The position numbers and the translations under genes were made by a program. The notes beneath the pieces were generated by a model. The model was given only the letters and a program-made list of their open reading frames with translations, was not told where the DNA came from and did no database searches. From NCBI GenBank assembly GCA_963756335.1, contig CAVWOB010000017.1:205536-245535 (forward strand): a stretch of 40,000 nt of DNA, in the 5' to 3' direction. This document shows positions 1 through 40,000 of the stretch, piece by piece. How positions within the stretch are numbered: position 1 is the stretch's first letter; the number at the start of each line of letters is the position of its first letter. Origin of the DNA: an uncultured Alphaproteobacteria bacterium (GTDB taxonomy: Bacteria > Pseudomonadota > Alphaproteobacteria > Rhizobiales > Rhodomicrobiaceae).

Positions 1-1350
1 GAGCGCGAATGCACGCTGCAGCGCCGCCACCAGAAGGTGATCGAGGAGGCCCCGTCCGCCGCGCTCGGCGAGGAGCGGCGCGAGGCGCTCTACGAAGCCG
101 CGCGCAAGGCCGCCGCCGCCATCGGTTATGCCGGCGCCGGCACAGTGGAGTTTGTCGCCGACGAGCGCGACGCTTATTTCATCGAGATGAACACGCGGCT
201 GCAGGTGGAGCACCCCGTCACCGAGGCGATTACGGGCCTCGACCTCGTGGAGTGGCAGCTTCGCGTCGCGATGGGCGAACCGCTGCCGCTCAGGCAGGAT
301 GAGATCGCGCGGCGCGGCCATGCAATCGAGGCGCGCGTCTATGCGGAGGACGCCGCGCAGGGCTTCCTTCCCTCCATCGGCGACATCGCGCATTGGCGCG
401 CGCCCGAGGAGGGGGATGGGCTTCGCATCGACGCGGGCTTCGGCGCGGGCGCCGCCGTCTCCCGCCATTACGATCCGATGCTCGCCAAGGTCATCGCGCA
501 TGCCGGTACGCGCGGCGCGGCGCTCGCAAGGTTGCGCTCGGCGCTGACCGGCTTCGAAATCGCAGGGGTTACCACGAACATTGCCTTTCTGGCGCGGCTC
601 CTTGGCCATGACGCGGTTCTTGCGAACGCCGTCGATACCGGCTTCATCGAGCGTGAAATGGCCGGCCTCGCCAAGAAGGAGCCGCCCACGGCCTTCGCCA
701 TCGCCGCCGCCGTCGCCGCGATCCAGAATCGCGAGCGCGAAGAGAGCCGCCGCGACGCCGCCGATCCGCATTCGCCCTGGGCGGGCGGCGCGCCCTGGAC
801 GCTGTTCGGCTCCCGCACGCGGCATTTCGAATTCCGCGACAGGGGCGGCGCGGCCTACAATGCCGCTCTGACGCATTCGCGCGATGGCATGACGCTGGAG
901 ATCGATGGGGATCGGCGGCGCATCCCCTCACCCTGTCCCTTCGCCTTCGAAGCTGTCCCAGACGAGACCGCGCGTTTCGCCGTGACGGTGGGCGGCGCGC
1001 GGCGGACCATGACCGCGCTTTGCGCAAACGGCGCCGTCACCGTGTTCGACGGCCCGGCGCCGATCCGGCTCGCGCTCGCCGATCCGTTCGCCGCGGACGC
1101 CATCGATCCCGGCATCGAAATCGGCCCCGTCGCGCCCATGCCCGGCATGATCGTCGCGCTTCTCGCCAACCCCGGCGAGGCCGTCGAAGCGGGCGCGCCA
1201 ATGCTGATCATGGAGGCGATGAAGATGGAGCACACGCTGCGCGCCGCCTCACGCGGCCGCGTGGCGCGCTATCTCTGCGCTGCGGGCGATTTCGTGGCCG
1301 AGGGCGCGGCGCTGCTGGAGTTCGAAGCCGGGGACGGCGCCGATGGCTGA
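1..1350 (+). CDS. Biotin-dependent acyl-CoA carboxylase alpha subunit (biotin carboxylase plus C-terminal biotinyl domain), 5'-truncated by the window edge; probably 3-methylcrotonyl-CoA carboxylase alpha
   Basis: Frame 1 is open from base 1 (ERECTLQRRHQKVIEEAP..., MNTRLQVEHPVTE: biotin carboxylase signatures). The C-terminus carries the EAMKMEH biotinyl-lysine motif. The stop overlaps the start of the downstream HMG-CoA lyase (ATGGCTGA), matching the liu/mcc leucine-catabolism arrangement. Confidence 0.85.
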   Translation, partial: ERECTLQRRHQKVIEEAPSAALGEERREALYEAARKAAAAIGYAGAGTVEFVADERDAYFIEMNTRLQVEHPVTEAITGLDLVEWQLRVAMGEPLPLRQDEIARRGHAIEARVYAEDAAQGFLPSIGDIAHWRAPEEGDGLRIDAGFGAGAAVSRHYDPMLAKVIAHAGTRGAALARLRSALTGFEIAGVTTNIAFLARLLGHDAVLANAVDTGFIEREMAGLAKKEPPTAFAIAAAVAAIQNREREESRRDAADPHSPWAGGAPWTLFGSRTRHFEFRDRGGAAYNAALTHSRDGMTLEIDGDRRRIPSPCPFAFEAVPDETARFAVTVGGARRTMTALCANGAVTVFDGPAPIRLALADPFAADAIDPGIEIGPVAPMPGMIVALLANPGEAVEAGAPMLIMEAMKMEHTLRAASRGRVARYLCAAGDFVAEGAALLEFEAGDGADG

Positions 1351-2452
1351 ACGCGTGCGCATTGTCGAGGTCGCCCCGCGCGACGGCTTGCAGAACGAGG
1401 CGGCGGCGCTGCCGGTGGCGACGCGGGTCGCCTTCATCGAAAAGCTCATCGCGGCCGGGCTTAAATCCATCGAGGCGGGCAGTTTCGTGTCGCCGAGATG
1501 GGTTCCGCAGATGGCCGATACGGCGGCGGTGCTGAAGGCGCTTGCGCATCGCTCCGGCGTCTCGTTCCCCGTGCTTGTCCCGAACGTCAAGGGGCTGGAT
1601 GCGGCGCTCGATGCGGGCGCAAGGGAGATCGCCATTTTCGCAGCCGCCTCGGAGACATTCTCGCTGAAGAACATCAACTGCTCCATCGCCGAGTCCTTCG
1701 AGCGCTTCGCGCCCGTCGCCGGGCGCGCGCTGTCGGCCGGTTTGCGCGTGCGAGGCTATGTCTCCTGCGCGCTGGGCTGCCCATACGAAGGCGCGGTTGC
1801 GATCGCGAGGGTTGCGGACGTTGCGGCGCGACTGTCGGCGCTCGGCTGCTATGAGGTCTCTCTCGGCGACACCATCGGCGCCGGAACGCCGCACGCCGCG
1901 CGCGACATGCTGAAGGCGGCCGCGGAGCGCGTTCCCCTGCCCTGCCTCGCGGTCCATTTCCACGACACCTACGGGCAGGCGGCGGCGAACATCTACGCCT
2001 GCCTCGAGGAAGGCGTGCGCGTTATCGACAGCTCGGCCGGCGGGCTCGGCGGCTGCCCCTATGCGCGGGGCGCGTCCGGCAATGTCGCGACCGAGGACGC
2101 GGTCTATCTCTGCGACGGCCTCGGCTTCGACACGGGCGTGGACCGCCGCGCCGTCATCGAAGCGAGCCGCTTCATCTTCGAGGCGCTCGGCAAGCAGCGG
2201 GCGCGGCGCCCATCTAACGCGGCGATCATGAAATTGGAACCGGCCCGATGCCCTTCGGCGCCGTTCCCGCGAAAGCGCGAATCCAGCAATACGAATCGCC
2301 TTACGTTACGACCCTTTTGCCAGGTGGCGCTGTGTGGTATCATAATACCGCTCAAAACCACCTGTTTTTGCAAAACGAACCCAATAGAGCCAATTGCAAA
2401 ACGCCGGCCGTTTGAGGCGCCGGGCAGTGGCTTTGTCCTGAAGTGGAATTAG
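1343..2452 (+). CDS. Hydroxymethylglutaryl-CoA lyase; the 3' end is uncertain because the ORF reads through a REP-like repeat into the IS element
   Basis: VEVAPRDGLQNE near the N-terminus, HFHDTYGQAAANI and GLGGCPYA motifs typical of HMG-CoA lyase. Recognisable similarity fades after about ...EALGKQ (near 2200). The remaining ~80 codons are encoded by repeat and IS-end sequence. Confidence 0.85.
   Translation: MAERVRIVEVAPRDGLQNEAAALPVATRVAFIEKLIAAGLKSIEAGSFVSPRWVPQMADTAAVLKALAHRSGVSFPVLVPNVKGLDAALDAGAREIAIFAAASETFSLKNINCSIAESFERFAPVAGRALSAGLRVRGYVSCALGCPYEGAVAIARVADVAARLSALGCYEVSLGDTIGAGTPHAARDMLKAAAERVPLPCLAVHFHDTYGQAAANIYACLEEGVRVIDSSAGGLGGCPYARGASGNVATEDAVYLCDGLGFDTGVDRRAVIEASRFIFEALGKQRARRPSNAAIMKLEPARCPSAPFPRKRESSNTNRLTLRPFCQVALCGIIIPLKTTCFCKTNPIEPIAKRRPFEAPGSGFVLKWN
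2262..2297. repeat. REP-like hairpin repeat, diverged copy in reverse orientation
   Basis: cgttcccgcgaaagcgcgaatccagcaatacg is the reverse complement, with mismatches, of the gaatactgggttcccgccttcgcgggaacg element seen at 3886 and 35309. Confidence 0.6.
2332..2387. repeat. ~56-bp interspersed repeat (gtgtggtatcataataccg...tttttgcaaaacgaacccaatag), copy 1; the IS is inserted at its end
   Basis: Its reverse complement aligns with 29036-29090 (ctattggattcgttttgcaaaaa...cggtattataataccacac). Both ends and the internal ggtatNataatacc palindrome are conserved; the middle ~13 nt differ. Confidence 0.7.
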
Positions 2453-3805
2453 TTCCGACAGCTTTTGCAGGTTCTGGCGCTGCCGTGAAGATTTCTGACG
2501 CAGTTCGCCCGTCACCTGCCAGATGTCCGGTAGGGTTGATCCAACGGTATGCTTGTCAGGTCACCAGCCGCATCAGCTGCTCCGCGGTCAGCGCCAGGAT
2601 GCCGAACATGAGATGGCAGAAGATCTTGGCATGACCGCGCACCCGTATTGTCCGGCCGCCGTAGTTGTCTTTGACCGAGCCGTTGACGCGTTCGGCCGCG
2701 CTGCGCTCGTTGTAGCGGATGGTTTCGGCGAGTTCGTAACCGGCGGCCCGCTTGGCTTGCGCCTCCGCCGCGGCTTCGGCCTTGCCGCCAGGGCGCGGAT
2801 TGGCGTCGATGATGGGCGCATGGCCGAGCGCAAGGCTTTTATTGCGGATTTCCGGCGCGTCGTAGGCGCTATCCATGAGATCGTAGAGATTGGCGACACG
2901 GCGGGCTGTGATGGTGGCCAAGGGGATGGCGGCCTGGCTGTCGTGGAGGGATGCGGAGGTCAGAAGGCACGAAATAGGGATATCGCCATCTGCGGTATCG
3001 ATATGCAGTTTGTAGCCGATCCAAGGCGCGGCGTGGCCTTTCGCATTGCGCTTTACGCCAACAGTGCACGCCGTTGGCAGGTCCGCCAGCATTTCAGCCA
3101 GCGTCATGCCGGTTTGGCGCTCCAGCCGCCGGGGCTCCTTCTTGGCGGGCGCTTCGCCCTTTTTAGGGCGTCCGCGCTTGCGTCTGGCCGCCGAGGCTGG
3201 GGCTTTCACCGGCTTTTCGCGCGCTTCAATGGCCGTTGCATCGCGCGAGATGTGTCCAACCAGCCGGTTCTTATGGGTGTTTACAATCAGCGCCTCATGG
3301 ACGCGCGCGGGCAGGCTGCTTTGCGCAAACTCGGCGAAGGCGCGGGAAAAAGTGCTCTCGCTTGGCGGCCCGCGCCTGCTTTCCCAGCCGCAGAGCCGGC
3401 GAAGCACAGGATCGGCGCCAAGCCGCTCGATAAGCGCCAAGGTTGTCGGCAGGTTGAACACCGCTTTTGCTACGAACGCGCGCGCCAGCGCATGGCGGTC
3501 AGCTGGCGGACGCCCCGGCAGGCCCGGCCACATCTGCACAAAGGCTTCGATGCGCGCCAAATCCGGCACAGTCACAAGCCGCTCGTGCTGTGGAGTGAGC
3601 GGGCCTACCACTTCCCGCAGCATAGGGAAAAGAAAACCTTGAACGTGGCTCCAGGCGCTGGTTAGCATCTCCCGCATGTCCGTGTTCCGATTCGGCTGGT
3701 GGTTCTTCACAAAAGCACCATGCCTGAACTCGGAGCGCGGGCGCCTCACCCCATCCCCCTCAGAAGGAATAAGCCAGCGCGACGGCCCTGTTTTGCAATT
3801 GGCTC
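2387..3805 (-). mobile_element. IS element of the IS4/IS5 superfamily (IS5/IS1182-like), apparently intact
   Basis: Perfect 16-bp terminal inverted repeats: GAGCCAATTGCAAAAC at 2387-2402 and GTTTTGCAATTGGCTC at 3790-3805. They are flanked by the direct repeat AATA (2383-2386 and 3806-3809; extendable to AATAGAG if the boundary is shifted). A single transposase ORF fills the element. Confidence 0.8.
2556..3749 (-). CDS. DDE transposase (IS5/IS1182-like; N-terminal InsH-type domain plus DDE domain)
   Basis: 397-aa ORF bounded by the IS inverted repeats. Contains GYKLHIDTADGDIPISCLLTSASLHDSQAAIPL and ...YNERSAAERVNGSVKDNYG, typical of IS4/IS5 DDE transposases. Confidence 0.85.
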   Translation of the reverse strand: MRRPRSEFRHGAFVKNHQPNRNTDMREMLTSAWSHVQGFLFPMLREVVGPLTPQHERLVTVPDLARIEAFVQMWPGLPGRPPADRHALARAFVAKAVFNLPTTLALIERLGADPVLRRLCGWESRRGPPSESTFSRAFAEFAQSSLPARVHEALIVNTHKNRLVGHISRDATAIEAREKPVKAPASAARRKRGRPKKGEAPAKKEPRRLERQTGMTLAEMLADLPTACTVGVKRNAKGHAAPWIGYKLHIDTADGDIPISCLLTSASLHDSQAAIPLATITARRVANLYDLMDSAYDAPEIRNKSLALGHAPIIDANPRPGGKAEAAAEAQAKRAAGYELAETIRYNERSAAERVNGSVKDNYGGRTIRVRGHAKIFCHLMFGILALTAEQLMRLVT

Positions 3806-3885
3806 AATAGAGTTAATCGGCCGTATATGCTCCAACGGCCCGGCGAGCGGTATGAGCCGGCGGCTTTGGCGGTCCCACCCCTCAT

Positions 3886-3919
3886 CGAATACTGGGTTCC
3901 CGCCTTCGCGGGAACGACG
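3886..3919. repeat. REP-like hairpin repeat (cgaatactgggttcccgccttcgcgggaacgacg)
   Basis: 8-bp perfect stem gttcccgc/gcgggaac with loop cttc. A near-identical copy lies at 35309-35340 and a diverged inverted copy at 2262-2297. Confidence 0.7.
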
Positions 3920-3982
3920 AAAGAGCGGTTGCGTCCGACGATACGCCCGATGCTTCGGCGGAATCCGCCAGGCTGGCCGGTG

Positions 3983-6900
3983 CTATGAGGCCAGCGCGTC
4001 CCTCAAGGCGCGGGCAAGCTGTTCCCGCGTATAGGGCTTGCCGAGAGCGACGCCGCTTTCCACCGGCGCGCGATCTTCGCCTCCCCGGTCGCCTTCGTTG
4101 TAGCCCGAGCACAAGATCACCTTGATGTCCGGCCTGTTCGAGGCGACCCATCGCGCCACGTCGTAGCCCGTCATGCCGCCCGGCATGACGACATCGCTGA
4201 GCACGAGCTGCACCGGAGCGTCCGACGCGAGCACCGCGAGTGCTTCAGGCCCGGTGCGCGCTTCGGCCACCGCATAGCCGAGCCCCTCGATCCGCTTCAG
4301 CGTCATCTCACGGACTTGATCGTCATCCTCCGCCACAAGCACGAGTTCGCCGTCGCCAAGCGCTATTTCCTGGCCGGGCCCCGCCGCTGGCGGCGCTTCA
4401 TCGAGACAGCGAGGCAGGCAGATGCGCACGGCGCACCCTTTGCCCGGCGCGCTCGAAATCGTGGCGAAACCGCCGCTCTGCCTGGCGAAGCTTGCGACGC
4501 TCGTCAGCCCGAGGCCCGTTCCTGCGCCCGAATTTTTGGTCGTGAAGAAGGGATCCATGGCCTTTTCGCGAACGCTTTCCGGCATGCCCACGCCATTGTC
4601 GGCTATGGACAGGCAGACATAGTTCCCGGGTTTGGCTTCCGCGCTGAGTTTTGCGGCGTCCGTGGCTCCGAGCGCGAAGTTCGAGGTCGCAATCGCGATC
4701 CGGCCTCCGTTCGGCAAAGCATCGCGGGCGTTGGCGGCGAGGTTCAGGATGGCGCTGTCGACCTCGCCCGGATCGGCCAGCGTCGTCCAAAGACCGTCCG
4801 CCAAATCCGTCGCGACCGCGATGTGCTCGCCGACGGTGCTCATGAGAAGCTTCGCGGTTTCCTCGACGCGGTCGTTGAGATTGAGGCGCTCCGGCCTCAG
4901 CGCGCGCTTGCGCGCCAGCGACAGGAGTTTGCGATTGAGGCTGGCGCCTTTTTCGGCGGCGTCGAGCGCCCGGCGGAGAAGGAGGCGCGCGGTTTCGTCG
5001 TCGATACGGTCCTGGGCGAGATCGAGGTTGCCCGCGATCACCGAGAGCAGATTGTTGAAGTCGTGCGCCACGCCGCCCGCAAGCTGGCCCACCGCTTCGA
5101 GGCGGCGCGCATTGGCGAGCGCCTCTTCGTTGCGCTTGCGCTCGCTCAGGTCGCGAAGGATAGCGGTGCGGAAGCGGTTCCCCTCGCCGTCGCGCCATTC
5201 CGCGACCGCCACGTTGAGCGGTATCGTTTCGCCGCTCTTGCGCTGAGCCTCCATCTCCCAGATGCCGCCGCTTCCCAGCAATCCGGAAAGGAATTTATCG
5301 AGCCCCTTCCGCATGTGCGGCGGCAGTAAGATACTTGCATGACGCCCGGCAAGCTCGTCGGGTCCGTAGCCGAAGATGCTCGCGCAAGAGGGGTTCGCCG
5401 ATTGAATCGCGCCTTTTTCATCGACGACGATGATGGCGTCCGCCGCCGTGTCGATGATGGAGGCGAGCCGCGCCTCGCTCTCGCGCAACCGCCTCTCGGC
5501 GCTCTTTTGATCGGTGATATCGCGAGCGGTGACGACCGCCCCGATGATTTCGCCGCTCCCGTCCCGGATGGGAGCGAAATTGCTGCTGCAATAGATTTCA
5601 CCGTCTCGCCGCCTGATAAGGTATTCCACGTTTGCCGCCGTCTCGCCCCGCAGCGCCTTGGGGCACGGCCAATCCCGCGGCGGCACGTACTCGCCGCTGG
5701 GCAAGAAGAGGTCGGCGGCCGCATTGCGGTCTTCGAGAGCGCAGAGGCGCGCCTCCTTCGTCTCCAATCCGTGAAAGCTTGCGAAGGCCGTGTTGTAATG
5801 AATGAAGCGCCCGTTCGTATCCGAGATCAAGACCACGTCCGCCATGCTGGCGAGAGCGGCCTCCAGCATGGCGCTACTGCGGCGCGCGTCCTCGGAGCTT
5901 TTTTGCCGCTCGGTGATGTCGAGCGCCACCGTGACGCCGAGGCGTTTTCCTGAAGCGTCCCGCCCGGCCGGCGCGGTCTTGATGGCCCACAGCCGCCTCT
6001 CGCCGGACTTTGTGTAAATCCAGACGGCGCCGTTATCGCTTGGAACCCACCTCTCGAAGAGTGCGCCGGCGCGCTTTTTAATTTCATCTGCGTGTTCGCG
6101 ATAGGCGTAGGCCTCCCACTCGTCCCTCGTTGGAATGTCGGCAGGCGTATACCCGGCAACCTTGGTCAACTCCGGATTGACGAGCAGGATCTTCCGGTCT
6201 TCCCGGGATAGGAGAATGGGAACGGGGACGTTCTCGATGATGGCGCGCAACAGCTCCTCGCTTTCCTGCAGCGCGATTTCGGCGCGTTTGCGCTCCGTTA
6301 TGTCGAGGACCAGCCCGGAGATCACATCTTTCCCGGAGACGGGCCGTGGCTGCCCGCGCGATTCGACCCAGCGAACGGAGCCGTCCGGAAGAGTCACGCG
6401 CCATTCCGCGCCGACGAATTCGCCGGTCTCCAGGGTTCTGCGCAAAGCGTCCAGGAGGCGCCCCCGGTCGGCGGGATAGACGTTGGTGAACGCATTTTTG
6501 ACCTTCAGGGCAACGCCCTCCGGCAGAAAGAGCGGGCGGTCTGAGGCGGTAATCTTGCCTGTTTCAAGATCGACCTCCCAGGTTCCGGACTTCGCCGCAT
6601 GGAGCGCAAACTGCAGCCGCTCCTCGCTTTCGCGCAGGGCCATTTCCGTGCGCTTGAGCCTAGTGATGTCCGTAAAGGCGGCGACGGCGCCGCGAACCTC
6701 GCCATCGCCATCCAGCAGAGGCAGCGCGTTGCCAAGCAGGAACTTGCCGCCGCCCTCGACGAAGCGGATCTCGATCTCGTCTCCGGTAACGGCGCGCTTC
6801 GTGGCGACGGCGTTTCGGATGGCCCACTCGTCAAACGGCAGAAGCCGGCCATTCGCATAGATGTCGAAATTGCTGGGGCCTTCTCCGGCTGGCGGCGACT

Positions 6901-9900
6901 TCGAAAGATTTGTCCCCGGAGGACGTTGCAGAAGCTTGTAGGCGGCAGCGTTGCCGGTCATCTCGGTGCAGGCGGCGTCTTTCGCGATAAGCACCGCGGC
7001 CGGAATCGCTGCAAGTATCGTCTCCAGTTCATGCCGCTTTTGCCTTTGCAGCACCTCCGCCTTGCGAAGCGCCTCCTCGGCCTGCTTGCGCCCGGTAACG
7101 TCGAGACTGATGCCTGAAATGCGCAAGGGCGCCCCATCGGCGCCATAGTCGACTTTGCCCAGCGCCTCCACCCAGCGCATCTCGCCCGAGGGAAGGGGCA
7201 CGCGGTATTCCAGCTTGAATTCGGGCTCCCCTTTCGAAAGCGCGTGGAAGCTCAATGTCTCGACTTTCGGCCGATCGCTGGGATGCACGCAATCGAGCCA
7301 TTCGCCGTAGCCGGGCGAGCCGAGCTTCGGATCGCGGCCATTCAACTCGCAGCAATCCTCCGACCAGATAATGCGCCTCCCGGGAATATCGCATTGCCAC
7401 GCAGCGGCGCCGGCGCCTTTCAGCGAGAAGCGAAGCCGCTCCTCGCTTTCGCGCAACGCTTCCTCCGCGCGTTTATGGGCCGTGATGTCGATGTTGATGC
7501 CGGACGCGCGCAGCGGCGAGCCGTCCTCGGCGTAGTCCACCTTTCCCAGCCCTTCCAGCCAGCGAGTCTCGCCCGTCGGCAGCACGACGCGATATTCAAG
7601 CTTGAATTCGGGGATCCGCCCGATGAGGGCCTTAAGGTTTTCCTGCTCGACCCTGACGCGATCGTCCGGGTGTATGCATTGGAGCCACCCATCGTAGTCC
7701 GGAGAACCGAGCTTCGGATCGCGCCCGTGCACCTCGCAACATTCCGGCGACCAGATCAATTGCTTCGCTGGAATATCGACCTGCCAGGCGCCCGCGTGCG
7801 CGCTTTTAAGGCAGAAGAGAAGCCGCTCCTCGCTCTCGCGCAGCGCCTCCTCCGCCTGTTTGCGTTCCGTGACGTCGAGATTGATGCCGAACATGCGCAG
7901 CGGCGAGCCGTCCTCCGCATAGTCGACATTCGCCAGAGCGTCGAGCCAGCGCACCTCTCCGGAGGGACGCAGGATACGATACTCGGCTCTGTATTCGCTC
8001 GACCGCTTTTCGAGCACGTCGGAGATGCTTTTCGCGGCCCTTGCGCGGTCGTCGGCGTGCAGACATTCAAGCCAGTCGGAGGAGCTGGGCGGCTGGATGC
8101 AATTCCAATCGCGCCCGTAAAGCTCGCAGCTTTCCCGCGATCCGAATAGGATGTCGCTCTGAATGTCCCACCGCCATGGCGCCGCGCCGGCGCCCCGAAC
8201 GGAAAGGCGGAGCAGCTCCTCGCTCTCGCGCAGCGCCTCCTCGGCGCGCTTGCGTTCCGTGATGTCGAGATTGAGGCCCCACATCCGAACCGGAGAGCCA
8301 TCCTCGGCGTATTCGACTTTGCCGAGCGAATCGAGCCAGCGCACCTCCCCCGAAGGGAGCACGATGCGATACTCGGTCCTGTGTTCGACCACCCCTCTCT
8401 CGAAAGCTTCGAAGAGATCCCTTTCGGTTTTTGCGCGTTCGTCCGGATGCAGGCACCCGACCCAATCGTCGTAACGATAGGGCTTGGCGGGATTGGGATC
8501 GCGCCCGTAAAGACGGTAGCTTTCCGGCGACCCGAACGCTTCGCCCGTCTTGATCTCCCACCGGTACGGCGCCGCCCCGGCGCCTCTCATCGAAAGGCGA
8601 AGAAGCTCCTCGCTCTGGCGCAGCGCTTCCTCGGCCTGCTTGCGCGCGGTGACGTCGAGGCTGATGCCCGATACGCGAAGCGGCGAGCCATCGGCTGCAT
8701 ATTCGACGTTCGCCCTGACGTCGAGCCAGTGCACCTCGCCCGAAGGGAACACGACGCGGTAGTCATCCCTGTATTCAAGGGAACGCTTCGCGAAGATATC
8801 CAAAGCCGTGCCGTCGACCCTTGCGCGATCGTCCGGGTGGAGGCGCCGATGCCAATCGTCGAACTTCCTCGGCCCACCGGCGCCGGCCCCGCATCCGTAA
8901 AGCCGGTAGGCGTCCGGCGATCCGATGAAGACGCCCGCTGGAACGTCCCATCGCCAGGCTGCGGCGCCCGTGCTTTGCATCGAGAGGCGGAGCAGTTCCT
9001 CGCTCTCGCGCAACGCTTCCTCCGCCCGCTTGCGGGCCGTGATGTCGATCATGGCGCAGGTGACGCCGGCGATCTTGCCCGAGCGGTCGCGCAAGGGGTC
9101 GGCGAGCAGGTCGTAGATGCGGTCCACGCCGCCGATGCGAACGGCGATTTCGGCGCGCTGGCTTTCCCCGGTGAGGATCGCCTTGCGCTTGATCGCCTGG
9201 CTTGCGGCGGCGTCCTCCGCCCGCTCGAAGACCTCCGCTTCGGTCTTGCCAATCAGCTGAGACGGGCAAAAACAGGTGTTGTAAACCCAGGTGTGGCGCA
9301 GATCGAGATCCTGGGACAGGACCGCGATCGGCGAGCCCTTCAGCGCGACCTCGAAGCGTTCGGTGGCGAGCCGCAGCTCCTCTTCCGCGCGCGCTCGCTC
9401 CACCGCCTGCCAGACGCGGTCGAGCGTGTCGCGCGCGAGCGCTGCTTCCTCTTCGGTCCATTGGCGCGGCGCCGTTACCCCGACAAGCAGGAACGCGCGC
9501 GGCCTGCCTTCGCGCAGGAGCGGCGCCAAAATCCCCGACCGCGCTCCAATCGCTTTGGCGGCGGCTTGCGCGCCCGCGTCCGCGGCAATGCGCTCATCTG
9601 TCAACGTGTCCTCGACGGTGGTGGCGCCCCCGGCAAGGAGGAGTTCGGTAATTCGGCTTGCTGGAAAATGCGGATGCCTGCCAAGCAATGACTCTAAATC
9701 GCCAGTGGCGCTCCATGCGCTTTCCGCGAGAATGGTTTCGCTATCTTGCCGAAATTCCCCCACCCCCGCGACACCGGCGCCAAGTTCCAGGCCGATGGCC
9801 TCGCAGGCAATGCCGACCATCTCGCGCGGCGTTTTCGCAGTCCGAAGCCGCTCATCCAGATTGAGGAAGTAGCGGTCGCGCCTTTCCCTGTCGCGGCGGG

Positions 9901-10258
9901 CGGCGCCGGCCTGCGTTCGCTCGCCGATGTCGGATACGATGACGTGAATATAACCTTGGGGCGTCTTACGGATCAGGGCTTCGGCGGCAAAACCCGAACC
10001 GTCCTGGCGCTGGAACCGCCATTCGCCCCGAACGGGCTTCCTGTCTCTGGGAAGCAGCTCGAACGGAATGCGCGAAGCCTCTTCGGGGTGCAGCAACGCG
10101 GCCATCGGCCGGCCTGCAAGCTCCTCGCGGCGATAACCCAGCATGGCGGCCAACGCGAAGTTACAATGCAGGACGCGCGCCTGCGGATCGGCGATTATCA
10201 TGCCCACGGCGGCAAAATCGAAAAGTGAGCGGAAGAAAGTATGGTCGTCTTGCAGCAT
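3983..10258 (-). CDS. Giant multi-PAS/GAF hybrid sensor histidine kinase with C-terminal receiver domain
   Basis: 2091-aa ORF. Many PAS modules are separated by AEEALRESEE(L/R)LR linker helices. HisKA box VAHDFNNLLSVI, an HATPase region (DNGVGM..., GTGLGL) and a terminal receiver (LVLVAEDDDQVREM...DVVMPGGMTG). Confidence 0.9.
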   Translation of the reverse strand: MLQDDHTFFRSLFDFAAVGMIIADPQARVLHCNFALAAMLGYRREELAGRPMAALLHPEEASRIPFELLPRDRKPVRGEWRFQRQDGSGFAAEALIRKTPQGYIHVIVSDIGERTQAGAARRDRERRDRYFLNLDERLRTAKTPREMVGIACEAIGLELGAGVAGVGEFRQDSETILAESAWSATGDLESLLGRHPHFPASRITELLLAGGATTVEDTLTDERIAADAGAQAAAKAIGARSGILAPLLREGRPRAFLLVGVTAPRQWTEEEAALARDTLDRVWQAVERARAEEELRLATERFEVALKGSPIAVLSQDLDLRHTWVYNTCFCPSQLIGKTEAEVFERAEDAAASQAIKRKAILTGESQRAEIAVRIGGVDRIYDLLADPLRDRSGKIAGVTCAMIDITARKRAEEALRESEELLRLSMQSTGAAAWRWDVPAGVFIGSPDAYRLYGCGAGAGGPRKFDDWHRRLHPDDRARVDGTALDIFAKRSLEYRDDYRVVFPSGEVHWLDVRANVEYAADGSPLRVSGISLDVTARKQAEEALRQSEELLRLSMRGAGAAPYRWEIKTGEAFGSPESYRLYGRDPNPAKPYRYDDWVGCLHPDERAKTERDLFEAFERGVVEHRTEYRIVLPSGEVRWLDSLGKVEYAEDGSPVRMWGLNLDITERKRAEEALRESEELLRLSVRGAGAAPWRWDIQSDILFGSRESCELYGRDWNCIQPPSSSDWLECLHADDRARAAKSISDVLEKRSSEYRAEYRILRPSGEVRWLDALANVDYAEDGSPLRMFGINLDVTERKQAEEALRESEERLLFCLKSAHAGAWQVDIPAKQLIWSPECCEVHGRDPKLGSPDYDGWLQCIHPDDRVRVEQENLKALIGRIPEFKLEYRVVLPTGETRWLEGLGKVDYAEDGSPLRASGINIDITAHKRAEEALRESEERLRFSLKGAGAAAWQCDIPGRRIIWSEDCCELNGRDPKLGSPGYGEWLDCVHPSDRPKVETLSFHALSKGEPEFKLEYRVPLPSGEMRWVEALGKVDYGADGAPLRISGISLDVTGRKQAEEALRKAEVLQRQKRHELETILAAIPAAVLIAKDAACTEMTGNAAAYKLLQRPPGTNLSKSPPAGEGPSNFDIYANGRLLPFDEWAIRNAVATKRAVTGDEIEIRFVEGGGKFLLGNALPLLDGDGEVRGAVAAFTDITRLKRTEMALRESEERLQFALHAAKSGTWEVDLETGKITASDRPLFLPEGVALKVKNAFTNVYPADRGRLLDALRRTLETGEFVGAEWRVTLPDGSVRWVESRGQPRPVSGKDVISGLVLDITERKRAEIALQESEELLRAIIENVPVPILLSREDRKILLVNPELTKVAGYTPADIPTRDEWEAYAYREHADEIKKRAGALFERWVPSDNGAVWIYTKSGERRLWAIKTAPAGRDASGKRLGVTVALDITERQKSSEDARRSSAMLEAALASMADVVLISDTNGRFIHYNTAFASFHGLETKEARLCALEDRNAAADLFLPSGEYVPPRDWPCPKALRGETAANVEYLIRRRDGEIYCSSNFAPIRDGSGEIIGAVVTARDITDQKSAERRLRESEARLASIIDTAADAIIVVDEKGAIQSANPSCASIFGYGPDELAGRHASILLPPHMRKGLDKFLSGLLGSGGIWEMEAQRKSGETIPLNVAVAEWRDGEGNRFRTAILRDLSERKRNEEALANARRLEAVGQLAGGVAHDFNNLLSVIAGNLDLAQDRIDDETARLLLRRALDAAEKGASLNRKLLSLARKRALRPERLNLNDRVEETAKLLMSTVGEHIAVATDLADGLWTTLADPGEVDSAILNLAANARDALPNGGRIAIATSNFALGATDAAKLSAEAKPGNYVCLSIADNGVGMPESVREKAMDPFFTTKNSGAGTGLGLTSVASFARQSGGFATISSAPGKGCAVRICLPRCLDEAPPAAGPGQEIALGDGELVLVAEDDDQVREMTLKRIEGLGYAVAEARTGPEALAVLASDAPVQLVLSDVVMPGGMTGYDVARWVASNRPDIKVILCSGYNEGDRGGEDRAPVESGVALGKPYTREQLARALRDALAS

Positions 10259-10459
10259 GCAACGCCCCCTGCGCGTTACCGGCGGGGCGCCGCCCAGCCG
10301 GGGCCATCGCAGCAGCTAAGCTTGCCAGCCTCTCCACGGCAAGGCCGATTGCATGGTACAAGGACGAATTTTCGCCGATCGCCCCAAGCGGCTTGCGCGC
10401 AGAAATTGACGGTGCGGAACCGGTCACAACCGGCCCGCCGCCCCGGAGTCCTGCTTATG

Positions 10460-11368
10460 CTACCAGGCGAGCGCGAGCTTCCTTTCGGCGCGGGTGCGCG
10501 GCCTTGCATAGGCGCTGTAGTCGTCCGCCAGCGTCCGCGTGATGTCGCCCACCGTGAAGCGGTAGCCGCCGATCTCGGAGACGGGCGTGACCTCCGCCGC
10601 CGATCCCGTTAGGAAGCATTGCTCGAAACCGGCCATTTCCTCCGGCTGGATCTGGCGCACAACGACTTCGAGCCCGCGGCGCTTGGCGAGCGCGATCACC
10701 GTCTGCCGCGTGATGCCGTTCAGGATGCAGTCCGGATCGGGCGTATAAATGGTTTCGCCCTTCACGAAGAAGACGTTCGCGCCGGTCGCCTCGGCGACGA
10801 GCCCGCGATAGTCGAGCATCAGCGCGTCGGCGTAGCCCAGATCGATGGAGCGGTGCTTCTCGATGGTGCAGATCATGTAAAGCCCGGTCGCCTTCGCGCG
10901 CGACGGCGCCGTGCGCGGATCGGGGCGGCGATAATTCGCCATGCAGAGCCGGATGCCCTTGAGCCGCTCCGATTTGGGGAAGTAGGAGCCCCAATCCCAG
11001 CAGGCCACCGCTAGGTTGATGCGTGCGTTCTTGGCGGCGACGCCCATCTCCTCGGAGCCGCGCCACGCGATGGGCCGGATGTACCCCTCGACGTGGCCTT
11101 GCGCCTTGATGACGTCGCGGCAGGCCTGATCGATTTCTTCGACGCTGAATGGAATTTTGAAGCCGAGGACGTTCGCCGACGCGTGCAGGCGTTCGGAATG
11201 CCGCGTCAGCTCGAAGACCTCGCCGTCGTAGATGCGCGCGCCCTCGAACACGCCGCTGCCATAATGCAGGCCGTGCGTCAGCACATGCACCTTCGCGTCG
11301 CGCCACGGCACGAGCGCCCCGTTCATCCAAATGAAACCGTCTCGCTGGTCATAAGGAATAGGGGCCAT
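10460..11368 (-). CDS. ilvE: Branched-chain amino acid aminotransferase
   Basis: 302 aa. The N-terminus (GFIWMNGALVPWRDAKVHVLTHGLHYGSGVFEGARIY) and the overall length match class IV aminotransferase IlvE. Confidence 0.9.
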   Translation of the reverse strand: MAPIPYDQRDGFIWMNGALVPWRDAKVHVLTHGLHYGSGVFEGARIYDGEVFELTRHSERLHASANVLGFKIPFSVEEIDQACRDVIKAQGHVEGYIRPIAWRGSEEMGVAAKNARINLAVACWDWGSYFPKSERLKGIRLCMANYRRPDPRTAPSRAKATGLYMICTIEKHRSIDLGYADALMLDYRGLVAEATGANVFFVKGETIYTPDPDCILNGITRQTVIALAKRRGLEVVVRQIQPEEMAGFEQCFLTGSAAEVTPVSEIGGYRFTVGDITRTLADDYSAYARPRTRAERKLALAW

Positions 11369-11548
11369 GGCAGTCTCCGATGCTAGCTTTTTGCTCTTGT
11401 CGATAAGGGCTTCGCGCCGCTTTCGGCGCGGCTCCAGGCCTAAAAACGCCCGGAAACGCGAATAAAGCGCTTCAATAGCACTTGCGTCCAGTCAAAAGTT
11501 GTTCTGAGGTGGGTTCACTTTCAACGGAAAAAGGATTGGCGCCGGTCC

Positions 11549-12268
11549 ATGAGCACCGTCCAAACGCTCGATTTCGAAATGCCGCCGCTGCCGGATGACG
11601 CGCCGCATATTCTTATCGTGGATGACGACGAGCGCATCCGCGATCTTCTCGGCGGCTATCTTCGCCAGAACGGCTACAGAATCACCCAGGCCGAAAACGG
11701 CGCCGCGGCCCGTTCGAAGCTCAAGGGATTCGCCTTCGACTGCATCATTCTCGACGTGATGATGCCGGGCGAGAGCGGCTTCGACATCGCGGAATCGCTG
11801 AGGAAAACCTCCGACGTGCCGATCCTCATGCTGACGGCGCGGTCGGAGCCCGAGCATCGCGTGAGAGGGCTCGAGCTTGGCGTGGACGACTACATGCCGA
11901 AGCCGTTCGAGCCGCGCGAACTTTTGCTCCGGTTGCAGAATATTCTCAAGCGCCGGTCCTCGCCGCGCGGAAAACAGGGCGAGGTCTCGTTCGGGCCCTT
12001 CACGTTCAATCTTCGCCGCAACGAGTTGAGGCGCGGCGACGAGCCGATTCGCCTGACGGACAAGGAGCGCGAGGTGCTGCGCCAGTTCGCGGTCGCGGGC
12101 GGGGAGCTTGTTTCGCGCGACGATCTGGCCCGGCTCGGGGACTATGACAACGAGCGCGCGGTCGATGTGCAGATCAACCGGCTCAGGCAGAAGATCGAGA
12201 CGGACCCGGCGAACCCTGCCTATCTGCAGACGGTGAGGGGCAAGGGCTATGTGCTCTACCTGGATTAA
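11549..12268 (+). CDS. ompR: OmpR-family two-component response regulator
   Basis: Receiver domain (ILIVDDDERIRDLL...DVMMPGESG...DDYMPKPFEPRELLLR) plus a winged-helix C-terminus (VDVQINRLRQKIE...TVRGKGYVL). Closely parallels E. coli OmpR. Confidence 0.85.
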   Translation: MSTVQTLDFEMPPLPDDAPHILIVDDDERIRDLLGGYLRQNGYRITQAENGAAARSKLKGFAFDCIILDVMMPGESGFDIAESLRKTSDVPILMLTARSEPEHRVRGLELGVDDYMPKPFEPRELLLRLQNILKRRSSPRGKQGEVSFGPFTFNLRRNELRRGDEPIRLTDKEREVLRQFAVAGGELVSRDDLARLGDYDNERAVDVQINRLRQKIETDPANPAYLQTVRGKGYVLYLD

Positions 12269-12295
12269 CTGGAGGGGTCGGCCATTTCCCTGGGC

Positions 12296-13765
12296 TTGAG
12301 CGATGGCGGCGCGCCCCGCGCGGACGAAGGCGCGGCGCCCGGCGCCGGCGGCAGGAGTTTGACGCCGAGCCGATGGCATTCGCGCGAAAGGCTCTCCGAG
12401 AGCATGTCGGAGCTGGGCGCCCGCCTCGGACGCTTTATGCCGAAAGGCCTTTACGCGCGCGCGCTCATCATCATCATCGCGCCCATCGTCATCCTGCAGT
12501 CCATCCTGACATTCGTCTTTCTCGACCGGCATTGGCAGGCGGTGACGCGCCGGCTGTCGACGGCCACGGCGCAGGACATCTCCATGGTCGCCGCGTCCTA
12601 TGAGCTTCTGAAAACGAAAAGTCCCGCCGAACTCGACCGCCTCAGCGAGATCGCGCGAAATGAGCTTTATCTCACCGTCCGCTTCGTTCCGGGCGATGAG
12701 CTGCCGGCCACGCGCTCGAAGCCATTTTTCGCCTTCTTGGACACCTATCTGTCCCAGGAAATCCAATACAAAATCCATAAGCCGTTCTGGATCGACACGC
12801 TCGGCTCCTCGGCCTTCATCGAAATCAGGATCAAGCTCGACGGCGCGGTGATGCGTGTGCTCGCGCCGCGCGCCCAGCTCATGCCGTCGAACACGCACAT
12901 CTTCATCGTCTGGATGGTCGTGTCCGCGACGATCCTCCTCATCGTGGCGATCCTGTTCCTGCGCAACCAGATCAAGCCCATTCTCGCGCTCGCCGACGCG
13001 GCCGACAGGTTCGGGCGAGGACGGCCGGCGCCGCCCGATTTCAAGGTCCGCGGCGCGCGCGAGGTGAGGCTCGCCGCACAGGCCTTCGTCGATATGCGCG
13101 ACCGCATCGAGCGCCATGTCGAGCAGCGCACCATCATGCTGGCGGGCGTCAGCCACGACCTGCGCACCATCCTCACGCGCTTCAGGCTGCAGCTTGCGAT
13201 GATGCGCGCGCCGCAGGTCGAGGCGCTGAAGCGCGACGTGGACGAGATGCAGCAGATGCTCGAAGACTATCTCGCCTTCGCGAAGGGCGATTCCGGCGAG
13301 AACACGCGGCGCGTCAACGTCCAGCGCGTGCTGGAAGAAGTGCAAGCCGCCGCCGAGACGCCGGGGAAGACCATCCATCTCGACGTTCGCCAGGATCCGC
13401 TCGTGGTCGCCCTGCGCCGCAACGCGTTCAAGCGGGCGATCACGAACCTTGTTACGAACTCCTGCCGCTACGCCGACCACATCTCGATCCGGGCGCTGCG
13501 CTCGCGAGGCTGGCTTACGGTGCTGATCGAGGACAACGGCCCCGGCATCCCCGAGAACAAGCGCGAAGTAGTTTTCAGGCCATTCCACAGCCTCGACGGC
13601 GCGAGAAACCAGAACAAAAAAAGCACGGGGCTTGGCCTCGCCATCGCGCGCGACATCGTAAGGAGCCACGGCGGCGACATCGCCTTGGGCCAAAGCACGC
13701 TTGGCGGGCTGAAGGCGGTCATTCGCATTCCGGCCATGCCCCCAATTGAGAAGGCGGCGGGTTGA
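12296..13765 (+). CDS. envZ: EnvZ-like sensor histidine kinase; the true start may be the internal ATG near 12404
   Basis: Two TM segments, a HAMP region, H-box LAGVSHDLRTILTRFRLQLAMM (compare EnvZ AGVSHDLRTPLTR) and an HATPase domain (DNGPGIP, GLGLAIARDIV). Lies directly downstream of ompR. Confidence 0.8.
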   Translation: MSDGGAPRADEGAAPGAGGRSLTPSRWHSRERLSESMSELGARLGRFMPKGLYARALIIIIAPIVILQSILTFVFLDRHWQAVTRRLSTATAQDISMVAASYELLKTKSPAELDRLSEIARNELYLTVRFVPGDELPATRSKPFFAFLDTYLSQEIQYKIHKPFWIDTLGSSAFIEIRIKLDGAVMRVLAPRAQLMPSNTHIFIVWMVVSATILLIVAILFLRNQIKPILALADAADRFGRGRPAPPDFKVRGAREVRLAAQAFVDMRDRIERHVEQRTIMLAGVSHDLRTILTRFRLQLAMMRAPQVEALKRDVDEMQQMLEDYLAFAKGDSGENTRRVNVQRVLEEVQAAAETPGKTIHLDVRQDPLVVALRRNAFKRAITNLVTNSCRYADHISIRALRSRGWLTVLIEDNGPGIPENKREVVFRPFHSLDGARNQNKKSTGLGLAIARDIVRSHGGDIALGQSTLGGLKAVIRIPAMPPIEKAAG

Positions 13766-13826
13766 GCCACCCGGCCGGGTCGCCGGGAATCCATGACGAA
13801 ACTTGCACGTACTTGGATATGGATCC

Positions 13827-13843
13827 CCGATAAGCCGCGCGAG
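13827..13843. repeat. Left copy of the direct repeat flanking the casposon-like element (putative target-site duplication)
   Basis: CCCCGATAAGCCGCGCGAG occurs at 13825-13843 and again at 28924-28942. Sequence diverges immediately outside the repeat: the left copy is preceded by ggat while the right copy is preceded by the TIR end, and the left copy is followed by the TIR start while the right copy is followed by cctgtc. A 17-bp parse (CCGATAAGCCGCGCGAG) makes both element termini symmetric. Confidence 0.8.
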
Positions 13844-15768
13844 GGGGGAGTGAGGGGGGGCCGCAACGCTCCTGTTTTGCGCACACTTAGCCGCACGAGT
13901 TAAGCGCGCTTTAAAAACTCTCGAAAAATTCCGCCATAAAATCGCGCACACGAAAAACGTGCGCAGAAATTTTCGACAAATCCGAAGCGGTTGTTTCACG
14001 CACACGTTCTGCGAGCATGTGTCTGAGCCTGCGTGTGAAGTGCATGTTTCACGCACGCTTCCCGGCAAGCATGTTTTGCGCAGCGCATGTTTCACGCACA
14101 TAAAATGCGCGCTATAATTTCGGGCAAGTTTTCTGCGCGTGGTGGAAAAGCCGCGTCAAGATGCGCGGCGAGCGAAGTGCATAATATACATGTGAGAGAG
14201 TGTGAGAGAGCTGTGTGTGGCGTGTAATGTGTTCGCGTTGCGCGCGGTAGAATGCATCATGCAAGTCGCGAGTAATTTCGAACAGAAGCAAGAACGCATT
14301 ACTTAAGACGCGTCTACATTTTCGCCTTATGTTGGTCGGGTCGAAAATTGATCAAGTTAATGTGCTGATTTGCATGAGAACAACTTAGCAGAACGTGTTT
14401 AACAGAGTGCTAATTTCGACTTCGGCTGTTGCATTTGGCGCGAGCTGGTGCGGGCCGCGTGAGGCATGCGGTATGCGGCATGTGGCATGCGGCATGCCAG
14501 TTGTTTCACAAGAGCTTGCGTGAAACGCGGCGCGCCATAGGGTTGCGCCGGGCAGGCGCTTTCGGATTGTATACAATCTGTGGAGCATCGCGCCGTCGGC
14601 CAGCGCCGGGCCATCGCCCCGAACGTCGCTGTCGGACTGCGCCTTGCCGCCAGTCTGCATCGCCCAGTCCCTCGCGGCCAACGCCGGGCGGTCGCCTCGA
14701 ACGTCGCCGCCGGTCTGCGCCGCGCCGTCGGTCCGCATCGAGCTGGCGCTCGCGGCCAGCGCCGGGCGGTCGCCCCGAACGTCGCCGCCTGTCCGCGCCT
14801 CGCCGCCGGACTGCATCGAGCTGGCGCCCGCGGCCAGCGCGGGGCCATCGCCCCGAACGTCGCCGCCGGTCTGCGCCGCGCCGCCGGACTGCATCGAGCT
14901 GGCGCTCGCGGCCAACGCCGGGCGGTCGCCCTGAACGTCGCCGCCTGTCCGCGCCTCGCCGTCGGACAGCATCAGGCGGTCGCTCTGAACGTCGCCGCCG
15001 GTCTGCGCCGCGCCGCCGGACTGCATCGAGCTGGCGCTCGCGGCCAACGCCGGGCGGTCGCCCCGAACGTCGCCGCCGGACTGCGACGGGCGGTCGCTCG
15101 CTGCCAGCGCCGGGCGGTCGCCTCGAACGTCGCCGCCGGTCTGCGCCGCGCCGCCGGTCCGCATCGAGCTGGCGCCCGCGGCCAGCGCGGGGCCATCGCC
15201 CCGAACGTCGCCGTCGGACTGCGCCTTGCCGCCGGACTGCATCGAGCTGGCGCCCGCGGCCAACGCCGGGCGGTCGCCCTGAACGTCGCCGCCTGTCCGC
15301 GCCTCGCCGTCGGACAGCATCAGGCGGTCGCTCTGAACGTCGCCGCCGGTCTGCGCCGCGCCGCCGGACTGCATCGAGCTGGCGCTCGCGGCCAACGCCG
15401 GGCGGTCGCCCCGAACGTCGCCGCCTGTCCGCGCCTCGCCGTCGGTCCGCATCGAGCTGGCGCTCGCGGCCAGCGCCGGGCCATCGCCCCGAACGTCGCC
15501 GCCGGACTGCGACGGGCGGTCGCTCGCGGCCAACGCCGGGCGGTCGCCCTGAACGTCGCCGCCTGTCCGCGCCGCGCCGCCGGTCCGCATCGAGCTGGCG
15601 CTCGCGGCCAGCGCCGGGCGGTCGCCCCGAACGTCACCGCCTGTCCGCGCCTCGCCGCCGGTCCGCATCGAGCTGGCGCTCGCGGTCAACGCCGGGCGGT
15701 CGCCCCGAACGTCGCCGCCGATCTGCGCCTCGCCGCCGGACTGCATCGAGCTGGCGCTCGCGGCCAGC
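13844..15768. repeat. Left terminal inverted repeat (TIR-L): ~750-bp unique subterminal segment plus a tandem module array
   Basis: Reverse-complementary to 26886-28925. For 13844-14934 every ORF boundary pair checked obeys x+y=42769 and the mirrored ORF translations are identical (e.g. 14644-14934 + versus 27835-28125 -; 14399-14848 - versus 27921-28370 +). Confidence 0.9.
14598..15768. repeat. Tandem array inside TIR-L: 16 GC-rich modules of 54, 60 or 78 bp
   Basis: 16 copies of the core GGCGGCGACGTTCRRGGCGAYSGCCCGGCGYTGGCC (seen here as its complement, ...gaacgtcgcc...). All six frames are open across the array. Confidence 0.9.
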
Positions 15769-15879
15769 AAGGCTCTTCAGGGTCGTGAACGGACGTGCCG
15801 ATTTTCTCGCGATCCCATACGCGCCGAGTCGGCTTCGGGATCCCAATGCGGTCTTATCCGAGACGGCGGAAGAATTAGG

Positions 15880-18800
15880 TCATGTGTTCGGAAACGTTAA
15901 TTCGCATCGCAGTCCTTCAGGCTCGTAGCGGAGATCGCAATCGCCATCGAGTTCATGTTGCGTAATCTGCCTGATAAGATTGGTGCCGAAGCCTTCGCGG
16001 TCCGGCTGTTTCACAAGCGGGCCGCCGCTTTCCTGCCAAATGAGGCGGATCGTGGCCTTACGTCTTATGTTCAAGCGCACGGAGACCCTGCCTCCATTCT
16101 GGGAGAGTGCGCCGTATTTTGCAGCGTTGGTTACGAGTTCATGAAGGGCGAGATAAGCCGAGAGCGCCTTCCGGGGCGGAAGCTCCACCTTCGGCCCTTC
16201 CACGATCACCCGCGCTGGATCGAAAGGCTGGGTGGCGTCTCGCACAAGCTGCGCAAGGCTGACCGGGGTCCAATCGCGCTTCAACAGCAGACTGTGAGCC
16301 TGCGCGAGCGCGGCAAGCCGACCTTGAAATACGTCCCCGAACTCTTCCAGAGACGCGCTATTGCTTAGTGTTTGCGATGCCATGGCTTGCGCAACGGAGA
16401 GTGCATTCTTGACGCGATGGTTGAGCTCATGCATCAGCAAATTCTGATACGCTTCGTCTTGTTTGCGTTCGGTGATGTCCTCGATCACCAGCAAAATGAG
16501 TTGAGCTTCGTCCACCCTTTGGCCGCTCAGCAGCATGGTCCTCTTGCCGATTGTTTCGAAGGTGTGCTCAACCAGTTGATTAGAAAAGTTTTCAAAGCGT
16601 TCCAGAACAGCGGTCAGAAGCGTGCGCAACAAAGGAATATTCCATTGACCGTTGCCAAGGTCGTAGACGAGGCGATGCAATGTCTGATCTGCGCTCACCT
16701 GAAAGGATTTGTAGAACGCTGGGTTGGCTGAAATCACGCGCAGATCGGGGTCGAGCACCAACAGCGGGGTCGGCACTGCTTCGACGACGCTCTCGGCGTA
16801 ATGCCGGGCAGCCTCGATGGCGGTGATATCGAAGAACGTAACCACCAGGCCGTCAATGCGGTCGTCACGGGTACGGTAGGGTTGAATACGACGGACGAAC
16901 CAACGGTCATTCCTGCTTCGAACCTGTTTTTGGGAAGGCGTCAGGGTGCGGAGCGTGCGCTCGCAATCCGCCGTAAAATCTTCATCCGCCGTTTTCTGGG
17001 AGAAGTCGGAAATTCGACGGCCGATATCGCTCGAGCGAACATTGAATAGGTTGACAACGCCCGGGGAGAACCAGCGAATGTGCAGGTCCCGGCCCAGAAA
17101 GAGCGTGGCCACGTCTGTGCTGCCCAGCAGATTGTCGAGATCATTGGTGCGCTCGTACAACTCGTCCACTTTGGCGCGCAACTGGTTGTTGACGGTGTTC
17201 AGCTCCTCATTAAGGGACTGCAGTTCCTCCTTCGAGGTCTCGAGCTCCTCGTTCGCGGCGCGAAGCTCTTCGTTCATGGACATGATTTCTTCGTTATAAG
17301 ACTTCAGCTCTTCCTGGGAGCGGTTCATGACGTCGGCCGACGTTATGATTTCCTCCCGAAGAAACTTGACCTCCGCTTCAAGTTCCTGCTCGCGCGACAA
17401 GTCTGGCGCGACCTCTGCTTTGCTCGCCATGCCGCTGGCCTTGGCCTCAACAAAACTGACAAGAAACCTGATTTCGCCATCCTGTTTGAGCGGGACAACT
17501 TCAACAAGAACGGGCACTGTTTTGCCGTCCTGACGGAACTGGCCCTGCTCCGTTTGCGGTGCGTTCGTCTCTTTTGCCTTTTCGATGATCCGGCGCAGGC
17601 GTAGGTCCAGTCCGTCGCGCGCCATTGCAAGGAGATCCTGGGTCGGTTCTCCCGATTGCGGCTTAAGGAACCGCTCCGTGGCGCCGTGGTAATAAAGCGT
17701 CTGAAGATTGCTGTCGATCAGAACGGAGGGCGGAGCGTAGCGGCCGGCCAGCGTCTTTAAGGCTTCCTCGGTTCTGCGCACAGGCATGCGTTGCCCTGTC
17801 TCCGGCGCTGGGTAGTTGGAGAGATACCGGCTTCCCCCCTGTGGAGAAGGAAAATCGACGATATCGTGACGGGTTGCACCGAGTTGGCGATAGAGCCGCC
17901 ACTTCTTGGAAATAGTCTCGAACAGGAACTCGGCTCCACCCAGAGACTCGGCGCTCCCGAGAAACAAATATCCCCCCTCGGAAAGAGCGAAATGGAACAA
18001 CCGCAAGACCTTCTGTTGGACCTCAGATTGAAGATAGATCAGAACGTTACGGTAAACGATGAGGTTTAGTCGTGAAAAGGGCGGGTCCTGAACGGCATTT
18101 TGAGGTGCGAATACCACGCATTCCCGAAGCTTCCGCGAGACCGCAGCAATATCGTCTCCGCGCTCGAAATAGTCCCGTCTCAGCTTTTCTGGCAGGAGCT
18201 GCAAGGCGGCTTCGGGGTAAAGCCCTGCCCGCGCTCGGCTCAGTGCGGTCGGCGACGGGTCGGTGGCGAAAATCTCGATGGGAAAGCGCTTCTTCTGAGC
18301 CTTCATCTCCTCCATCAGAAGCATGGCGAGCGAGTATGCTTCCTCGCCCGAAGCGCACCCAGGCGCCCAGGCGCGAAAGGGCTGGTCGGTGTCATGCGCT
18401 GCGATGAGCGGGCGGAGGGCCTCGTCGCGAAGCGTGTTCCAGGCTTCCTGATCGCGGAAGAAACCGGTTACGGCAATAAGCAGGTCGTTGGTAAGGGCCT
18501 GTATTTCCTCCCGTTTCTCGTGCAGGTATTTGACATAAGCGTCCCAGCTGTTCAGCCGCAGCAAGCCGACCCGGCGGCCGATGCGCCGCTGCAGCGTTCC
18601 CGTCTTGTAGTTTCGGAAGTCGATCGAGGTGTTTGCGCGCAATGTCCCGAGGATCGCCTTGAACGCCTTCTCCTTTCCCGCCTCATTTTGCACAGCTGAA
18701 GTATTTGCCTCTTGCTGCTGCTCACCTGCAGCGGGAGAGCGGAGATGCTCCGCGTAGCGTGCTATCGTTGCGATCATCTCCTCCGGAAGCAGCACGGAGT

Positions 18801-19326
18801 CCACGAACCCCGTACCAATCGCACGCCTTGGCATCTCGCCGAATTCTGCAGAGTCCGGGCTTTGCGCGAGGACGAGGCCGCCTCCTTCGCGAACCGCGGA
18901 CAGGCCTGCAGAGCCGTTGGACCCCGTCCCAGACATGACGACGGCAATCGCCCTCGATCCGGCGTCCTCGCCGAGCGACGCAAAAAGTTCGTCCACGGGA
19001 TGAGCGATCCCCGCCCCCCGCTTATGTGGCTCCAGCCATCCTTGCCGCACCACCAGCGCTTGACCGGGAGCAAGAACGTACACATGCCCAGCTTCGATCC
19101 GCGTCCTGCCAGCGACCTCGGAGACCGAAAGGCGGACCGTGCGCTGCAACAGCTCCGCCAGATGGCTTTTGTGATCGGGAGAGAGGTGCGATATGACGAC
19201 AAACGCCATATCTATGGGATCGCCCGACGCTTCGACGGCCTCAAAAAATGCCGTGAACGCCGTCAGGCCCCCGGCGGACCCGCCCAGGGCGACGATAGGA
19301 AAAGCGTTGGCCGGTGCAACCGTCAT
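15880..19326 (-). CDS. CheB-methylesterase / CheR-methyltransferase / PAS / HWE-type histidine kinase fusion protein (cargo gene of the element)
   Basis: 1148 aa. N-terminal CheB catalytic domain (VALGGSAGG..., MSGTGSNGSAG). CheR SAM-methyltransferase (VTGFFRD, WAPGCASGEEAYSLAMLL, IFATD). A coiled-coil, PAS modules, HisKA_2-type H-box LMHELNHRVKNALSVAQAM and HELVTNAAKYGAL. Confidence 0.85.
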   Translation of the reverse strand: MTVAPANAFPIVALGGSAGGLTAFTAFFEAVEASGDPIDMAFVVISHLSPDHKSHLAELLQRTVRLSVSEVAGRTRIEAGHVYVLAPGQALVVRQGWLEPHKRGAGIAHPVDELFASLGEDAGSRAIAVVMSGTGSNGSAGLSAVREGGGLVLAQSPDSAEFGEMPRRAIGTGFVDSVLLPEEMIATIARYAEHLRSPAAGEQQQEANTSAVQNEAGKEKAFKAILGTLRANTSIDFRNYKTGTLQRRIGRRVGLLRLNSWDAYVKYLHEKREEIQALTNDLLIAVTGFFRDQEAWNTLRDEALRPLIAAHDTDQPFRAWAPGCASGEEAYSLAMLLMEEMKAQKKRFPIEIFATDPSPTALSRARAGLYPEAALQLLPEKLRRDYFERGDDIAAVSRKLRECVVFAPQNAVQDPPFSRLNLIVYRNVLIYLQSEVQQKVLRLFHFALSEGGYLFLGSAESLGGAEFLFETISKKWRLYRQLGATRHDIVDFPSPQGGSRYLSNYPAPETGQRMPVRRTEEALKTLAGRYAPPSVLIDSNLQTLYYHGATERFLKPQSGEPTQDLLAMARDGLDLRLRRIIEKAKETNAPQTEQGQFRQDGKTVPVLVEVVPLKQDGEIRFLVSFVEAKASGMASKAEVAPDLSREQELEAEVKFLREEIITSADVMNRSQEELKSYNEEIMSMNEELRAANEELETSKEELQSLNEELNTVNNQLRAKVDELYERTNDLDNLLGSTDVATLFLGRDLHIRWFSPGVVNLFNVRSSDIGRRISDFSQKTADEDFTADCERTLRTLTPSQKQVRSRNDRWFVRRIQPYRTRDDRIDGLVVTFFDITAIEAARHYAESVVEAVPTPLLVLDPDLRVISANPAFYKSFQVSADQTLHRLVYDLGNGQWNIPLLRTLLTAVLERFENFSNQLVEHTFETIGKRTMLLSGQRVDEAQLILLVIEDITERKQDEAYQNLLMHELNHRVKNALSVAQAMASQTLSNSASLEEFGDVFQGRLAALAQAHSLLLKRDWTPVSLAQLVRDATQPFDPARVIVEGPKVELPPRKALSAYLALHELVTNAAKYGALSQNGGRVSVRLNIRRKATIRLIWQESGGPLVKQPDREGFGTNLIRQITQHELDGDCDLRYEPEGLRCELTFPNT

Positions 19327-19338
19327 TCGCGGATGCTA

Positions 19339-19626
19339 TCAGATTGGGGGGGGGGGCGCTTGGAAATTTTCCAATATTGCAACGCTATTTGCCACATACT
19401 TGTAGAGAACGGCACGGGGAAGATGCGGGCGCAAATTCCAATACTTGGCCGCAATTCCGAGAACAACTTCTTCCGTGTAGCTTGAGATGTTGGCGGTGTC
19501 GAGCACGCCCACTATGAGATCCGAAAGCAGGCATAACCGCTTGAGCGCTCTTCCAAGGCCCGCTTCTTCAGCTGACGGCCTTTGCCCGACTTTGAGCGCC
19601 GGTTCCGACCTAGGCGCGTCTGCCAT
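19339..19626 (-). CDS. Hypothetical 95-aa protein between cas1 and the kinase gene
   Basis: ORF only. It starts 14 nt after the cas1 stop with no clear SD. Its C-terminal PPPP is encoded by the 11-nt homopolymer tract at 19346-19356. Confidence 0.3.
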   Translation of the reverse strand: MADAPRSEPALKVGQRPSAEEAGLGRALKRLCLLSDLIVGVLDTANISSYTEEVVLGIAAKYWNLRPHLPRAVLYKYVANSVAILENFQAPPPPI

Positions 19627-19640
19627 CGGCTTGCGCTATC

Positions 19641-20855
19641 TTATCGCCGCGAAGTCGTCCTTCCATCGCCCCGCCTAACAGCGCTCTCAAGCCACTCGCA
19701 TAATTCGCTCAAGTCTCGTTGCGTCGCCAGCGCGCGACCCGCCACGATCCGCGCGATTTCCGGCGCGAGCCGAACGACGCCGTTGTTTGAGAGCGTGAAT
19801 TCCTTACGCCGGAAAGTGCGGTTCGCGGTGAAACTCAGAATTCGCGCATCGATGGGGCCGCGCTGCAATTCCAGCGCGTCATAGACGAGACTCGCGCGAT
19901 ACTCTTTCAAGAGATGAAGAAACCCTATGGCGGTATCGAAGCCCCAAGCCGTTAAAGCGCGTTCGATCTGTGCGGCGGCGACCATGTAAGCATAGTTCAA
20001 TATCGCGTTGAAGGGATGGAGAGCGTGACGCGGCGAAGGATTACAGAGCGAAGCGTTGCGGCTATCCCAAGAATCCCAAGCTTCCGGCCAATCTTTTCCA
20101 AGACCGCGAAAAACGAGCTTCCTTCTAAGTCCAATGAAATGCGCCTGTGCAGCTACACCTTCGGCAAGCAGGAGGTTCGGCAAATCAGTCGCCATCTTGA
20201 CCCGCGAGAGATGCGCGTGCGTCTCGCGTCTACTGAGAAAGCCGCATTCGCAGCTCGCGAGAATCTTCTGTGTGACGATGGCGGACGCGACCGGCAAGGG
20301 GTTTGAGAAAGCGGCGTACTGCGCCAGCCGAAGTTTTGCTTGCTTGGCTGGCGGCGTGGTGAGCATGACGGAAGCCGTGTTATGCCCGGTCGCGACGAAC
20401 AGCCCAACCTCATGACGCGCCAGCCATTTCAGCGCCTCTCCTGTGACATGGAAACCGGGCGCTTCCGCTATGATGCTTTCGAAAGGCGGCAGTCCAGGCA
20501 TATATGAGATTTCGCGGTCCGCGTCGAAGACTACCAGTTGCTTCTTTCGAACTGAAAGCCCGGAACACGGCCCCTGTAGAATGAGCACTTTGGCATTGAC
20601 CGCTCTAGACGATGCACGCCAGTAGGCTGGCAGTTTTAGGCTTGCTTGACCGGTCCGTCTTAACGCATCCGGTGTTAACCCGCATTCCTTGACCGCCCGC
20701 ATAGTCGCGTTGACTTTATAGCCATGCTTCTCGGCGAGTTTTGCGTAGGATAATCCCGAAGCCCTTCCTTGAAGCATCGAATTCAGAACGTTTTCGGGAA
20801 TGTCGATGCGAGGCATGAGAAAATCCGTCGAAGAAAACCAGGTGCTAATGTACAC
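19641..20855 (-). CDS. cas1: Stand-alone Cas1 homologue (putative casposase)
   Basis: 404 aa. The C-terminal half reads ...LLLAEGVAAQAHF...HPFNAILNYAYMVAAAQIERALTAWGFDTAIGFLHLLKEYRASLVYDALELQRGPID. This matches the Cas1 alpha-helical domain pattern N..LNY.Y...G.d...GFLH...R.SLvyD..E..Rp.vD, with the Glu/His/Asp metal-binding positions present. The N-terminal half looks like a beta-rich Cas1 N-domain (VLILQGPCSGLSVRKKQLVVFD...). An alternative start lies at 20816. Confidence 0.8.
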   Translation of the reverse strand: MYISTWFSSTDFLMPRIDIPENVLNSMLQGRASGLSYAKLAEKHGYKVNATMRAVKECGLTPDALRRTGQASLKLPAYWRASSRAVNAKVLILQGPCSGLSVRKKQLVVFDADREISYMPGLPPFESIIAEAPGFHVTGEALKWLARHEVGLFVATGHNTASVMLTTPPAKQAKLRLAQYAAFSNPLPVASAIVTQKILASCECGFLSRRETHAHLSRVKMATDLPNLLLAEGVAAQAHFIGLRRKLVFRGLGKDWPEAWDSWDSRNASLCNPSPRHALHPFNAILNYAYMVAAAQIERALTAWGFDTAIGFLHLLKEYRASLVYDALELQRGPIDARILSFTANRTFRRKEFTLSNNGVVRLAPEIARIVAGRALATQRDLSELCEWLESAVRRGDGRTTSRR

Positions 20856-21134
20856 GCACGAAATTACAAGCGCGTAAATGCGCGCACTTTTCGGCGTCTC
20901 TCAAAAACGTCTCAACAAAACATGCCACCACAGACAGACATAAAAGAGAACTCTACTTTGTTCTAGCTGATTTGGCTAGAGCTAAGCCTTTGCCTTTCTT
21001 GGTACTCCTGTCCGTATGCGATGAAATTACAACACTTAGAACCTGACTTAGAACCTGACAGGCCGCGTTAACCTTTGGTTAACCCACGCCGTCTCAAATC
21101 AGGTTAATGTAGCAATAGAAGGAAGGAGAAAGCT
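20856..21134. promoter_or_regulatory. Divergent control region between cas1 (-) and the RHH/PolB operon (+)
   Basis: AT-rich 279-bp spacer. Perfect tandem 12-mer CTTAGAACCTGA x2 (21035-21058). Palindrome GTTAACCtttGGTTAAC (21067-21083). GAAATTACAA occurs twice (about 20866 and 21023). Strong SD gaaggaaggag precedes the 21135 ATG. Confidence 0.5.
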
Positions 21135-21419
21135 ATGCCTAAGCATGAAAAACAGGTCGCTCTGCAAATCTACCCTGTAGATTTCGAATACATCACAGAA
21201 CTATCCACGGAACGCGGCGTGTCGAAGCGCCACATTTTACGTTCGGCGCTTAGATCGGGCTTGCGCATGTTGCTCGAAAAACACTCGAATACAGCGTTGC
21301 TCGATCAATATGACGCCGCTCTCAAGCAAGGTTTTGAGAAAGAGTGTCGCGAGAAAGCTGATAGGCTTCGCAAAACTTGGGCGCTCGATTTCAGCGAGGC
21401 TGACAATGTTGCCGTTTGA
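21135..21419 (+). CDS. Small ribbon-helix-helix (CopG/Arc-like) DNA-binding protein, putative
   Basis: 94 aa with a strong SD. The N-terminal stretch KQVALQIYPVDFEYITELSTERGVSKRHILRSALRSGLRML fits a beta-strand/helix/helix RHH layout. Confidence 0.5.
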   Translation: MPKHEKQVALQIYPVDFEYITELSTERGVSKRHILRSALRSGLRMLLEKHSNTALLDQYDAALKQGFEKECREKADRLRKTWALDFSEADNVAV

Positions 21420-21687
21420 CGAAAAGATTAGATATGCCGTCGATCTTTCACCTGAGGAACATCGTGTTCTTTGGGCTTTGGCACGCGAGTGCGGCTTGGT
21501 ACGCTCCGACTTGGCGGCGATAGCCATCGTGCGCGGCTTACCGCTCATTTCTGATGGTGAGAAGCTGACGGCTTACAAGGCGCGCCGCCGGGAAGCGCTC
21601 AATCTGCGGCGCAAGTTCAATCCCGATCTTGATGAGCGCGATTTTGAGCCGTCGAGAACTGAGACCGGACATGCGCACGCTTCCTGA
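21406..21687 (+). CDS. Second small RHH-like protein, putative
   Basis: Internal ATG at 21406 overlaps the upstream stop by 14 nt. IRYAVDLSPEEHRVLWALARECGLVRSDLAAIAIVRGL again resembles the RHH pattern. Confidence 0.4.
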   Translation: MLPFDEKIRYAVDLSPEEHRVLWALARECGLVRSDLAAIAIVRGLPLISDGEKLTAYKARRREALNLRRKFNPDLDERDFEPSRTETGHAHAS

Positions 21688-22216
21688 AACGAACATCACC
21701 GGTTTCCGGCTTATCGACAAGGGCGCACCCGCCGTTGCAGAACGTATCCAAGTTTTTTTAAGCGCGCCTATGCGGATGTATCGCGCCTCGCATTACGATG
21801 CTCTCGCGCGCCGTATCGAAATGTCGCTCCACCCGAGAGCCGATGTTTTATCCGCGCGCGAAATGTTTCTTGATTGGCGAGATTGGTGCGTCAACTACCG
21901 AGAGCGCATCGCAAGGGTCTCTATCGTTTACATCTTGACTGATCTGCACGGGTATATCGGCGCTGGCCAGTTCGCCGAACTTGCGGAGATGATTAATCTC
22001 CCGAACGAATGTGATCGGCATCCCGTCCGCAAAATGATCGCCGTCCGCCCCTATACCCGTAGCATGCATGCCGATAACTTAGAGTTCTGCGAACGTGGTC
22101 ATTTTGAGATGCTTCCGAATTGGGATTTTCAGCGCTGCGCAAAATTCAGTAAGAGCTTGCCGAGTTACCATATCAGTTACGTCGAATTAGTCCGCAAAGA
22201 AAAAAAAGGCGGCTGA
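21671..22216 (+). CDS. Hypothetical protein with a Cys/His-rich C-terminal part
   Basis: ORF 21629-22216; the ATG at 21671 overlaps the upstream gene end. No recognisable family. The C-terminal segment CDRHP...HADNLEFCERGH...C might bind metal. Confidence 0.45.
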   Translation: MRTLPETNITGFRLIDKGAPAVAERIQVFLSAPMRMYRASHYDALARRIEMSLHPRADVLSAREMFLDWRDWCVNYRERIARVSIVYILTDLHGYIGAGQFAELAEMINLPNECDRHPVRKMIAVRPYTRSMHADNLEFCERGHFEMLPNWDFQRCAKFSKSLPSYHISYVELVRKEKKGG

Positions 22217-22227
22217 AAACGCCGCCT
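22207..22227 (+). terminator. Possible hairpin terminator/attenuator after the 195-aa ORF
   Basis: AGGCGGC-tgaaaac-GCCGCCT stem-loop spanning the stop codon, followed by a weakly T-rich tail (tgtaaatctgtctt). Confidence 0.3.
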
Positions 22228-22520
22228 TGTAAATCTGTCTTCGTGTAAGCCCGAGTTAAACCACAAAATCGAGTGTCACAAGCATTCGACTTTGTCAAGG
22301 CTATCAGCGGAACCCTCAATTCCGCATCGTTAGAAGGAGACCTTCTTTAATGACCGCTAGTTTCAGTCGCCAAACCATCAACCGAACAGTCAAAAAGGAC
22401 TCCAAATCATGTCCCAAAATAACAACAGCACGTCTGCGCCGCAAGAAAAACTAAGGCGCTCGCACAAAATTTCTATGACCGCGACCGGCGCTTTCGCCTC
22501 GATAAAAGGAGGCTGCCGTC

Positions 22521-23195
22521 ATGGCTAAAAAGCTGACCCGCGCCGAAAAAAGAATTGCCGGGGCCAAAGCGGCGGATTTCCGTAAGCTGACAAAGGCCGA
22601 ACTCGAAAAGCTTGGCCATTCGGCTAAATCATCGCGCTATATAGAGATCGGCAAGCGCGTCGCCAAAAACACGAAGACGATTTCGAAGCGCCTTTTCACG
22701 GTCAAGATGACCGGCGCGTCACCGGAAGCTCTCGCGAGAGCGCATGCGGAAGGCGAACTGATCTATAAGAGCCGGAAGAACCAAGATGCAGCCGAGAAGC
22801 AGCGACGCACACGACTTAAACAAAAGGTTGAACGCAACGCGAAACGCGAGCTTGAATTAGCCGATAGGAAGTACAAACCATTATCAGCGAAACAATCCGA
22901 ACGCGCGACGTTTAACTTCGAAAAGAAGGTCTCGAATATTCGATATGCCCAACCCGAATTGAATGCGCGAGAAAAGCAGTCTTGGCGAGTTAGCCGGTAT
23001 ATTGGCGATCAAGCTGTAAACGATTATCGCCAAAAGGTCAGCGATCCAAACCATTTCGTTCCTCACGGTCGCTATCAAAACCTGCTCGATATCGCGCGCG
23101 CAGCGGGTGATCCTAACATTGGGCGGCTCTTGCAGTCGAAAAGCGATAAACGCGCAAGCGATGAAGATGACTTAGAAATTGATGAGGCGGCCTAA
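22521..23195 (+). CDS. Highly basic Lys/Arg-rich 224-aa protein, translationally coupled to PolB (nucleic-acid-binding; terminal-protein candidate)
   Basis: Strong SD aaaggagg. The stop overlaps the PolB start (TAATG at 23192-23197). Lys/Arg-rich throughout. No recognisable family. Confidence 0.6.
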   Translation: MAKKLTRAEKRIAGAKAADFRKLTKAELEKLGHSAKSSRYIEIGKRVAKNTKTISKRLFTVKMTGASPEALARAHAEGELIYKSRKNQDAAEKQRRTRLKQKVERNAKRELELADRKYKPLSAKQSERATFNFEKKVSNIRYAQPELNAREKQSWRVSRYIGDQAVNDYRQKVSDPNHFVPHGRYQNLLDIARAAGDPNIGRLLQSKSDKRASDEDDLEIDEAA

Positions 23196-25996
23196 TGTCA
23201 AACGAAGCATTCACGGTCATTCCGAACACGACGCGGATAATCATGCCCAGCGCGTTCGAAATCGCTCTTTTAGAAAATCGCGCAGCACAAGACAAAGCAC
23301 GTGGAAAAGAACGCAGTCGGCGATTTCGCAAAAGTTTGGCGAATGATCCAGAGAAGCGCACGAAGCGAGTTGAAGCGGAAAAGCGCCGAAAAAAAGAAAA
23401 CCCGCAAGCCGACGCGGCATATGAACGCCGCGCCAAAAGCGACAAATATCACAAACCTTTCGTTTCCATCGATGCGGAGGGACAAAACTATCTCGGCTTG
23501 GATGATATCAAGCGCCTACACGGCGTTCTCGATCAACAGGGGAATCCGGTATCACCTCTCGAAATCGTCTTTCCCGCCCATCATACCTTTCTGTGGGGCG
23601 CTAAAGGTTCGTTGCGGAAGCATGCCGCGAGCGCCATCGAAAAAGCAGAACCAGAACAACAAAAGCGCATGCTGCTGGAGATGGAAGACACGACCGAATA
23701 TTGGCTTGGCGATCAAAGTAAAAAACCGCTTACGTCTCTCGAAATCGTGGAATGGCTAACAGGCTTGCCGGAGAAGTTCGGTCCAAAAAACGGCTACAAA
23801 CACGGTGTCGTGTTCGTCTCTTTCGCATTCGGTTACGATGCTACGCAGATATTGAAAGGCTTGCCACATGAGGTCGCATATAAAATCAGTCGTCGCGAAA
23901 TTTACGGGACTAAAAAAAGCGTTGCCGGGTTTGAGTTCTGGAAAGATTATGCTTTTGAGTATCTCAAAGGAAAGTATCTAAAAATATGGAAGCTCGTTCC
24001 TGGACGAAGCCCGTGGCTCTTGAAGCTTGATAAAGACGGCCAGCCATACACAAATGCGAACGGGGAACTCGCGCGAAAACTCAACTCGACGGCGCACATT
24101 TGCATATTCGACGCTTTCGGTTTTTATCAAGAGAGTTTCGTTAGGGCGACACAAAGTCTTGTGGACAAGGGATATGTAGAAAAGTCCGATCACGATATCG
24201 TTGCCGAAAACAAAAAGCATCGCTCTAAGTTCGATAACGTAGATTTCGATACTATCAAGAAATATTGTGGACTTGAGCTAACAATGCTTTCGAAGGCGCT
24301 GACGGTATTGCGTGACGGGACCGACAAAATCGGAATTAGGTTGTCGCGTTGGTCCGGCGCAGGTACGGCGGCGGGCGAGCTTATCAAAGAAAAAAAGCTG
24401 AAGGAAGAGCACTATTCTGAAGATATAGCAATTCGCGACATAAGCATGCAGCAAGATCGCGCCCATCATGCGTTTTTCGGTGGACGAATTGAGTTGATAA
24501 AACAAGGCTACGCCAAAGACCAAAGGCTCCAGATTTATGATATCGCAAGCGCATATCCAAGTGCTTGCTTGTGCCTGCCCTCGATGAAAGGCGGAACATG
24601 GATACATAGCGGATGCAAACCAGTCCGCTACGTCGAAGGAAAACAGGCGAATATCCTAAGCATGTTTCACGTTCATTGGAATTTTCCGAGGCAAGGAAAA
24701 GATGGAAGACCTATCCCCTTCTTCCCATTTCCCTACAGAACCGTGAAAAGAGGACTTATTCTTTTCCCGAGCGCTGGCAATGCATGGTTGATGCGCGACG
24801 AAGTATTGGCAGGAATTGATTGGTTCAAAACATTTTTTCCAAAGACGAAGATTGAAAGCCATATGCGCATCGAAGAATGTTCGTTATTCGAACCGGCAAG
24901 CGATGCAAAGCCTTACGATTTTCTACCGGACATGTATAAATGGCGCAAGGCGCTTAAGCAGCAACATGATATTACTGAAAAGGTTATCAAACTCGTCATC
25001 AATTCGCTTTACGGCAAGACCGCCCAGTCTATCGGCGGCAACGCGGAGAATGGCACGCCGCCTTCATCCGCCTGCCCCTATTACGCATCCGCAATTACAG
25101 CGTGGTGTCGCGCGCGCGTGCTGAAAGCGGCGCTAAAAGACCCGTATGCAATCGTGTCTTTCATGACCGATGGAATATGCAGTCAGCGCCCGCTCGATCT
25201 CGGGGCGCTGCTCAAGCCGGAAGGCTCGCGCGACGTTCATCTAGGCGATTGGGAATGGAAGGAAGTACAAAACGGCTTCTTTCTGCAAAGCGGCGTCTAT
25301 GCATATGAGAAACTCAACAAGACAGGAAAAGCCGTGCAGACAGGCAAATCTCGCGGTTTTGATCCGAAGAAAATCGATGGTCAGACGGCTGACGGCGGAC
25401 CAAGCGACGATCCACATGCATCTCTATTCGAAAAAGACTTGTTAGACTTCTTTCGCGAAGACGTTTTGCCTATCTGGAGAATGCCCCCTGTATCGAGAAA
25501 GAGCGACGGTTCTGAAATTGCGCCGACATTCATCTATTGGATCAAGCGATACATTTCGATAGGCGAAGCATGCACGTCGCCCGAACGGTTTAAGCTGGCA
25601 GGACGTTGGGCGTATGTGCCACGAGAAATGCGGGTCATGAAACCTGGGCCTAAACGCGACTGGCTTGATGGAACGGGATGGTCAATCATGTCAGACCCTA
25701 ACCCTAAGCCGCTAGCGCTTAAACGGCTTGAACAATTCGAGACATGGTTCGGCATTGGCGCGCGCGAAATGTACGAATGTATCAAAGCGGGAGAACCGTT
25801 ACGCTGCCGCTATTTGGTTCCAACAATTCCCGCGCTCAATCCGACGCCCGAACAGTTGTCCGCACCTGCTTATCCCGATTGGCTTGACAAAGATCGCGAT
25901 ACGAAGAAAGTACCACGTACTGATGACAGAGAAGAGCTTTCACTGATCGATGAATATGACGAAGATACTATCACGGTGCTTGCGGGGATGAGTTGA
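23195..25996 (+). CDS. Family-B DNA polymerase with 3'-5' exonuclease domain
   Basis: 933 aa. Exo I FVSIDAEG. Exo II-like VVFVSFAFGYDATQIL. Pol motif A LQIYDIASAYPSA (DxxSxYPS). Motif B KLVINSLYGKTAQ (KxxxNSxYG). Motif C IVSFMTDGI (TDG in place of the canonical DTD). A basic ~85-aa N-terminal extension is also present. Confidence 0.85.
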   Translation: MSNEAFTVIPNTTRIIMPSAFEIALLENRAAQDKARGKERSRRFRKSLANDPEKRTKRVEAEKRRKKENPQADAAYERRAKSDKYHKPFVSIDAEGQNYLGLDDIKRLHGVLDQQGNPVSPLEIVFPAHHTFLWGAKGSLRKHAASAIEKAEPEQQKRMLLEMEDTTEYWLGDQSKKPLTSLEIVEWLTGLPEKFGPKNGYKHGVVFVSFAFGYDATQILKGLPHEVAYKISRREIYGTKKSVAGFEFWKDYAFEYLKGKYLKIWKLVPGRSPWLLKLDKDGQPYTNANGELARKLNSTAHICIFDAFGFYQESFVRATQSLVDKGYVEKSDHDIVAENKKHRSKFDNVDFDTIKKYCGLELTMLSKALTVLRDGTDKIGIRLSRWSGAGTAAGELIKEKKLKEEHYSEDIAIRDISMQQDRAHHAFFGGRIELIKQGYAKDQRLQIYDIASAYPSACLCLPSMKGGTWIHSGCKPVRYVEGKQANILSMFHVHWNFPRQGKDGRPIPFFPFPYRTVKRGLILFPSAGNAWLMRDEVLAGIDWFKTFFPKTKIESHMRIEECSLFEPASDAKPYDFLPDMYKWRKALKQQHDITEKVIKLVINSLYGKTAQSIGGNAENGTPPSSACPYYASAITAWCRARVLKAALKDPYAIVSFMTDGICSQRPLDLGALLKPEGSRDVHLGDWEWKEVQNGFFLQSGVYAYEKLNKTGKAVQTGKSRGFDPKKIDGQTADGGPSDDPHASLFEKDLLDFFREDVLPIWRMPPVSRKSDGSEIAPTFIYWIKRYISIGEACTSPERFKLAGRWAYVPREMRVMKPGPKRDWLDGTGWSIMSDPNPKPLALKRLEQFETWFGIGAREMYECIKAGEPLRCRYLVPTIPALNPTPEQLSAPAYPDWLDKDRDTKKVPRTDDREELSLIDEYDEDTITVLAGMS

Positions 25997-26047
25997 AAGC
26001 TTAAGTCTCGTGCGACGCGATTTGGTGACCATGCAGGAAACACGTAA

Positions 26048-26308
26048 ATGAACAACACCTTTCAGAATTACATGCTCAAACTCGGGCCTCTGTTCGGCGG
26101 CGTCATGTTGCCGAACCCAAGCCCAGCGGAAGTCAATCTTTCGAATATCTATGCAGAGTTGAACCATAGTTCGGATGCCGAAATACACGCAAGAGATTTT
26201 GTTCGCGCGCGCAAAAGCGTTGAAAATGTGCTGTACGCGGTCGTACGCATCATGAAACTCATCAGAACTTCTTTGGAGGTTGCATGCCGTTCGCTCTTAT
26301 CATCATAG
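26048..26308 (+). CDS. Hypothetical small protein
   Basis: 86-aa ORF with a weak SD (agga). It overlaps the downstream membrane-protein gene by 25 nt. Confidence 0.35.
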   Translation: MNNTFQNYMLKLGPLFGGVMLPNPSPAEVNLSNIYAELNHSSDAEIHARDFVRARKSVENVLYAVVRIMKLIRTSLEVACRSLLSS

Positions 26309-26796
26309 GCTTGGCTTTGGTCATCACCTCTGCCCAAGATACTTACGTGCAGTTTGGGCGTCAGATCAAATCCGATTTGATCGGACCGGGAGGTTTTATC
26401 TATTGGGCGGCTTCTCTCGGAATGGCGGGCTCTTTTGGATACATCGAACCGCTGCGCCGTTTCAGCACCGCGTTAATGGGTCTGGTCTTGTTGGTGTTTC
26501 TGTTGAAGAACAAAAATTTCTTCGCCAATCTCAAAGCCGGTTTGGCGGCGAAACCTGTAACTCCCGCAAAAAGCGATGCGTCAAAGATGCCTTCCATCTC
26601 GCCAGCTTCTTTGGCGCTCACGCTCGATAAGAACACGCTCAACCTTGGCGGAAACGCTACGAACTTCGGTAATTGGATGACGCAACTCATGACGGGGGTT
26701 GATCCGGCGACGGCTGTGCCGCTCACAGGCATCAACGGCGTTTCGGTTGACGACTTCCTTGGCGCATGGCGCGGGCCGGAGAGCGGAGCTTTTTGA
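26284..26796 (+). CDS. Hypothetical integral membrane protein (about three TM helices)
   Basis: GGAGG lies 5 nt upstream of the ATG. Hydrophobic segments FALIIIGLALVITSA, FIYWAASLGMAGSFGYI and ALMGLVLLVFLL. Confidence 0.6.
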   Translation: MPFALIIIGLALVITSAQDTYVQFGRQIKSDLIGPGGFIYWAASLGMAGSFGYIEPLRRFSTALMGLVLLVFLLKNKNFFANLKAGLAAKPVTPAKSDASKMPSISPASLALTLDKNTLNLGGNATNFGNWMTQLMTGVDPATAVPLTGINGVSVDDFLGAWRGPESGAF

Positions 26797-26885
26797 GGAT
26801 ACGTTTTTCAGGACCGGAACAAGCCACCCGTTGTAGTTGAGGCCCCAACAGCGTCCTTCTCAAATGCAACGCTTCGCTGCTACGG

Positions 26886-28171
26886 CGCAGATTGCGAGCG
26901 ACCGCCCGTCGCAGTCCGGCGGCGACGTTCGGGGCGATGGCCCCGCGCTGGCCGCGAGCGCCAGCTCGATGCGGACCGGCGGCGCGGCGCAGACCGGCGG
27001 CGACGTTCGAGGCGACCGCCCGGCGCTGGCCGCGAGCGACCGCCCGTCGCAGTCCGGCGGCGACGTTCGGGGCGATGGCCCGGCGCTGGCCGCGAGCGCC
27101 AGCTCGATGCAGTCCGGCGGCGCGGCGCAGACCGGCGGCGACGTTCAGAGCGACCGCCTGATGCTGTCCGACGGCGAGGCGCGGACAGGCGGCGACGTTC
27201 AGGGCGACCGCCCGGCGTTGGCCGCGGGCGCCAGCTCGATGCAGTCCGGCGGCAAGGCGCAGTCCGACGGCGACGTTCGGGGCGATGGCCCCGCGCTGGC
27301 CGCGGGCGCCAGCTCGATGCGGACCGGCGGCGCGGCGCAGACCGGCGGCGACGTTCGAGGCGACCGCCCGGCGCTGGCAGCGAGCGACCGCCCGTCGCAG
27401 TCCGGCGGCGACGTTCGGGGCGACCGCCCGGCGTTGGCCGCGAGCGCCAGCTCGATGCAGTCCGGCGGCGCGGCGCAGACCGGCGGCGACGTTCAGAGCG
27501 ACCGCCTGATGCTGTCCGACGGCGAGGCGCGGACAGGCGGCGACGTTCAGGGCGACCGCCCGGCGTTGGCCGCGGGCGCCAGCTCGATGCAGTCCGGCGG
27601 CAAGGCGCAGTCCGACGGCGACGTTCGGGGCGATGGCCCGGCGCTGGCCGCGGGCGCCAGCTCGATGCGGACCGGCGGCGCGGCGCAGACCGGCGGCGAC
27701 GTTCGAGGCGACCGCCCGGCGTTGGCCGCGAGGGACTGGGCGATGCAGACTGGCGGCAAGGCGCAGTCCGACGGCGACGTTCAGAGCGACCGCCTGATGC
27801 TGTCCGACGGCGAGGCGCGGACAGGCGGCGACGTTCAGGGCGACCGCCCGGCGTTGGCCGCGAGCGCCAGCTCGATGCAGTCCGGCGGCGCGGCGCAGAC
27901 CGGCGGCGACGTTCGGGGCGATGGCCCCGCGCTGGCCGCGGGCGCCAGCTCGATGCAGTCCGGCGGCGAGGCGCGGACAGGCGGCGACGTTCGGGGCGAC
28001 CGCCCGGCGCTGGCCGCGAGCGCCAGCTCGATGCGGACCGACGGCGCGGCGCAGACCGGCGGCGACGTTCGAGGCGACCGCCCGGCGTTGGCCGCGAGGG
28101 ACTGGGCGATGCAGACTGGCGGCAAGGCGCAGTCCGACAGCGACGTTCGGGGCGATGGCCCGGCGCTGGCC
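26886..28171. repeat. Tandem array inside TIR-R: 18 GC-rich modules of 54, 60 or 78 bp
   Basis: 18 copies of the core ...GGCGGCGACGTTCRRGGCGAYSGCCCGGCGYTGGCC. Relative to the left arm it contains an extra 288-bp block (3x78+54), and the inner units are shuffled. Confidence 0.9.
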
Positions 28172-28925
28172 GACGGCGCGATGCTCCACAGATTGTATAC
28201 AATCCGAAAGCGCCTGCCCGGCGCAACCCTATGGCGCGCCGCGTTTCACGCAAGCTCTTGTGAAACAACTGGCATGCCGCATGCCACATGCCGCATACCG
28301 CATGCCTCACGCGGCCCGCACCAGCTCGCGCCAAATGCAACAGCCGAAGTCGAAATTAGCACTCTGTTAAACACGTTCTGCTAAGTTGTTCTCATGCAAA
28401 TCAGCACATTAACTTGATCAATTTTCGACCCGACCAACATAAGGCGAAAATGTAGACGCGTCTTAAGTAATGCGTTCTTGCTTCTGTTCGAAATTACTCG
28501 CGACTTGCATGATGCATTCTACCGCGCGCAACGCGAACACATTACACGCCACACACAGCTCTCTCACACTCTCTCACATGTATATTATGCACTTCGCTCG
28601 CCGCGCATCTTGACGCGGCTTTTCCACCACGCGCAGAAAACTTGCCCGAAATTATAGCGCGCATTTTATGTGCGTGAAACATGCGCTGCGCAAAACATGC
28701 TTGCCGGGAAGCGTGCGTGAAACATGCACTTCACACGCAGGCTCAGACACATGCTCGCAGAACGTGTGCGTGAAACAACCGCTTCGGATTTGTCGAAAAT
28801 TTCTGCGCACGTTTTTCGTGTGCGCGATTTTATGGCGGAATTTTTCGAGAGTTTTTAAAGCGCGCTTAACTCGTGCGGCTAAGTGTGCGCAAAACAGGAG
28901 CGTTGCGGCCCCCCCTCACTCCCCC
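26886..28925. repeat. Right terminal inverted repeat (TIR-R)
   Basis: Reverse complement of 13844-15768. Ends ...CGTTGCGGCCCCCCCTCACTCCCCC, immediately followed by the direct repeat. Confidence 0.9.
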
Positions 28926-28942
28926 CCGATAAGCCGCGCGAG
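28926..28942. repeat. Right copy of the flanking direct repeat (putative target-site duplication)
   Basis: CCGATAAGCCGCGCGAG is identical to 13827-13843. Because of the C-run the identity can be read as 15 to 19 bp. Confidence 0.8.
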
Positions 28943-29035
28943 CCTGTCTTTCGGGGACGACGCCTTGATAGGGTTCGCAAAAACCGGACAGCCGTGGGGC
29001 CAGCCGGGCGCGCGGGCGTACACCGGCGATTAACG

Positions 29036-29090
29036 CTATTGGATTCGTTTTGCAAAAAATGTGCGATTTAACGGTATTATAATACCACAC
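29036..29090. repeat. ~55-bp interspersed repeat, copy 2 (inverted relative to 2332-2387)
   Basis: ctattggattcgttttgcaaaaa...cggtattataataccacac. Contains the perfect 14-bp palindrome GGTATTATAATACC. Confidence 0.7.
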
Positions 29091-29288
29091 GAGTCCGCCT
29101 TGCGACTATTCGCTCGCCTTCGATGTCGCCCCGGAAAGCGCCCTCGCCCTTATCCGGGATCTCCCTCAACACTTTGGTTCGGGGTTTTGAAAGATCCCGG
29201 GGGGGCGCGAAAAGCGCCCTTCCGGGATGACGACGTTAAATCGGCGGATTGCAACCGGACCGCGCCTGCCATACCCGGCCCCGGCCGG

Positions 29289-31289
29289 CTACAGCACAAG
29301 CGCTTGCGCGATTTCTTCGGCCTTTTTGGTCTTGGCGGCGCGGCCCTCGTCTAGCTTCTTCTCTTCGGTCTCGATGGCGGCGATGCGGTCTTCCTGGGAC
29401 TTCAGCGTCTCGATATAGCGGCGGCCGAGGTCGGAAGCCTGGCCGACGCTTGCGAGGTTCTGGCGAATGCGATCCTGATCGCTCCCGATCTTGTCGCGCT
29501 CCGCGTCGAGCGCGGTCTTGCGTGCAGCGATCTTCGCGATATCGCCAACCACTGCGCCGAGCTTCGCGACCGCTTCTTTCAACGCGGGCGTGTCGTTCTG
29601 CAAGCCGGAAACGGTGGCGTAAATCTGGTCCGGCGCGAGCGAGACGAGGCTGATGGTTTCGCTGTCGATGTGCTCGCGCGCGAACGTCGCCTTGGTGGTC
29701 TTGCCCTTAGGCGCATCGACCCGGAAGCGAACGCGCGAGGCGTTCTCCTCGAAGTCCTTCGCCTCGCCGGCGGGTTTCCAGCCATTCTGGCGCGGCTCCT
29801 CGATATAGACTTCGCGGTCTTCCCCGGCGGGCGGCGTGATCTCGTAGTCGATTGCCCAGCGCGATTTCACCGTCACGGTCAGCTCGCCGCCCACGGCCTT
29901 GCCGAGGCGGACCTGCCTCGATCCCTTGTCCTCGCGGCGGATCTCGGTTTTCGAAATCGAGCGCGAAGGTGATGAATTTCGTGGCGCCCTTCGAGAGGAG
30001 CGGCAGCTGCGCGTCGCCCGCGAAGTTGGCCGAACCGTCGCCGCCCGTCTCGAACGAGGTGATGAGGCCCGAGGGCAGCGCGGATTCGCCGTCATTGGTA
30101 AGCCGCACCGCGGCGAGCGGCCGGGTCGAGTTCGTCTCGGGCTGGTAGACGTAGGTGCGCGACGCGGTCACGTCCCGGTCGGCGAAGGGGATCATCATCG
30201 TCGAGCCGGAAGCGAGCGTCACCTTTCCGGGGAAGCGGAACAGCACATGCGTCGCGTCTTCCTCGGGCACGGCAGCGGCCTGGGCCACGGCGAGGTCCTC
30301 GGTCAGCGCGAGGGCGCGGGTGGCCGCCTTGGGGGCAGGCGGCGCCGCCCGGCCGGCGCTCCAAAGCCGCGAGCCCGGCGGATGCCGCCCACCGCGGTTT
30401 CCGGCGCCTCATCCTTGTTGGGCACGACGCGCAGCGAAGACGTAACGGGAATCTCGGGCCGGTCCACGTACACGGCGGAATAGAGCGCCTGCTTCAGCGC
30501 GACCGGATTGCCGGAGACGAGCGTGAGGTCCACATCCTTCCAGTCGCCGCCGGTGAGATTTTCGAGGATGCCCCAGCCTTGCAGCCTCGCCTTTCCGCCT
30601 TCTTTCGGCAGCACGAGGCGGTAGGACGTTTTCCAGACCGGCGCCGCGACCACATAGCTGAAGCCCGCCTGCCGCGCTCCTTCGCCGCCGAGCACGATGG
30701 AAAGCGTGCGCCTGTCCTTCGCGCGATTGGTGGCGATCCCTGTCAGCGCCCGGTCGATCTGGGCGCGCGTTTCCGCATCCTTGAAGCGCACCGCCGTCAG
30801 CTCTTCGAGAACGGCCTGGACGAAGCCCTTGTCCGTCAGAAGCGTGAGCCTATGCCGCTTCGTGTCGCCGCCATCGTTCGGCAGCCGGACGGTCTCCTCC
30901 TCCACGCGGAAGACGCGGCCGGAAGCCATGACGCTGCCCTCGATCTCGACCTCCGCACCGATAAGCGCGTTCAGAAGCGCGGCCTGCGATTCAAGCGCGG
31001 CCCTGTCGAAAGGCAGGTCGCGAAAAAGCTCCGCGAGCGGCGTTTTTCCCGGCAGGCTGACGGCGCCGACCGCGCCCGCCGCGTCGAACACTGTCAGGCT
31101 TTTCAGAACGTCGTCCACCTGGCCGATGCGCACCGGCAGCTCGATGACCGTTCCGGCCTCGGCATCGCCCGCATGGGTGAATTGTATGAGCCCGGAGGTT
31201 GAAAGCACAACGCGCTTCAAGGGAAATTCGGCGGCATGGGCCGCCAGGGGAACGCCAGCCAAAGCGGCCGCCACAATCATCCGTCTCAT
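29289..31289 (-). pseudogene. Large secreted protein gene (possibly DUF4139/MuiA-like) split over three reading frames by two apparent frameshifts
   Basis: A signal peptide MRRMIVAAALAGVPLAAHA starts at 31289. The coding signal continues from ORF 30303-31454 into ORF 29707-30288 (shift near 30,330-30,400). It then continues into ORF 29289-30095 (shift near 29,945-29,955). The C-terminus is a coiled-coil. The family call is tentative. Confidence 0.6.
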
Positions 31290-31528
31290 GACATCGATCC
31301 AAAAGTGGAATTGAATACAAGCGTTTTCTATCAGCCAAGGAATTGGCGCGCAATTGCGGCGTCCCAGCGGCCAAATCCTGCAACGGAAAAAGTTAAATTG
31401 TGTCATACGGCGAGCCCGGAATATTTGACAAAACCGCACATTCTCCCGCAACAACGGCTCTGCCGCGCTGGCGCTTACATTCGCGACGCTATATATTCGG
31501 TCAAAATAACAAATTGGGAGGACAATTC

Positions 31529-32659
31529 ATGCGTGTGCCGATCACAGCCTTCAGCCTGTATCTTGCGCTCTGCGGCGCCGCTTTCGCCGACACCAACGGC
31601 GATTGCGCGCAGGATGCGAACCTTGAACTTTCCATCCGCGCCTGCACCTCGATCATCGCGGATACGCGGGGAAGCAATGCGATCGCGTGGTTCAGCCGCG
31701 CCCGCGCCTACGAGCGCAGTGGCGACCACGCCAGCGCGCTCGACGATTACGACCAGGCCATCCGGCTCAGCCCGCAATTCACCAACGCCTATTCGGGCCG
31801 CGGCTTCGTCAACCTGAACAGAGGCTCGTTCGAGGGCGCGATCACAGACTTCAATAAAGCCATGAGCCTCGATCCGAAATATCCGGAGCCCTATTTCGGC
31901 AGGGGGATCGTCTATTTCACGGTGTTCGATAATGGCCGCGCCCTGCTGGACTTTACAAAAGCCATCGCCCTCGATCCAAAGTTCGAAGCGGCTTATATCA
32001 AGCGGGGAGACGCGCATGCCGCAGAGGGCGCGTGGGAGCCCGCCATCTCCGATTACAACATGGCGCTCAGCCTCAATCCCTCGAATCCCGAGACTTACGA
32101 CCACCGCGGCATCGCTCTCAGCGAGGGCCGGGGCGATCACGCCGGCGCCATCGCCGATTTCGACAAGGCCCTGAGCATCGATCCGAAGCATGCCTCGGCC
32201 TATGTGAGCCGCGCCCTCGCCAATCAGCGCAAACGCGACTTCGCGCAGGCCCTCGCCGACTTGAACAAGGCGATCGGCATGAGGCCCAACGATGCGGCGG
32301 CTTATAACGCGCGGGCCTCGGTTCAGTTCGAGACGCAGCAATACAAGGAAGCGAAGGCGGACGCCGATAAAGCGGTTTCGCTCAAGCCGAACGACTGGCG
32401 CGTCCTCGATACGAGGGGCCACATCCTGCTCGCGCTCGCCGATCCAAACGCCGCGCTTGAGGATTTCAACGCGGCGCTCAGGATCAACGCCGAGAGCATC
32501 AACTCGCTTTGGGGCCGGGGCCAGATTTACGAGGCCCAAGGGCTGCCCGCGCTCGCCATCCTCGATTTCAAGAAGGCCATCGAGCTGAAGGCGCTCTTGG
32601 ATTCGAACCGCGACGCTCAGCAAAAGGCCCGGGCGAGGCTCGCCGCGCTGGCGAGATAA
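31529..32659 (+). CDS. Secreted tetratricopeptide-repeat (TPR) protein
   Basis: SD gggagga precedes the ATG at 31529. Signal peptide MRVPITAFSLYLALCGAAFA. About ten 34-aa repeats of the form A..DF(N/D)KA(I/L).L(D/N)P....AY..RG. Confidence 0.8.
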   Translation: MRVPITAFSLYLALCGAAFADTNGDCAQDANLELSIRACTSIIADTRGSNAIAWFSRARAYERSGDHASALDDYDQAIRLSPQFTNAYSGRGFVNLNRGSFEGAITDFNKAMSLDPKYPEPYFGRGIVYFTVFDNGRALLDFTKAIALDPKFEAAYIKRGDAHAAEGAWEPAISDYNMALSLNPSNPETYDHRGIALSEGRGDHAGAIADFDKALSIDPKHASAYVSRALANQRKRDFAQALADLNKAIGMRPNDAAAYNARASVQFETQQYKEAKADADKAVSLKPNDWRVLDTRGHILLALADPNAALEDFNAALRINAESINSLWGRGQIYEAQGLPALAILDFKKAIELKALLDSNRDAQQKARARLAALAR

Positions 32660-32786
32660 AGACAGGTCGCGCAAGCAGCGCGGTCGCGAGGGCGCGGCCA
32701 ACGCAGTTCCCGGCGCCCGGCAAGCCGGCCGCCACCCTCTCCCAGGGGGGAGAGGGGGCGGGGGTGAGGCGGATTTTCGAGCCCGC

Positions 32787-33698
32787 TTAGCGCTGGGCGC
32801 CGCCGGGGCTGCGCGTATCCGGAAGCTGGCGAACCTGATCGCTGTTCATCATCAGCTTGATACGGTCGGCGAGTTGCTCGATCTTGTTTCCGTCTATGGT
32901 TATCGTTTTCTCGCCGAGGCCGAGAAGGCGGCCGACCTGGATCTGCACGGACTGGATCTTGCCGTCGGGCGCTCTCTCGACCCGGACGATATCGCCGAGG
33001 TTCTTTCCATCGGAACTGAACACCGGCATGCCCCTCAGGCCCTGGCGCCCAGGCGCGGTCTGCGTGGGCGTAGCCCCGCCCGGCTGGGGCGCCGCCTGGG
33101 CGGAAGCAGTACCCTGCTCCTTGGCCGTTCCTTGGCCGGAAGCCGGTCCCTGCTCTCTGGCCGCCAGCGCCTGCCGGACATGGGTCGCCGCGGCGACGAT
33201 GGTCTGACAAGACTGCGGCAGAGCCGAGGTCTTCTGTTGCAGACATTGCTTGACGTCGTCGGTGTCGCCGCATTGCTGCTGCACCGCCGTCATGCAGGTG
33301 TCGGCGATGCCCTCGACGGCCTGCTCGAAATTGTTGACCGCGCGGCGCAGCGTGAACTGGCACCTGCGGCTGAGCTGGTCGGCGTAGGCCTGCATGCAGC
33401 TCGCGATGCGTCCGCCGCCGGGCGTGATGTCCCCGCAATAGCGGTCGATGTCGTCAGCGCAGGCGCCTTCGATCCTCTCGACGGCCGAAGCGATGCGATC
33501 CCTCAAATCGGACCGGGACAGGCGCTCCAGCAGGTCTTCCCGCATGCTGCTTCCGCGGTCGCGATCGCGGTCCTCGGAGGCGCCGCGTTCGCCCTGATCG
33601 CGCGGCTGGGCCTGTTCCTGGCTCGGTTGAGCCTCCTGGGCGTAAACGGGGGCGGGCGCGAAGAGAAGCGCCGCCGCGAAATAGACAGCCTTGTTCAT
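32787..33698 (-). CDS. Secreted protein with Cys-rich repeats and a C-terminal PRC-barrel-like domain
   Basis: Signal peptide MNKAVYFAAALLFAPAPVYA. Repeated C..DI.R.C / C...C spacing. C-terminus GMPVFSSDGKNLGDIVRVERAPDGKIQSVQIQVGRLLGLGEKTITI resembles PRC-barrel domains. Confidence 0.65.
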   Translation of the reverse strand: MNKAVYFAAALLFAPAPVYAQEAQPSQEQAQPRDQGERGASEDRDRDRGSSMREDLLERLSRSDLRDRIASAVERIEGACADDIDRYCGDITPGGGRIASCMQAYADQLSRRCQFTLRRAVNNFEQAVEGIADTCMTAVQQQCGDTDDVKQCLQQKTSALPQSCQTIVAAATHVRQALAAREQGPASGQGTAKEQGTASAQAAPQPGGATPTQTAPGRQGLRGMPVFSSDGKNLGDIVRVERAPDGKIQSVQIQVGRLLGLGEKTITIDGNKIEQLADRIKLMMNSDQVRQLPDTRSPGGAQR

Positions 33699-33765
33699 TC
33701 TAACTCTCCATTCGGGGTTTGAAGGGCGGCCTCAGCGGAAGGCCGCCCGTGGATTGGGCGCGCTT

Positions 33766-34479
33766 CTAGTCTTCGCCTTCGATCCGGTCGCGGAGCTGCG
33801 CCAGAAGGTCTTCGACGTCGCCCTTGTTACGGACGCGTTCGAGAATGAGGTCGCGCAGATCCTCGCGGCTGACGCCCTGGGCGCCGCCTTCATGCTGCTC
33901 GCCACGCTCTTCCAGCCGGTTCGAGATGAGGTCCCGCATCGCGCCCGGGCGGCCCATATGCTCCTGGAGGATTTCGCGCAGCAGGGCGCGCCGTCCCAGG
34001 CGGTCGAGGATCGCGTCGCGCACATCCTCGTTTTCCCTCATGCGGTCGCCCAGAAGCGCGCGGAGGTCTTCGCGGCCTTCCAGCCTGTCGCGGATGAGGT
34101 CGCGCAGCTCTTCACGGCCGTGCATGCGATCCCCAAAGTCTTCGCGGCCCTGCATGCGGTCCGCGAGCAGGTCGCGCGGGTCTTCGCGGCCGTGCATGCG
34201 GCCCGCGAGGAGTTCGCGCAAATCCTCGCGGCCCTCCAGTCTATCGCGAATGAGGTCGCGCAAATGGGCGCGACTCTCCAGGCGATCCCTCAAGAGATCG
34301 CGCAAATCCTCGCGGCCCCTGATGCGATCGGCCAGAAGCTCGCGCAGCTGTTCGCGAACTTCGGAATTTTCGGATGTGCGGTCGCCCATGCCATAGGCGT
34401 TCGCCGGCGCGGAAGTCACGAGAGAGGCTGAGGCCGCAAGCAAGAACGCGGCTGCTGAAAGTGCGGTTGCCCGCTTCAT
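33766..34479 (-). CDS. Secreted charged repeat protein (about eleven 14-aa L.DRL.GREDLRDL units)
   Basis: Signal peptide MKRATALSAAAFLLAASASLVTSAPANA, followed by tandem LADRIRGREDLRDL / LRDRLESRAHLRDL / IRDRLEGREDLREL and similar units. Confidence 0.6.
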   Translation of the reverse strand: MKRATALSAAAFLLAASASLVTSAPANAYGMGDRTSENSEVREQLRELLADRIRGREDLRDLLRDRLESRAHLRDLIRDRLEGREDLRELLAGRMHGREDPRDLLADRMQGREDFGDRMHGREELRDLIRDRLEGREDLRALLGDRMRENEDVRDAILDRLGRRALLREILQEHMGRPGAMRDLISNRLEERGEQHEGGAQGVSREDLRDLILERVRNKGDVEDLLAQLRDRIEGED

Positions 34480-34911
34480 GAGGCTTTCTCCCTTTTGATG
34501 AGCCTTGCAGGTTCGGTTTAGGGCGAAAAGCTAAATCAAGTCAAAGTGACCGGCTTGATCTATCGCAAAGATCCCCCGACTTATCGATCTATGTCTAACA
34601 AAACATTGTTTCACTGTGCCATTTTATTTGGGATAATAAAACGTAATCGGAATTTAATATACGAAACAAGCTAGGCTTAACTGAGACAATTGACGCCTGT
34701 TGAGGGATTTATACTTCAGTTTCCGCTACGGATGGTTCAGCATGATCCGCCCAGGTTCGCGCGGACGCGTCCCGAAAGCTCCTGCCGCGAAGGCGGGGCT
34801 CGACATCCCAGCCAACTCTCGACTATGCGAAGACAATCGCGCGCAAAAAGGAGAAGGCGCATGCGGCCGGAAAGAAAAAAGGCGCCCGGGCAGCCCGAGG
34901 CGGACGCGCTC

Positions 34912-35274
34912 ATGCCGCCATACGACAAGGTCTGCGTGCGCGACCTCGTGCTGCCCGCACGCATCGGCATATGGAGCGAGGAGCAGGGCGTATCCCAGCG
35001 CGTGCGGTTCAGCGTGGAGCTTTCGGTGTCCCACGGCGGCCACCGGCCTGGCGATCTATCGAGCGTGGTGTCCTACGACTTCATCATCGACGGCATCAGG
35101 GAGGCGCTTGCGGGCGGTCATGTGCTTTTGACCGAGACGGTCGCCGAGCGCGTCGCCGCGCATTGCCTCTCGCACAGCCGCGCCGTCTCCGTCCGCGTCG
35201 TGGTGGAGAAACTCGACCGCATCCCGGGCGCCACGCTCGGCTGCGAGATCGTTCGCTTCGCCACGCATCGATAG
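34912..35274 (+). CDS. folB: Dihydroneopterin aldolase (FolB family)
   Basis: From the ATG at 34912, ~120 aa: VCVRDLVLPARIGIWSEEQGVSQRVRFSVELSV...YDFIIDGIREALAGGHVLLTETVAERVA...VRVVVEKL. This fits FolB length and pattern. The upstream in-frame ATGs at 34690 and 34861 are less likely starts. Confidence 0.7.
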   Translation: MPPYDKVCVRDLVLPARIGIWSEEQGVSQRVRFSVELSVSHGGHRPGDLSSVVSYDFIIDGIREALAGGHVLLTETVAERVAAHCLSHSRAVSVRVVVEKLDRIPGATLGCEIVRFATHR

Positions 35275-35308
35275 GGCCTAAGCGCCGCGGCCCGCGATGG
35301 GCAAACAT

Positions 35309-35340
35309 CGAATACTGGGTTCCCGCCTTCGCGGGAACGG
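35309..35340. repeat. REP-like hairpin repeat (cgaatactgggttcccgccttcgcgggaacgg)
   Basis: Near-identical to 3886-3919, with the same 8-bp stem and cttc loop. Confidence 0.7.
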
Positions 35341-35376
35341 CAAAAGCAAACGGGTGCGAACTTCCGGCGGGCTGGA

Positions 35377-35712
35377 CTAGGCCAGCGCCCACTGGAACAG
35401 GAAGAACGCGGCCTCCGCCGAGGCGAGCCCGATAAGGAGGCTCCGGCGGCTTACGAAGTAGGCGGCGACGCCTACGCCAAACGCTACGCCGCTGACCAGG
35501 CCGCCGATGTCCTTGAGCGCGCCCGTCGGCGCCAGCAAGAGGCGCACGATCAGCGCCGCCACCAGCGCCGTCGAAACGTCCTTCACCCAGAGGACGAGCG
35601 GCGCTTCGGGGTCAACCGCGCGCGAAAGCCAGACGCCCGCCAGCCGCCAGACCTCGTTCGCCACACCCGCCGCGAGAAGGACGAGCCAGAGGCTCCAGGC
35701 GCTATCGGGCAT
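35377..35712 (-). CDS. azlD: AzlD-like small membrane protein (branched-chain amino acid transport accessory)
   Basis: ~111 aa from MPDSAWSLWLVLLAAGVANEVWRLAG..., hydrophobic and of AzlD size, directly following azlC. In this assembly it is in-frame with the azlC 3' part, with no intervening stop. Confidence 0.55.
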   Translation of the reverse strand: MPDSAWSLWLVLLAAGVANEVWRLAGVWLSRAVDPEAPLVLWVKDVSTALVAALIVRLLLAPTGALKDIGGLVSGVAFGVGVAAYFVSRRSLLIGLASAEAAFFLFQWALA

Positions 35713-36440
35713 CGCGAACATCCGGGCCGGCGAGCGGAGCTTCGGACCGCGCCGCCTGACGAAAAGGAACGAGACGGTTCCGCCGAACAGTCCCGCCGCG
35801 ATCAGATCGAAGCTCGGCGCGATTTGCATGAAGACCGGCGCGGCGCAAAGCCCGAGCAGGATCGGCGCGTAATCGGCGCGCCGCCGGGCATTGCCGAGAA
35901 GGCCGAGCAGAAAATAGATGGGCGTGAGAAATATCAGCGAGGCCGCCACCGTCCGCGGCAGCCGGTCCGCAATCAGATAGCCCGCCACGGCGCCGATGAG
36001 GCTCACGCCCACAAGGATGAGGGCGAGCCCCAAATAATAGGACATCCGCATGCGGCGCGGCGCGAACGGGATGCGCTGCATGCTTACGATCCACATGGTG
36101 ACAGCGATGAAATGCGAGGCGAAATAGTCGATGAACTTCGGCCGCCGGCCCCGCGCAGATGCGGCATCAGCGCGACCGTCATGGGCAGGAGGCGGACGCC
36201 TGTGAAGCCCACGGCGAGAACCGCAGTCCAGAGCGGCGCTCCCCGCGCGATCTGATCGACGAGAATAACCTGGGCCGGCAGCGCGAAGATGAAGACCGTC
36301 GTGTAGATCGCCGCCGCAATGCCGATATGGGCGCCGTGGCAGAGGACGCCGAAGCCGGCGAAGGATGCGAAAAGAACGAGCGCGGGCGCGAACGGCGGAT
36401 CGCGAAACGCCTTGAGGAAGCCGGCCCTTGCCCCCGTCAT
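35713..36440 (-). pseudogene. azlC: AzlC-family branched-chain amino acid permease, interrupted by an apparent 1-nt frameshift near 36,135-36,150
   Basis: The N-terminal part is in ORF 36084-36440 (..FAGFGVLCHGAHIG..ALPAQVILVD..LLPMTVALMPHLRG). The continuation PKFIDYFASHFIAVTMWIVSMQ... is in the frame of ORF 35377-36096. The junction lies in the cgcggggccggcggcc run. Confidence 0.6.
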
Positions 36441-36475
36441 GCCGCCTTCGATGAATGCAAGGGGTCGCCTCTCAT

Positions 36476-36502
36476 GAAAATGGCCGGGACAGGCCCGGCC
36501 AT
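36476..36502 (-). terminator. Probable rho-independent terminator of clpA
   Basis: On the minus strand, a 9-bp stem ATGGCCGGG/CCCGGCCAT with a 5-nt loop is followed by TTTTC, about 20 nt downstream of the clpA stop. Confidence 0.5.
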
Positions 36503-36522
36503 GAAGCTTGCCCCAGAAAGCG

Positions 36523-38912
<2,390 letters not shown>

Positions 38913-38934
<22 letters not shown>

Positions 38935-39242
38935 TGCAAGGGATGCTGATGCTGGCGTGAGAAGTTCATCACCTGCGTGACTTTCGTCTCGGCAACCTCA
39001 TAGGTGTAGACGCCGCAGATGCCGACGCCCTTTTGGTGAACATGAAGCATGATGCGGGTCGCCTCTTCGCGAGGCTTGTTGAAGAACCGCTCAAGCACAT
39101 AAACGACGAACTCCATGGGAGTATAATCGTCGTTCAAAAGGAGAACTTTGTACAGGCTCGGACGCTTCGTCTTCGGACGCGTTTTTGTGACCACGCCGGT
39201 CTTCAGATCGTTGTCGCCTTTGAAGCCTTTATTGCCTGCCAT
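38913..39242 (-). CDS. clpS: ATP-dependent Clp protease adaptor ClpS
   Basis: [61 protein letters not shown] is the canonical ClpS core. The start at 39242 gives a typical ~109 aa; the ORF extends to 39335. Confidence 0.9.
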
Positions 39243-39664
39243 CGACCAACCATCGAAAACCAAGTTGAAGCCTGAACCTTTCTGGCGCTTGCCGCAGCGG
39301 GCAGCCCCAGCTGTGTCGGGAGCCATGGCGACCATCCCTCGTATTCTCCCGTTTGTCGCTTTATTCTGTCAAGGCCCGCAAGTGTAATGCTTGGCCGAAT
39401 ATATGGTTCGTTTCAGGCCTTGAAAGGGCCTCGCGGCGCCATCGCGCCGTCGCCCTGAAGAAACACCCGAAAAAATAGCTCACGGTTCATTCTCCGCCAA
39501 CGGTCCGAACGTTAAGATAGGTAACAATCCGTTAATGCTCGCATAGGTATAAATTCCATAAGCAGACAACCTTACGTAGAGGCATCGCAACGTCCTGTGG
39601 CGGACTTGCCATTTTCAAGACAAAGTTTACGTGTTTCCAGCGGAAAAGCGATCCGGAAAAATCG

Positions 39665-40000
39665 ATGGCTTTCGTGATGGAGGAGAGAAGACAGGGCGGA
39701 GCCTCCAAGCGCAAGGGGGTGGCGCTTCTGCTATGCGCCTTCATCGCGCTGATCCCGCCGATAAATGCGGAAGCCCGCCGCCGCCACTACCGGGAGGCCT
39801 ATTCGCCGCCCTCCTCCGCCATGGTTATCGACGTCCACACCGGCCGCATCCTCTATTCCAAGAACCCGAACGAGCCGCGCTATCCGGCGTCGATCACGAA
39901 GGTGATGACGCTGTACCTCCTGTTCGACGCGCTGCGGGACGGCAAGCTCACGATGCAATCGGAGCTGCGCGTCTCCGAGCACGCGGCCGATCAGTCGCCG
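39665..40000 (+). CDS. D-alanyl-D-alanine carboxypeptidase (S11 penicillin-binding protein), 3'-truncated by the window edge
   Basis: My own translation from the ATG at 39665: MAFVMEERRQGG...LLLCAFIALIPP...SAMVIDVHTGRILYSKNPNEPRYPASITKVMTLYLLFDALRDGKL. It contains the SxxK active-site motif (SITK). The ORF is open to the end of the window. Confidence 0.75.
   Translation, partial: MAFVMEERRQGGASKRKGVALLLCAFIALIPPINAEARRRHYREAYSPPSSAMVIDVHTGRILYSKNPNEPRYPASITKVMTLYLLFDALRDGKLTMQSELRVSEHAADQSP

What the first reader, a model, noticed from the sequence alone, without database searches (positions are those of the whole stretch)
13827..28942. Casposon-like element: solo Cas1 plus PolB bounded by long TIRs and a 15-19 bp target-site duplication
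Four independent signals coincide. (1) A 404-aa Cas1 homologue keeps the GFLH / SLVYD..E..RGPID catalytic-domain pattern, yet no CRISPR array, cas2 or other cas gene is present in the window. (2) A 933-aa family-B DNA polymerase has Exo I and Pol A/B/C motifs. (3) Inverted repeats begin GGGGGAGTGAGGGGGGGCCGCAACG at both ends. (4) A perfect direct repeat CCCCGATAAGCCGCGCGAG abuts the two ends, far longer than the 2-9 bp made by most DDE IS elements. It is in the range reported for casposase integration (about 14-15 bp in the Aciduliprofundum system). The element lies in an intergenic spot between envZ and a secreted-protein gene. Its core is visibly AT-richer than the ~70% GC flanks. Casposons are known mainly from archaea and a limited set of bacteria. 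A 15-kb copy in a high-GC alphaproteobacterial-type chromosome, with 2-kb repeat-laden TIRs and a chemotaxis-type kinase cargo, does not match any casposon family I can recall.
Basis: partly seen in the sequence, partly recalled or inferred. Interest (0 to 1): 0.92.

Follow-up and report, generated by a model that had tools for sequence, protein, structure and literature searches.

The report
Bacterial casposon with phage-type polymerase
This is an intact 15-kb "casposon", a transposon that inserts with a Cas1-like enzyme and carries its own DNA polymerase, in a soil alphaproteobacterium; it pairs a bacterial-type integrase with a phage-like polymerase in a combination that the papers I could search do not describe.

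Summary
The element spans 13844-28925 (15,082 bp). Its inverted ends are identical for 1,154 nt and recognisable for about 1.9 kb. A perfect 17-bp direct repeat flanks it (19 bp with a 2-nt overlap). It encodes a Cas1 homologue that groups with casposases, not CRISPR Cas1, and a family-B polymerase. No CRISPR array, tRNA or other cas gene lies in the window.

It is a casposon, but two points need correcting. Alphaproteobacterial casposons of about 16 kb are already known (family 3). The new feature is the polymerase. Family 3 carries RNA-primed-type PolB plus HNH. This PolB is PF03175-type, closest to tectivirus polymerases and, in fold, to phi29 polymerase. A conserved basic gene directly upstream is a candidate terminal protein. 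No HNH was found. The casposase branches inside the bacterial (family-3-like) radiation.

A second complete element of this lineage in a Methylocella genome has 553-nt perfect inverted ends, a 15-bp duplication and similar G-rich tips. Three to four further partial or decayed loci link the same polymerase family to Cas1.

Verdict: a real, probably recently active casposon and a new variant of a known kind. Protein-primed replication is inferred, not shown. No empty site was found.

The parts
13827..13843 (.). Left copy of the direct repeat (target-site duplication), CCGATAAGCCGCGCGAG. It reads as 19 bp from 13825 if the CC overlap is counted.
   Evidence: Exact copy, one of only two in the window, directly abutting the left tip.
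13844..15768 (+). Left terminal inverted repeat, about 1,925 nt. The tip is GGGGGAGTGAGGGGGGG. The AT-richer subterminal part (13844-14596) carries TGTTTCACGCAC-type short repeats. The tandem array follows at 14597-15766.
   Evidence: 100% identical to the right end for 1,154 nt; subterminal repeats.
14597..15766 (.). GC-rich tandem array inside the left end, with units of 78, 60 and 54 bp.
   Evidence: Tandem Repeats Finder. Several frames stay open, but unit variation shows no 3-base periodicity and there are no Pfam hits. Coding status is unresolved.
15880..19326 (-). Cargo gene: a 1,148-aa CheB-CheR-PAS-PAS-HWE histidine kinase fusion.
   Evidence: Pfam hits include CheR 7.7e-50, CheB_methylest 4.4e-44 and HWE_HK 2.2e-24. 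It is absent from the related elements L001, L087 and L099, so it is variable cargo.
19339..19626 (-). 95-aa ORF downstream of cas1, function unknown.
   Evidence: No family hit. It is present in the near-identical copy L004.
19641..20855 (-). Casposase: a Cas1 homologue of 404 aa (probably 391 aa from Met14 at 20816), with an N-terminal HTH-like extension.
   Evidence: PF01867 and TIGR00287. E232, H314, D326 and E329 are invariant in 15 homologues. It groups with casposases by BLAST, NJ tree and PDB search.
21135..21419 (+). 94-aa gene transcribed divergently from cas1. It is conserved in the closest relatives. A ribbon-helix-helix DNA-binding fold is a guess from the sequence pattern only.
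   Evidence: Homologues sit at the same position in L001, L004 and L087. No Pfam hit.
21406..21687 (+). 93-aa gene, conserved in the closest relatives, function unknown.
   Evidence: 93-aa genes occupy the same position in L001, L004 and L087. phmmer matches.
21629..22216 (+). Gene of about 175-195 aa, conserved in the closest relatives, function unknown.
   Evidence: phmmer matches in L001 and L004. No family hit.
22521..23195 (+). 224-aa basic protein whose stop overlaps the polB start. Candidate terminal protein (inferred).
   Evidence: The N-terminal 95 aa or so are strongly conserved in L001, L087 and L083. A homologue lies directly upstream of PolB in L099 (profile E=1.8e-16). The position matches the rule for terminal-protein genes stated in PMC4046053.
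23195..25996 (+). Family-B DNA polymerase of the PF03175 (protein-primed/phi29-like) class, 933 aa.
   Evidence: motifs; tectivirus Toil PolB, hhalign E=2e-69; piPolB only E=9e-12; model pLDDT 86; the best folds are phi29 polymerase, E=1e-15.
26284..26796 (+). 170-aa predicted membrane protein, conserved in the Methylocella element.
   Evidence: phrog_14462, E=6.7e-16. A homologue is present in L099 (E=7.8e-14).
26947..28925 (-). Right terminal inverted repeat, about 1,979 nt, with its tandem array at 26894-28180.
28926..28942 (.). Right copy of the direct repeat (target-site duplication).

Best explanation
The stretch 13844-28925 is an intact, probably recently active casposon. It sits in the chromosome of a Rhodomicrobium-like alphaproteobacterium, between the 3' ends of an envZ-type kinase gene and a DUF4139 gene.

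Integration (inferred from what is established for casposases). The element's Cas1 homologue joins the 3'-OH ends of the G-rich tips to the two target strands at staggered positions. Gap repair then produces the flanking 17-bp duplication. The real stagger may be nearer 15 bp.

Replication (inferred). The element carries a phi29/tectivirus-class family-B polymerase. The conserved basic protein encoded just upstream is a candidate terminal protein. Together they would copy the excised linear element from both ends by protein priming. This would also explain why the long inverted ends stay perfectly identical.

Classification. The element belongs to a small lineage of Hyphomicrobiales elements. 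They combine a bacterial, family-3-like casposase with this polymerase module instead of the RNA-primed-type PolB plus HNH of published bacterial casposons. The chemotaxis-type kinase is exchangeable cargo.
For: Shown here:
- Anatomy of ends and duplication.
- Cas1 profile hits and conserved catalytic positions.
- Casposase rather than CRISPR Cas1 by BLAST bits, NJ tree and best PDB hit, the 6OPM casposase.
- No other integrase, transposase or HNH in any non-overlapping ORF.
- PolB class: PF03175; closest annotated relatives are tectivirus polymerases; the best structural matches are phi29 polymerase at E=1e-15 against 1e-9 or weaker for other PolBs.
- Canonical family-3 loci (Nitrosomonas, Tsuneonella, Sphingomonas and others) carry a different PolB of about 1,050 aa with weak PF00136 hits. 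The profile of this PolB family does not detect that PolB.
- The same PolB family sits next to Cas1, or a Cas1 remnant, in L001, L087, L085/L086, L083 and L099.
- L099 (Methylocella) is a second complete element. It has 553-nt 100% identical ends, a 15-bp duplication, tips GGGGGGATATGGGGGGG, a homologue of the terminal-protein candidate and a homologue of the membrane protein.
- Near-identical core DNA turns up in two other sequencing runs (98.4% and 99.9%).
- The interior GC is lower than the host's.
Against: - No empty site was found. The nearest relative (84% nt identity) is rearranged at this locus. The exact empty-site 29-mer and the tip 22-mer have no match in the JGI metagenome contigs.
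- Mobility is inferred from anatomy, not observed.
- The terminal-protein role rests only on position and conservation. The gene has no family hit and is not found fused to longer PolB homologues.
- The PolB shares with primer-independent PolBs the loss of the first Asp of motif C (SFMTDG) and a KxRG motif, so priming could be de novo.
- The apparent 17-19-bp repeat may overstate the real stagger. This happened with the N. koreensis casposon: 22 bp apparent, 13 bp real (PMC8464041).
- The NJ tree has weak deep support.
- The rest of the genome could not be checked for a CRISPR locus that lacks cas1.
Confidence: 0.8

Rival explanations
1. It is simply another family-3 bacterial casposon of the published kind, and the polymerase difference is an annotation artefact of a divergent RNA-primed PolB.
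For: The casposase branches within the bacterial radiation, near NitAL212-C1. The host class, size, intergenic target, kinase cargo and StrAlb-C1-like tips all fit family 3.
Against: The PolB hits PF03175, not PF00136. It aligns over 483 columns with a tectivirus PolB at E=2e-69, and its model matches phi29 polymerase best. Genuine family-3 loci in the same data set carry a different PolB of about 1,050 aa that this family's profile does not detect. No HNH gene is present.
Confidence: 0.08
2. The polymerase works without any primer, like the piPolB of pipolins, so replication does not use a terminal protein. The upstream basic protein would then have another role, for example DNA binding.
For: Motif C lacks the first Asp (SFMTDG; family consensus xTDG), and a KxRG motif replaces KxY. 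Both features were described as piPolB hallmarks. The candidate terminal protein has no detectable family. Related Microbacterium phage genes are annotated 'DNA primase/polymerase'.
Against: It is far closer to tectivirus PolB (E=2e-69) than to a bona fide piPolB (E=9e-12 over 223 columns). tblastn found no match in 72,556 plasmids, a set that includes the piPolB plasmid pSE-12228-03. The tectivirus Toil PolB carries the same ETDG and KTRG motifs. Long, perfectly identical inverted ends and a conserved gene directly upstream of polB are the classic layout of protein-primed replicons (PMC4046053).
Confidence: 0.2
3. It is an integrated tectivirus-like virus or linear plasmid that happens to carry a Cas1 gene, rather than a transposon.
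For: The polymerase is closest to those of 15-18-kb tectiviruses and tectivirus-like viral contigs. A small membrane protein matches a phage family (phrog_14462). The Methylocella relative has a lysozyme-like gene with a weak virion-protein hit.
Against: PHROGs and Pfam found no capsid, packaging ATPase or other virion gene in the window element or in L099. No Cas1 occurs in the related viral contigs. The element is bounded by a 15-19-bp target duplication, the signature of Cas1-type integration, and has no other integrase.
Confidence: 0.07
4. The inverted duplication is an assembly artefact of a metagenome-assembled genome, or the element is a dead relic.
For: The source appears to be a metagenome assembly. 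Related contigs break in the repeat region (L087 ends in the array). The neighbouring DUF4139 gene looks frameshifted.
Against: The ends are bracketed by an exact duplication within normal host synteny on the left. All core genes are intact ORFs. The core DNA recurs in independent runs. An independent genome shows the same architecture. Perfect identity of the ends argues for recent activity, not decay.
Confidence: 0.03

Closest known systems
Family 3 casposons (NitAL212-C1, StrAlb-C1, HenMar-C1/C2, HypCY54-C1, CitBat-C1; Krupovic et al. 2014, 2016)
   Same: - Bacterial hosts, including Alphaproteobacteria; size 14-16 kb; intergenic insertion.
- The casposase is the closest published relative (NitAL212 30% identity, 122 bits; StrAlb 29%).
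- Similar G-rich tips (StrAlb-C1 GAGGGGGAGTAGAGAG) and similar duplication length (StrAlb-C1 18 bp, NitAL212-C1 14 bp).
- Variable cargo that includes kinases.
   Different: - Family 3 carries an RNA-primed-type PolB and an HNH endonuclease. This element has a PF03175/phi29-like PolB, a candidate terminal-protein gene and no HNH.
- The HTH-like extension is N-terminal.
- The inverted ends are about 1.9 kb with tandem arrays, against 36-116 nt in the published family-3 elements.
Family 1 casposons (Nitrosopumilus; thaumarchaeal)
   Same: - Protein-primed-class PolB, with a conserved gene just upstream proposed as the terminal protein.
- Motif C variation in the polymerase.
   Different: - Archaeal hosts, and a site-specific target in the aEF-2 gene.
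- The family-1 casposase lacks an HTH and forms a separate clade (74-78 bits to this Cas1, against 122 for family 3).
- Their PolBs group with His1/His2 viruses. This one is nearest to actinobacterial tectivirus PolBs; His1 is only a weak hit (E=5e-6).
Tectiviridae and phi29-type protein-primed replicons
   Same: - Polymerase class and fold.
- Linear-replicon layout with inverted ends.
- G/C-run termini compatible with sliding-back initiation (from my own knowledge of PRD1, not tested here).
   Different: - No capsid or packaging genes.
- Integrated in a chromosome with a target duplication.
- Carries a Cas1-type integrase.
Pipolins (piPolB elements)
   Same: - Bacterial self-replicating elements with a PF03175-related PolB.
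- Shared xTDG and KxRG motif variants.
   Different: - Pipolins use tyrosine or serine recombinases and direct-repeat att sites, not Cas1 with inverted ends.
- The PolB here is only distantly related to a bona fide piPolB (E=9e-12 over the palm and fingers region).

Membership tests
Casposon (superfamily) | Cas1 homologue of the casposase clade, not a CRISPR-associated Cas1 | tested here: met
   60-125 bits to casposases of families 1-3 against at most 38 bits to CRISPR Cas1. The NJ tree places it among bacterial casposases. The best PDB hit is the casposase 6OPM, E=5e-15.
Casposon (superfamily) | Family-B DNA polymerase gene inside the element | tested here: met
   PF03175 above cut-off. All Exo and Pol motifs are conserved. 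High-confidence PolB fold.
Casposon (superfamily) | Terminal inverted repeats flanked by a target-site duplication | tested here: met
   The same holds in relative L099.
Casposon (superfamily) | No CRISPR array or other cas genes nearby, and no other integrase | tested here: met
   Met for the 40-kb window only. The rest of the genome was not available.
Casposon (superfamily) | Demonstrated integrase activity or mobility | not testable with these tools
   No empty site was found. Biochemistry is needed.
Casposon family 3 | RNA-primed-type PolB related to family-2 and archaeal PolBs | tested here: not met
   The PolB is PF03175/phi29-like. Family-3 loci carry a different PolB.
Casposon family 3 | [quoted passage not shown] | tested here: not met
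   No HNH hit in any non-overlapping ORF at Pfam E<=0.01-5. A very divergent HNH cannot be excluded.
Casposon family 3 | Casposase in the bacterial clade of the Cas1 tree | tested here: met
   The NJ tree gives 100% bootstrap for the window's own subclade and weak support for deeper nodes.
Casposon family 1 | Protein-primed-class PolB with a candidate terminal-protein gene upstream | tested here: met
   Class and gene position are shown; the priming mode is not.
Casposon family 1 | Thaumarchaeal-type casposase clade without an HTH | tested here: not met
   Only 74-78 bits to the Nitrosopumilus casposases, which form a separate clade. An N-terminal HTH-like extension aligns with relatives that carry HTH_38/HTH_23 hits.
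Pipolin / piPolB | piPolB clade polymerase (SxTTDG, KH-X8-KTRG) with a tyrosine or serine recombinase | tested here: not met
   The motifs are similar (SFMTDG, KSRG), but there is no KH. Homology to a bona fide piPolB is weak (E=9e-12) compared with tectivirus PolB (2e-69). No recombinase is present.
Tectivirus-like provirus | Double jelly-roll capsid protein and packaging ATPase | tested here: not met
   No PHROGs or Pfam hits of that kind. The search was by sequence profiles only.

The most novel reading that the evidence does not exclude
These elements would form a fifth casposon family, confined so far to Hyphomicrobiales (Rhodomicrobium-like, Methylocella and related soil genomes). In it a bacterial family-3-type casposase has been joined to a tectivirus-like module of protein-primed polymerase plus terminal protein. 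Casposases would then have paired with protein-primed replication modules at least twice independently: once in Thaumarchaeota and once in bacteria. Bacterial casposons would also be able to exist as protein-capped linear replicons with kilobase-long, homogenised inverted ends.
Probability: 0.55. Interest if true: 0.72.

Novelty: new variant of a known kind. Interest (0 to 1): 0.62.

Why it matters
Casposons are the proposed ancestors of the CRISPR adaptation machinery. Only about 48 reference elements in four families were in use as recently as 2024 (PMC11551731). No bacterial casposase has been studied biochemically in the papers I could search.

This element adds three things:
- It shows that the integration and replication modules of casposons are exchangeable across domains of life.
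- It links bacterial casposons to tectivirus-type replication.
- It supplies two intact, apparently young elements with defined tips and targets, in the window and in Methylocella.

These elements make several questions directly testable. How does a bacterial casposase measure a 15-19-bp stagger, against 13-15 bp in archaeal ones? What does an N-terminal HTH do? Does a casposon really replicate by protein priming?

Tried and rejected
- **Empty site.**
  - The closest orthologous locus (L088, 84% nt) has the FolB..DUF4139 block inverted relative to the window, so it cannot serve as an empty site.
  - A second orthologue had no DNA available.
  - The exact 29-mer spanning the predicted empty site and the 22-mer tip both gave 0 matches in the JGI metagenome contigs.
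- **Own contig.** Exact look-ups of the window's Cas1 (P0001) and PolB found no contig on record. The window's genome is not among the GTDB species representatives.
- **piPolB hypothesis.** It was raised by the SFMTDG and KSRG motifs. It was downgraded after hhalign against a real piPolB and a tectivirus PolB and after the plasmid search found nothing.
- **Coding test of the tandem arrays.** No 3-base periodicity and no excess of synonymous changes in any frame. No family hits.
- **Terminal-protein fusion test.** Longer PolB homologues do not carry the candidate terminal-protein domain at their N-terminus.
- **376-aa protein in the Cas1 position of L083/L084.** It is not Cas1-like (hhalign probability 0.1%). 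A Cas1 fragment lies elsewhere in L083.
- **Inverted ends in other loci.** None were found in the held parts of L083, L086 and L087.
- **Small conserved ORFs.** Pfam, NCBIfam and PHROGs gave nothing.
- **Rfam and tRNA scans.** Both were empty.
- **Literature.** I found no paper in the held library that describes a bacterial casposon with a protein-primed-class PolB. The 2017 review was not held.

Full report
**1. What is in the sequence**

The repeat finder reports inverted arms at 13843-15099 and 27670-28926 (1,257 nt, 99%). Reading both ends shows the tips GGGGGAGTGAGGGGGGGCCGCAACG at 13844 (+) and 28925 (-).

A base-by-base comparison from the tips finds no mismatch for 1,154 nt. The arms then stay alignable at about 90%, with insertions and deletions of whole units, out to about 1,925 nt on the left (to about 15768) and 1,979 nt on the right (from about 26947).

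The inner two-thirds of each arm is a GC-rich tandem array: 14597-15766 on the left and 26894-28180 on the right. The units are 78, 60 and 54 bp.

The outer 750 nt or so is AT-richer and carries short subterminal repeats of the type TGTTTCACGCAC.

The 17-mer CCGATAAGCCGCGCGAG occurs exactly twice in the window, at 13827-13843 and 28926-28942, directly abutting the tips. Because the right arm ends in CC, the repeat can also be read as 19 bp with a 2-nt overlap. Such overlaps are described for many casposons (PMC4046053).

The element is therefore 13844-28925, 15,082 bp. Its interior is 46-60% GC, against 61-70% in the flanks.

**2. Genes**

| Coordinates | Strand | Product | Evidence |
|---|---|---|---|
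| 15880-19326 | - | CheB-CheR-PAS-HWE histidine kinase, 1,148 aa | |
| 19339-19626 | - | 95-aa ORF, unknown | |
| 19641-20855 | - | Cas1 homologue (PF01867 E=4.6e-27; TIGR00287 83 bits) | |
| 21135-21419 | + | 94-aa gene, unknown | |
| 21406-21687 | + | 93-aa gene, unknown | |
| 21629-22216 | + | about 175-195-aa gene, unknown | |
| 22521-23195 | + | 224-aa basic protein; its stop overlaps the polB start | |
| 23195-25996 | + | 933-aa PolB (PF03175 E=3.3e-9) | |
| 26284-26796 | + | 170-aa membrane protein (phrog_14462) | |

The 94-aa, 93-aa and 175-195-aa genes form a divergently transcribed set next to cas1.

No non-overlapping ORF matches an HNH nuclease, a tyrosine, serine or DDE recombinase, a capsid protein or a packaging ATPase.

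The window holds no CRISPR array, tRNA or Rfam family. The flanking genes scanned are ordinary chromosomal genes: biotin carboxylase, HMG-CoA lyase, a PAS kinase, an aminotransferase, ompR/envZ, DUF4139, TPR and ClpA.

The best matches of the flanking kinase are Rhodomicrobium-labelled genomes at 84-90% identity. The host is therefore a Rhodomicrobium-like member of the Hyphomicrobiales.

**3. The Cas1 is a casposase**

I took reference sequences from the alignment published with the original casposon paper. Against these, the window's Cas1 scores as follows:

| Reference | Bits |
|---|---|
| Family 3 NitAL212 | 122 |
| Family 3 StrAlb | 104 |
| Family 2 | 78-102 |
| Family 1 | 74-78 |
| Any CRISPR Cas1 | at most 38 |

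Its best solved relative is the M. mazei casposase 6OPM (E=5e-15), against 3e-7 or weaker for CRISPR Cas1.

E232, H314, D326 and E329 are invariant in 15 homologues. These are the positions of the Cas1 catalytic residues by alignment.

In a neighbour-joining tree the window groups with four close relatives at 100% bootstrap. This subclade lies inside the bacterial radiation, next to NitAL212-C1. Deep nodes are weakly supported.

The clade is rare. Among 1.84 billion representative proteins, 2,598 match at E<=1e-3 but only 17 at E<=1e-30.

The first 90 residues or so align with relatives whose N-termini carry HTH_38 or HTH_23 hits. The DNA-binding extension therefore appears to be N-terminal, not C-terminal as in family 2 (PMC6977970).

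**4. The polymerase is not the family-3 kind**

Published bacterial casposons (family 3) carry RNA-primed-type PolBs and an HNH gene. Protein-primed PolB defines the thaumarchaeal family 1 (PMC4046053, PMC4779613). A 2024 paper still describes family 1 as the archaeal casposons encoding pPolBs (PMC11161782), and another uses 48 casposons from the two reference studies (PMC11551731).

In my own sample of 77 Cas1 loci from species-representative genomes, the Nitrosomonas, Tsuneonella, Sphingomonas and several uncultured-alphaproteobacterial loci carry a PolB of about 1,050 aa with weak PF00136 hits. That is the family-3 pattern.

The window's PolB differs in four ways:
- It matches PF03175.
- Its nearest annotated relatives are the polymerases of actinobacterial tectiviruses (Rhodococcus phage Toil, Streptomyces and Microbacterium phages), followed by His1 and Acidianus viruses.
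- The family profile aligns with Toil PolB over 483 columns at E=2e-69.
- An AlphaFold model (pLDDT 86, pTM 0.84) matches phi29 polymerase best, including the complex with its terminal protein: E=1e-15 and TM 0.60-0.66. Other PolBs reach only E>=1e-9 and TM about 0.35.

A profile of this PolB family detects nothing in the family-3 loci.

Two motif variants first suggested a primer-independent PolB (PMC5695915). These are SFMTDG in motif C, where the first Asp is lost, and KSRG in place of KxY. Three results argue against that reading:
- A bona fide piPolB (plasmid pSE-12228-03) aligns only over 223 columns at E=9e-12.
- No plasmid in PLSDB matches the PolB.
- The tectivirus enzyme carries the same ETDG and KTRG motifs.

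The polymerase therefore belongs to the protein-primed/piPolB supergroup and lies nearest to tectiviral enzymes. Its actual priming mode is unproven.

**5. A lineage, not a one-off**

The same PolB family lies next to Cas1 in several places:
- L001: Cas1 72% identical, with the same 94/93/175/198-aa genes.
- L087: the same gene set, different cargo (HSP70-like, AAA), and a similar tandem array where the contig ends.
- L085/L086: an uncultured alphaproteobacterium that also holds a family-3-type locus elsewhere on the same 6-Mb contig.
- L083: a decayed copy with IS elements and a Cas1 fragment.
- L099: a Methylocella genome.

L099 is complete. It has inverted ends at 7678-8230 and 21642-22194 (553 nt, 100% identical). 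It has a 15-bp direct repeat CCGCTTTTTGCTTGC abutting them. Its tips, GGGGGGATATGGGGGGGTACAGG, follow the same G-run, five bases, G-run pattern as the window's. It has a homologue of the 224-aa protein directly upstream of PolB (E=1.8e-16) and a homologue of the 170-aa membrane protein. Its GC is lower than its flanks.

The window's core DNA recurs at 98.4% and 99.9% identity in two unrelated sequencing runs.

The published StrAlb-C1 has similar tips (GAGGGGGAGTAGAGAG) and an 18-bp duplication beginning with a C-run.

**6. How it most likely works**

*Shown.* A Cas1-family integrase is the only recombinase candidate. The tips and a 15-19-bp duplication bound the element. A phi29-class polymerase is present, with a conserved gene just upstream.

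*Established for other casposases and inferred here.* A casposase oligomer uses the 3'-OH of each tip to attack the two target strands at a fixed offset. Repair of the gaps then yields the duplication (PMC6977970, PMC8464041).

*Inferred.* After excision the linear element is copied from both ends by the PolB, with the 224-aa protein as primer. The G-run tips would allow sliding-back initiation; this rests on my own knowledge of PRD1-type replicons and was not tested. Copying of both ends from one another would explain the perfect identity of 1,154 nt here and 553 nt in L099.

The short subterminal repeats are candidate binding sites. The kilobase tandem arrays have no assigned role, and I found no evidence that they code for protein.

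I put the casposon identity at about 0.9. The distinct pPolB-bearing lineage stands at about 0.75. Protein priming stands at about 0.55, against about 0.2 for primer-independent synthesis.

**7. Caveats**

- No empty site could be found, so insertion is inferred from anatomy.
- The apparent repeat length may exceed the true stagger. The N. koreensis element showed 22 bp against a real 13 bp. The relative L099 shows 15 bp.
- The trees are neighbour-joining only.
- The literature check is limited to the held library, and the 2017 review was not available.
- The rest of the genome is unseen.

**8. Verdict**

It is not the first alphaproteobacterial casposon. It does represent an architecture that the papers I could read do not describe: a family-3-like casposase, a tectivirus-like PolB, a candidate terminal protein, no HNH and very long repeat-laden ends. 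It is backed by a second intact element.

I classify it as a new variant of a known kind, with interest 0.62.

Noticed in passing
L007 6098-10945; L012 4187-10927; L002 4397-13210: The sister clade of this casposase (34-39% identity; Rhodomicrobium and other alphaproteobacterial genomes) sits next to other replication-type genes instead of a PolB. L007 has an AEP-TOTE primase fused to a ResIII/DEAD helicase. L012 has a 1,324-aa protein with a weak 3'-5' exonuclease hit. L002 has an unknown 1,044-aa protein plus TIR-domain proteins. These may be Cas1-solo elements with non-PolB replicases.
   Followed up: no
window 29418-35257 versus L088 7448-13380: Relative to the nearest related genome (84% nt identity), the block from DUF4139 to folB is inverted in the window. 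One breakpoint coincides with the casposon insertion site just after the envZ-type gene. No second element copy or end remnant lies at the other breakpoint.
   Followed up: partly
window 29289-31454 (-): The DUF4139 gene to the right of the element is split into two ORFs (383 + 268 aa). The relative has a single gene of at least 666 aa. This is a frameshift, a pseudogene or a sequencing error.
   Followed up: no
L097 2857-4647 (Rhodococcus phage Toil PolB): The tectivirus polymerase carries ETDG and KTRG motifs. These resemble the SxTTDG and KTRG features published as hallmarks of primer-independent PolBs. Related Microbacterium phage genes are annotated 'DNA primase/polymerase'. The motifs may therefore not be specific to piPolBs.
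   Followed up: partly
L083 6934-8064 / L084 201-1331: In a decayed relative, a 376-aa zinc-ribbon protein with no similarity to Cas1 occupies the position next to the small-gene/PolB module. An SNF2-type helicase follows PolB, and a 99-aa Cas1 fragment lies further on among IS elements.
   Followed up: partly
L099 18826-20446: In the Methylocella element, the homologue of the window's 170-aa membrane protein (phrog_14462) is adjacent to a 380-aa lysozyme-like protein with a weak 'virion structural protein' hit. This hints at a phage-derived envelope or lysis module in the lineage. The window element has only the membrane protein.
   Followed up: partly
window 7819-8776: A 390-bp tandem repeat (2.5 copies, 75% identity) lies inside the 2,091-aa multi-PAS hybrid histidine kinase gene (3983-10258, -). 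It corresponds to repeated PAS domains.
   Followed up: no
window 14091-14118 (+) and 28651-28678 (-): Each inverted end contains an inward-facing promoter-like site (TTCACG, 16 nt, TATAAT; 10 of 12 matches) overlapping the subterminal TTTCACGCAC repeats. Promoter-like sites in the region were no more frequent than in shuffles, so this is only a lead.
   Followed up: no

What the first reader, a model, noticed from the sequence alone, without database searches (positions are those of the whole stretch)
13844..15768. Exceptionally long (~2 kb) composite TIRs: identical unique ends plus diverging tandem-module arrays
Each arm has a ~750-bp unique subterminal segment followed by tandem modules of 54, 60 or 78 bp sharing the core GGCGGCGACGTTCRRGGCGAYSGCCCGGCGYTGGCC. 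The outer ~1.09 kb of the two arms is co-linear. Every ORF boundary pair I compared sums to 42,769 and the mirrored ORF translations are identical. Further in, the right arm (26,886-28,925) carries an extra 288-bp block (3x78+54). The module counts differ, 16 on the left and 18 on the right. So the termini are kept identical while the arrays expand and contract. The arrays are also far more GC-rich than the element core. Reiterated subterminal repeats could be multiple casposase/accessory-protein binding sites. They could also be replication-origin iterons or a substrate for arm homogenisation.
Basis: seen in the sequence. Interest (0 to 1): 0.75.

Follow-up and report, generated by a model that had tools for sequence, protein, structure and literature searches.

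The report
Casposon with 2-kb repeat-filled arms
A Cas1-carrying, polymerase-encoding transposon (casposon) in a GC-rich bacterial genome has mirror-image ends about 2 kb long, over three times the longest reported for casposons; the inner halves are GC-rich non-coding tandem repeats that gain and lose units, while the outer 1.15 kb stays identical on both sides.

Summary
A 15,084-bp element (13843-28926) carries a Cas1 casposase and a PF03175-type PolB. It has a 15-bp target-site duplication and oligo-C 3' tips, so it is a casposon. Its inverted arms are 1.93 and 2.03 kb; published casposon TIRs are 25-602 nt (median 56). Each arm has three parts: a G-rich tip, about 750 bp of unique subterminal DNA with its own iterated 12-mers, and a 79%-GC array of 54/60/78-bp modules (16 on the left, 18 on the right). 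The outer 1155 bp is 100% identical between arms, and identity decays inward.

An independent insertion in another metagenome (L051, Cas1 about 72% identical, own TSD) has the same design, with homologous 96-bp modules (7.3 versus 4.8 copies). A partial contig (L001) breaks inside such an array.

The arrays are not coding. pN/pS is about 1 in every frame, there is no codon-like period-3 autocorrelation, and an 18-nt sub-repeat explains the 3n lengths. The only GC3-rich open frame is the least conserved of the six. They do not fold, and they do not resemble the tip.

Best reading: non-coding minisatellite "iterons" in a tip-homogenised TIR, probably protein-binding. That function is not demonstrated. 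This is a new variant of a known kind.

The parts
13828..13842 (.). Left copy of the 15-bp target-site duplication CGATAAGCCGCGCGA. The maximal direct repeat is CCCCGATAAGCCGCGCGAG, which overlaps the TIR tip by a few nt.
28927..28941 (.). Right copy of the 15-bp target-site duplication
13843..15770 (+). Left composite TIR (about 1.93 kb): tip, unique subterminal segment and array
26893..28926 (-). Right composite TIR (about 2.03 kb)
13843..14997 (.). Zone of 100% identity with 27772-28926 (1155 bp from the tip). It includes the outermost ~5 modules.
13843..13885 (+). Terminal motif GGGGGGAGTGAGGGGGGGCCGCAACGC..TTTTGCGCACAC. It gives an oligo-C 3' end on the opposite strand, is homologous to the L051 tip, and is mirrored at 28884-28926.
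   Evidence: 35/39 identical; oligo-C requirement from PMC6614799
13843..14590 (+). Unique subterminal segment (GC about 0.51-0.60), mirrored at 28179-28926. It has conserved islands relative to L051, separated by diverged DNA with indels that are not multiples of 3.
13992..14099 (+). Three exact copies of the 12-mer TGTTTCACGCAC (13992, 14045, 14088), plus degenerate copies at 13873 and 14516(-). Mirrored at 28670-28777.
   Evidence: (11 matches vs 3.06 expected, 10 of them in the arms)
14503..14526 (.). Palindrome GTTTCAC-N10-GTGAAAC abutting the array, conserved in both L051 arms. Mirrored at 28243-28266.
14591..15770 (-). Left array: 16 modules of 54/60/78 bp, GC about 0.79, 18-nt sub-period
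26893..28178 (+). Right array: 18 modules of 54/60/78 bp, with 288/348-bp higher-order repeats
19641..20855 (-). Casposase: Cas1 domain at residues 94-370, plus an N-terminal HTH-like region of about 90 aa
23195..25996 (+). Family B DNA polymerase of the organellar/viral (protein-primed) Pfam type
   Evidence: relatives
21135..23195 (+). Block of small proteins conserved across the lineage (94 aa, ~93 aa, 195 aa, 224 aa basic). They have homologues in L001 and L051, and the first two look RHH-like by inspection. These are candidate DNA binders.
   Evidence: no family hits
15880..19326 (-). Cargo gene: CheB-CheR-PAS-HWE histidine kinase fusion, lying between Cas1 and the left array

Best explanation
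The region is one of two genuine ~2-kb composite terminal inverted repeats of an integrated casposon.

Shown:
- Each arm has three tiers: (i) a G-rich tip giving an oligo-C 3' end, the part a casposase needs for integration; (ii) about 750 bp of AT-richer subterminal DNA with short iterated motifs and a conserved palindrome; (iii) a 79%-GC non-coding minisatellite built from an 18-nt sub-repeat, organised into 54/60/78-bp modules and 288/348-bp higher-order units.
- The design is inherited. A related casposon inserted elsewhere has homologous 96-bp modules in both arms.
- The arrays change by module-scale gain and loss, while the arms are kept identical from the tip inward (100% over 1155 bp, decaying further in).

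Inferred:
- The tip-to-centre identity gradient reflects end-initiated copying or repair. This could be panhandle or template-switch correction during replication by the element's own protein-primed-type PolB, or gene conversion between the inverted arms.
- The arrays expand and contract by slippage or unequal exchange.
- The module consensus is held at DNA level because it is a reiterated binding platform ('iterons') for an element-encoded DNA-binding protein. Candidates are the HTH-bearing casposase, the two small RHH-like proteins and the 224-aa basic protein.
- That platform would serve a step other than integration, such as end pairing or excision, replication of the excised linear form, or blocking outward read-through.
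For: Casposon identity: Cas1 and PF03175 PolB; the best PDB match of the Cas1 homologue is 6OPM, not the CRISPR Cas1s; a 15-bp TSD; oligo-C tips as in the characterised A. boonei substrate.

Real and inherited architecture: L051 has its own 14-bp TSD, a homologous tip, TIR segments at 95-96% identity and 96-bp arrays of 7.3 vs 4.8 copies. The short-read contig L001 ends inside such an array and has a module on the PolB side. L052 (PolB 48% identical) has GC-rich 91- and 37-bp arrays, then an AT-rich iterated segment, then a C-rich tip on its PolB side.

Non-coding:
- Variable columns are spread 9/8/8 over the codon phases.
- pN/pS is 0.74-1.25 in all frames in the window, and 1.54 for frame A in L051.
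- There is no codon-like period-3 autocorrelation, unlike the host and cargo genes. Instead there is a dominant 18-nt sub-period in both lineages, which explains the 18-bp length steps.
- Frame A is the least conserved of the six frames between lineages, at 36.6 bits against 40-54.
- The ORF 'tail' has 5-, 2- and 1-nt indels relative to L051.
- There is no ATG/SD start at the inner junctions.
- No protein homologues were found.
- L052's periods are not multiples of 3.

DNA-level constraint: the 78- and 96-bp consensus modules align at 72% identity, 5 SD above shuffles. That is as high as the genes (72-80%). The bulk of the subterminal DNA is barely above the shuffled control (53% vs 48%).

The long arms are not needed for integration: only 5 terminal nt are required in A. 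boonei, and the authors suggest TIR interiors serve excision or replicative intermediates (PMC6614799).

Identity gradient from the tip.
Against: No binding protein, transcript or replication intermediate has been observed, so the function is inference.

The arrays turn over quickly: about 80% identity between L001 and L051, whose cores are 92% identical. More distant casposase relatives manage with 42-71-bp TIRs and no arrays. The arrays are therefore dispensable for casposons in general and could be tolerated junk.

All window and L051 periods are multiples of 6, and frame A has GC3 0.92 > GC1 0.77 > GC2 0.67. Codon-constrained alignment is nearly as good as free alignment (61-64 vs 69). A past or present coding origin is therefore not rigorously excluded.

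L051's arms are only 95-96% identical, so tip homogenisation is not always perfect, or that assembly is error-prone.

The PolB is assigned to the protein-primed type only through a Pfam match (3.3e-9). There is no PDB hit, and no terminal protein has been identified.
Confidence: 0.5

Rival explanations
1. Neutral or selfish minisatellite. The arrays are functionless GC-rich satellite DNA that arose at the inner edge of the TIR. It persists by slippage and unequal exchange, and is carried along by descent.
For: Copy number and higher-order structure differ between arms and between elements. The arrays diverge faster than the genes. Other casposons of the wider clade lack arrays and have 42-71-bp TIRs. 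Variation within arrays looks unconstrained. L052's arrays share no recognisable sequence with these.
Against: The arrays sit at the same position on both arms in at least two independently inserted elements that have different cargo. The module consensus is conserved at 72%, 5 SD above shuffles and similar to coding genes, whereas most neighbouring non-coding DNA has decayed to background. The extreme GC (0.79 in a 0.50 element) is maintained in both lineages.
Confidence: 0.3
2. Protein-coding repeat. Each arm carries an outward-reading gene (frame A: 14385-15770 minus strand; 26837-28384 plus strand) for a Ser/Gly/Asp-rich repetitive, disordered protein, duplicated because it lies inside the TIR.
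For: All periods (54/60/78/96) are multiples of 3. Frame A is open in both arms, runs in the same direction as the neighbouring genes, and is the only open frame with GC3 > GC1 > GC2. Phase is preserved between the 78- and 96-bp modules. A pipeline called partial frame-A ORFs in L051.
Against: pN/pS is about 1 or higher, and variation shows no codon-phase bias. There is no period-3 autocorrelation, and the 18-nt sub-repeat explains the 3n steps. Frame A is the worst-conserved frame, below frames that contain stops. The tail has frameshifting indels, and L051 has 85/95/97-nt modules. There is no ATG/SD start. There are no homologues and no self-hit in 5.8 G or 1.84 G proteins, although low-complexity filtering weakens that last point. 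Four of the six frames are open simply because of the GC content.
Confidence: 0.1
3. Assembly artefact. The inverted duplication or the array lengths were created by mis-assembly of repeats.
For: Arrays 1.1-1.3 kb long inside a 1.15-kb perfect inverted repeat are hard to assemble. Short-read contigs of the relatives break at the arrays (L001, L053). Read data are not available here.
Against: The same architecture, with its own TSD, appears in an independent assembly (L051). The clean 15-bp TSD sits exactly at the repeat boundaries. The internal higher-order structure is coherent. The element sits in a contig of about 100 kb.
Confidence: 0.04
4. Casposase-generated array. The modules are reiterated terminal recognition sites, tandem solo-TIR insertions, or a proto-CRISPR-like product of repeated Cas1 integration.
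For: Casposon TIRs have been proposed as ancestors of CRISPR repeats, and artificial casposons integrate in tandem (PMC4779613, PMC9939771). One 11-mer (CCGCAACGCTC) is shared between the window tip and an L051 module.
Against: Similarity between module and tip is not above shuffled controls: within-element p = 0.56-0.99, and the cross-element 11-mer gives p about 0.05 among 8 tests and lies in the opposite orientation. There are no unique spacers. The 18-nt sub-period and the 54-96-bp modules do not match the 14-15-bp duplication that Cas1 makes. There is no Rfam or CRISPR-like hit.
Confidence: 0.03

Closest known systems
Casposons (Krupovic et al. 2014, PMC4046053; families 1-4)
   Same: Cas1-family integrase plus family B polymerase, TIRs, a 14-15-bp TSD, oligo-C 3' tips, variable cargo, and insertion just downstream of a gene.
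   Different: Published TIRs are 25-602 nt (median 56), with 31-59 or 225 bp in M. mazei. Here they are 1.93-2.03 kb, and more than half of each is tandem array. I found no description of arrays in casposon TIRs in the searchable literature. No HNH gene was detected, and the PolB hits the protein-primed Pfam family, so the element does not fit the family 2/3 description neatly.
Protein-primed linear replicons with long TIRs (adenovirus, fungal/plant mitochondrial linear plasmids, Polinton/Maverick and Tetrahymena Tlr elements). From my own knowledge, not checked here.
   Same: A self-encoded B-family polymerase, replication origins in the TIRs, and TIR identity maintained from the ends inward by panhandle or strand-switch repair. 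Tlr elements are reported to have long TIRs containing short tandem repeats.
   Different: No terminal protein and no free linear form are known for this element. It is integrated by Cas1, not by an rve integrase, and it is bacterial.
Foldback (FB) transposons of Drosophila and the tandem-repeat blocks in poxvirus/ASFV ITRs. From my own knowledge.
   Same: Kilobase inverted termini made largely of tandem repeats. Copy number differs between arms and between copies, and there is a unique terminal part plus arrays.
   Different: Unrelated enzymes and hosts. Those systems have hairpin telomeres or other transposases. The similarity is architectural only.
Plasmid/phage iterons and the multiple subterminal transposase-binding sites of Tn7, Mu and plant Ac/En-Spm elements. 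From my own knowledge.
   Same: Reiterated short DNA motifs near the ends or origins that load several copies of a protein. The 12-mer TGTTTCACGCAC repeats fit this pattern best.
   Different: Classical iterons are about 17-22 bp, few in number and not 79% GC. Here there are 16-18 modules of 54-78 bp, and no binding protein has been identified.

Membership tests
Casposon (superfamily) | Cas1-family integrase (casposase) not linked to a CRISPR array or cas2 | tested here: met
   PF01867 at 4.6e-27 over residues 94-370. The best PDB hit is 6OPM at 5e-15, against about 1e-7 for CRISPR Cas1s. There is no CRISPR or Rfam hit in the 40 kb, and no other cas gene among the element's ORFs.
Casposon (superfamily) | Family B DNA polymerase encoded in the element | tested here: met
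   The 933-aa ORF hits PF03175 DNA_pol_B_2 at 3.3e-9. It has 102 homologues, and those with Pfam annotation nearly all carry PF03175.
Casposon (superfamily) | Terminal inverted repeats flanked by a target-site duplication of about 14-15 bp | tested here: met
   TIRs. The 15-bp direct repeat CGATAAGCCGCGCGA lies at 13828-13842 and 28927-28941. L051 has the 14-bp repeat CCCCGGACAGGCGA.
Casposon (superfamily) | Oligo-C 3' terminus, as required by the characterised A. boonei casposase | tested here: met
   The right end reads ...CTCACTCCCCCC(C). L051 ends in ...CTCCCCCCC and L052 in ...CTTCTCCCCCCC. The requirement comes from PMC6614799. Whether this particular enzyme uses the tip is not testable here.
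Casposon family 3 (bacterial) / family 2 | HNH endonuclease gene present (stated for all family 2 and 3 casposons, PMC4046053) | tested here: not met
   No HNH family hit for any element ORF at E<=1 in Pfam or at E<=0.1 in PHROGs. A very divergent HNH cannot be excluded.
Casposon family 3 (bacterial) / family 2 | Position in the Cas1 and PolB phylogenies | not tested
The relatives found are alphaproteobacterial MAGs, Kordiimonas, Methylobacterium and Nitrosomonas, at 25-39% identity.
Protein-coding tandem-repeat gene | Purifying selection, or at least preferential conservation, in one reading frame; codon periodicity; a start signal | tested here: not met
   pN/pS is about 1. There is no period-3 autocorrelation. 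Frame A is the least conserved frame. There is no ATG/SD start. Indels relative to L051 are frameshifting.
CRISPR array | Short direct repeats separated by unique spacers of similar length | tested here: not met
   The modules lie head to tail with no unique spacers. There is no Rfam CRISPR family hit.
Iterons / reiterated protein-binding sites | Repeated DNA motif conserved at DNA level (not RNA or protein level) near an origin or transposon end | tested here: met
   The module consensus is 72% identical between lineages, 5 SD above shuffles. There is no frame preference and no excess folding, with z from -0.03 to +1.05.
Iterons / reiterated protein-binding sites | Demonstrated sequence-specific binding by a replication or transposition protein | not testable with these tools
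   Requires EMSA, footprinting or ChIP.
Protein-primed replicon with panhandle-homogenised TIRs | Terminal protein and a free linear form; TIR identity maintained from the ends | tested here: inconclusive
   An identity gradient from the tip is observed, and the PolB is of the PF03175 type. No terminal protein was identified, there is no PDB homologue, and a linear form cannot be tested here.

The most novel reading that the evidence does not exclude
This alphaproteobacterial casposon lineage has evolved a dedicated, GC-rich iteron platform inside kilobase TIRs. An element-encoded DNA-binding protein loads onto it to pair the two ends and/or to drive protein-primed replication of the excised linear form. 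That would make it the first casposon with a recognisable cis-acting apparatus for the still-unknown excision and replication steps, and it would define a new casposon family (PF03175-type PolB, N-terminal-HTH casposase, no HNH).
Probability: 0.3. Interest if true: 0.7.

Novelty: new variant of a known kind. Interest (0 to 1): 0.58.

Why it matters
How casposons excise and replicate is unknown. The only biochemistry available shows that integration needs just 5 terminal nucleotides, which leaves the role of TIR interiors open (PMC6614799).

This lineage has TIRs more than 3 times longer than any reported. They have a conserved three-tier layout and a clear tip-inward homogenisation gradient. 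That gives concrete cis-elements to test: the 12-mer repeats, the palindrome and the 54-96-bp modules. It also gives candidate binders and natural variation (16/18 versus 7/5 modules). The excision and replication question could therefore be addressed experimentally in bacteria.

The finding also extends the known range of casposon architecture and hints at an undescribed bacterial casposon family. If the arrays turn out to be neutral satellite, the finding is a curiosity of concerted evolution inside a mobile element.

Tried and rejected
1. Coding repeat protein. Tested by codon-phase of variation, pN/pS in six frames, autocorrelation, conservation across lineages frame by frame, indel phase and start signals. 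Rejected as the main explanation. The 3n/6n lengths are explained by an 18-nt sub-repeat.

2. Protein homology of the array translations. A concatenated three-frame query against 5.8 G proteins, exhaustive phmmer of frame A against 1.84 G representatives, and an exact look-up of six ORFs all gave nothing. Caveat: partial frame-A ORFs called in L051 were not retrieved either, so sensitivity for this low-complexity sequence is poor.

3. Module as a reiterated terminal (casposase) motif. Not above shuffled controls.

4. Structured ssDNA/RNA. z-scores from -0.03 to +1.05, and no Rfam family.

5. Module array widespread elsewhere or derived from the host. There were 0 hits in viral contigs. The 23 hits in metagenome contigs are all single chance GC-rich matches of about 24-35 bp with no element context. 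Nothing else in the 40-kb window matches.

6. Arrays as a general feature of the casposase clade. The 22 loci at 25-39% identity have only 42-71-bp TIRs, or none detectable, and no arrays.

7. Retrieving the source contig or the 286-kb strain contig to compare array lengths between strains failed. Only short core fragments at 98.4% and 99.9% identity were obtained (L049, L050).

8. The inward sigma-70-like promoter in the subterminal segment is not conserved in L051, so I gave it no weight.

9. The small ORFs could not be annotated as RHH or terminal protein from sequence libraries.

10. L052's left arm was not found within the 22.8-kb locus, so it is unproven that its arrays lie in a TIR.
Full report
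OBSERVATION. The inverted duplication is real. The repeat finder reports arms 13843-15099 and 27670-28926 (1257 nt, 99% complementary) plus many array-to-array matches. A direct comparison shows that the first 1155 nt from each tip are 100% identical (13843-14997 vs 28926-27772). A gapped alignment then gives 1205 nt at 99.1%, a 60-bp module indel, 304 nt at 99.7%, and blocks of 93%, 91.5%, 94% and 88% further in. This is an identity gradient running from the tips inward.

Parsing on the invariant GACGTTC anchor gives 18 modules on the right and 16 on the left, of 54, 60 or 78 bp. TRF adds higher-order periods of 288, 348 and 426 bp.

The core motif occurs 34 times in the window, only in the arms, against 0 expected. 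GC is 0.75-0.79 in the arrays, about 0.45-0.60 in the element core and about 0.60-0.70 in the host flanks.

WHAT THE ELEMENT IS. The repeats bound a 15,084-bp element (13843-28926) flanked by a 15-bp direct duplication, CGATAAGCCGCGCGA. Inside are:
- a Cas1 homologue (PF01867, 4.6e-27);
- a 933-aa family B polymerase that matches only PF03175, the organellar/viral, protein-primed type;
- a block of small proteins with no family hits;
- a cargo CheB-CheR-PAS-HWE-kinase fusion.

The Cas1 homologue's best solved relative is 6OPM (5e-15), against about 1e-7 for CRISPR Cas1s. From memory, 6OPM is the Methanosarcina casposase. The 3' ends are oligo-C, the only TIR feature the A. boonei casposase needs (TCCCC; PMC6614799). 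There is no tRNA, CRISPR or Rfam family in the window. This is a casposon.

HOW UNUSUAL THE ARMS ARE. Krupovic et al. 2014 give casposon TIRs as 25-602 nt, median 56 (PMC4046053). M. mazei elements have 31-59 or 225 bp (PMC4779613), and a 2023 review still quotes 25-602 (PMC9939771). No indexed paper combines casposons with tandem repeats in TIRs. The arms here are 1.93 and 2.03 kb.

Among 22 more distant casposase loci (25-39% identity; alphaproteobacterial MAGs, Kordiimonas, Methylobacterium, Nitrosomonas), the detectable TIRs are 42-71 bp and none has such arrays.

IS IT INHERITED OR AN ARTEFACT? The lineage is rare; only 21 Cas1 homologues were found among 5.8 G proteins.

The closest relative with DNA available is L001 (Cas1 72% identical, short-read contig). 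It ends inside a 96-bp-period array on the Cas1 side and carries one module on the PolB side.

L051 is a 24-kb contig from another assembly, and its Cas1 is in the same 90% cluster as L001's. It holds a complete element with its own 14-bp TSD (CCCCGGACAGGCGA) and a homologous tip. Its unique TIR segments are 95-96% identical between arms. GC-rich (0.78) 96-bp arrays of 7.3 and about 4.8 copies flank a core of 0.48 GC with different cargo.

L052 (PolB 48% identical) shows the same order on its PolB side: core, then GC-rich arrays of 91 and 37 bp, then an AT-rich iterated segment, then a C-rich tip. Its other arm was not found in the locus.

Core fragments 98.4% and 99.9% identical to the window occur in two other sequencing runs. 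The architecture is therefore a heritable feature of a small casposon lineage. Exact copy numbers in the window still need long-read confirmation.

CODING OR NOT? All periods are multiples of 3, and one open frame (frame A, reading outward) has GC3 0.92 > GC1 0.77 > GC2 0.67, so I tested coding seriously. The evidence against it:
- Variable columns fall 9/8/8 on the three phases.
- pN/pS is 0.74-1.25 in all six frames of the window modules, and 1.54 for frame A in the 96-bp modules.
- A real high-GC host gene shows uniform autocorrelation peaks at every multiple of 3 (0.31 vs 0.25). The arrays do not. They share a dominant 18-nt sub-period (0.45-0.49) in both lineages. This accounts for the 18-bp steps 60->78->96 and for 54 = 3x18.
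- Codon-constrained alignment of the 78- and 96-bp consensus is nearly as good as free alignment, but a 6-nt unit does just as well.
- Translated in all six frames, frame A is the least conserved between the window and L051 (36.6 bits, 34% identity). The other frames score 40-54 bits, including frames with stops.
- The putative C-terminal tail has 5-, 2- and 1-nt indels relative to L051. L051 has 85-, 95- and 97-nt modules. The inner junctions lack an ATG/SD start.
- Four of the six frames are open simply because of the GC content.
- No protein in 5.8 G or 1.84 G sequences resembles any array frame. This is weak evidence, because partial frame-A ORFs called in L051 were not retrieved either.

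I conclude that the arrays are non-coding (about 0.85-0.9).

WHAT CONSTRAINS THEM? The 78- and 96-bp consensus modules are homologous along their whole length: 72% identity, 5 SD above shuffles. This is similar to the genes (72-80%). The bulk of the unique subterminal DNA is near the shuffled baseline (53% vs 48%), apart from sharply conserved islands. Those islands are the tip (35/39 identical), a GACGCATTACTTA..ACGCG block, and a GTTTCAC-N10-GTGAAAC palindrome abutting the array.

The array strands do not fold better than shuffles, and the modules do not resemble the tip. The constraint therefore acts on duplex DNA sequence. The simplest reading is reiterated protein-binding sites.

The subterminal segment carries its own, more classical iterated motif: TGTTTCACGCAC, with 3 exact and 2 degenerate copies per arm (11 in the window vs 3.06 expected). 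L051 has a different motif there (GAAAGCGC/G), as expected for sites that co-evolve with a binder.

Candidate binders are the casposase's N-terminal HTH-like region (relatives carry PF13936/PF13384), two small RHH-like proteins (by inspection only) and a basic 224-aa protein. All are conserved in L001 and L051.

MECHANISM. Three things are shown: the three-tier arm, the module-scale gain and loss, and the tip-inward identity gradient.

The rest is inference:
- The gradient is what end-initiated copying or repair would produce. That could be panhandle or template-switch correction during replication by a protein-primed-type PolB, or gene conversion between the inverted arms.
- The arrays evolve by slippage or unequal exchange of 18-nt, module and higher-order units.
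- Integration needs only the tip, so the interior most likely serves excision or end pairing, replication of the excised form, or insulation against outward read-through. In every element the arrays lie at the 3' end of outward-facing gene blocks.

I put about 0.5 on a functional DNA-level role, about 0.3 on tolerated satellite, about 0.1 on coding, and less than 0.05 each on artefact or casposase-generated arrays.

VERDICT. The structural interpretation is supported, and the functional suggestions are plausible but untested. This is a new variant of a known kind. It is a casposon lineage, possibly a new family given the PF03175-type PolB, the HTH-bearing casposase and the lack of a detectable HNH. 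Its kilobase composite TIRs contain non-coding GC-rich arrays. Interest is moderate to high for specialists in mobile elements and CRISPR origins, because it offers testable cis-elements for the unknown excision and replication steps.

Noticed in passing
window 15880-19326 (-): The casposon carries an 1148-aa CheB-CheR-PAS-PAS-HWE histidine kinase fusion as cargo (GC about 0.58, between core and host). L051 carries HSP70-like, 546-aa and AAA proteins in the same slot, and L001 carries a 216-aa protein. The cargo slot lies between Cas1 and the Cas1-side array.
   Followed up: partly
window 23195-25996 (+); whole element: The PolB matches only PF03175 (protein-primed/organellar-viral type) and has no PDB hit by sequence. 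No HNH endonuclease was detected, although HNH is reported in all family 2/3 casposons. The lineage may be an undescribed bacterial casposon family.
   Followed up: partly
L001 346-3009 vs L051 1573-3528: The elements are mosaic. The L001 and L051 casposases fall in one 90% cluster and their Cas1-side cores are 92% identical. Yet L001's PolB is only 47% identical to the window's, while L051's is 70%, and the two PolB regions do not align by blastn.
   Followed up: no
window 19641-20855 (-), N-terminal ~90 aa: The casposase has an N-terminal HTH-like extension. Relatives P0010 and P0011 carry Pfam HTH_38/HTH_23 there. This is a candidate sequence-specific binder of the subterminal repeats.
   Followed up: no
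window 13992-14099 and 28670-28777: The 12-mer TGTTTCACGCAC is repeated 3 times exactly (plus 2 degenerate copies) in each arm's unique segment. L051 has a different iterated motif (GAAAGCGC/G, 4 copies) at the equivalent place.
   Followed up: partly
window 14503-14526 / 28243-28266; L051 ~607-634: The palindrome GTTTCAC-N8-10-GTGAAAC lies immediately outside the array and is conserved between lineages. Next to it is a 7-bp GGCATGC x5 microsatellite (14463-14497 / 28272-28306).
   Followed up: partly
window 28651-28678 (-), mirrored ~14091-14118 (+); 28804-28826 (+): There is an inward-facing sigma-70-like promoter (TTCACG-16-TATAAT, 10/12 match) about 250 bp from each tip, and an outward-facing terminator-like hairpin about 100 bp from the tip. 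The promoter is not conserved in L051.
   Followed up: partly
window 13824-13842 vs L051 ~36-56: The two independent insertions have similar targets (CCCCGATAAGCCGCGCGA vs CCCCGGACAGGCGA, both starting CCCCGRA). The window insertion lies 62 nt downstream of a histidine-kinase gene's stop codon. This hints at target-site preference.
   Followed up: no
L052 15134-16032: A more distant element has unrelated GC-rich arrays (37 bp x3.1; 91 bp x4.9 at 96% identity). These are followed by an AT-rich 81-bp x2.3 repeat and a C-rich tip, then IS elements. The matching left arm was not found within the locus.
   Followed up: partly
window 7819-8776: A 390-bp tandem repeat (2.5 copies, 75% matches) in the host flank, probably repeated domains within a gene.
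   Followed up: no
window 26284-26796 (+): A 170-aa predicted membrane-like protein just inside the right array matches PHROG 14462 (unknown function, 6.7e-16). This is the only small element ORF with a clear family hit.
   Followed up: no

What the first reader, a model, noticed from the sequence alone, without database searches (positions are those of the whole stretch)
19641..20855. Cas1 without a CRISPR context and with extra N-terminal sequence
The catalytic C-terminal domain is well conserved: Glu in LLLAEG, His in GFLH, Asp in SLVYDALE. The protein is longer than typical ~300-aa Cas1. It has an N-terminal ~50-aa segment (..GLSYAKLAEKHGYKVNATMRAVKECGLTP..) that looks like a helix-turn-helix, and a C-terminal tail (..IARIVAGRALATQRDLSELCEWLESAV). 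Described casposases usually carry a C-terminal HTH, so an N-terminal one would be a variant architecture. The gene is divergently transcribed from the RHH/PolB operon, which suggests separate regulation of transposition and replication functions.
Basis: partly seen in the sequence, partly recalled or inferred. Interest (0 to 1): 0.7.

Follow-up and report, generated by a model that had tools for sequence, protein, structure and literature searches.

The report
Bacterial casposon with tectivirus-type polymerase
The lone Cas1 gene is the integrase of a complete, apparently recently inserted 15-kb self-replicating transposon (a casposon) of a kind not described in the papers I could search: bacterial host, tectivirus-like protein-primed-type DNA polymerase, 2-kb inverted ends, and a DNA-binding domain at the front of Cas1 instead of the back.

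Summary
The ORF is real, but the likely start is the ATG at 20816 (391 aa, not 404). It is a Cas1-fold protein (Pfam 4.6e-27). Its best sequence and fold match is the M. mazei casposase 6OPM. All four catalytic residues are kept. An N-terminal three-helix HTH is supported at moderate strength. No CRISPR array or other cas gene was found in the window.

The gene sits inside a 15,084-bp element (13843-28926). The element has ~2-kb terminal inverted repeats whose outer 1,257 nt are 99% identical. The repeats end in G6 runs, and a perfect 15-bp target-site duplication abuts them. It also carries a PolB of the protein-primed (PF03175) class closest to actinobacterial tectiviruses, a putative terminal protein and a CheB-CheR-PAS-HWE kinase as cargo.

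A second complete element (Cas1 72% identical, different cargo) has its own 15-bp duplication at a similar target sequence. About a dozen alphaproteobacterial MAG loci also pair related Cas1 and PolB genes; three have G-run termini flanked by 14-bp duplications.

Published casposons with this polymerase class are thaumarchaeal. Published bacterial casposons use RNA-primed-type PolB plus HNH. I class this as a new variant (family) of a known kind. Activity, the role of the HTH and the priming mode are inferred.

The parts
13828..13842 (.). Left copy of the 15-bp target-site duplication CGATAAGCCGCGCGA. The match extends to 16 bp if the next G is counted.
   Evidence: Read directly. The 16-mer occurs exactly twice in the window with 0 mismatches, at the two element ends.
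13843..15766 (+). Left terminal inverted repeat. It starts with the terminus GGGGGGAGTGAGGGGGGGCCGCAACGC. A unique part of ~750 bp follows, with five TGTTTYDCGCA sites at 13873-14098. Then comes a ~1.2-kb array of 78-bp tandem repeats (14597-15766).
   Evidence: Inverted repeat 13843-15099 / 27670-28926, 1,257 nt, 99%. Arrays from TRF. Motif: 10 copies in the window, all inside the two TIRs, against 0.12 expected. The terminal ~60 nt are conserved with element L091.
15880..19326 (-). Cargo gene: a 1148-aa CheB methylesterase - CheR methyltransferase - PAS - HWE histidine kinase fusion, downstream of and co-oriented with cas1.
   Evidence: Pfam hits to CheB_methylest, CheR, PAS_10, PAS_4 and HWE_HK. 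Absent from the related elements L004, L090 and L091, which carry other genes in this slot.
19641..20816 (-). Casposase (Cas1 family), 391 aa. Layout: N-terminal HTH (residues 8-44; nt 20685-20795), disordered linker (47-74), Cas1 beta domain (77-150), catalytic alpha domain (160-362) with E219, H301, D313 and E316, and an extra C-terminal helix (366-383).
   Evidence: Pfam and NCBIfam. PDB sequence search: 6opm 5e-15. AF2 model pLDDT 79. Foldseek: 6opm 3.7e-16, ahead of CRISPR Cas1s at ~1e-11. HTH evidence.
20817..21134 (.). Divergent intergenic (presumed promoter/operator) region between cas1 and the PolB-side gene block. It contains a 12-bp tandem repeat ACTTAGAACCTG x2.2 at 21034-21059.
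   Evidence: No significant sigma-70 consensus was found.
21135..22216 (+). Three small conserved genes of unknown function: 94 aa (21135-21419), 93 aa (21406-21687) and 181 aa (21671-22216). The first two look RHH-like by eye only.
   Evidence: Synteny and 47-80% identity in L004 and L090. No Pfam, NCBIfam, PHROG or PDB support; the only trace is RHH_1 at E 0.18 in the L004 orthologue.
22521..23195 (+). Putative terminal protein: 224 aa, highly charged, with its stop codon overlapping the PolB start (ATGA).
   Evidence: The position directly upstream of the PolB is conserved in L004, L039, L047 and L024. No family match. The assignment rests on position only (inference; compare PMC4046053 on family 1).
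23195..25996 (+). Family B DNA polymerase of the protein-primed class, 933 aa.
   Evidence: Pfam DNA_pol_B_2 3.3e-9. PHROG 11768 'DNA polymerase' 2e-40. 106 homologues, nearly all carrying PF03175. Best phage hits are actinobacterial Tectiviridae at 2e-35 to 4e-32, then His1 and ABV. Exo I-III and Pol A/B motifs are conserved; PolC is xTDG and KxY is replaced by K-x-R-G.
26284..26796 (+). 170-aa predicted membrane protein of unknown function.
   Evidence: PHROG 14462 (unknown function) 6.7e-16 over residues 1-85. No Pfam match.
26894..28926 (-). Right terminal inverted repeat. It mirrors the left arm: a ~1.3-kb array of 78-bp repeats (26894-28180), a unique part with five TGTTTYDCGCA sites, and a terminus ending ...TCCCCCC-3' at 28926.
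28927..28941 (.). Right copy of the 15-bp target-site duplication.

Best explanation
Window 13843-28926 is an integrated casposon, a self-synthesizing DNA transposon. The gene in the finding encodes its casposase.

Shown:
- A Cas1-fold protein with the complete catalytic tetrad lies between ~2-kb terminal inverted repeats that are nearly identical in their outer 1.26 kb.
- The repeats are abutted by a perfect 15-bp direct repeat.
- The element also carries a B-family polymerase of the protein-primed class.
- A second element of the same subfamily has its own 15-bp duplication.

Inferred mechanism:
- The casposase, probably as a tetramer as in M. mazei, uses the 3'-OH of the C-run termini (...TCCCCCC-3') to attack the two target strands 15 bp apart. 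Gap repair then produces the duplication.
- The N-terminal HTH takes the role that the C-terminal HTH plays in family 2 casposases. It would recognise either the target sequence or the repeated TGTTTYDCGCA sites or iterons in the TIRs.
- The element is copied by its own PolB. Priming is most likely by the 224-aa protein encoded just upstream, acting as a terminal protein. The G6-7 terminal homopolymer would then allow sliding-back initiation, as at the 3'-CCCC ends of PRD1 (my own knowledge of that system).
- The slot downstream of cas1 carries exchangeable cargo: a CheB-CheR-PAS-HWE kinase here, and an Hsp70-like protein plus an AAA ATPase in the relative.
For: Cas1 identity:
- Pfam 4.6e-27.
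- 6opm casposase is the best PDB sequence hit at 5e-15, against 3e-7 or weaker for CRISPR Cas1s.
- Foldseek gives 6opm 3.7e-16, TM about 0.63-0.71.
- E219, H301, D313 and E316 are invariant and correspond to the E162/H232/E247 site of the solved casposase (PMC6977970).

Element boundaries:
- 1,257-nt arms at 99% identity.
- 15-bp TSD, present only at the two ends.
- The TSD length equals the 14-15 bp made by the A. boonei and M. mazei casposases (PMC6977970).
- M. mazei casposon ends also finish in ...CCC-3' (same paper).

Family evidence:
- L004 and L090/L091 (Cas1 72% identical) show the same gene order.
- L091 is complete (52-15150), with TIRs, a related terminus and its own 15-bp TSD TCCCCGGACAGGCGA.
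- L021, L026 and L039 have GGGGGG(G)A termini and 14-bp TSDs, one of them with a mismatch.
- 13 of 80 GTDB loci pair a related Cas1 with a related PolB.

Other points:
- No CRISPR array, other cas gene, HNH, tyrosine or serine recombinase, capsid or packaging gene appeared among the ORFs scanned.
- The insertion lies in an intergenic region 63 bp after the stop codon of an EnvZ-like kinase.
- Element G+C is 46-59% (excluding the 74-79% G+C repeat arrays in the TIRs), against ~64% in the flanks.
Against: - No empty site was recovered. The closest related genome (L087) is rearranged at this position. An exact-match scan for the predicted empty junction and another for the terminus both found nothing.
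- Integrase activity, DNA binding by the HTH, terminal-protein function and extrachromosomal replication are untested.
- The window protein's own N-terminus hits no Pfam HTH model. Foldseek matches of the isolated domain are not significant (E about 1).
- The PolB carries PolC (xTDG) and K-x-R-G substitutions that resemble the signature of primer-independent piPolBs (PMC5695915). Protein priming is therefore not certain.
- L047 shows long TIRs but no recognisable TSD.
Confidence: 0.85

Rival explanations
1. An integrated linear plasmid or defective tectivirus-like prophage. Its own biology would consist of the long TIRs, terminal protein and protein-primed PolB. Cas1 would be passenger cargo, and integration would have occurred by another route.
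For: The PolB is closest to Tectiviridae polymerases. Kb-scale TIRs with homopolymer termini are typical of protein-primed linear replicons (my knowledge). Published casposon TIRs are 25-602 bp (PMC9939771).
Against: No double-jelly-roll capsid, packaging ATPase or other virion gene was found, and no other integrase or recombinase, in any ORF scanned. The 15-bp TSD is the Cas1/casposase signature (PMC6977970). Cas1 and PolB co-occur with TIRs and 14-15-bp TSDs in several independent loci. No IMG/VR relative of the PolB was found.
Confidence: 0.07
2. A decayed CRISPR-Cas adaptation module or a domesticated 'Cas1-solo' host gene with a non-transposition role. The flanking repeats would be unrelated.
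For: The gene is annotated simply as 'CRISPR-associated protein Cas1' by source pipelines. It passes the TIGR00287 cas1 cut-off.
Against: There is no array, cas2 or cas4. The Cas1-solo group 1 proteins described as inactive lack the full catalytic set (PMC4046053), whereas all four residues are kept here. The gene lies inside a TIR/TSD-bounded, low-G+C element with a PolB, and this association recurs in other genomes.
Confidence: 0.03
3. A real casposon, but now immobile or non-autonomous: a fossil whose polymerase or casposase no longer works.
For: No empty site or second copy was found. In the relative L090/L091 the PolB is split into three ORFs; this could be decay or long-read sequencing error.
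Against: The TIR arms are 99% identical over 1,257 nt and the TSD is perfect. All long ORFs are intact, with catalytic motifs conserved.
Confidence: 0.05

Closest known systems
Family 3 casposons (bacterial; e.g. NitAL212-C1, HenMar-C1; Krupovic et al. 2014, PMC4046053)
   Same: Both have bacterial hosts. The Cas1 is 27-39% identical to casposases that sit next to RNA-primed-type PolBs in Nitrosomonas, Sphingomonadales, Hyphomonadaceae and other Alphaproteobacteria. In a rough NJ tree the window's clade sits beside clades of such casposases. Both have a TIR/TSD architecture.
   Different: The polymerase here is PF03175 (protein-primed class), not PF00136. No HNH endonuclease was found. The HTH is N-terminal. 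The TIRs are about 2 kb with tandem arrays.
Family 1 casposons (Thaumarchaeota; PMC4046053, PMC6563490, PMC8464041)
   Same: Both carry a protein-primed-class PolB. Both have a compact gene set with a few small conserved ORFs and a candidate terminal protein just upstream of polB.
   Different: The host is a bacterium. Family 1 casposases have no HTH. Family 1 PolBs are reported to group with archaeal viruses (His1/His2). This PolB matches actinobacterial tectiviruses far better (about 1e-35) than His1 (5e-6).
M. mazei family 2 casposase, PDB 6OPM (PMC6977970)
   Same: It is the best sequence and fold match. Shared features are the two-domain Cas1 fold, the E/H/(D)E active site, a 14-15-bp TSD and a transferred strand ending in a C run.
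   Different: About 21-22% identity over the fold alignment. The HTH that is essential in 6OPM is C-terminal. Here the C-terminus is a single helix and the HTH is N-terminal, joined by a ~28-residue disordered linker.
Replication module of actinobacterial Tectiviridae (Rhodococcus phage Toil, Microbacterium phage SCoupsA, Streptomyces phage WheeHeim)
   Same: The PolB is 26-29% identical over 430-530 residues. It shares the xTDG and K-x-R-G motif variants and a C-terminal LS.P..P.WL motif. Both have small ORFs directly upstream of polB and linear-replicon-style TIRs.
   Different: No capsid, packaging or lysis genes are present. Integration is by Cas1. The PolB has a basic N-terminal extension of ~85 residues and is 933 aa long, against about 600-700 aa in the phages.
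Pipolins (piPolB elements; PMC5695915, PMC11551731)
   Same: Both are bacterial self-replicating elements. Both have PolC with the first Asp replaced and an RG-type motif in place of KxY.
   Different: Pipolins integrate with tyrosine recombinases and are flanked by att direct repeats. There is no Cas1, and there are no TIRs or 15-bp TSDs. tblastn of this PolB against 72,556 plasmids found nothing.

Membership tests
Casposon superfamily | Cas1-family integrase (casposase) with the full catalytic set | tested here: met
   Pfam, NCBIfam and the fold search agree. E219, H301, D313 and E316 are invariant.
Casposon superfamily | Family B DNA polymerase encoded in the same element | tested here: met
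   933-aa PolB at 23195-25996 with Exo and Pol motifs.
Casposon superfamily | Terminal inverted repeats at the element ends | tested here: met
   13843-15099 / 27670-28926 at 99%, continuing inward as arrays.
Casposon superfamily | Target-site duplication of about 14-15 bp | tested here: met
   A 15-bp perfect duplication. Relatives have 14-15 bp.
Casposon superfamily | No CRISPR array and no cas2 or effector genes | tested here: met
   plus Pfam scans.
Casposon superfamily | Casposase-catalysed integration (biochemical) | not testable with these tools
   Needs an in vitro integration assay.
Casposon family 1 | Protein-primed-class PolB | tested here: met
   PF03175 match, and tectivirus, His1 and ABV polymerase hits.
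Casposon family 1 | Thaumarchaeal host, with a PolB grouping with archaeal viruses | tested here: not met
   The flanking genes are alphaproteobacterial and Rhodomicrobium-like. The PolB matches bacterial tectiviruses at about 1e-35, against His1 at 5e-6. No formal tree was built.
Casposon family 1 | Casposase without extra domains (no HTH) | tested here: not met
   N-terminal HTH.
Casposon family 2 | C-terminal HTH on Cas1, plus an HNH endonuclease and RNA-primed-type PolB | tested here: not met
   The C-terminus is one helix. No HNH was found. The PolB is PF03175.
Casposon family 3 | Bacterial host, with the casposase in the bacterial casposase radiation | tested here: inconclusive
   The host criterion is met. 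The NJ tree places the protein among bacterial casposases beside rPolB-linked clades. No reference family 1, 2 or 4 sequences were included and no ML support was obtained.
Casposon family 3 | RNA-primed-type PolB (PF00136-like) and an HNH endonuclease | tested here: not met
   The Nitrosomonas loci have PF00136 PolBs. The window PolB is PF03175, and no HNH was found.
CRISPR-Cas adaptation module | Cas2 partner and an adjacent CRISPR array | tested here: not met
Pipolin | piPolB signature (SxTTDG, KH-X8-KTRG) | tested here: inconclusive
   The window has SFMTDG and K-x9-KSRG. The same variants occur in tectiviral polymerases, so the motifs do not discriminate.
Pipolin | Tyrosine-recombinase integration with att direct repeats | tested here: not met
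   No recombinase other than Cas1 was found, and the element has a TIR + TSD architecture.
Tectiviridae prophage | Double-jelly-roll capsid protein and FtsK-type packaging ATPase | tested here: not met
   No such hit in Pfam, PHROGs or NCBIfam for any element ORF scanned.

The most novel reading that the evidence does not exclude
This is a founding member of an undescribed fifth kind of casposon. It would be confined mainly to Alphaproteobacteria. A bacterial (family-3-like) casposase with an N-terminal HTH would have been joined to a tectivirus-type terminal-protein/PolB replication module and to kb-long, iteron-bearing TIRs with G-run ends. The element would replicate as a protein-capped (or self-primed, piPolB-like) linear episome and integrate with sequence preference for a ~45-bp site. 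This would mean casposons have swapped replication modules with viruses at least twice independently, once in archaea and once in bacteria.
Probability: 0.45. Interest if true: 0.75.

Novelty: new variant of a known kind. Interest (0 to 1): 0.62.

Why it matters
Casposons are the proposed ancestors of the CRISPR adaptation machinery. Only four families are recognised, and a 2024 comparative study drew on just 48 casposon sequences from two reference studies (PMC11551731).

A bacterial lineage that combines Cas1 with a tectivirus-type polymerase shows that the Cas1 integration module is portable between replication systems in bacteria as well as archaea.

It also offers a casposase with the DNA-binding domain at the opposite end of the protein. 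That gives a natural test of what the HTH does: target choice or end binding.

The 99%-identical arms and perfect duplication suggest a recently active element in a Rhodomicrobium-like lineage. Two relatives appear to use a similar target sequence. Both observations make in vitro and in vivo transposition experiments feasible.

Tried and rejected
1. Empty site. An exact look-up of the neighbouring response regulator found nothing. Scans of metagenome contigs for the predicted empty junction and for the terminus found nothing. The nearest genome with the orthologous kinase (L087, 89%) has the downstream FolB..DUF4139 block in the opposite orientation, so it gives no clean empty site. A second comparator has different genes downstream.

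2. The 869-aa ORF 11492-14101 (-) that overlaps the left TIR was rejected as a spurious antisense ORF. The + strand encodes an OmpR-type regulator and an EnvZ-like kinase.

3. Are the 78-bp arrays coding? Long ORFs are open in several frames. In the frame of the longest ORF, however, the third codon position is the least variable among 29 repeat units. There are no family hits. In L047 the array periods are 65, 100 and 115 bp, which are not multiples of 3. I treat the arrays as non-coding iterons. The periods of 78 bp (window) and 96 bp (L091) are multiples of 3, which leaves some doubt.

4. piPolB identity. The motif resemblance is real but shared with tectiviral polymerases. The plasmid collection gave no hit.

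5. RHH assignment of the two small ORFs was not supported. The PDB hits of the 93-aa ORF to AI-designed TIM barrels are composition artefacts.

6. IMG/VR held no relative of the PolB.

7. The window's own genome is not among the GTDB representatives scanned, so the organism is inferred only from homologue names.
Full report
**Observation**

The ORF 19641-20855 (-) is present. Its closest homologues begin MPRIDIP or MRRIDIP, and the protein on record in the public collection for this gene has 391 aa. The likely start is therefore the ATG at 20816. The upstream sequence shows no strong ribosome-binding site for either start.

The protein matches Pfam Cas_Cas1 (4.6e-27) and TIGR00287. It also matches many PADLOC Cas1 models, but no subtype-specific NCBIfam model reaches its cut-off. 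The best solved relative by sequence is the Methanosarcina mazei casposase 6OPM (5e-15), against 3e-7 or weaker for CRISPR Cas1s.

An AlphaFold model built on 17 homologues (pLDDT 79) shows five parts:
- a three-helix N-terminal bundle (residues 8-44);
- a disordered linker (47-74);
- the Cas1 beta domain (77-150);
- the helical catalytic domain (160-362);
- one extra C-terminal helix (366-383).

Foldseek ranks the three 6OPM chains first (3.7e-16 to 6.8e-15), ahead of CRISPR Cas1 structures at about 1e-11. E219, H301, D313 and E316 are invariant in the family. They line up with the conserved motifs of 6OPM and Synechocystis Cas1. The published casposase active site is E162/H232/E247 (PMC6977970).

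**The N-terminal domain**

The window protein's first 82 residues hit no Pfam model on their own. The same alignment columns in relatives do hit HTH models: HTH_38 (1.3e-5), HTH_23 (8e-6 and 2e-4), HTH_7 and HTH_24.

A profile of these columns finds the domain only in two groups. One is the window's own clade. The other is a sister clade whose members carry a second insert of about 70 residues.

A separate model of residues 1-70 keeps the three helices (pLDDT 81-84 over residues 11-40). Its Foldseek list consists almost entirely of HTH DNA-binding domains. Examples are LuxR-type regulators, AsnC, the paired domain, sigma region 4, KorA, a serine recombinase, and IstA and Mos1 transposases. No hit is significant (E about 1). 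I rate the HTH as supported at moderate strength.

**Context: a complete mobile element**

The window contains two inverted arms, 13843-15099 and 27670-28926 (1,257 nt, 99%). They continue inward as arrays of 78-bp tandem repeats, to about 15766 on the left and from about 26894 on the right.

Both arms start GGGGGGAGTGAGGGGGGGCCGCAACGC. They are abutted by the direct repeat CGATAAGCCGCGCGA at 13828-13842 and 28927-28941. The 16-mer that includes the next G occurs exactly twice in the window.

The enclosed 15,084 bp has 46-59% G+C outside the repeat arrays (which reach 74-79%) against ~64% outside. It encodes, in order:
- a CheB-CheR-PAS-HWE kinase fusion;
- the Cas1;
- on the other strand, three small ORFs;
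- a 224-aa charged protein whose stop overlaps the PolB start;
- a 933-aa PolB;
- a 170-aa membrane protein.

The element lies 63 bp after the stop of an EnvZ-like kinase, between convergent host genes. The large ORF that seems to overlap the left arm is a spurious antisense ORF.

There is no tRNA gene in the window. There is no CRISPR-like array apart from the continuous tandem arrays. No other cas gene, HNH, recombinase or virion gene appeared among the ORFs scanned.

**The polymerase**

It matches PF03175 and a PHROG DNA polymerase family (2e-40). It has more than 100 homologues, nearly all carrying PF03175.

By tblastn it is closest to polymerases of actinobacterial tectiviruses: SCoupsA at 2e-35, Toil at 4e-32, and WheeHeim. 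His1 and the Acidianus bottle-shaped viruses follow. Nothing was found in plasmids or IMG/VR.

Exo I-III and Pol A/B motifs are conserved. PolC is xTDG, and KxY is replaced by K-x-R-G. These substitutions resemble the published piPolB signature (PMC5695915). The tectiviral homologues share them, so they do not settle the priming mode.

**Relatives**

The Cas1 clade is rare. Only 17 of 1.84 billion cluster representatives score at 1e-30 or better.

L004, L090 and L091 (Cas1 72% identical, PolB 47-70% identical) have the same gene order.

L091 holds a complete second element at 52-15150 with these features:
- TIRs (335 nt at 95% identity, plus 96-bp arrays);
- a related terminus, GGGGGGGGAGAGGAGGGGGGAGCAACGCC;
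- its own 15-bp duplication, TCCCCGGACAGGCGA;
- different cargo: an Hsp70-like protein, a 546-aa protein and an AAA ATPase.

The reconstructed target sites of the two elements align over about 43 bp centred on the junctions, with the two duplications offset by about 15 bp. The alignment score is 27, against 17.2 +/- 2.5 for shuffles (maximum 30). This suggests target preference and independent insertions, but it is not proof.

A scan of GTDB representative genomes found 350 relatives. Among the best 80:
- most sit next to RNA-primed-type PolBs (family-3-like; Nitrosomonas, Sphingomonadales and others);
- 13 sit next to homologues of the window PolB.

Several of those 13 have long TIRs. L047 has 1,857-nt TIRs with tandem repeats, L021 has 331 nt and L015 more than 531 nt. 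L021, L026 and L039 have GGGGGG(G)A termini flanked by 14-bp duplications, one of them with a mismatch.

A rough NJ tree places the window clade next to the HTH-bearing clade, several members of which sit next to rPolB genes. A larger pPolB-linked clade lies beside both. No reference sequences of families 1, 2 or 4 were available and there is no support measure, so this placement is provisional.

**Comparison with the literature**

- Protein-primed-class PolB defines family 1 casposons. These are thaumarchaeal, and their casposases lack an HTH (PMC4046053, PMC6563490, PMC8464041).
- Bacterial casposons (family 3) carry RNA-primed-type PolB and HNH (PMC4046053, PMC9939771).
- The C-terminal HTH is a family 2 trait and is essential for M. 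mazei casposase activity (PMC6977970).
- Reported TIRs are 25-602 bp (PMC9939771).
- Four full-text searches found no description of bacterial casposons with this polymerase class or with an N-terminal HTH. The library is incomplete, so an existing description cannot be excluded.

**Mechanism**

Shown: the anatomy (Cas1 fold and catalytic residues, TIRs, TSD, PolB) and its recurrence in other genomes.

Inferred:
- Cas1-catalysed integration with a 15-bp stagger.
- The HTH as a specificity domain for the target or the ends. Candidate sites are the five TGTTTYDCGCA copies per arm, which are found only in the TIRs, and the arrays.
- Terminal-protein-primed replication from the G-run ends.
- A modular cargo slot downstream of cas1.

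**Verdict**

The element is best filed as a casposon that fails the defining features of families 1, 2 and 3. I therefore class it as a new variant of a known kind.

Noticed in passing
window 14597-15766 and 26894-28180: Each TIR contains ~1.2-1.3 kb of 78-bp tandem repeats at 75-78% G+C, far above the element core. Long ORFs are open in several frames. Relatives have arrays of 96 bp (L091) or 65/100/115 bp (L047). Variation by codon position argues against coding, but the function of the arrays (iterons? spacers?) is unknown.
   Followed up: partly
window 13873-14098 and 28671-28896: Five same-orientation copies of TGTTTYDCGCA lie in the terminal 255 bp of each arm. There are 10 in the window against 0.12 expected. 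They are candidate protein-binding sites.
   Followed up: partly
window 15880-19326 (-): The element's cargo is a 1148-aa CheB-CheR-PAS-HWE histidine kinase fusion. The closest related element (L091 8239-14048) carries an Hsp70-like 836-aa protein, a 546-aa unknown and an AAA ATPase in the same slot.
   Followed up: partly
window 28927-35257 versus L087 7448-13380: Compared with the nearest genome that has the orthologous kinase, the block FolB..PRC..DUF4139 is inverted in the window. One breakpoint coincides with the element's insertion site. The other breakpoint (about 35.3 kb) shows no element remnant.
   Followed up: partly
window 21034-21059: A 12-bp tandem repeat ACTTAGAACCTG x2.2 lies in the divergent cas1/small-ORF intergenic region. 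It could be an operator.
   Followed up: no
window 23195-25996 (PolB residues 655-660 and 708-721): PolC reads SFMTDG, and KxY is replaced by K-x9-KSRG. This resembles the piPolB signature (SxTTDG, KH-X8-KTRG). The same variants occur in polymerases of actinobacterial tectiviruses, some of which are annotated 'DNA primase/polymerase'.
   Followed up: partly
L001, L002, L005, L007, L009, L012 (loci): A sister clade of 470-530-aa Cas1 proteins has the same N-terminal HTH plus a second ~70-residue insert. Some sit next to rPolB-like genes. L007 sits next to an AEP-TOTE primase-helicase, and L001 and another contig next to TIR-domain proteins. These may be further casposon variants.
   Followed up: partly
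L047 454-2309 and 10761-12617: A 12-kb Cas1-pPolB element has 1,857-nt TIRs (99.9%) in which the inverted repeat runs 24 nt beyond the G-run. No TSD is recognisable, and the cas1 3' end overlaps the right TIR.
   Followed up: partly
window 3983-10258 (-): A 2091-aa GAF/multi-PAS hybrid histidine kinase has a 390-bp internal tandem duplication (7819-8776). It is a host gene unrelated to the element.
   Followed up: no
window 26284-26796 (+): A 170-aa membrane protein at the PolB-distal end of the element matches a phage protein family of unknown function (PHROG 14462, 6.7e-16).
   Followed up: no
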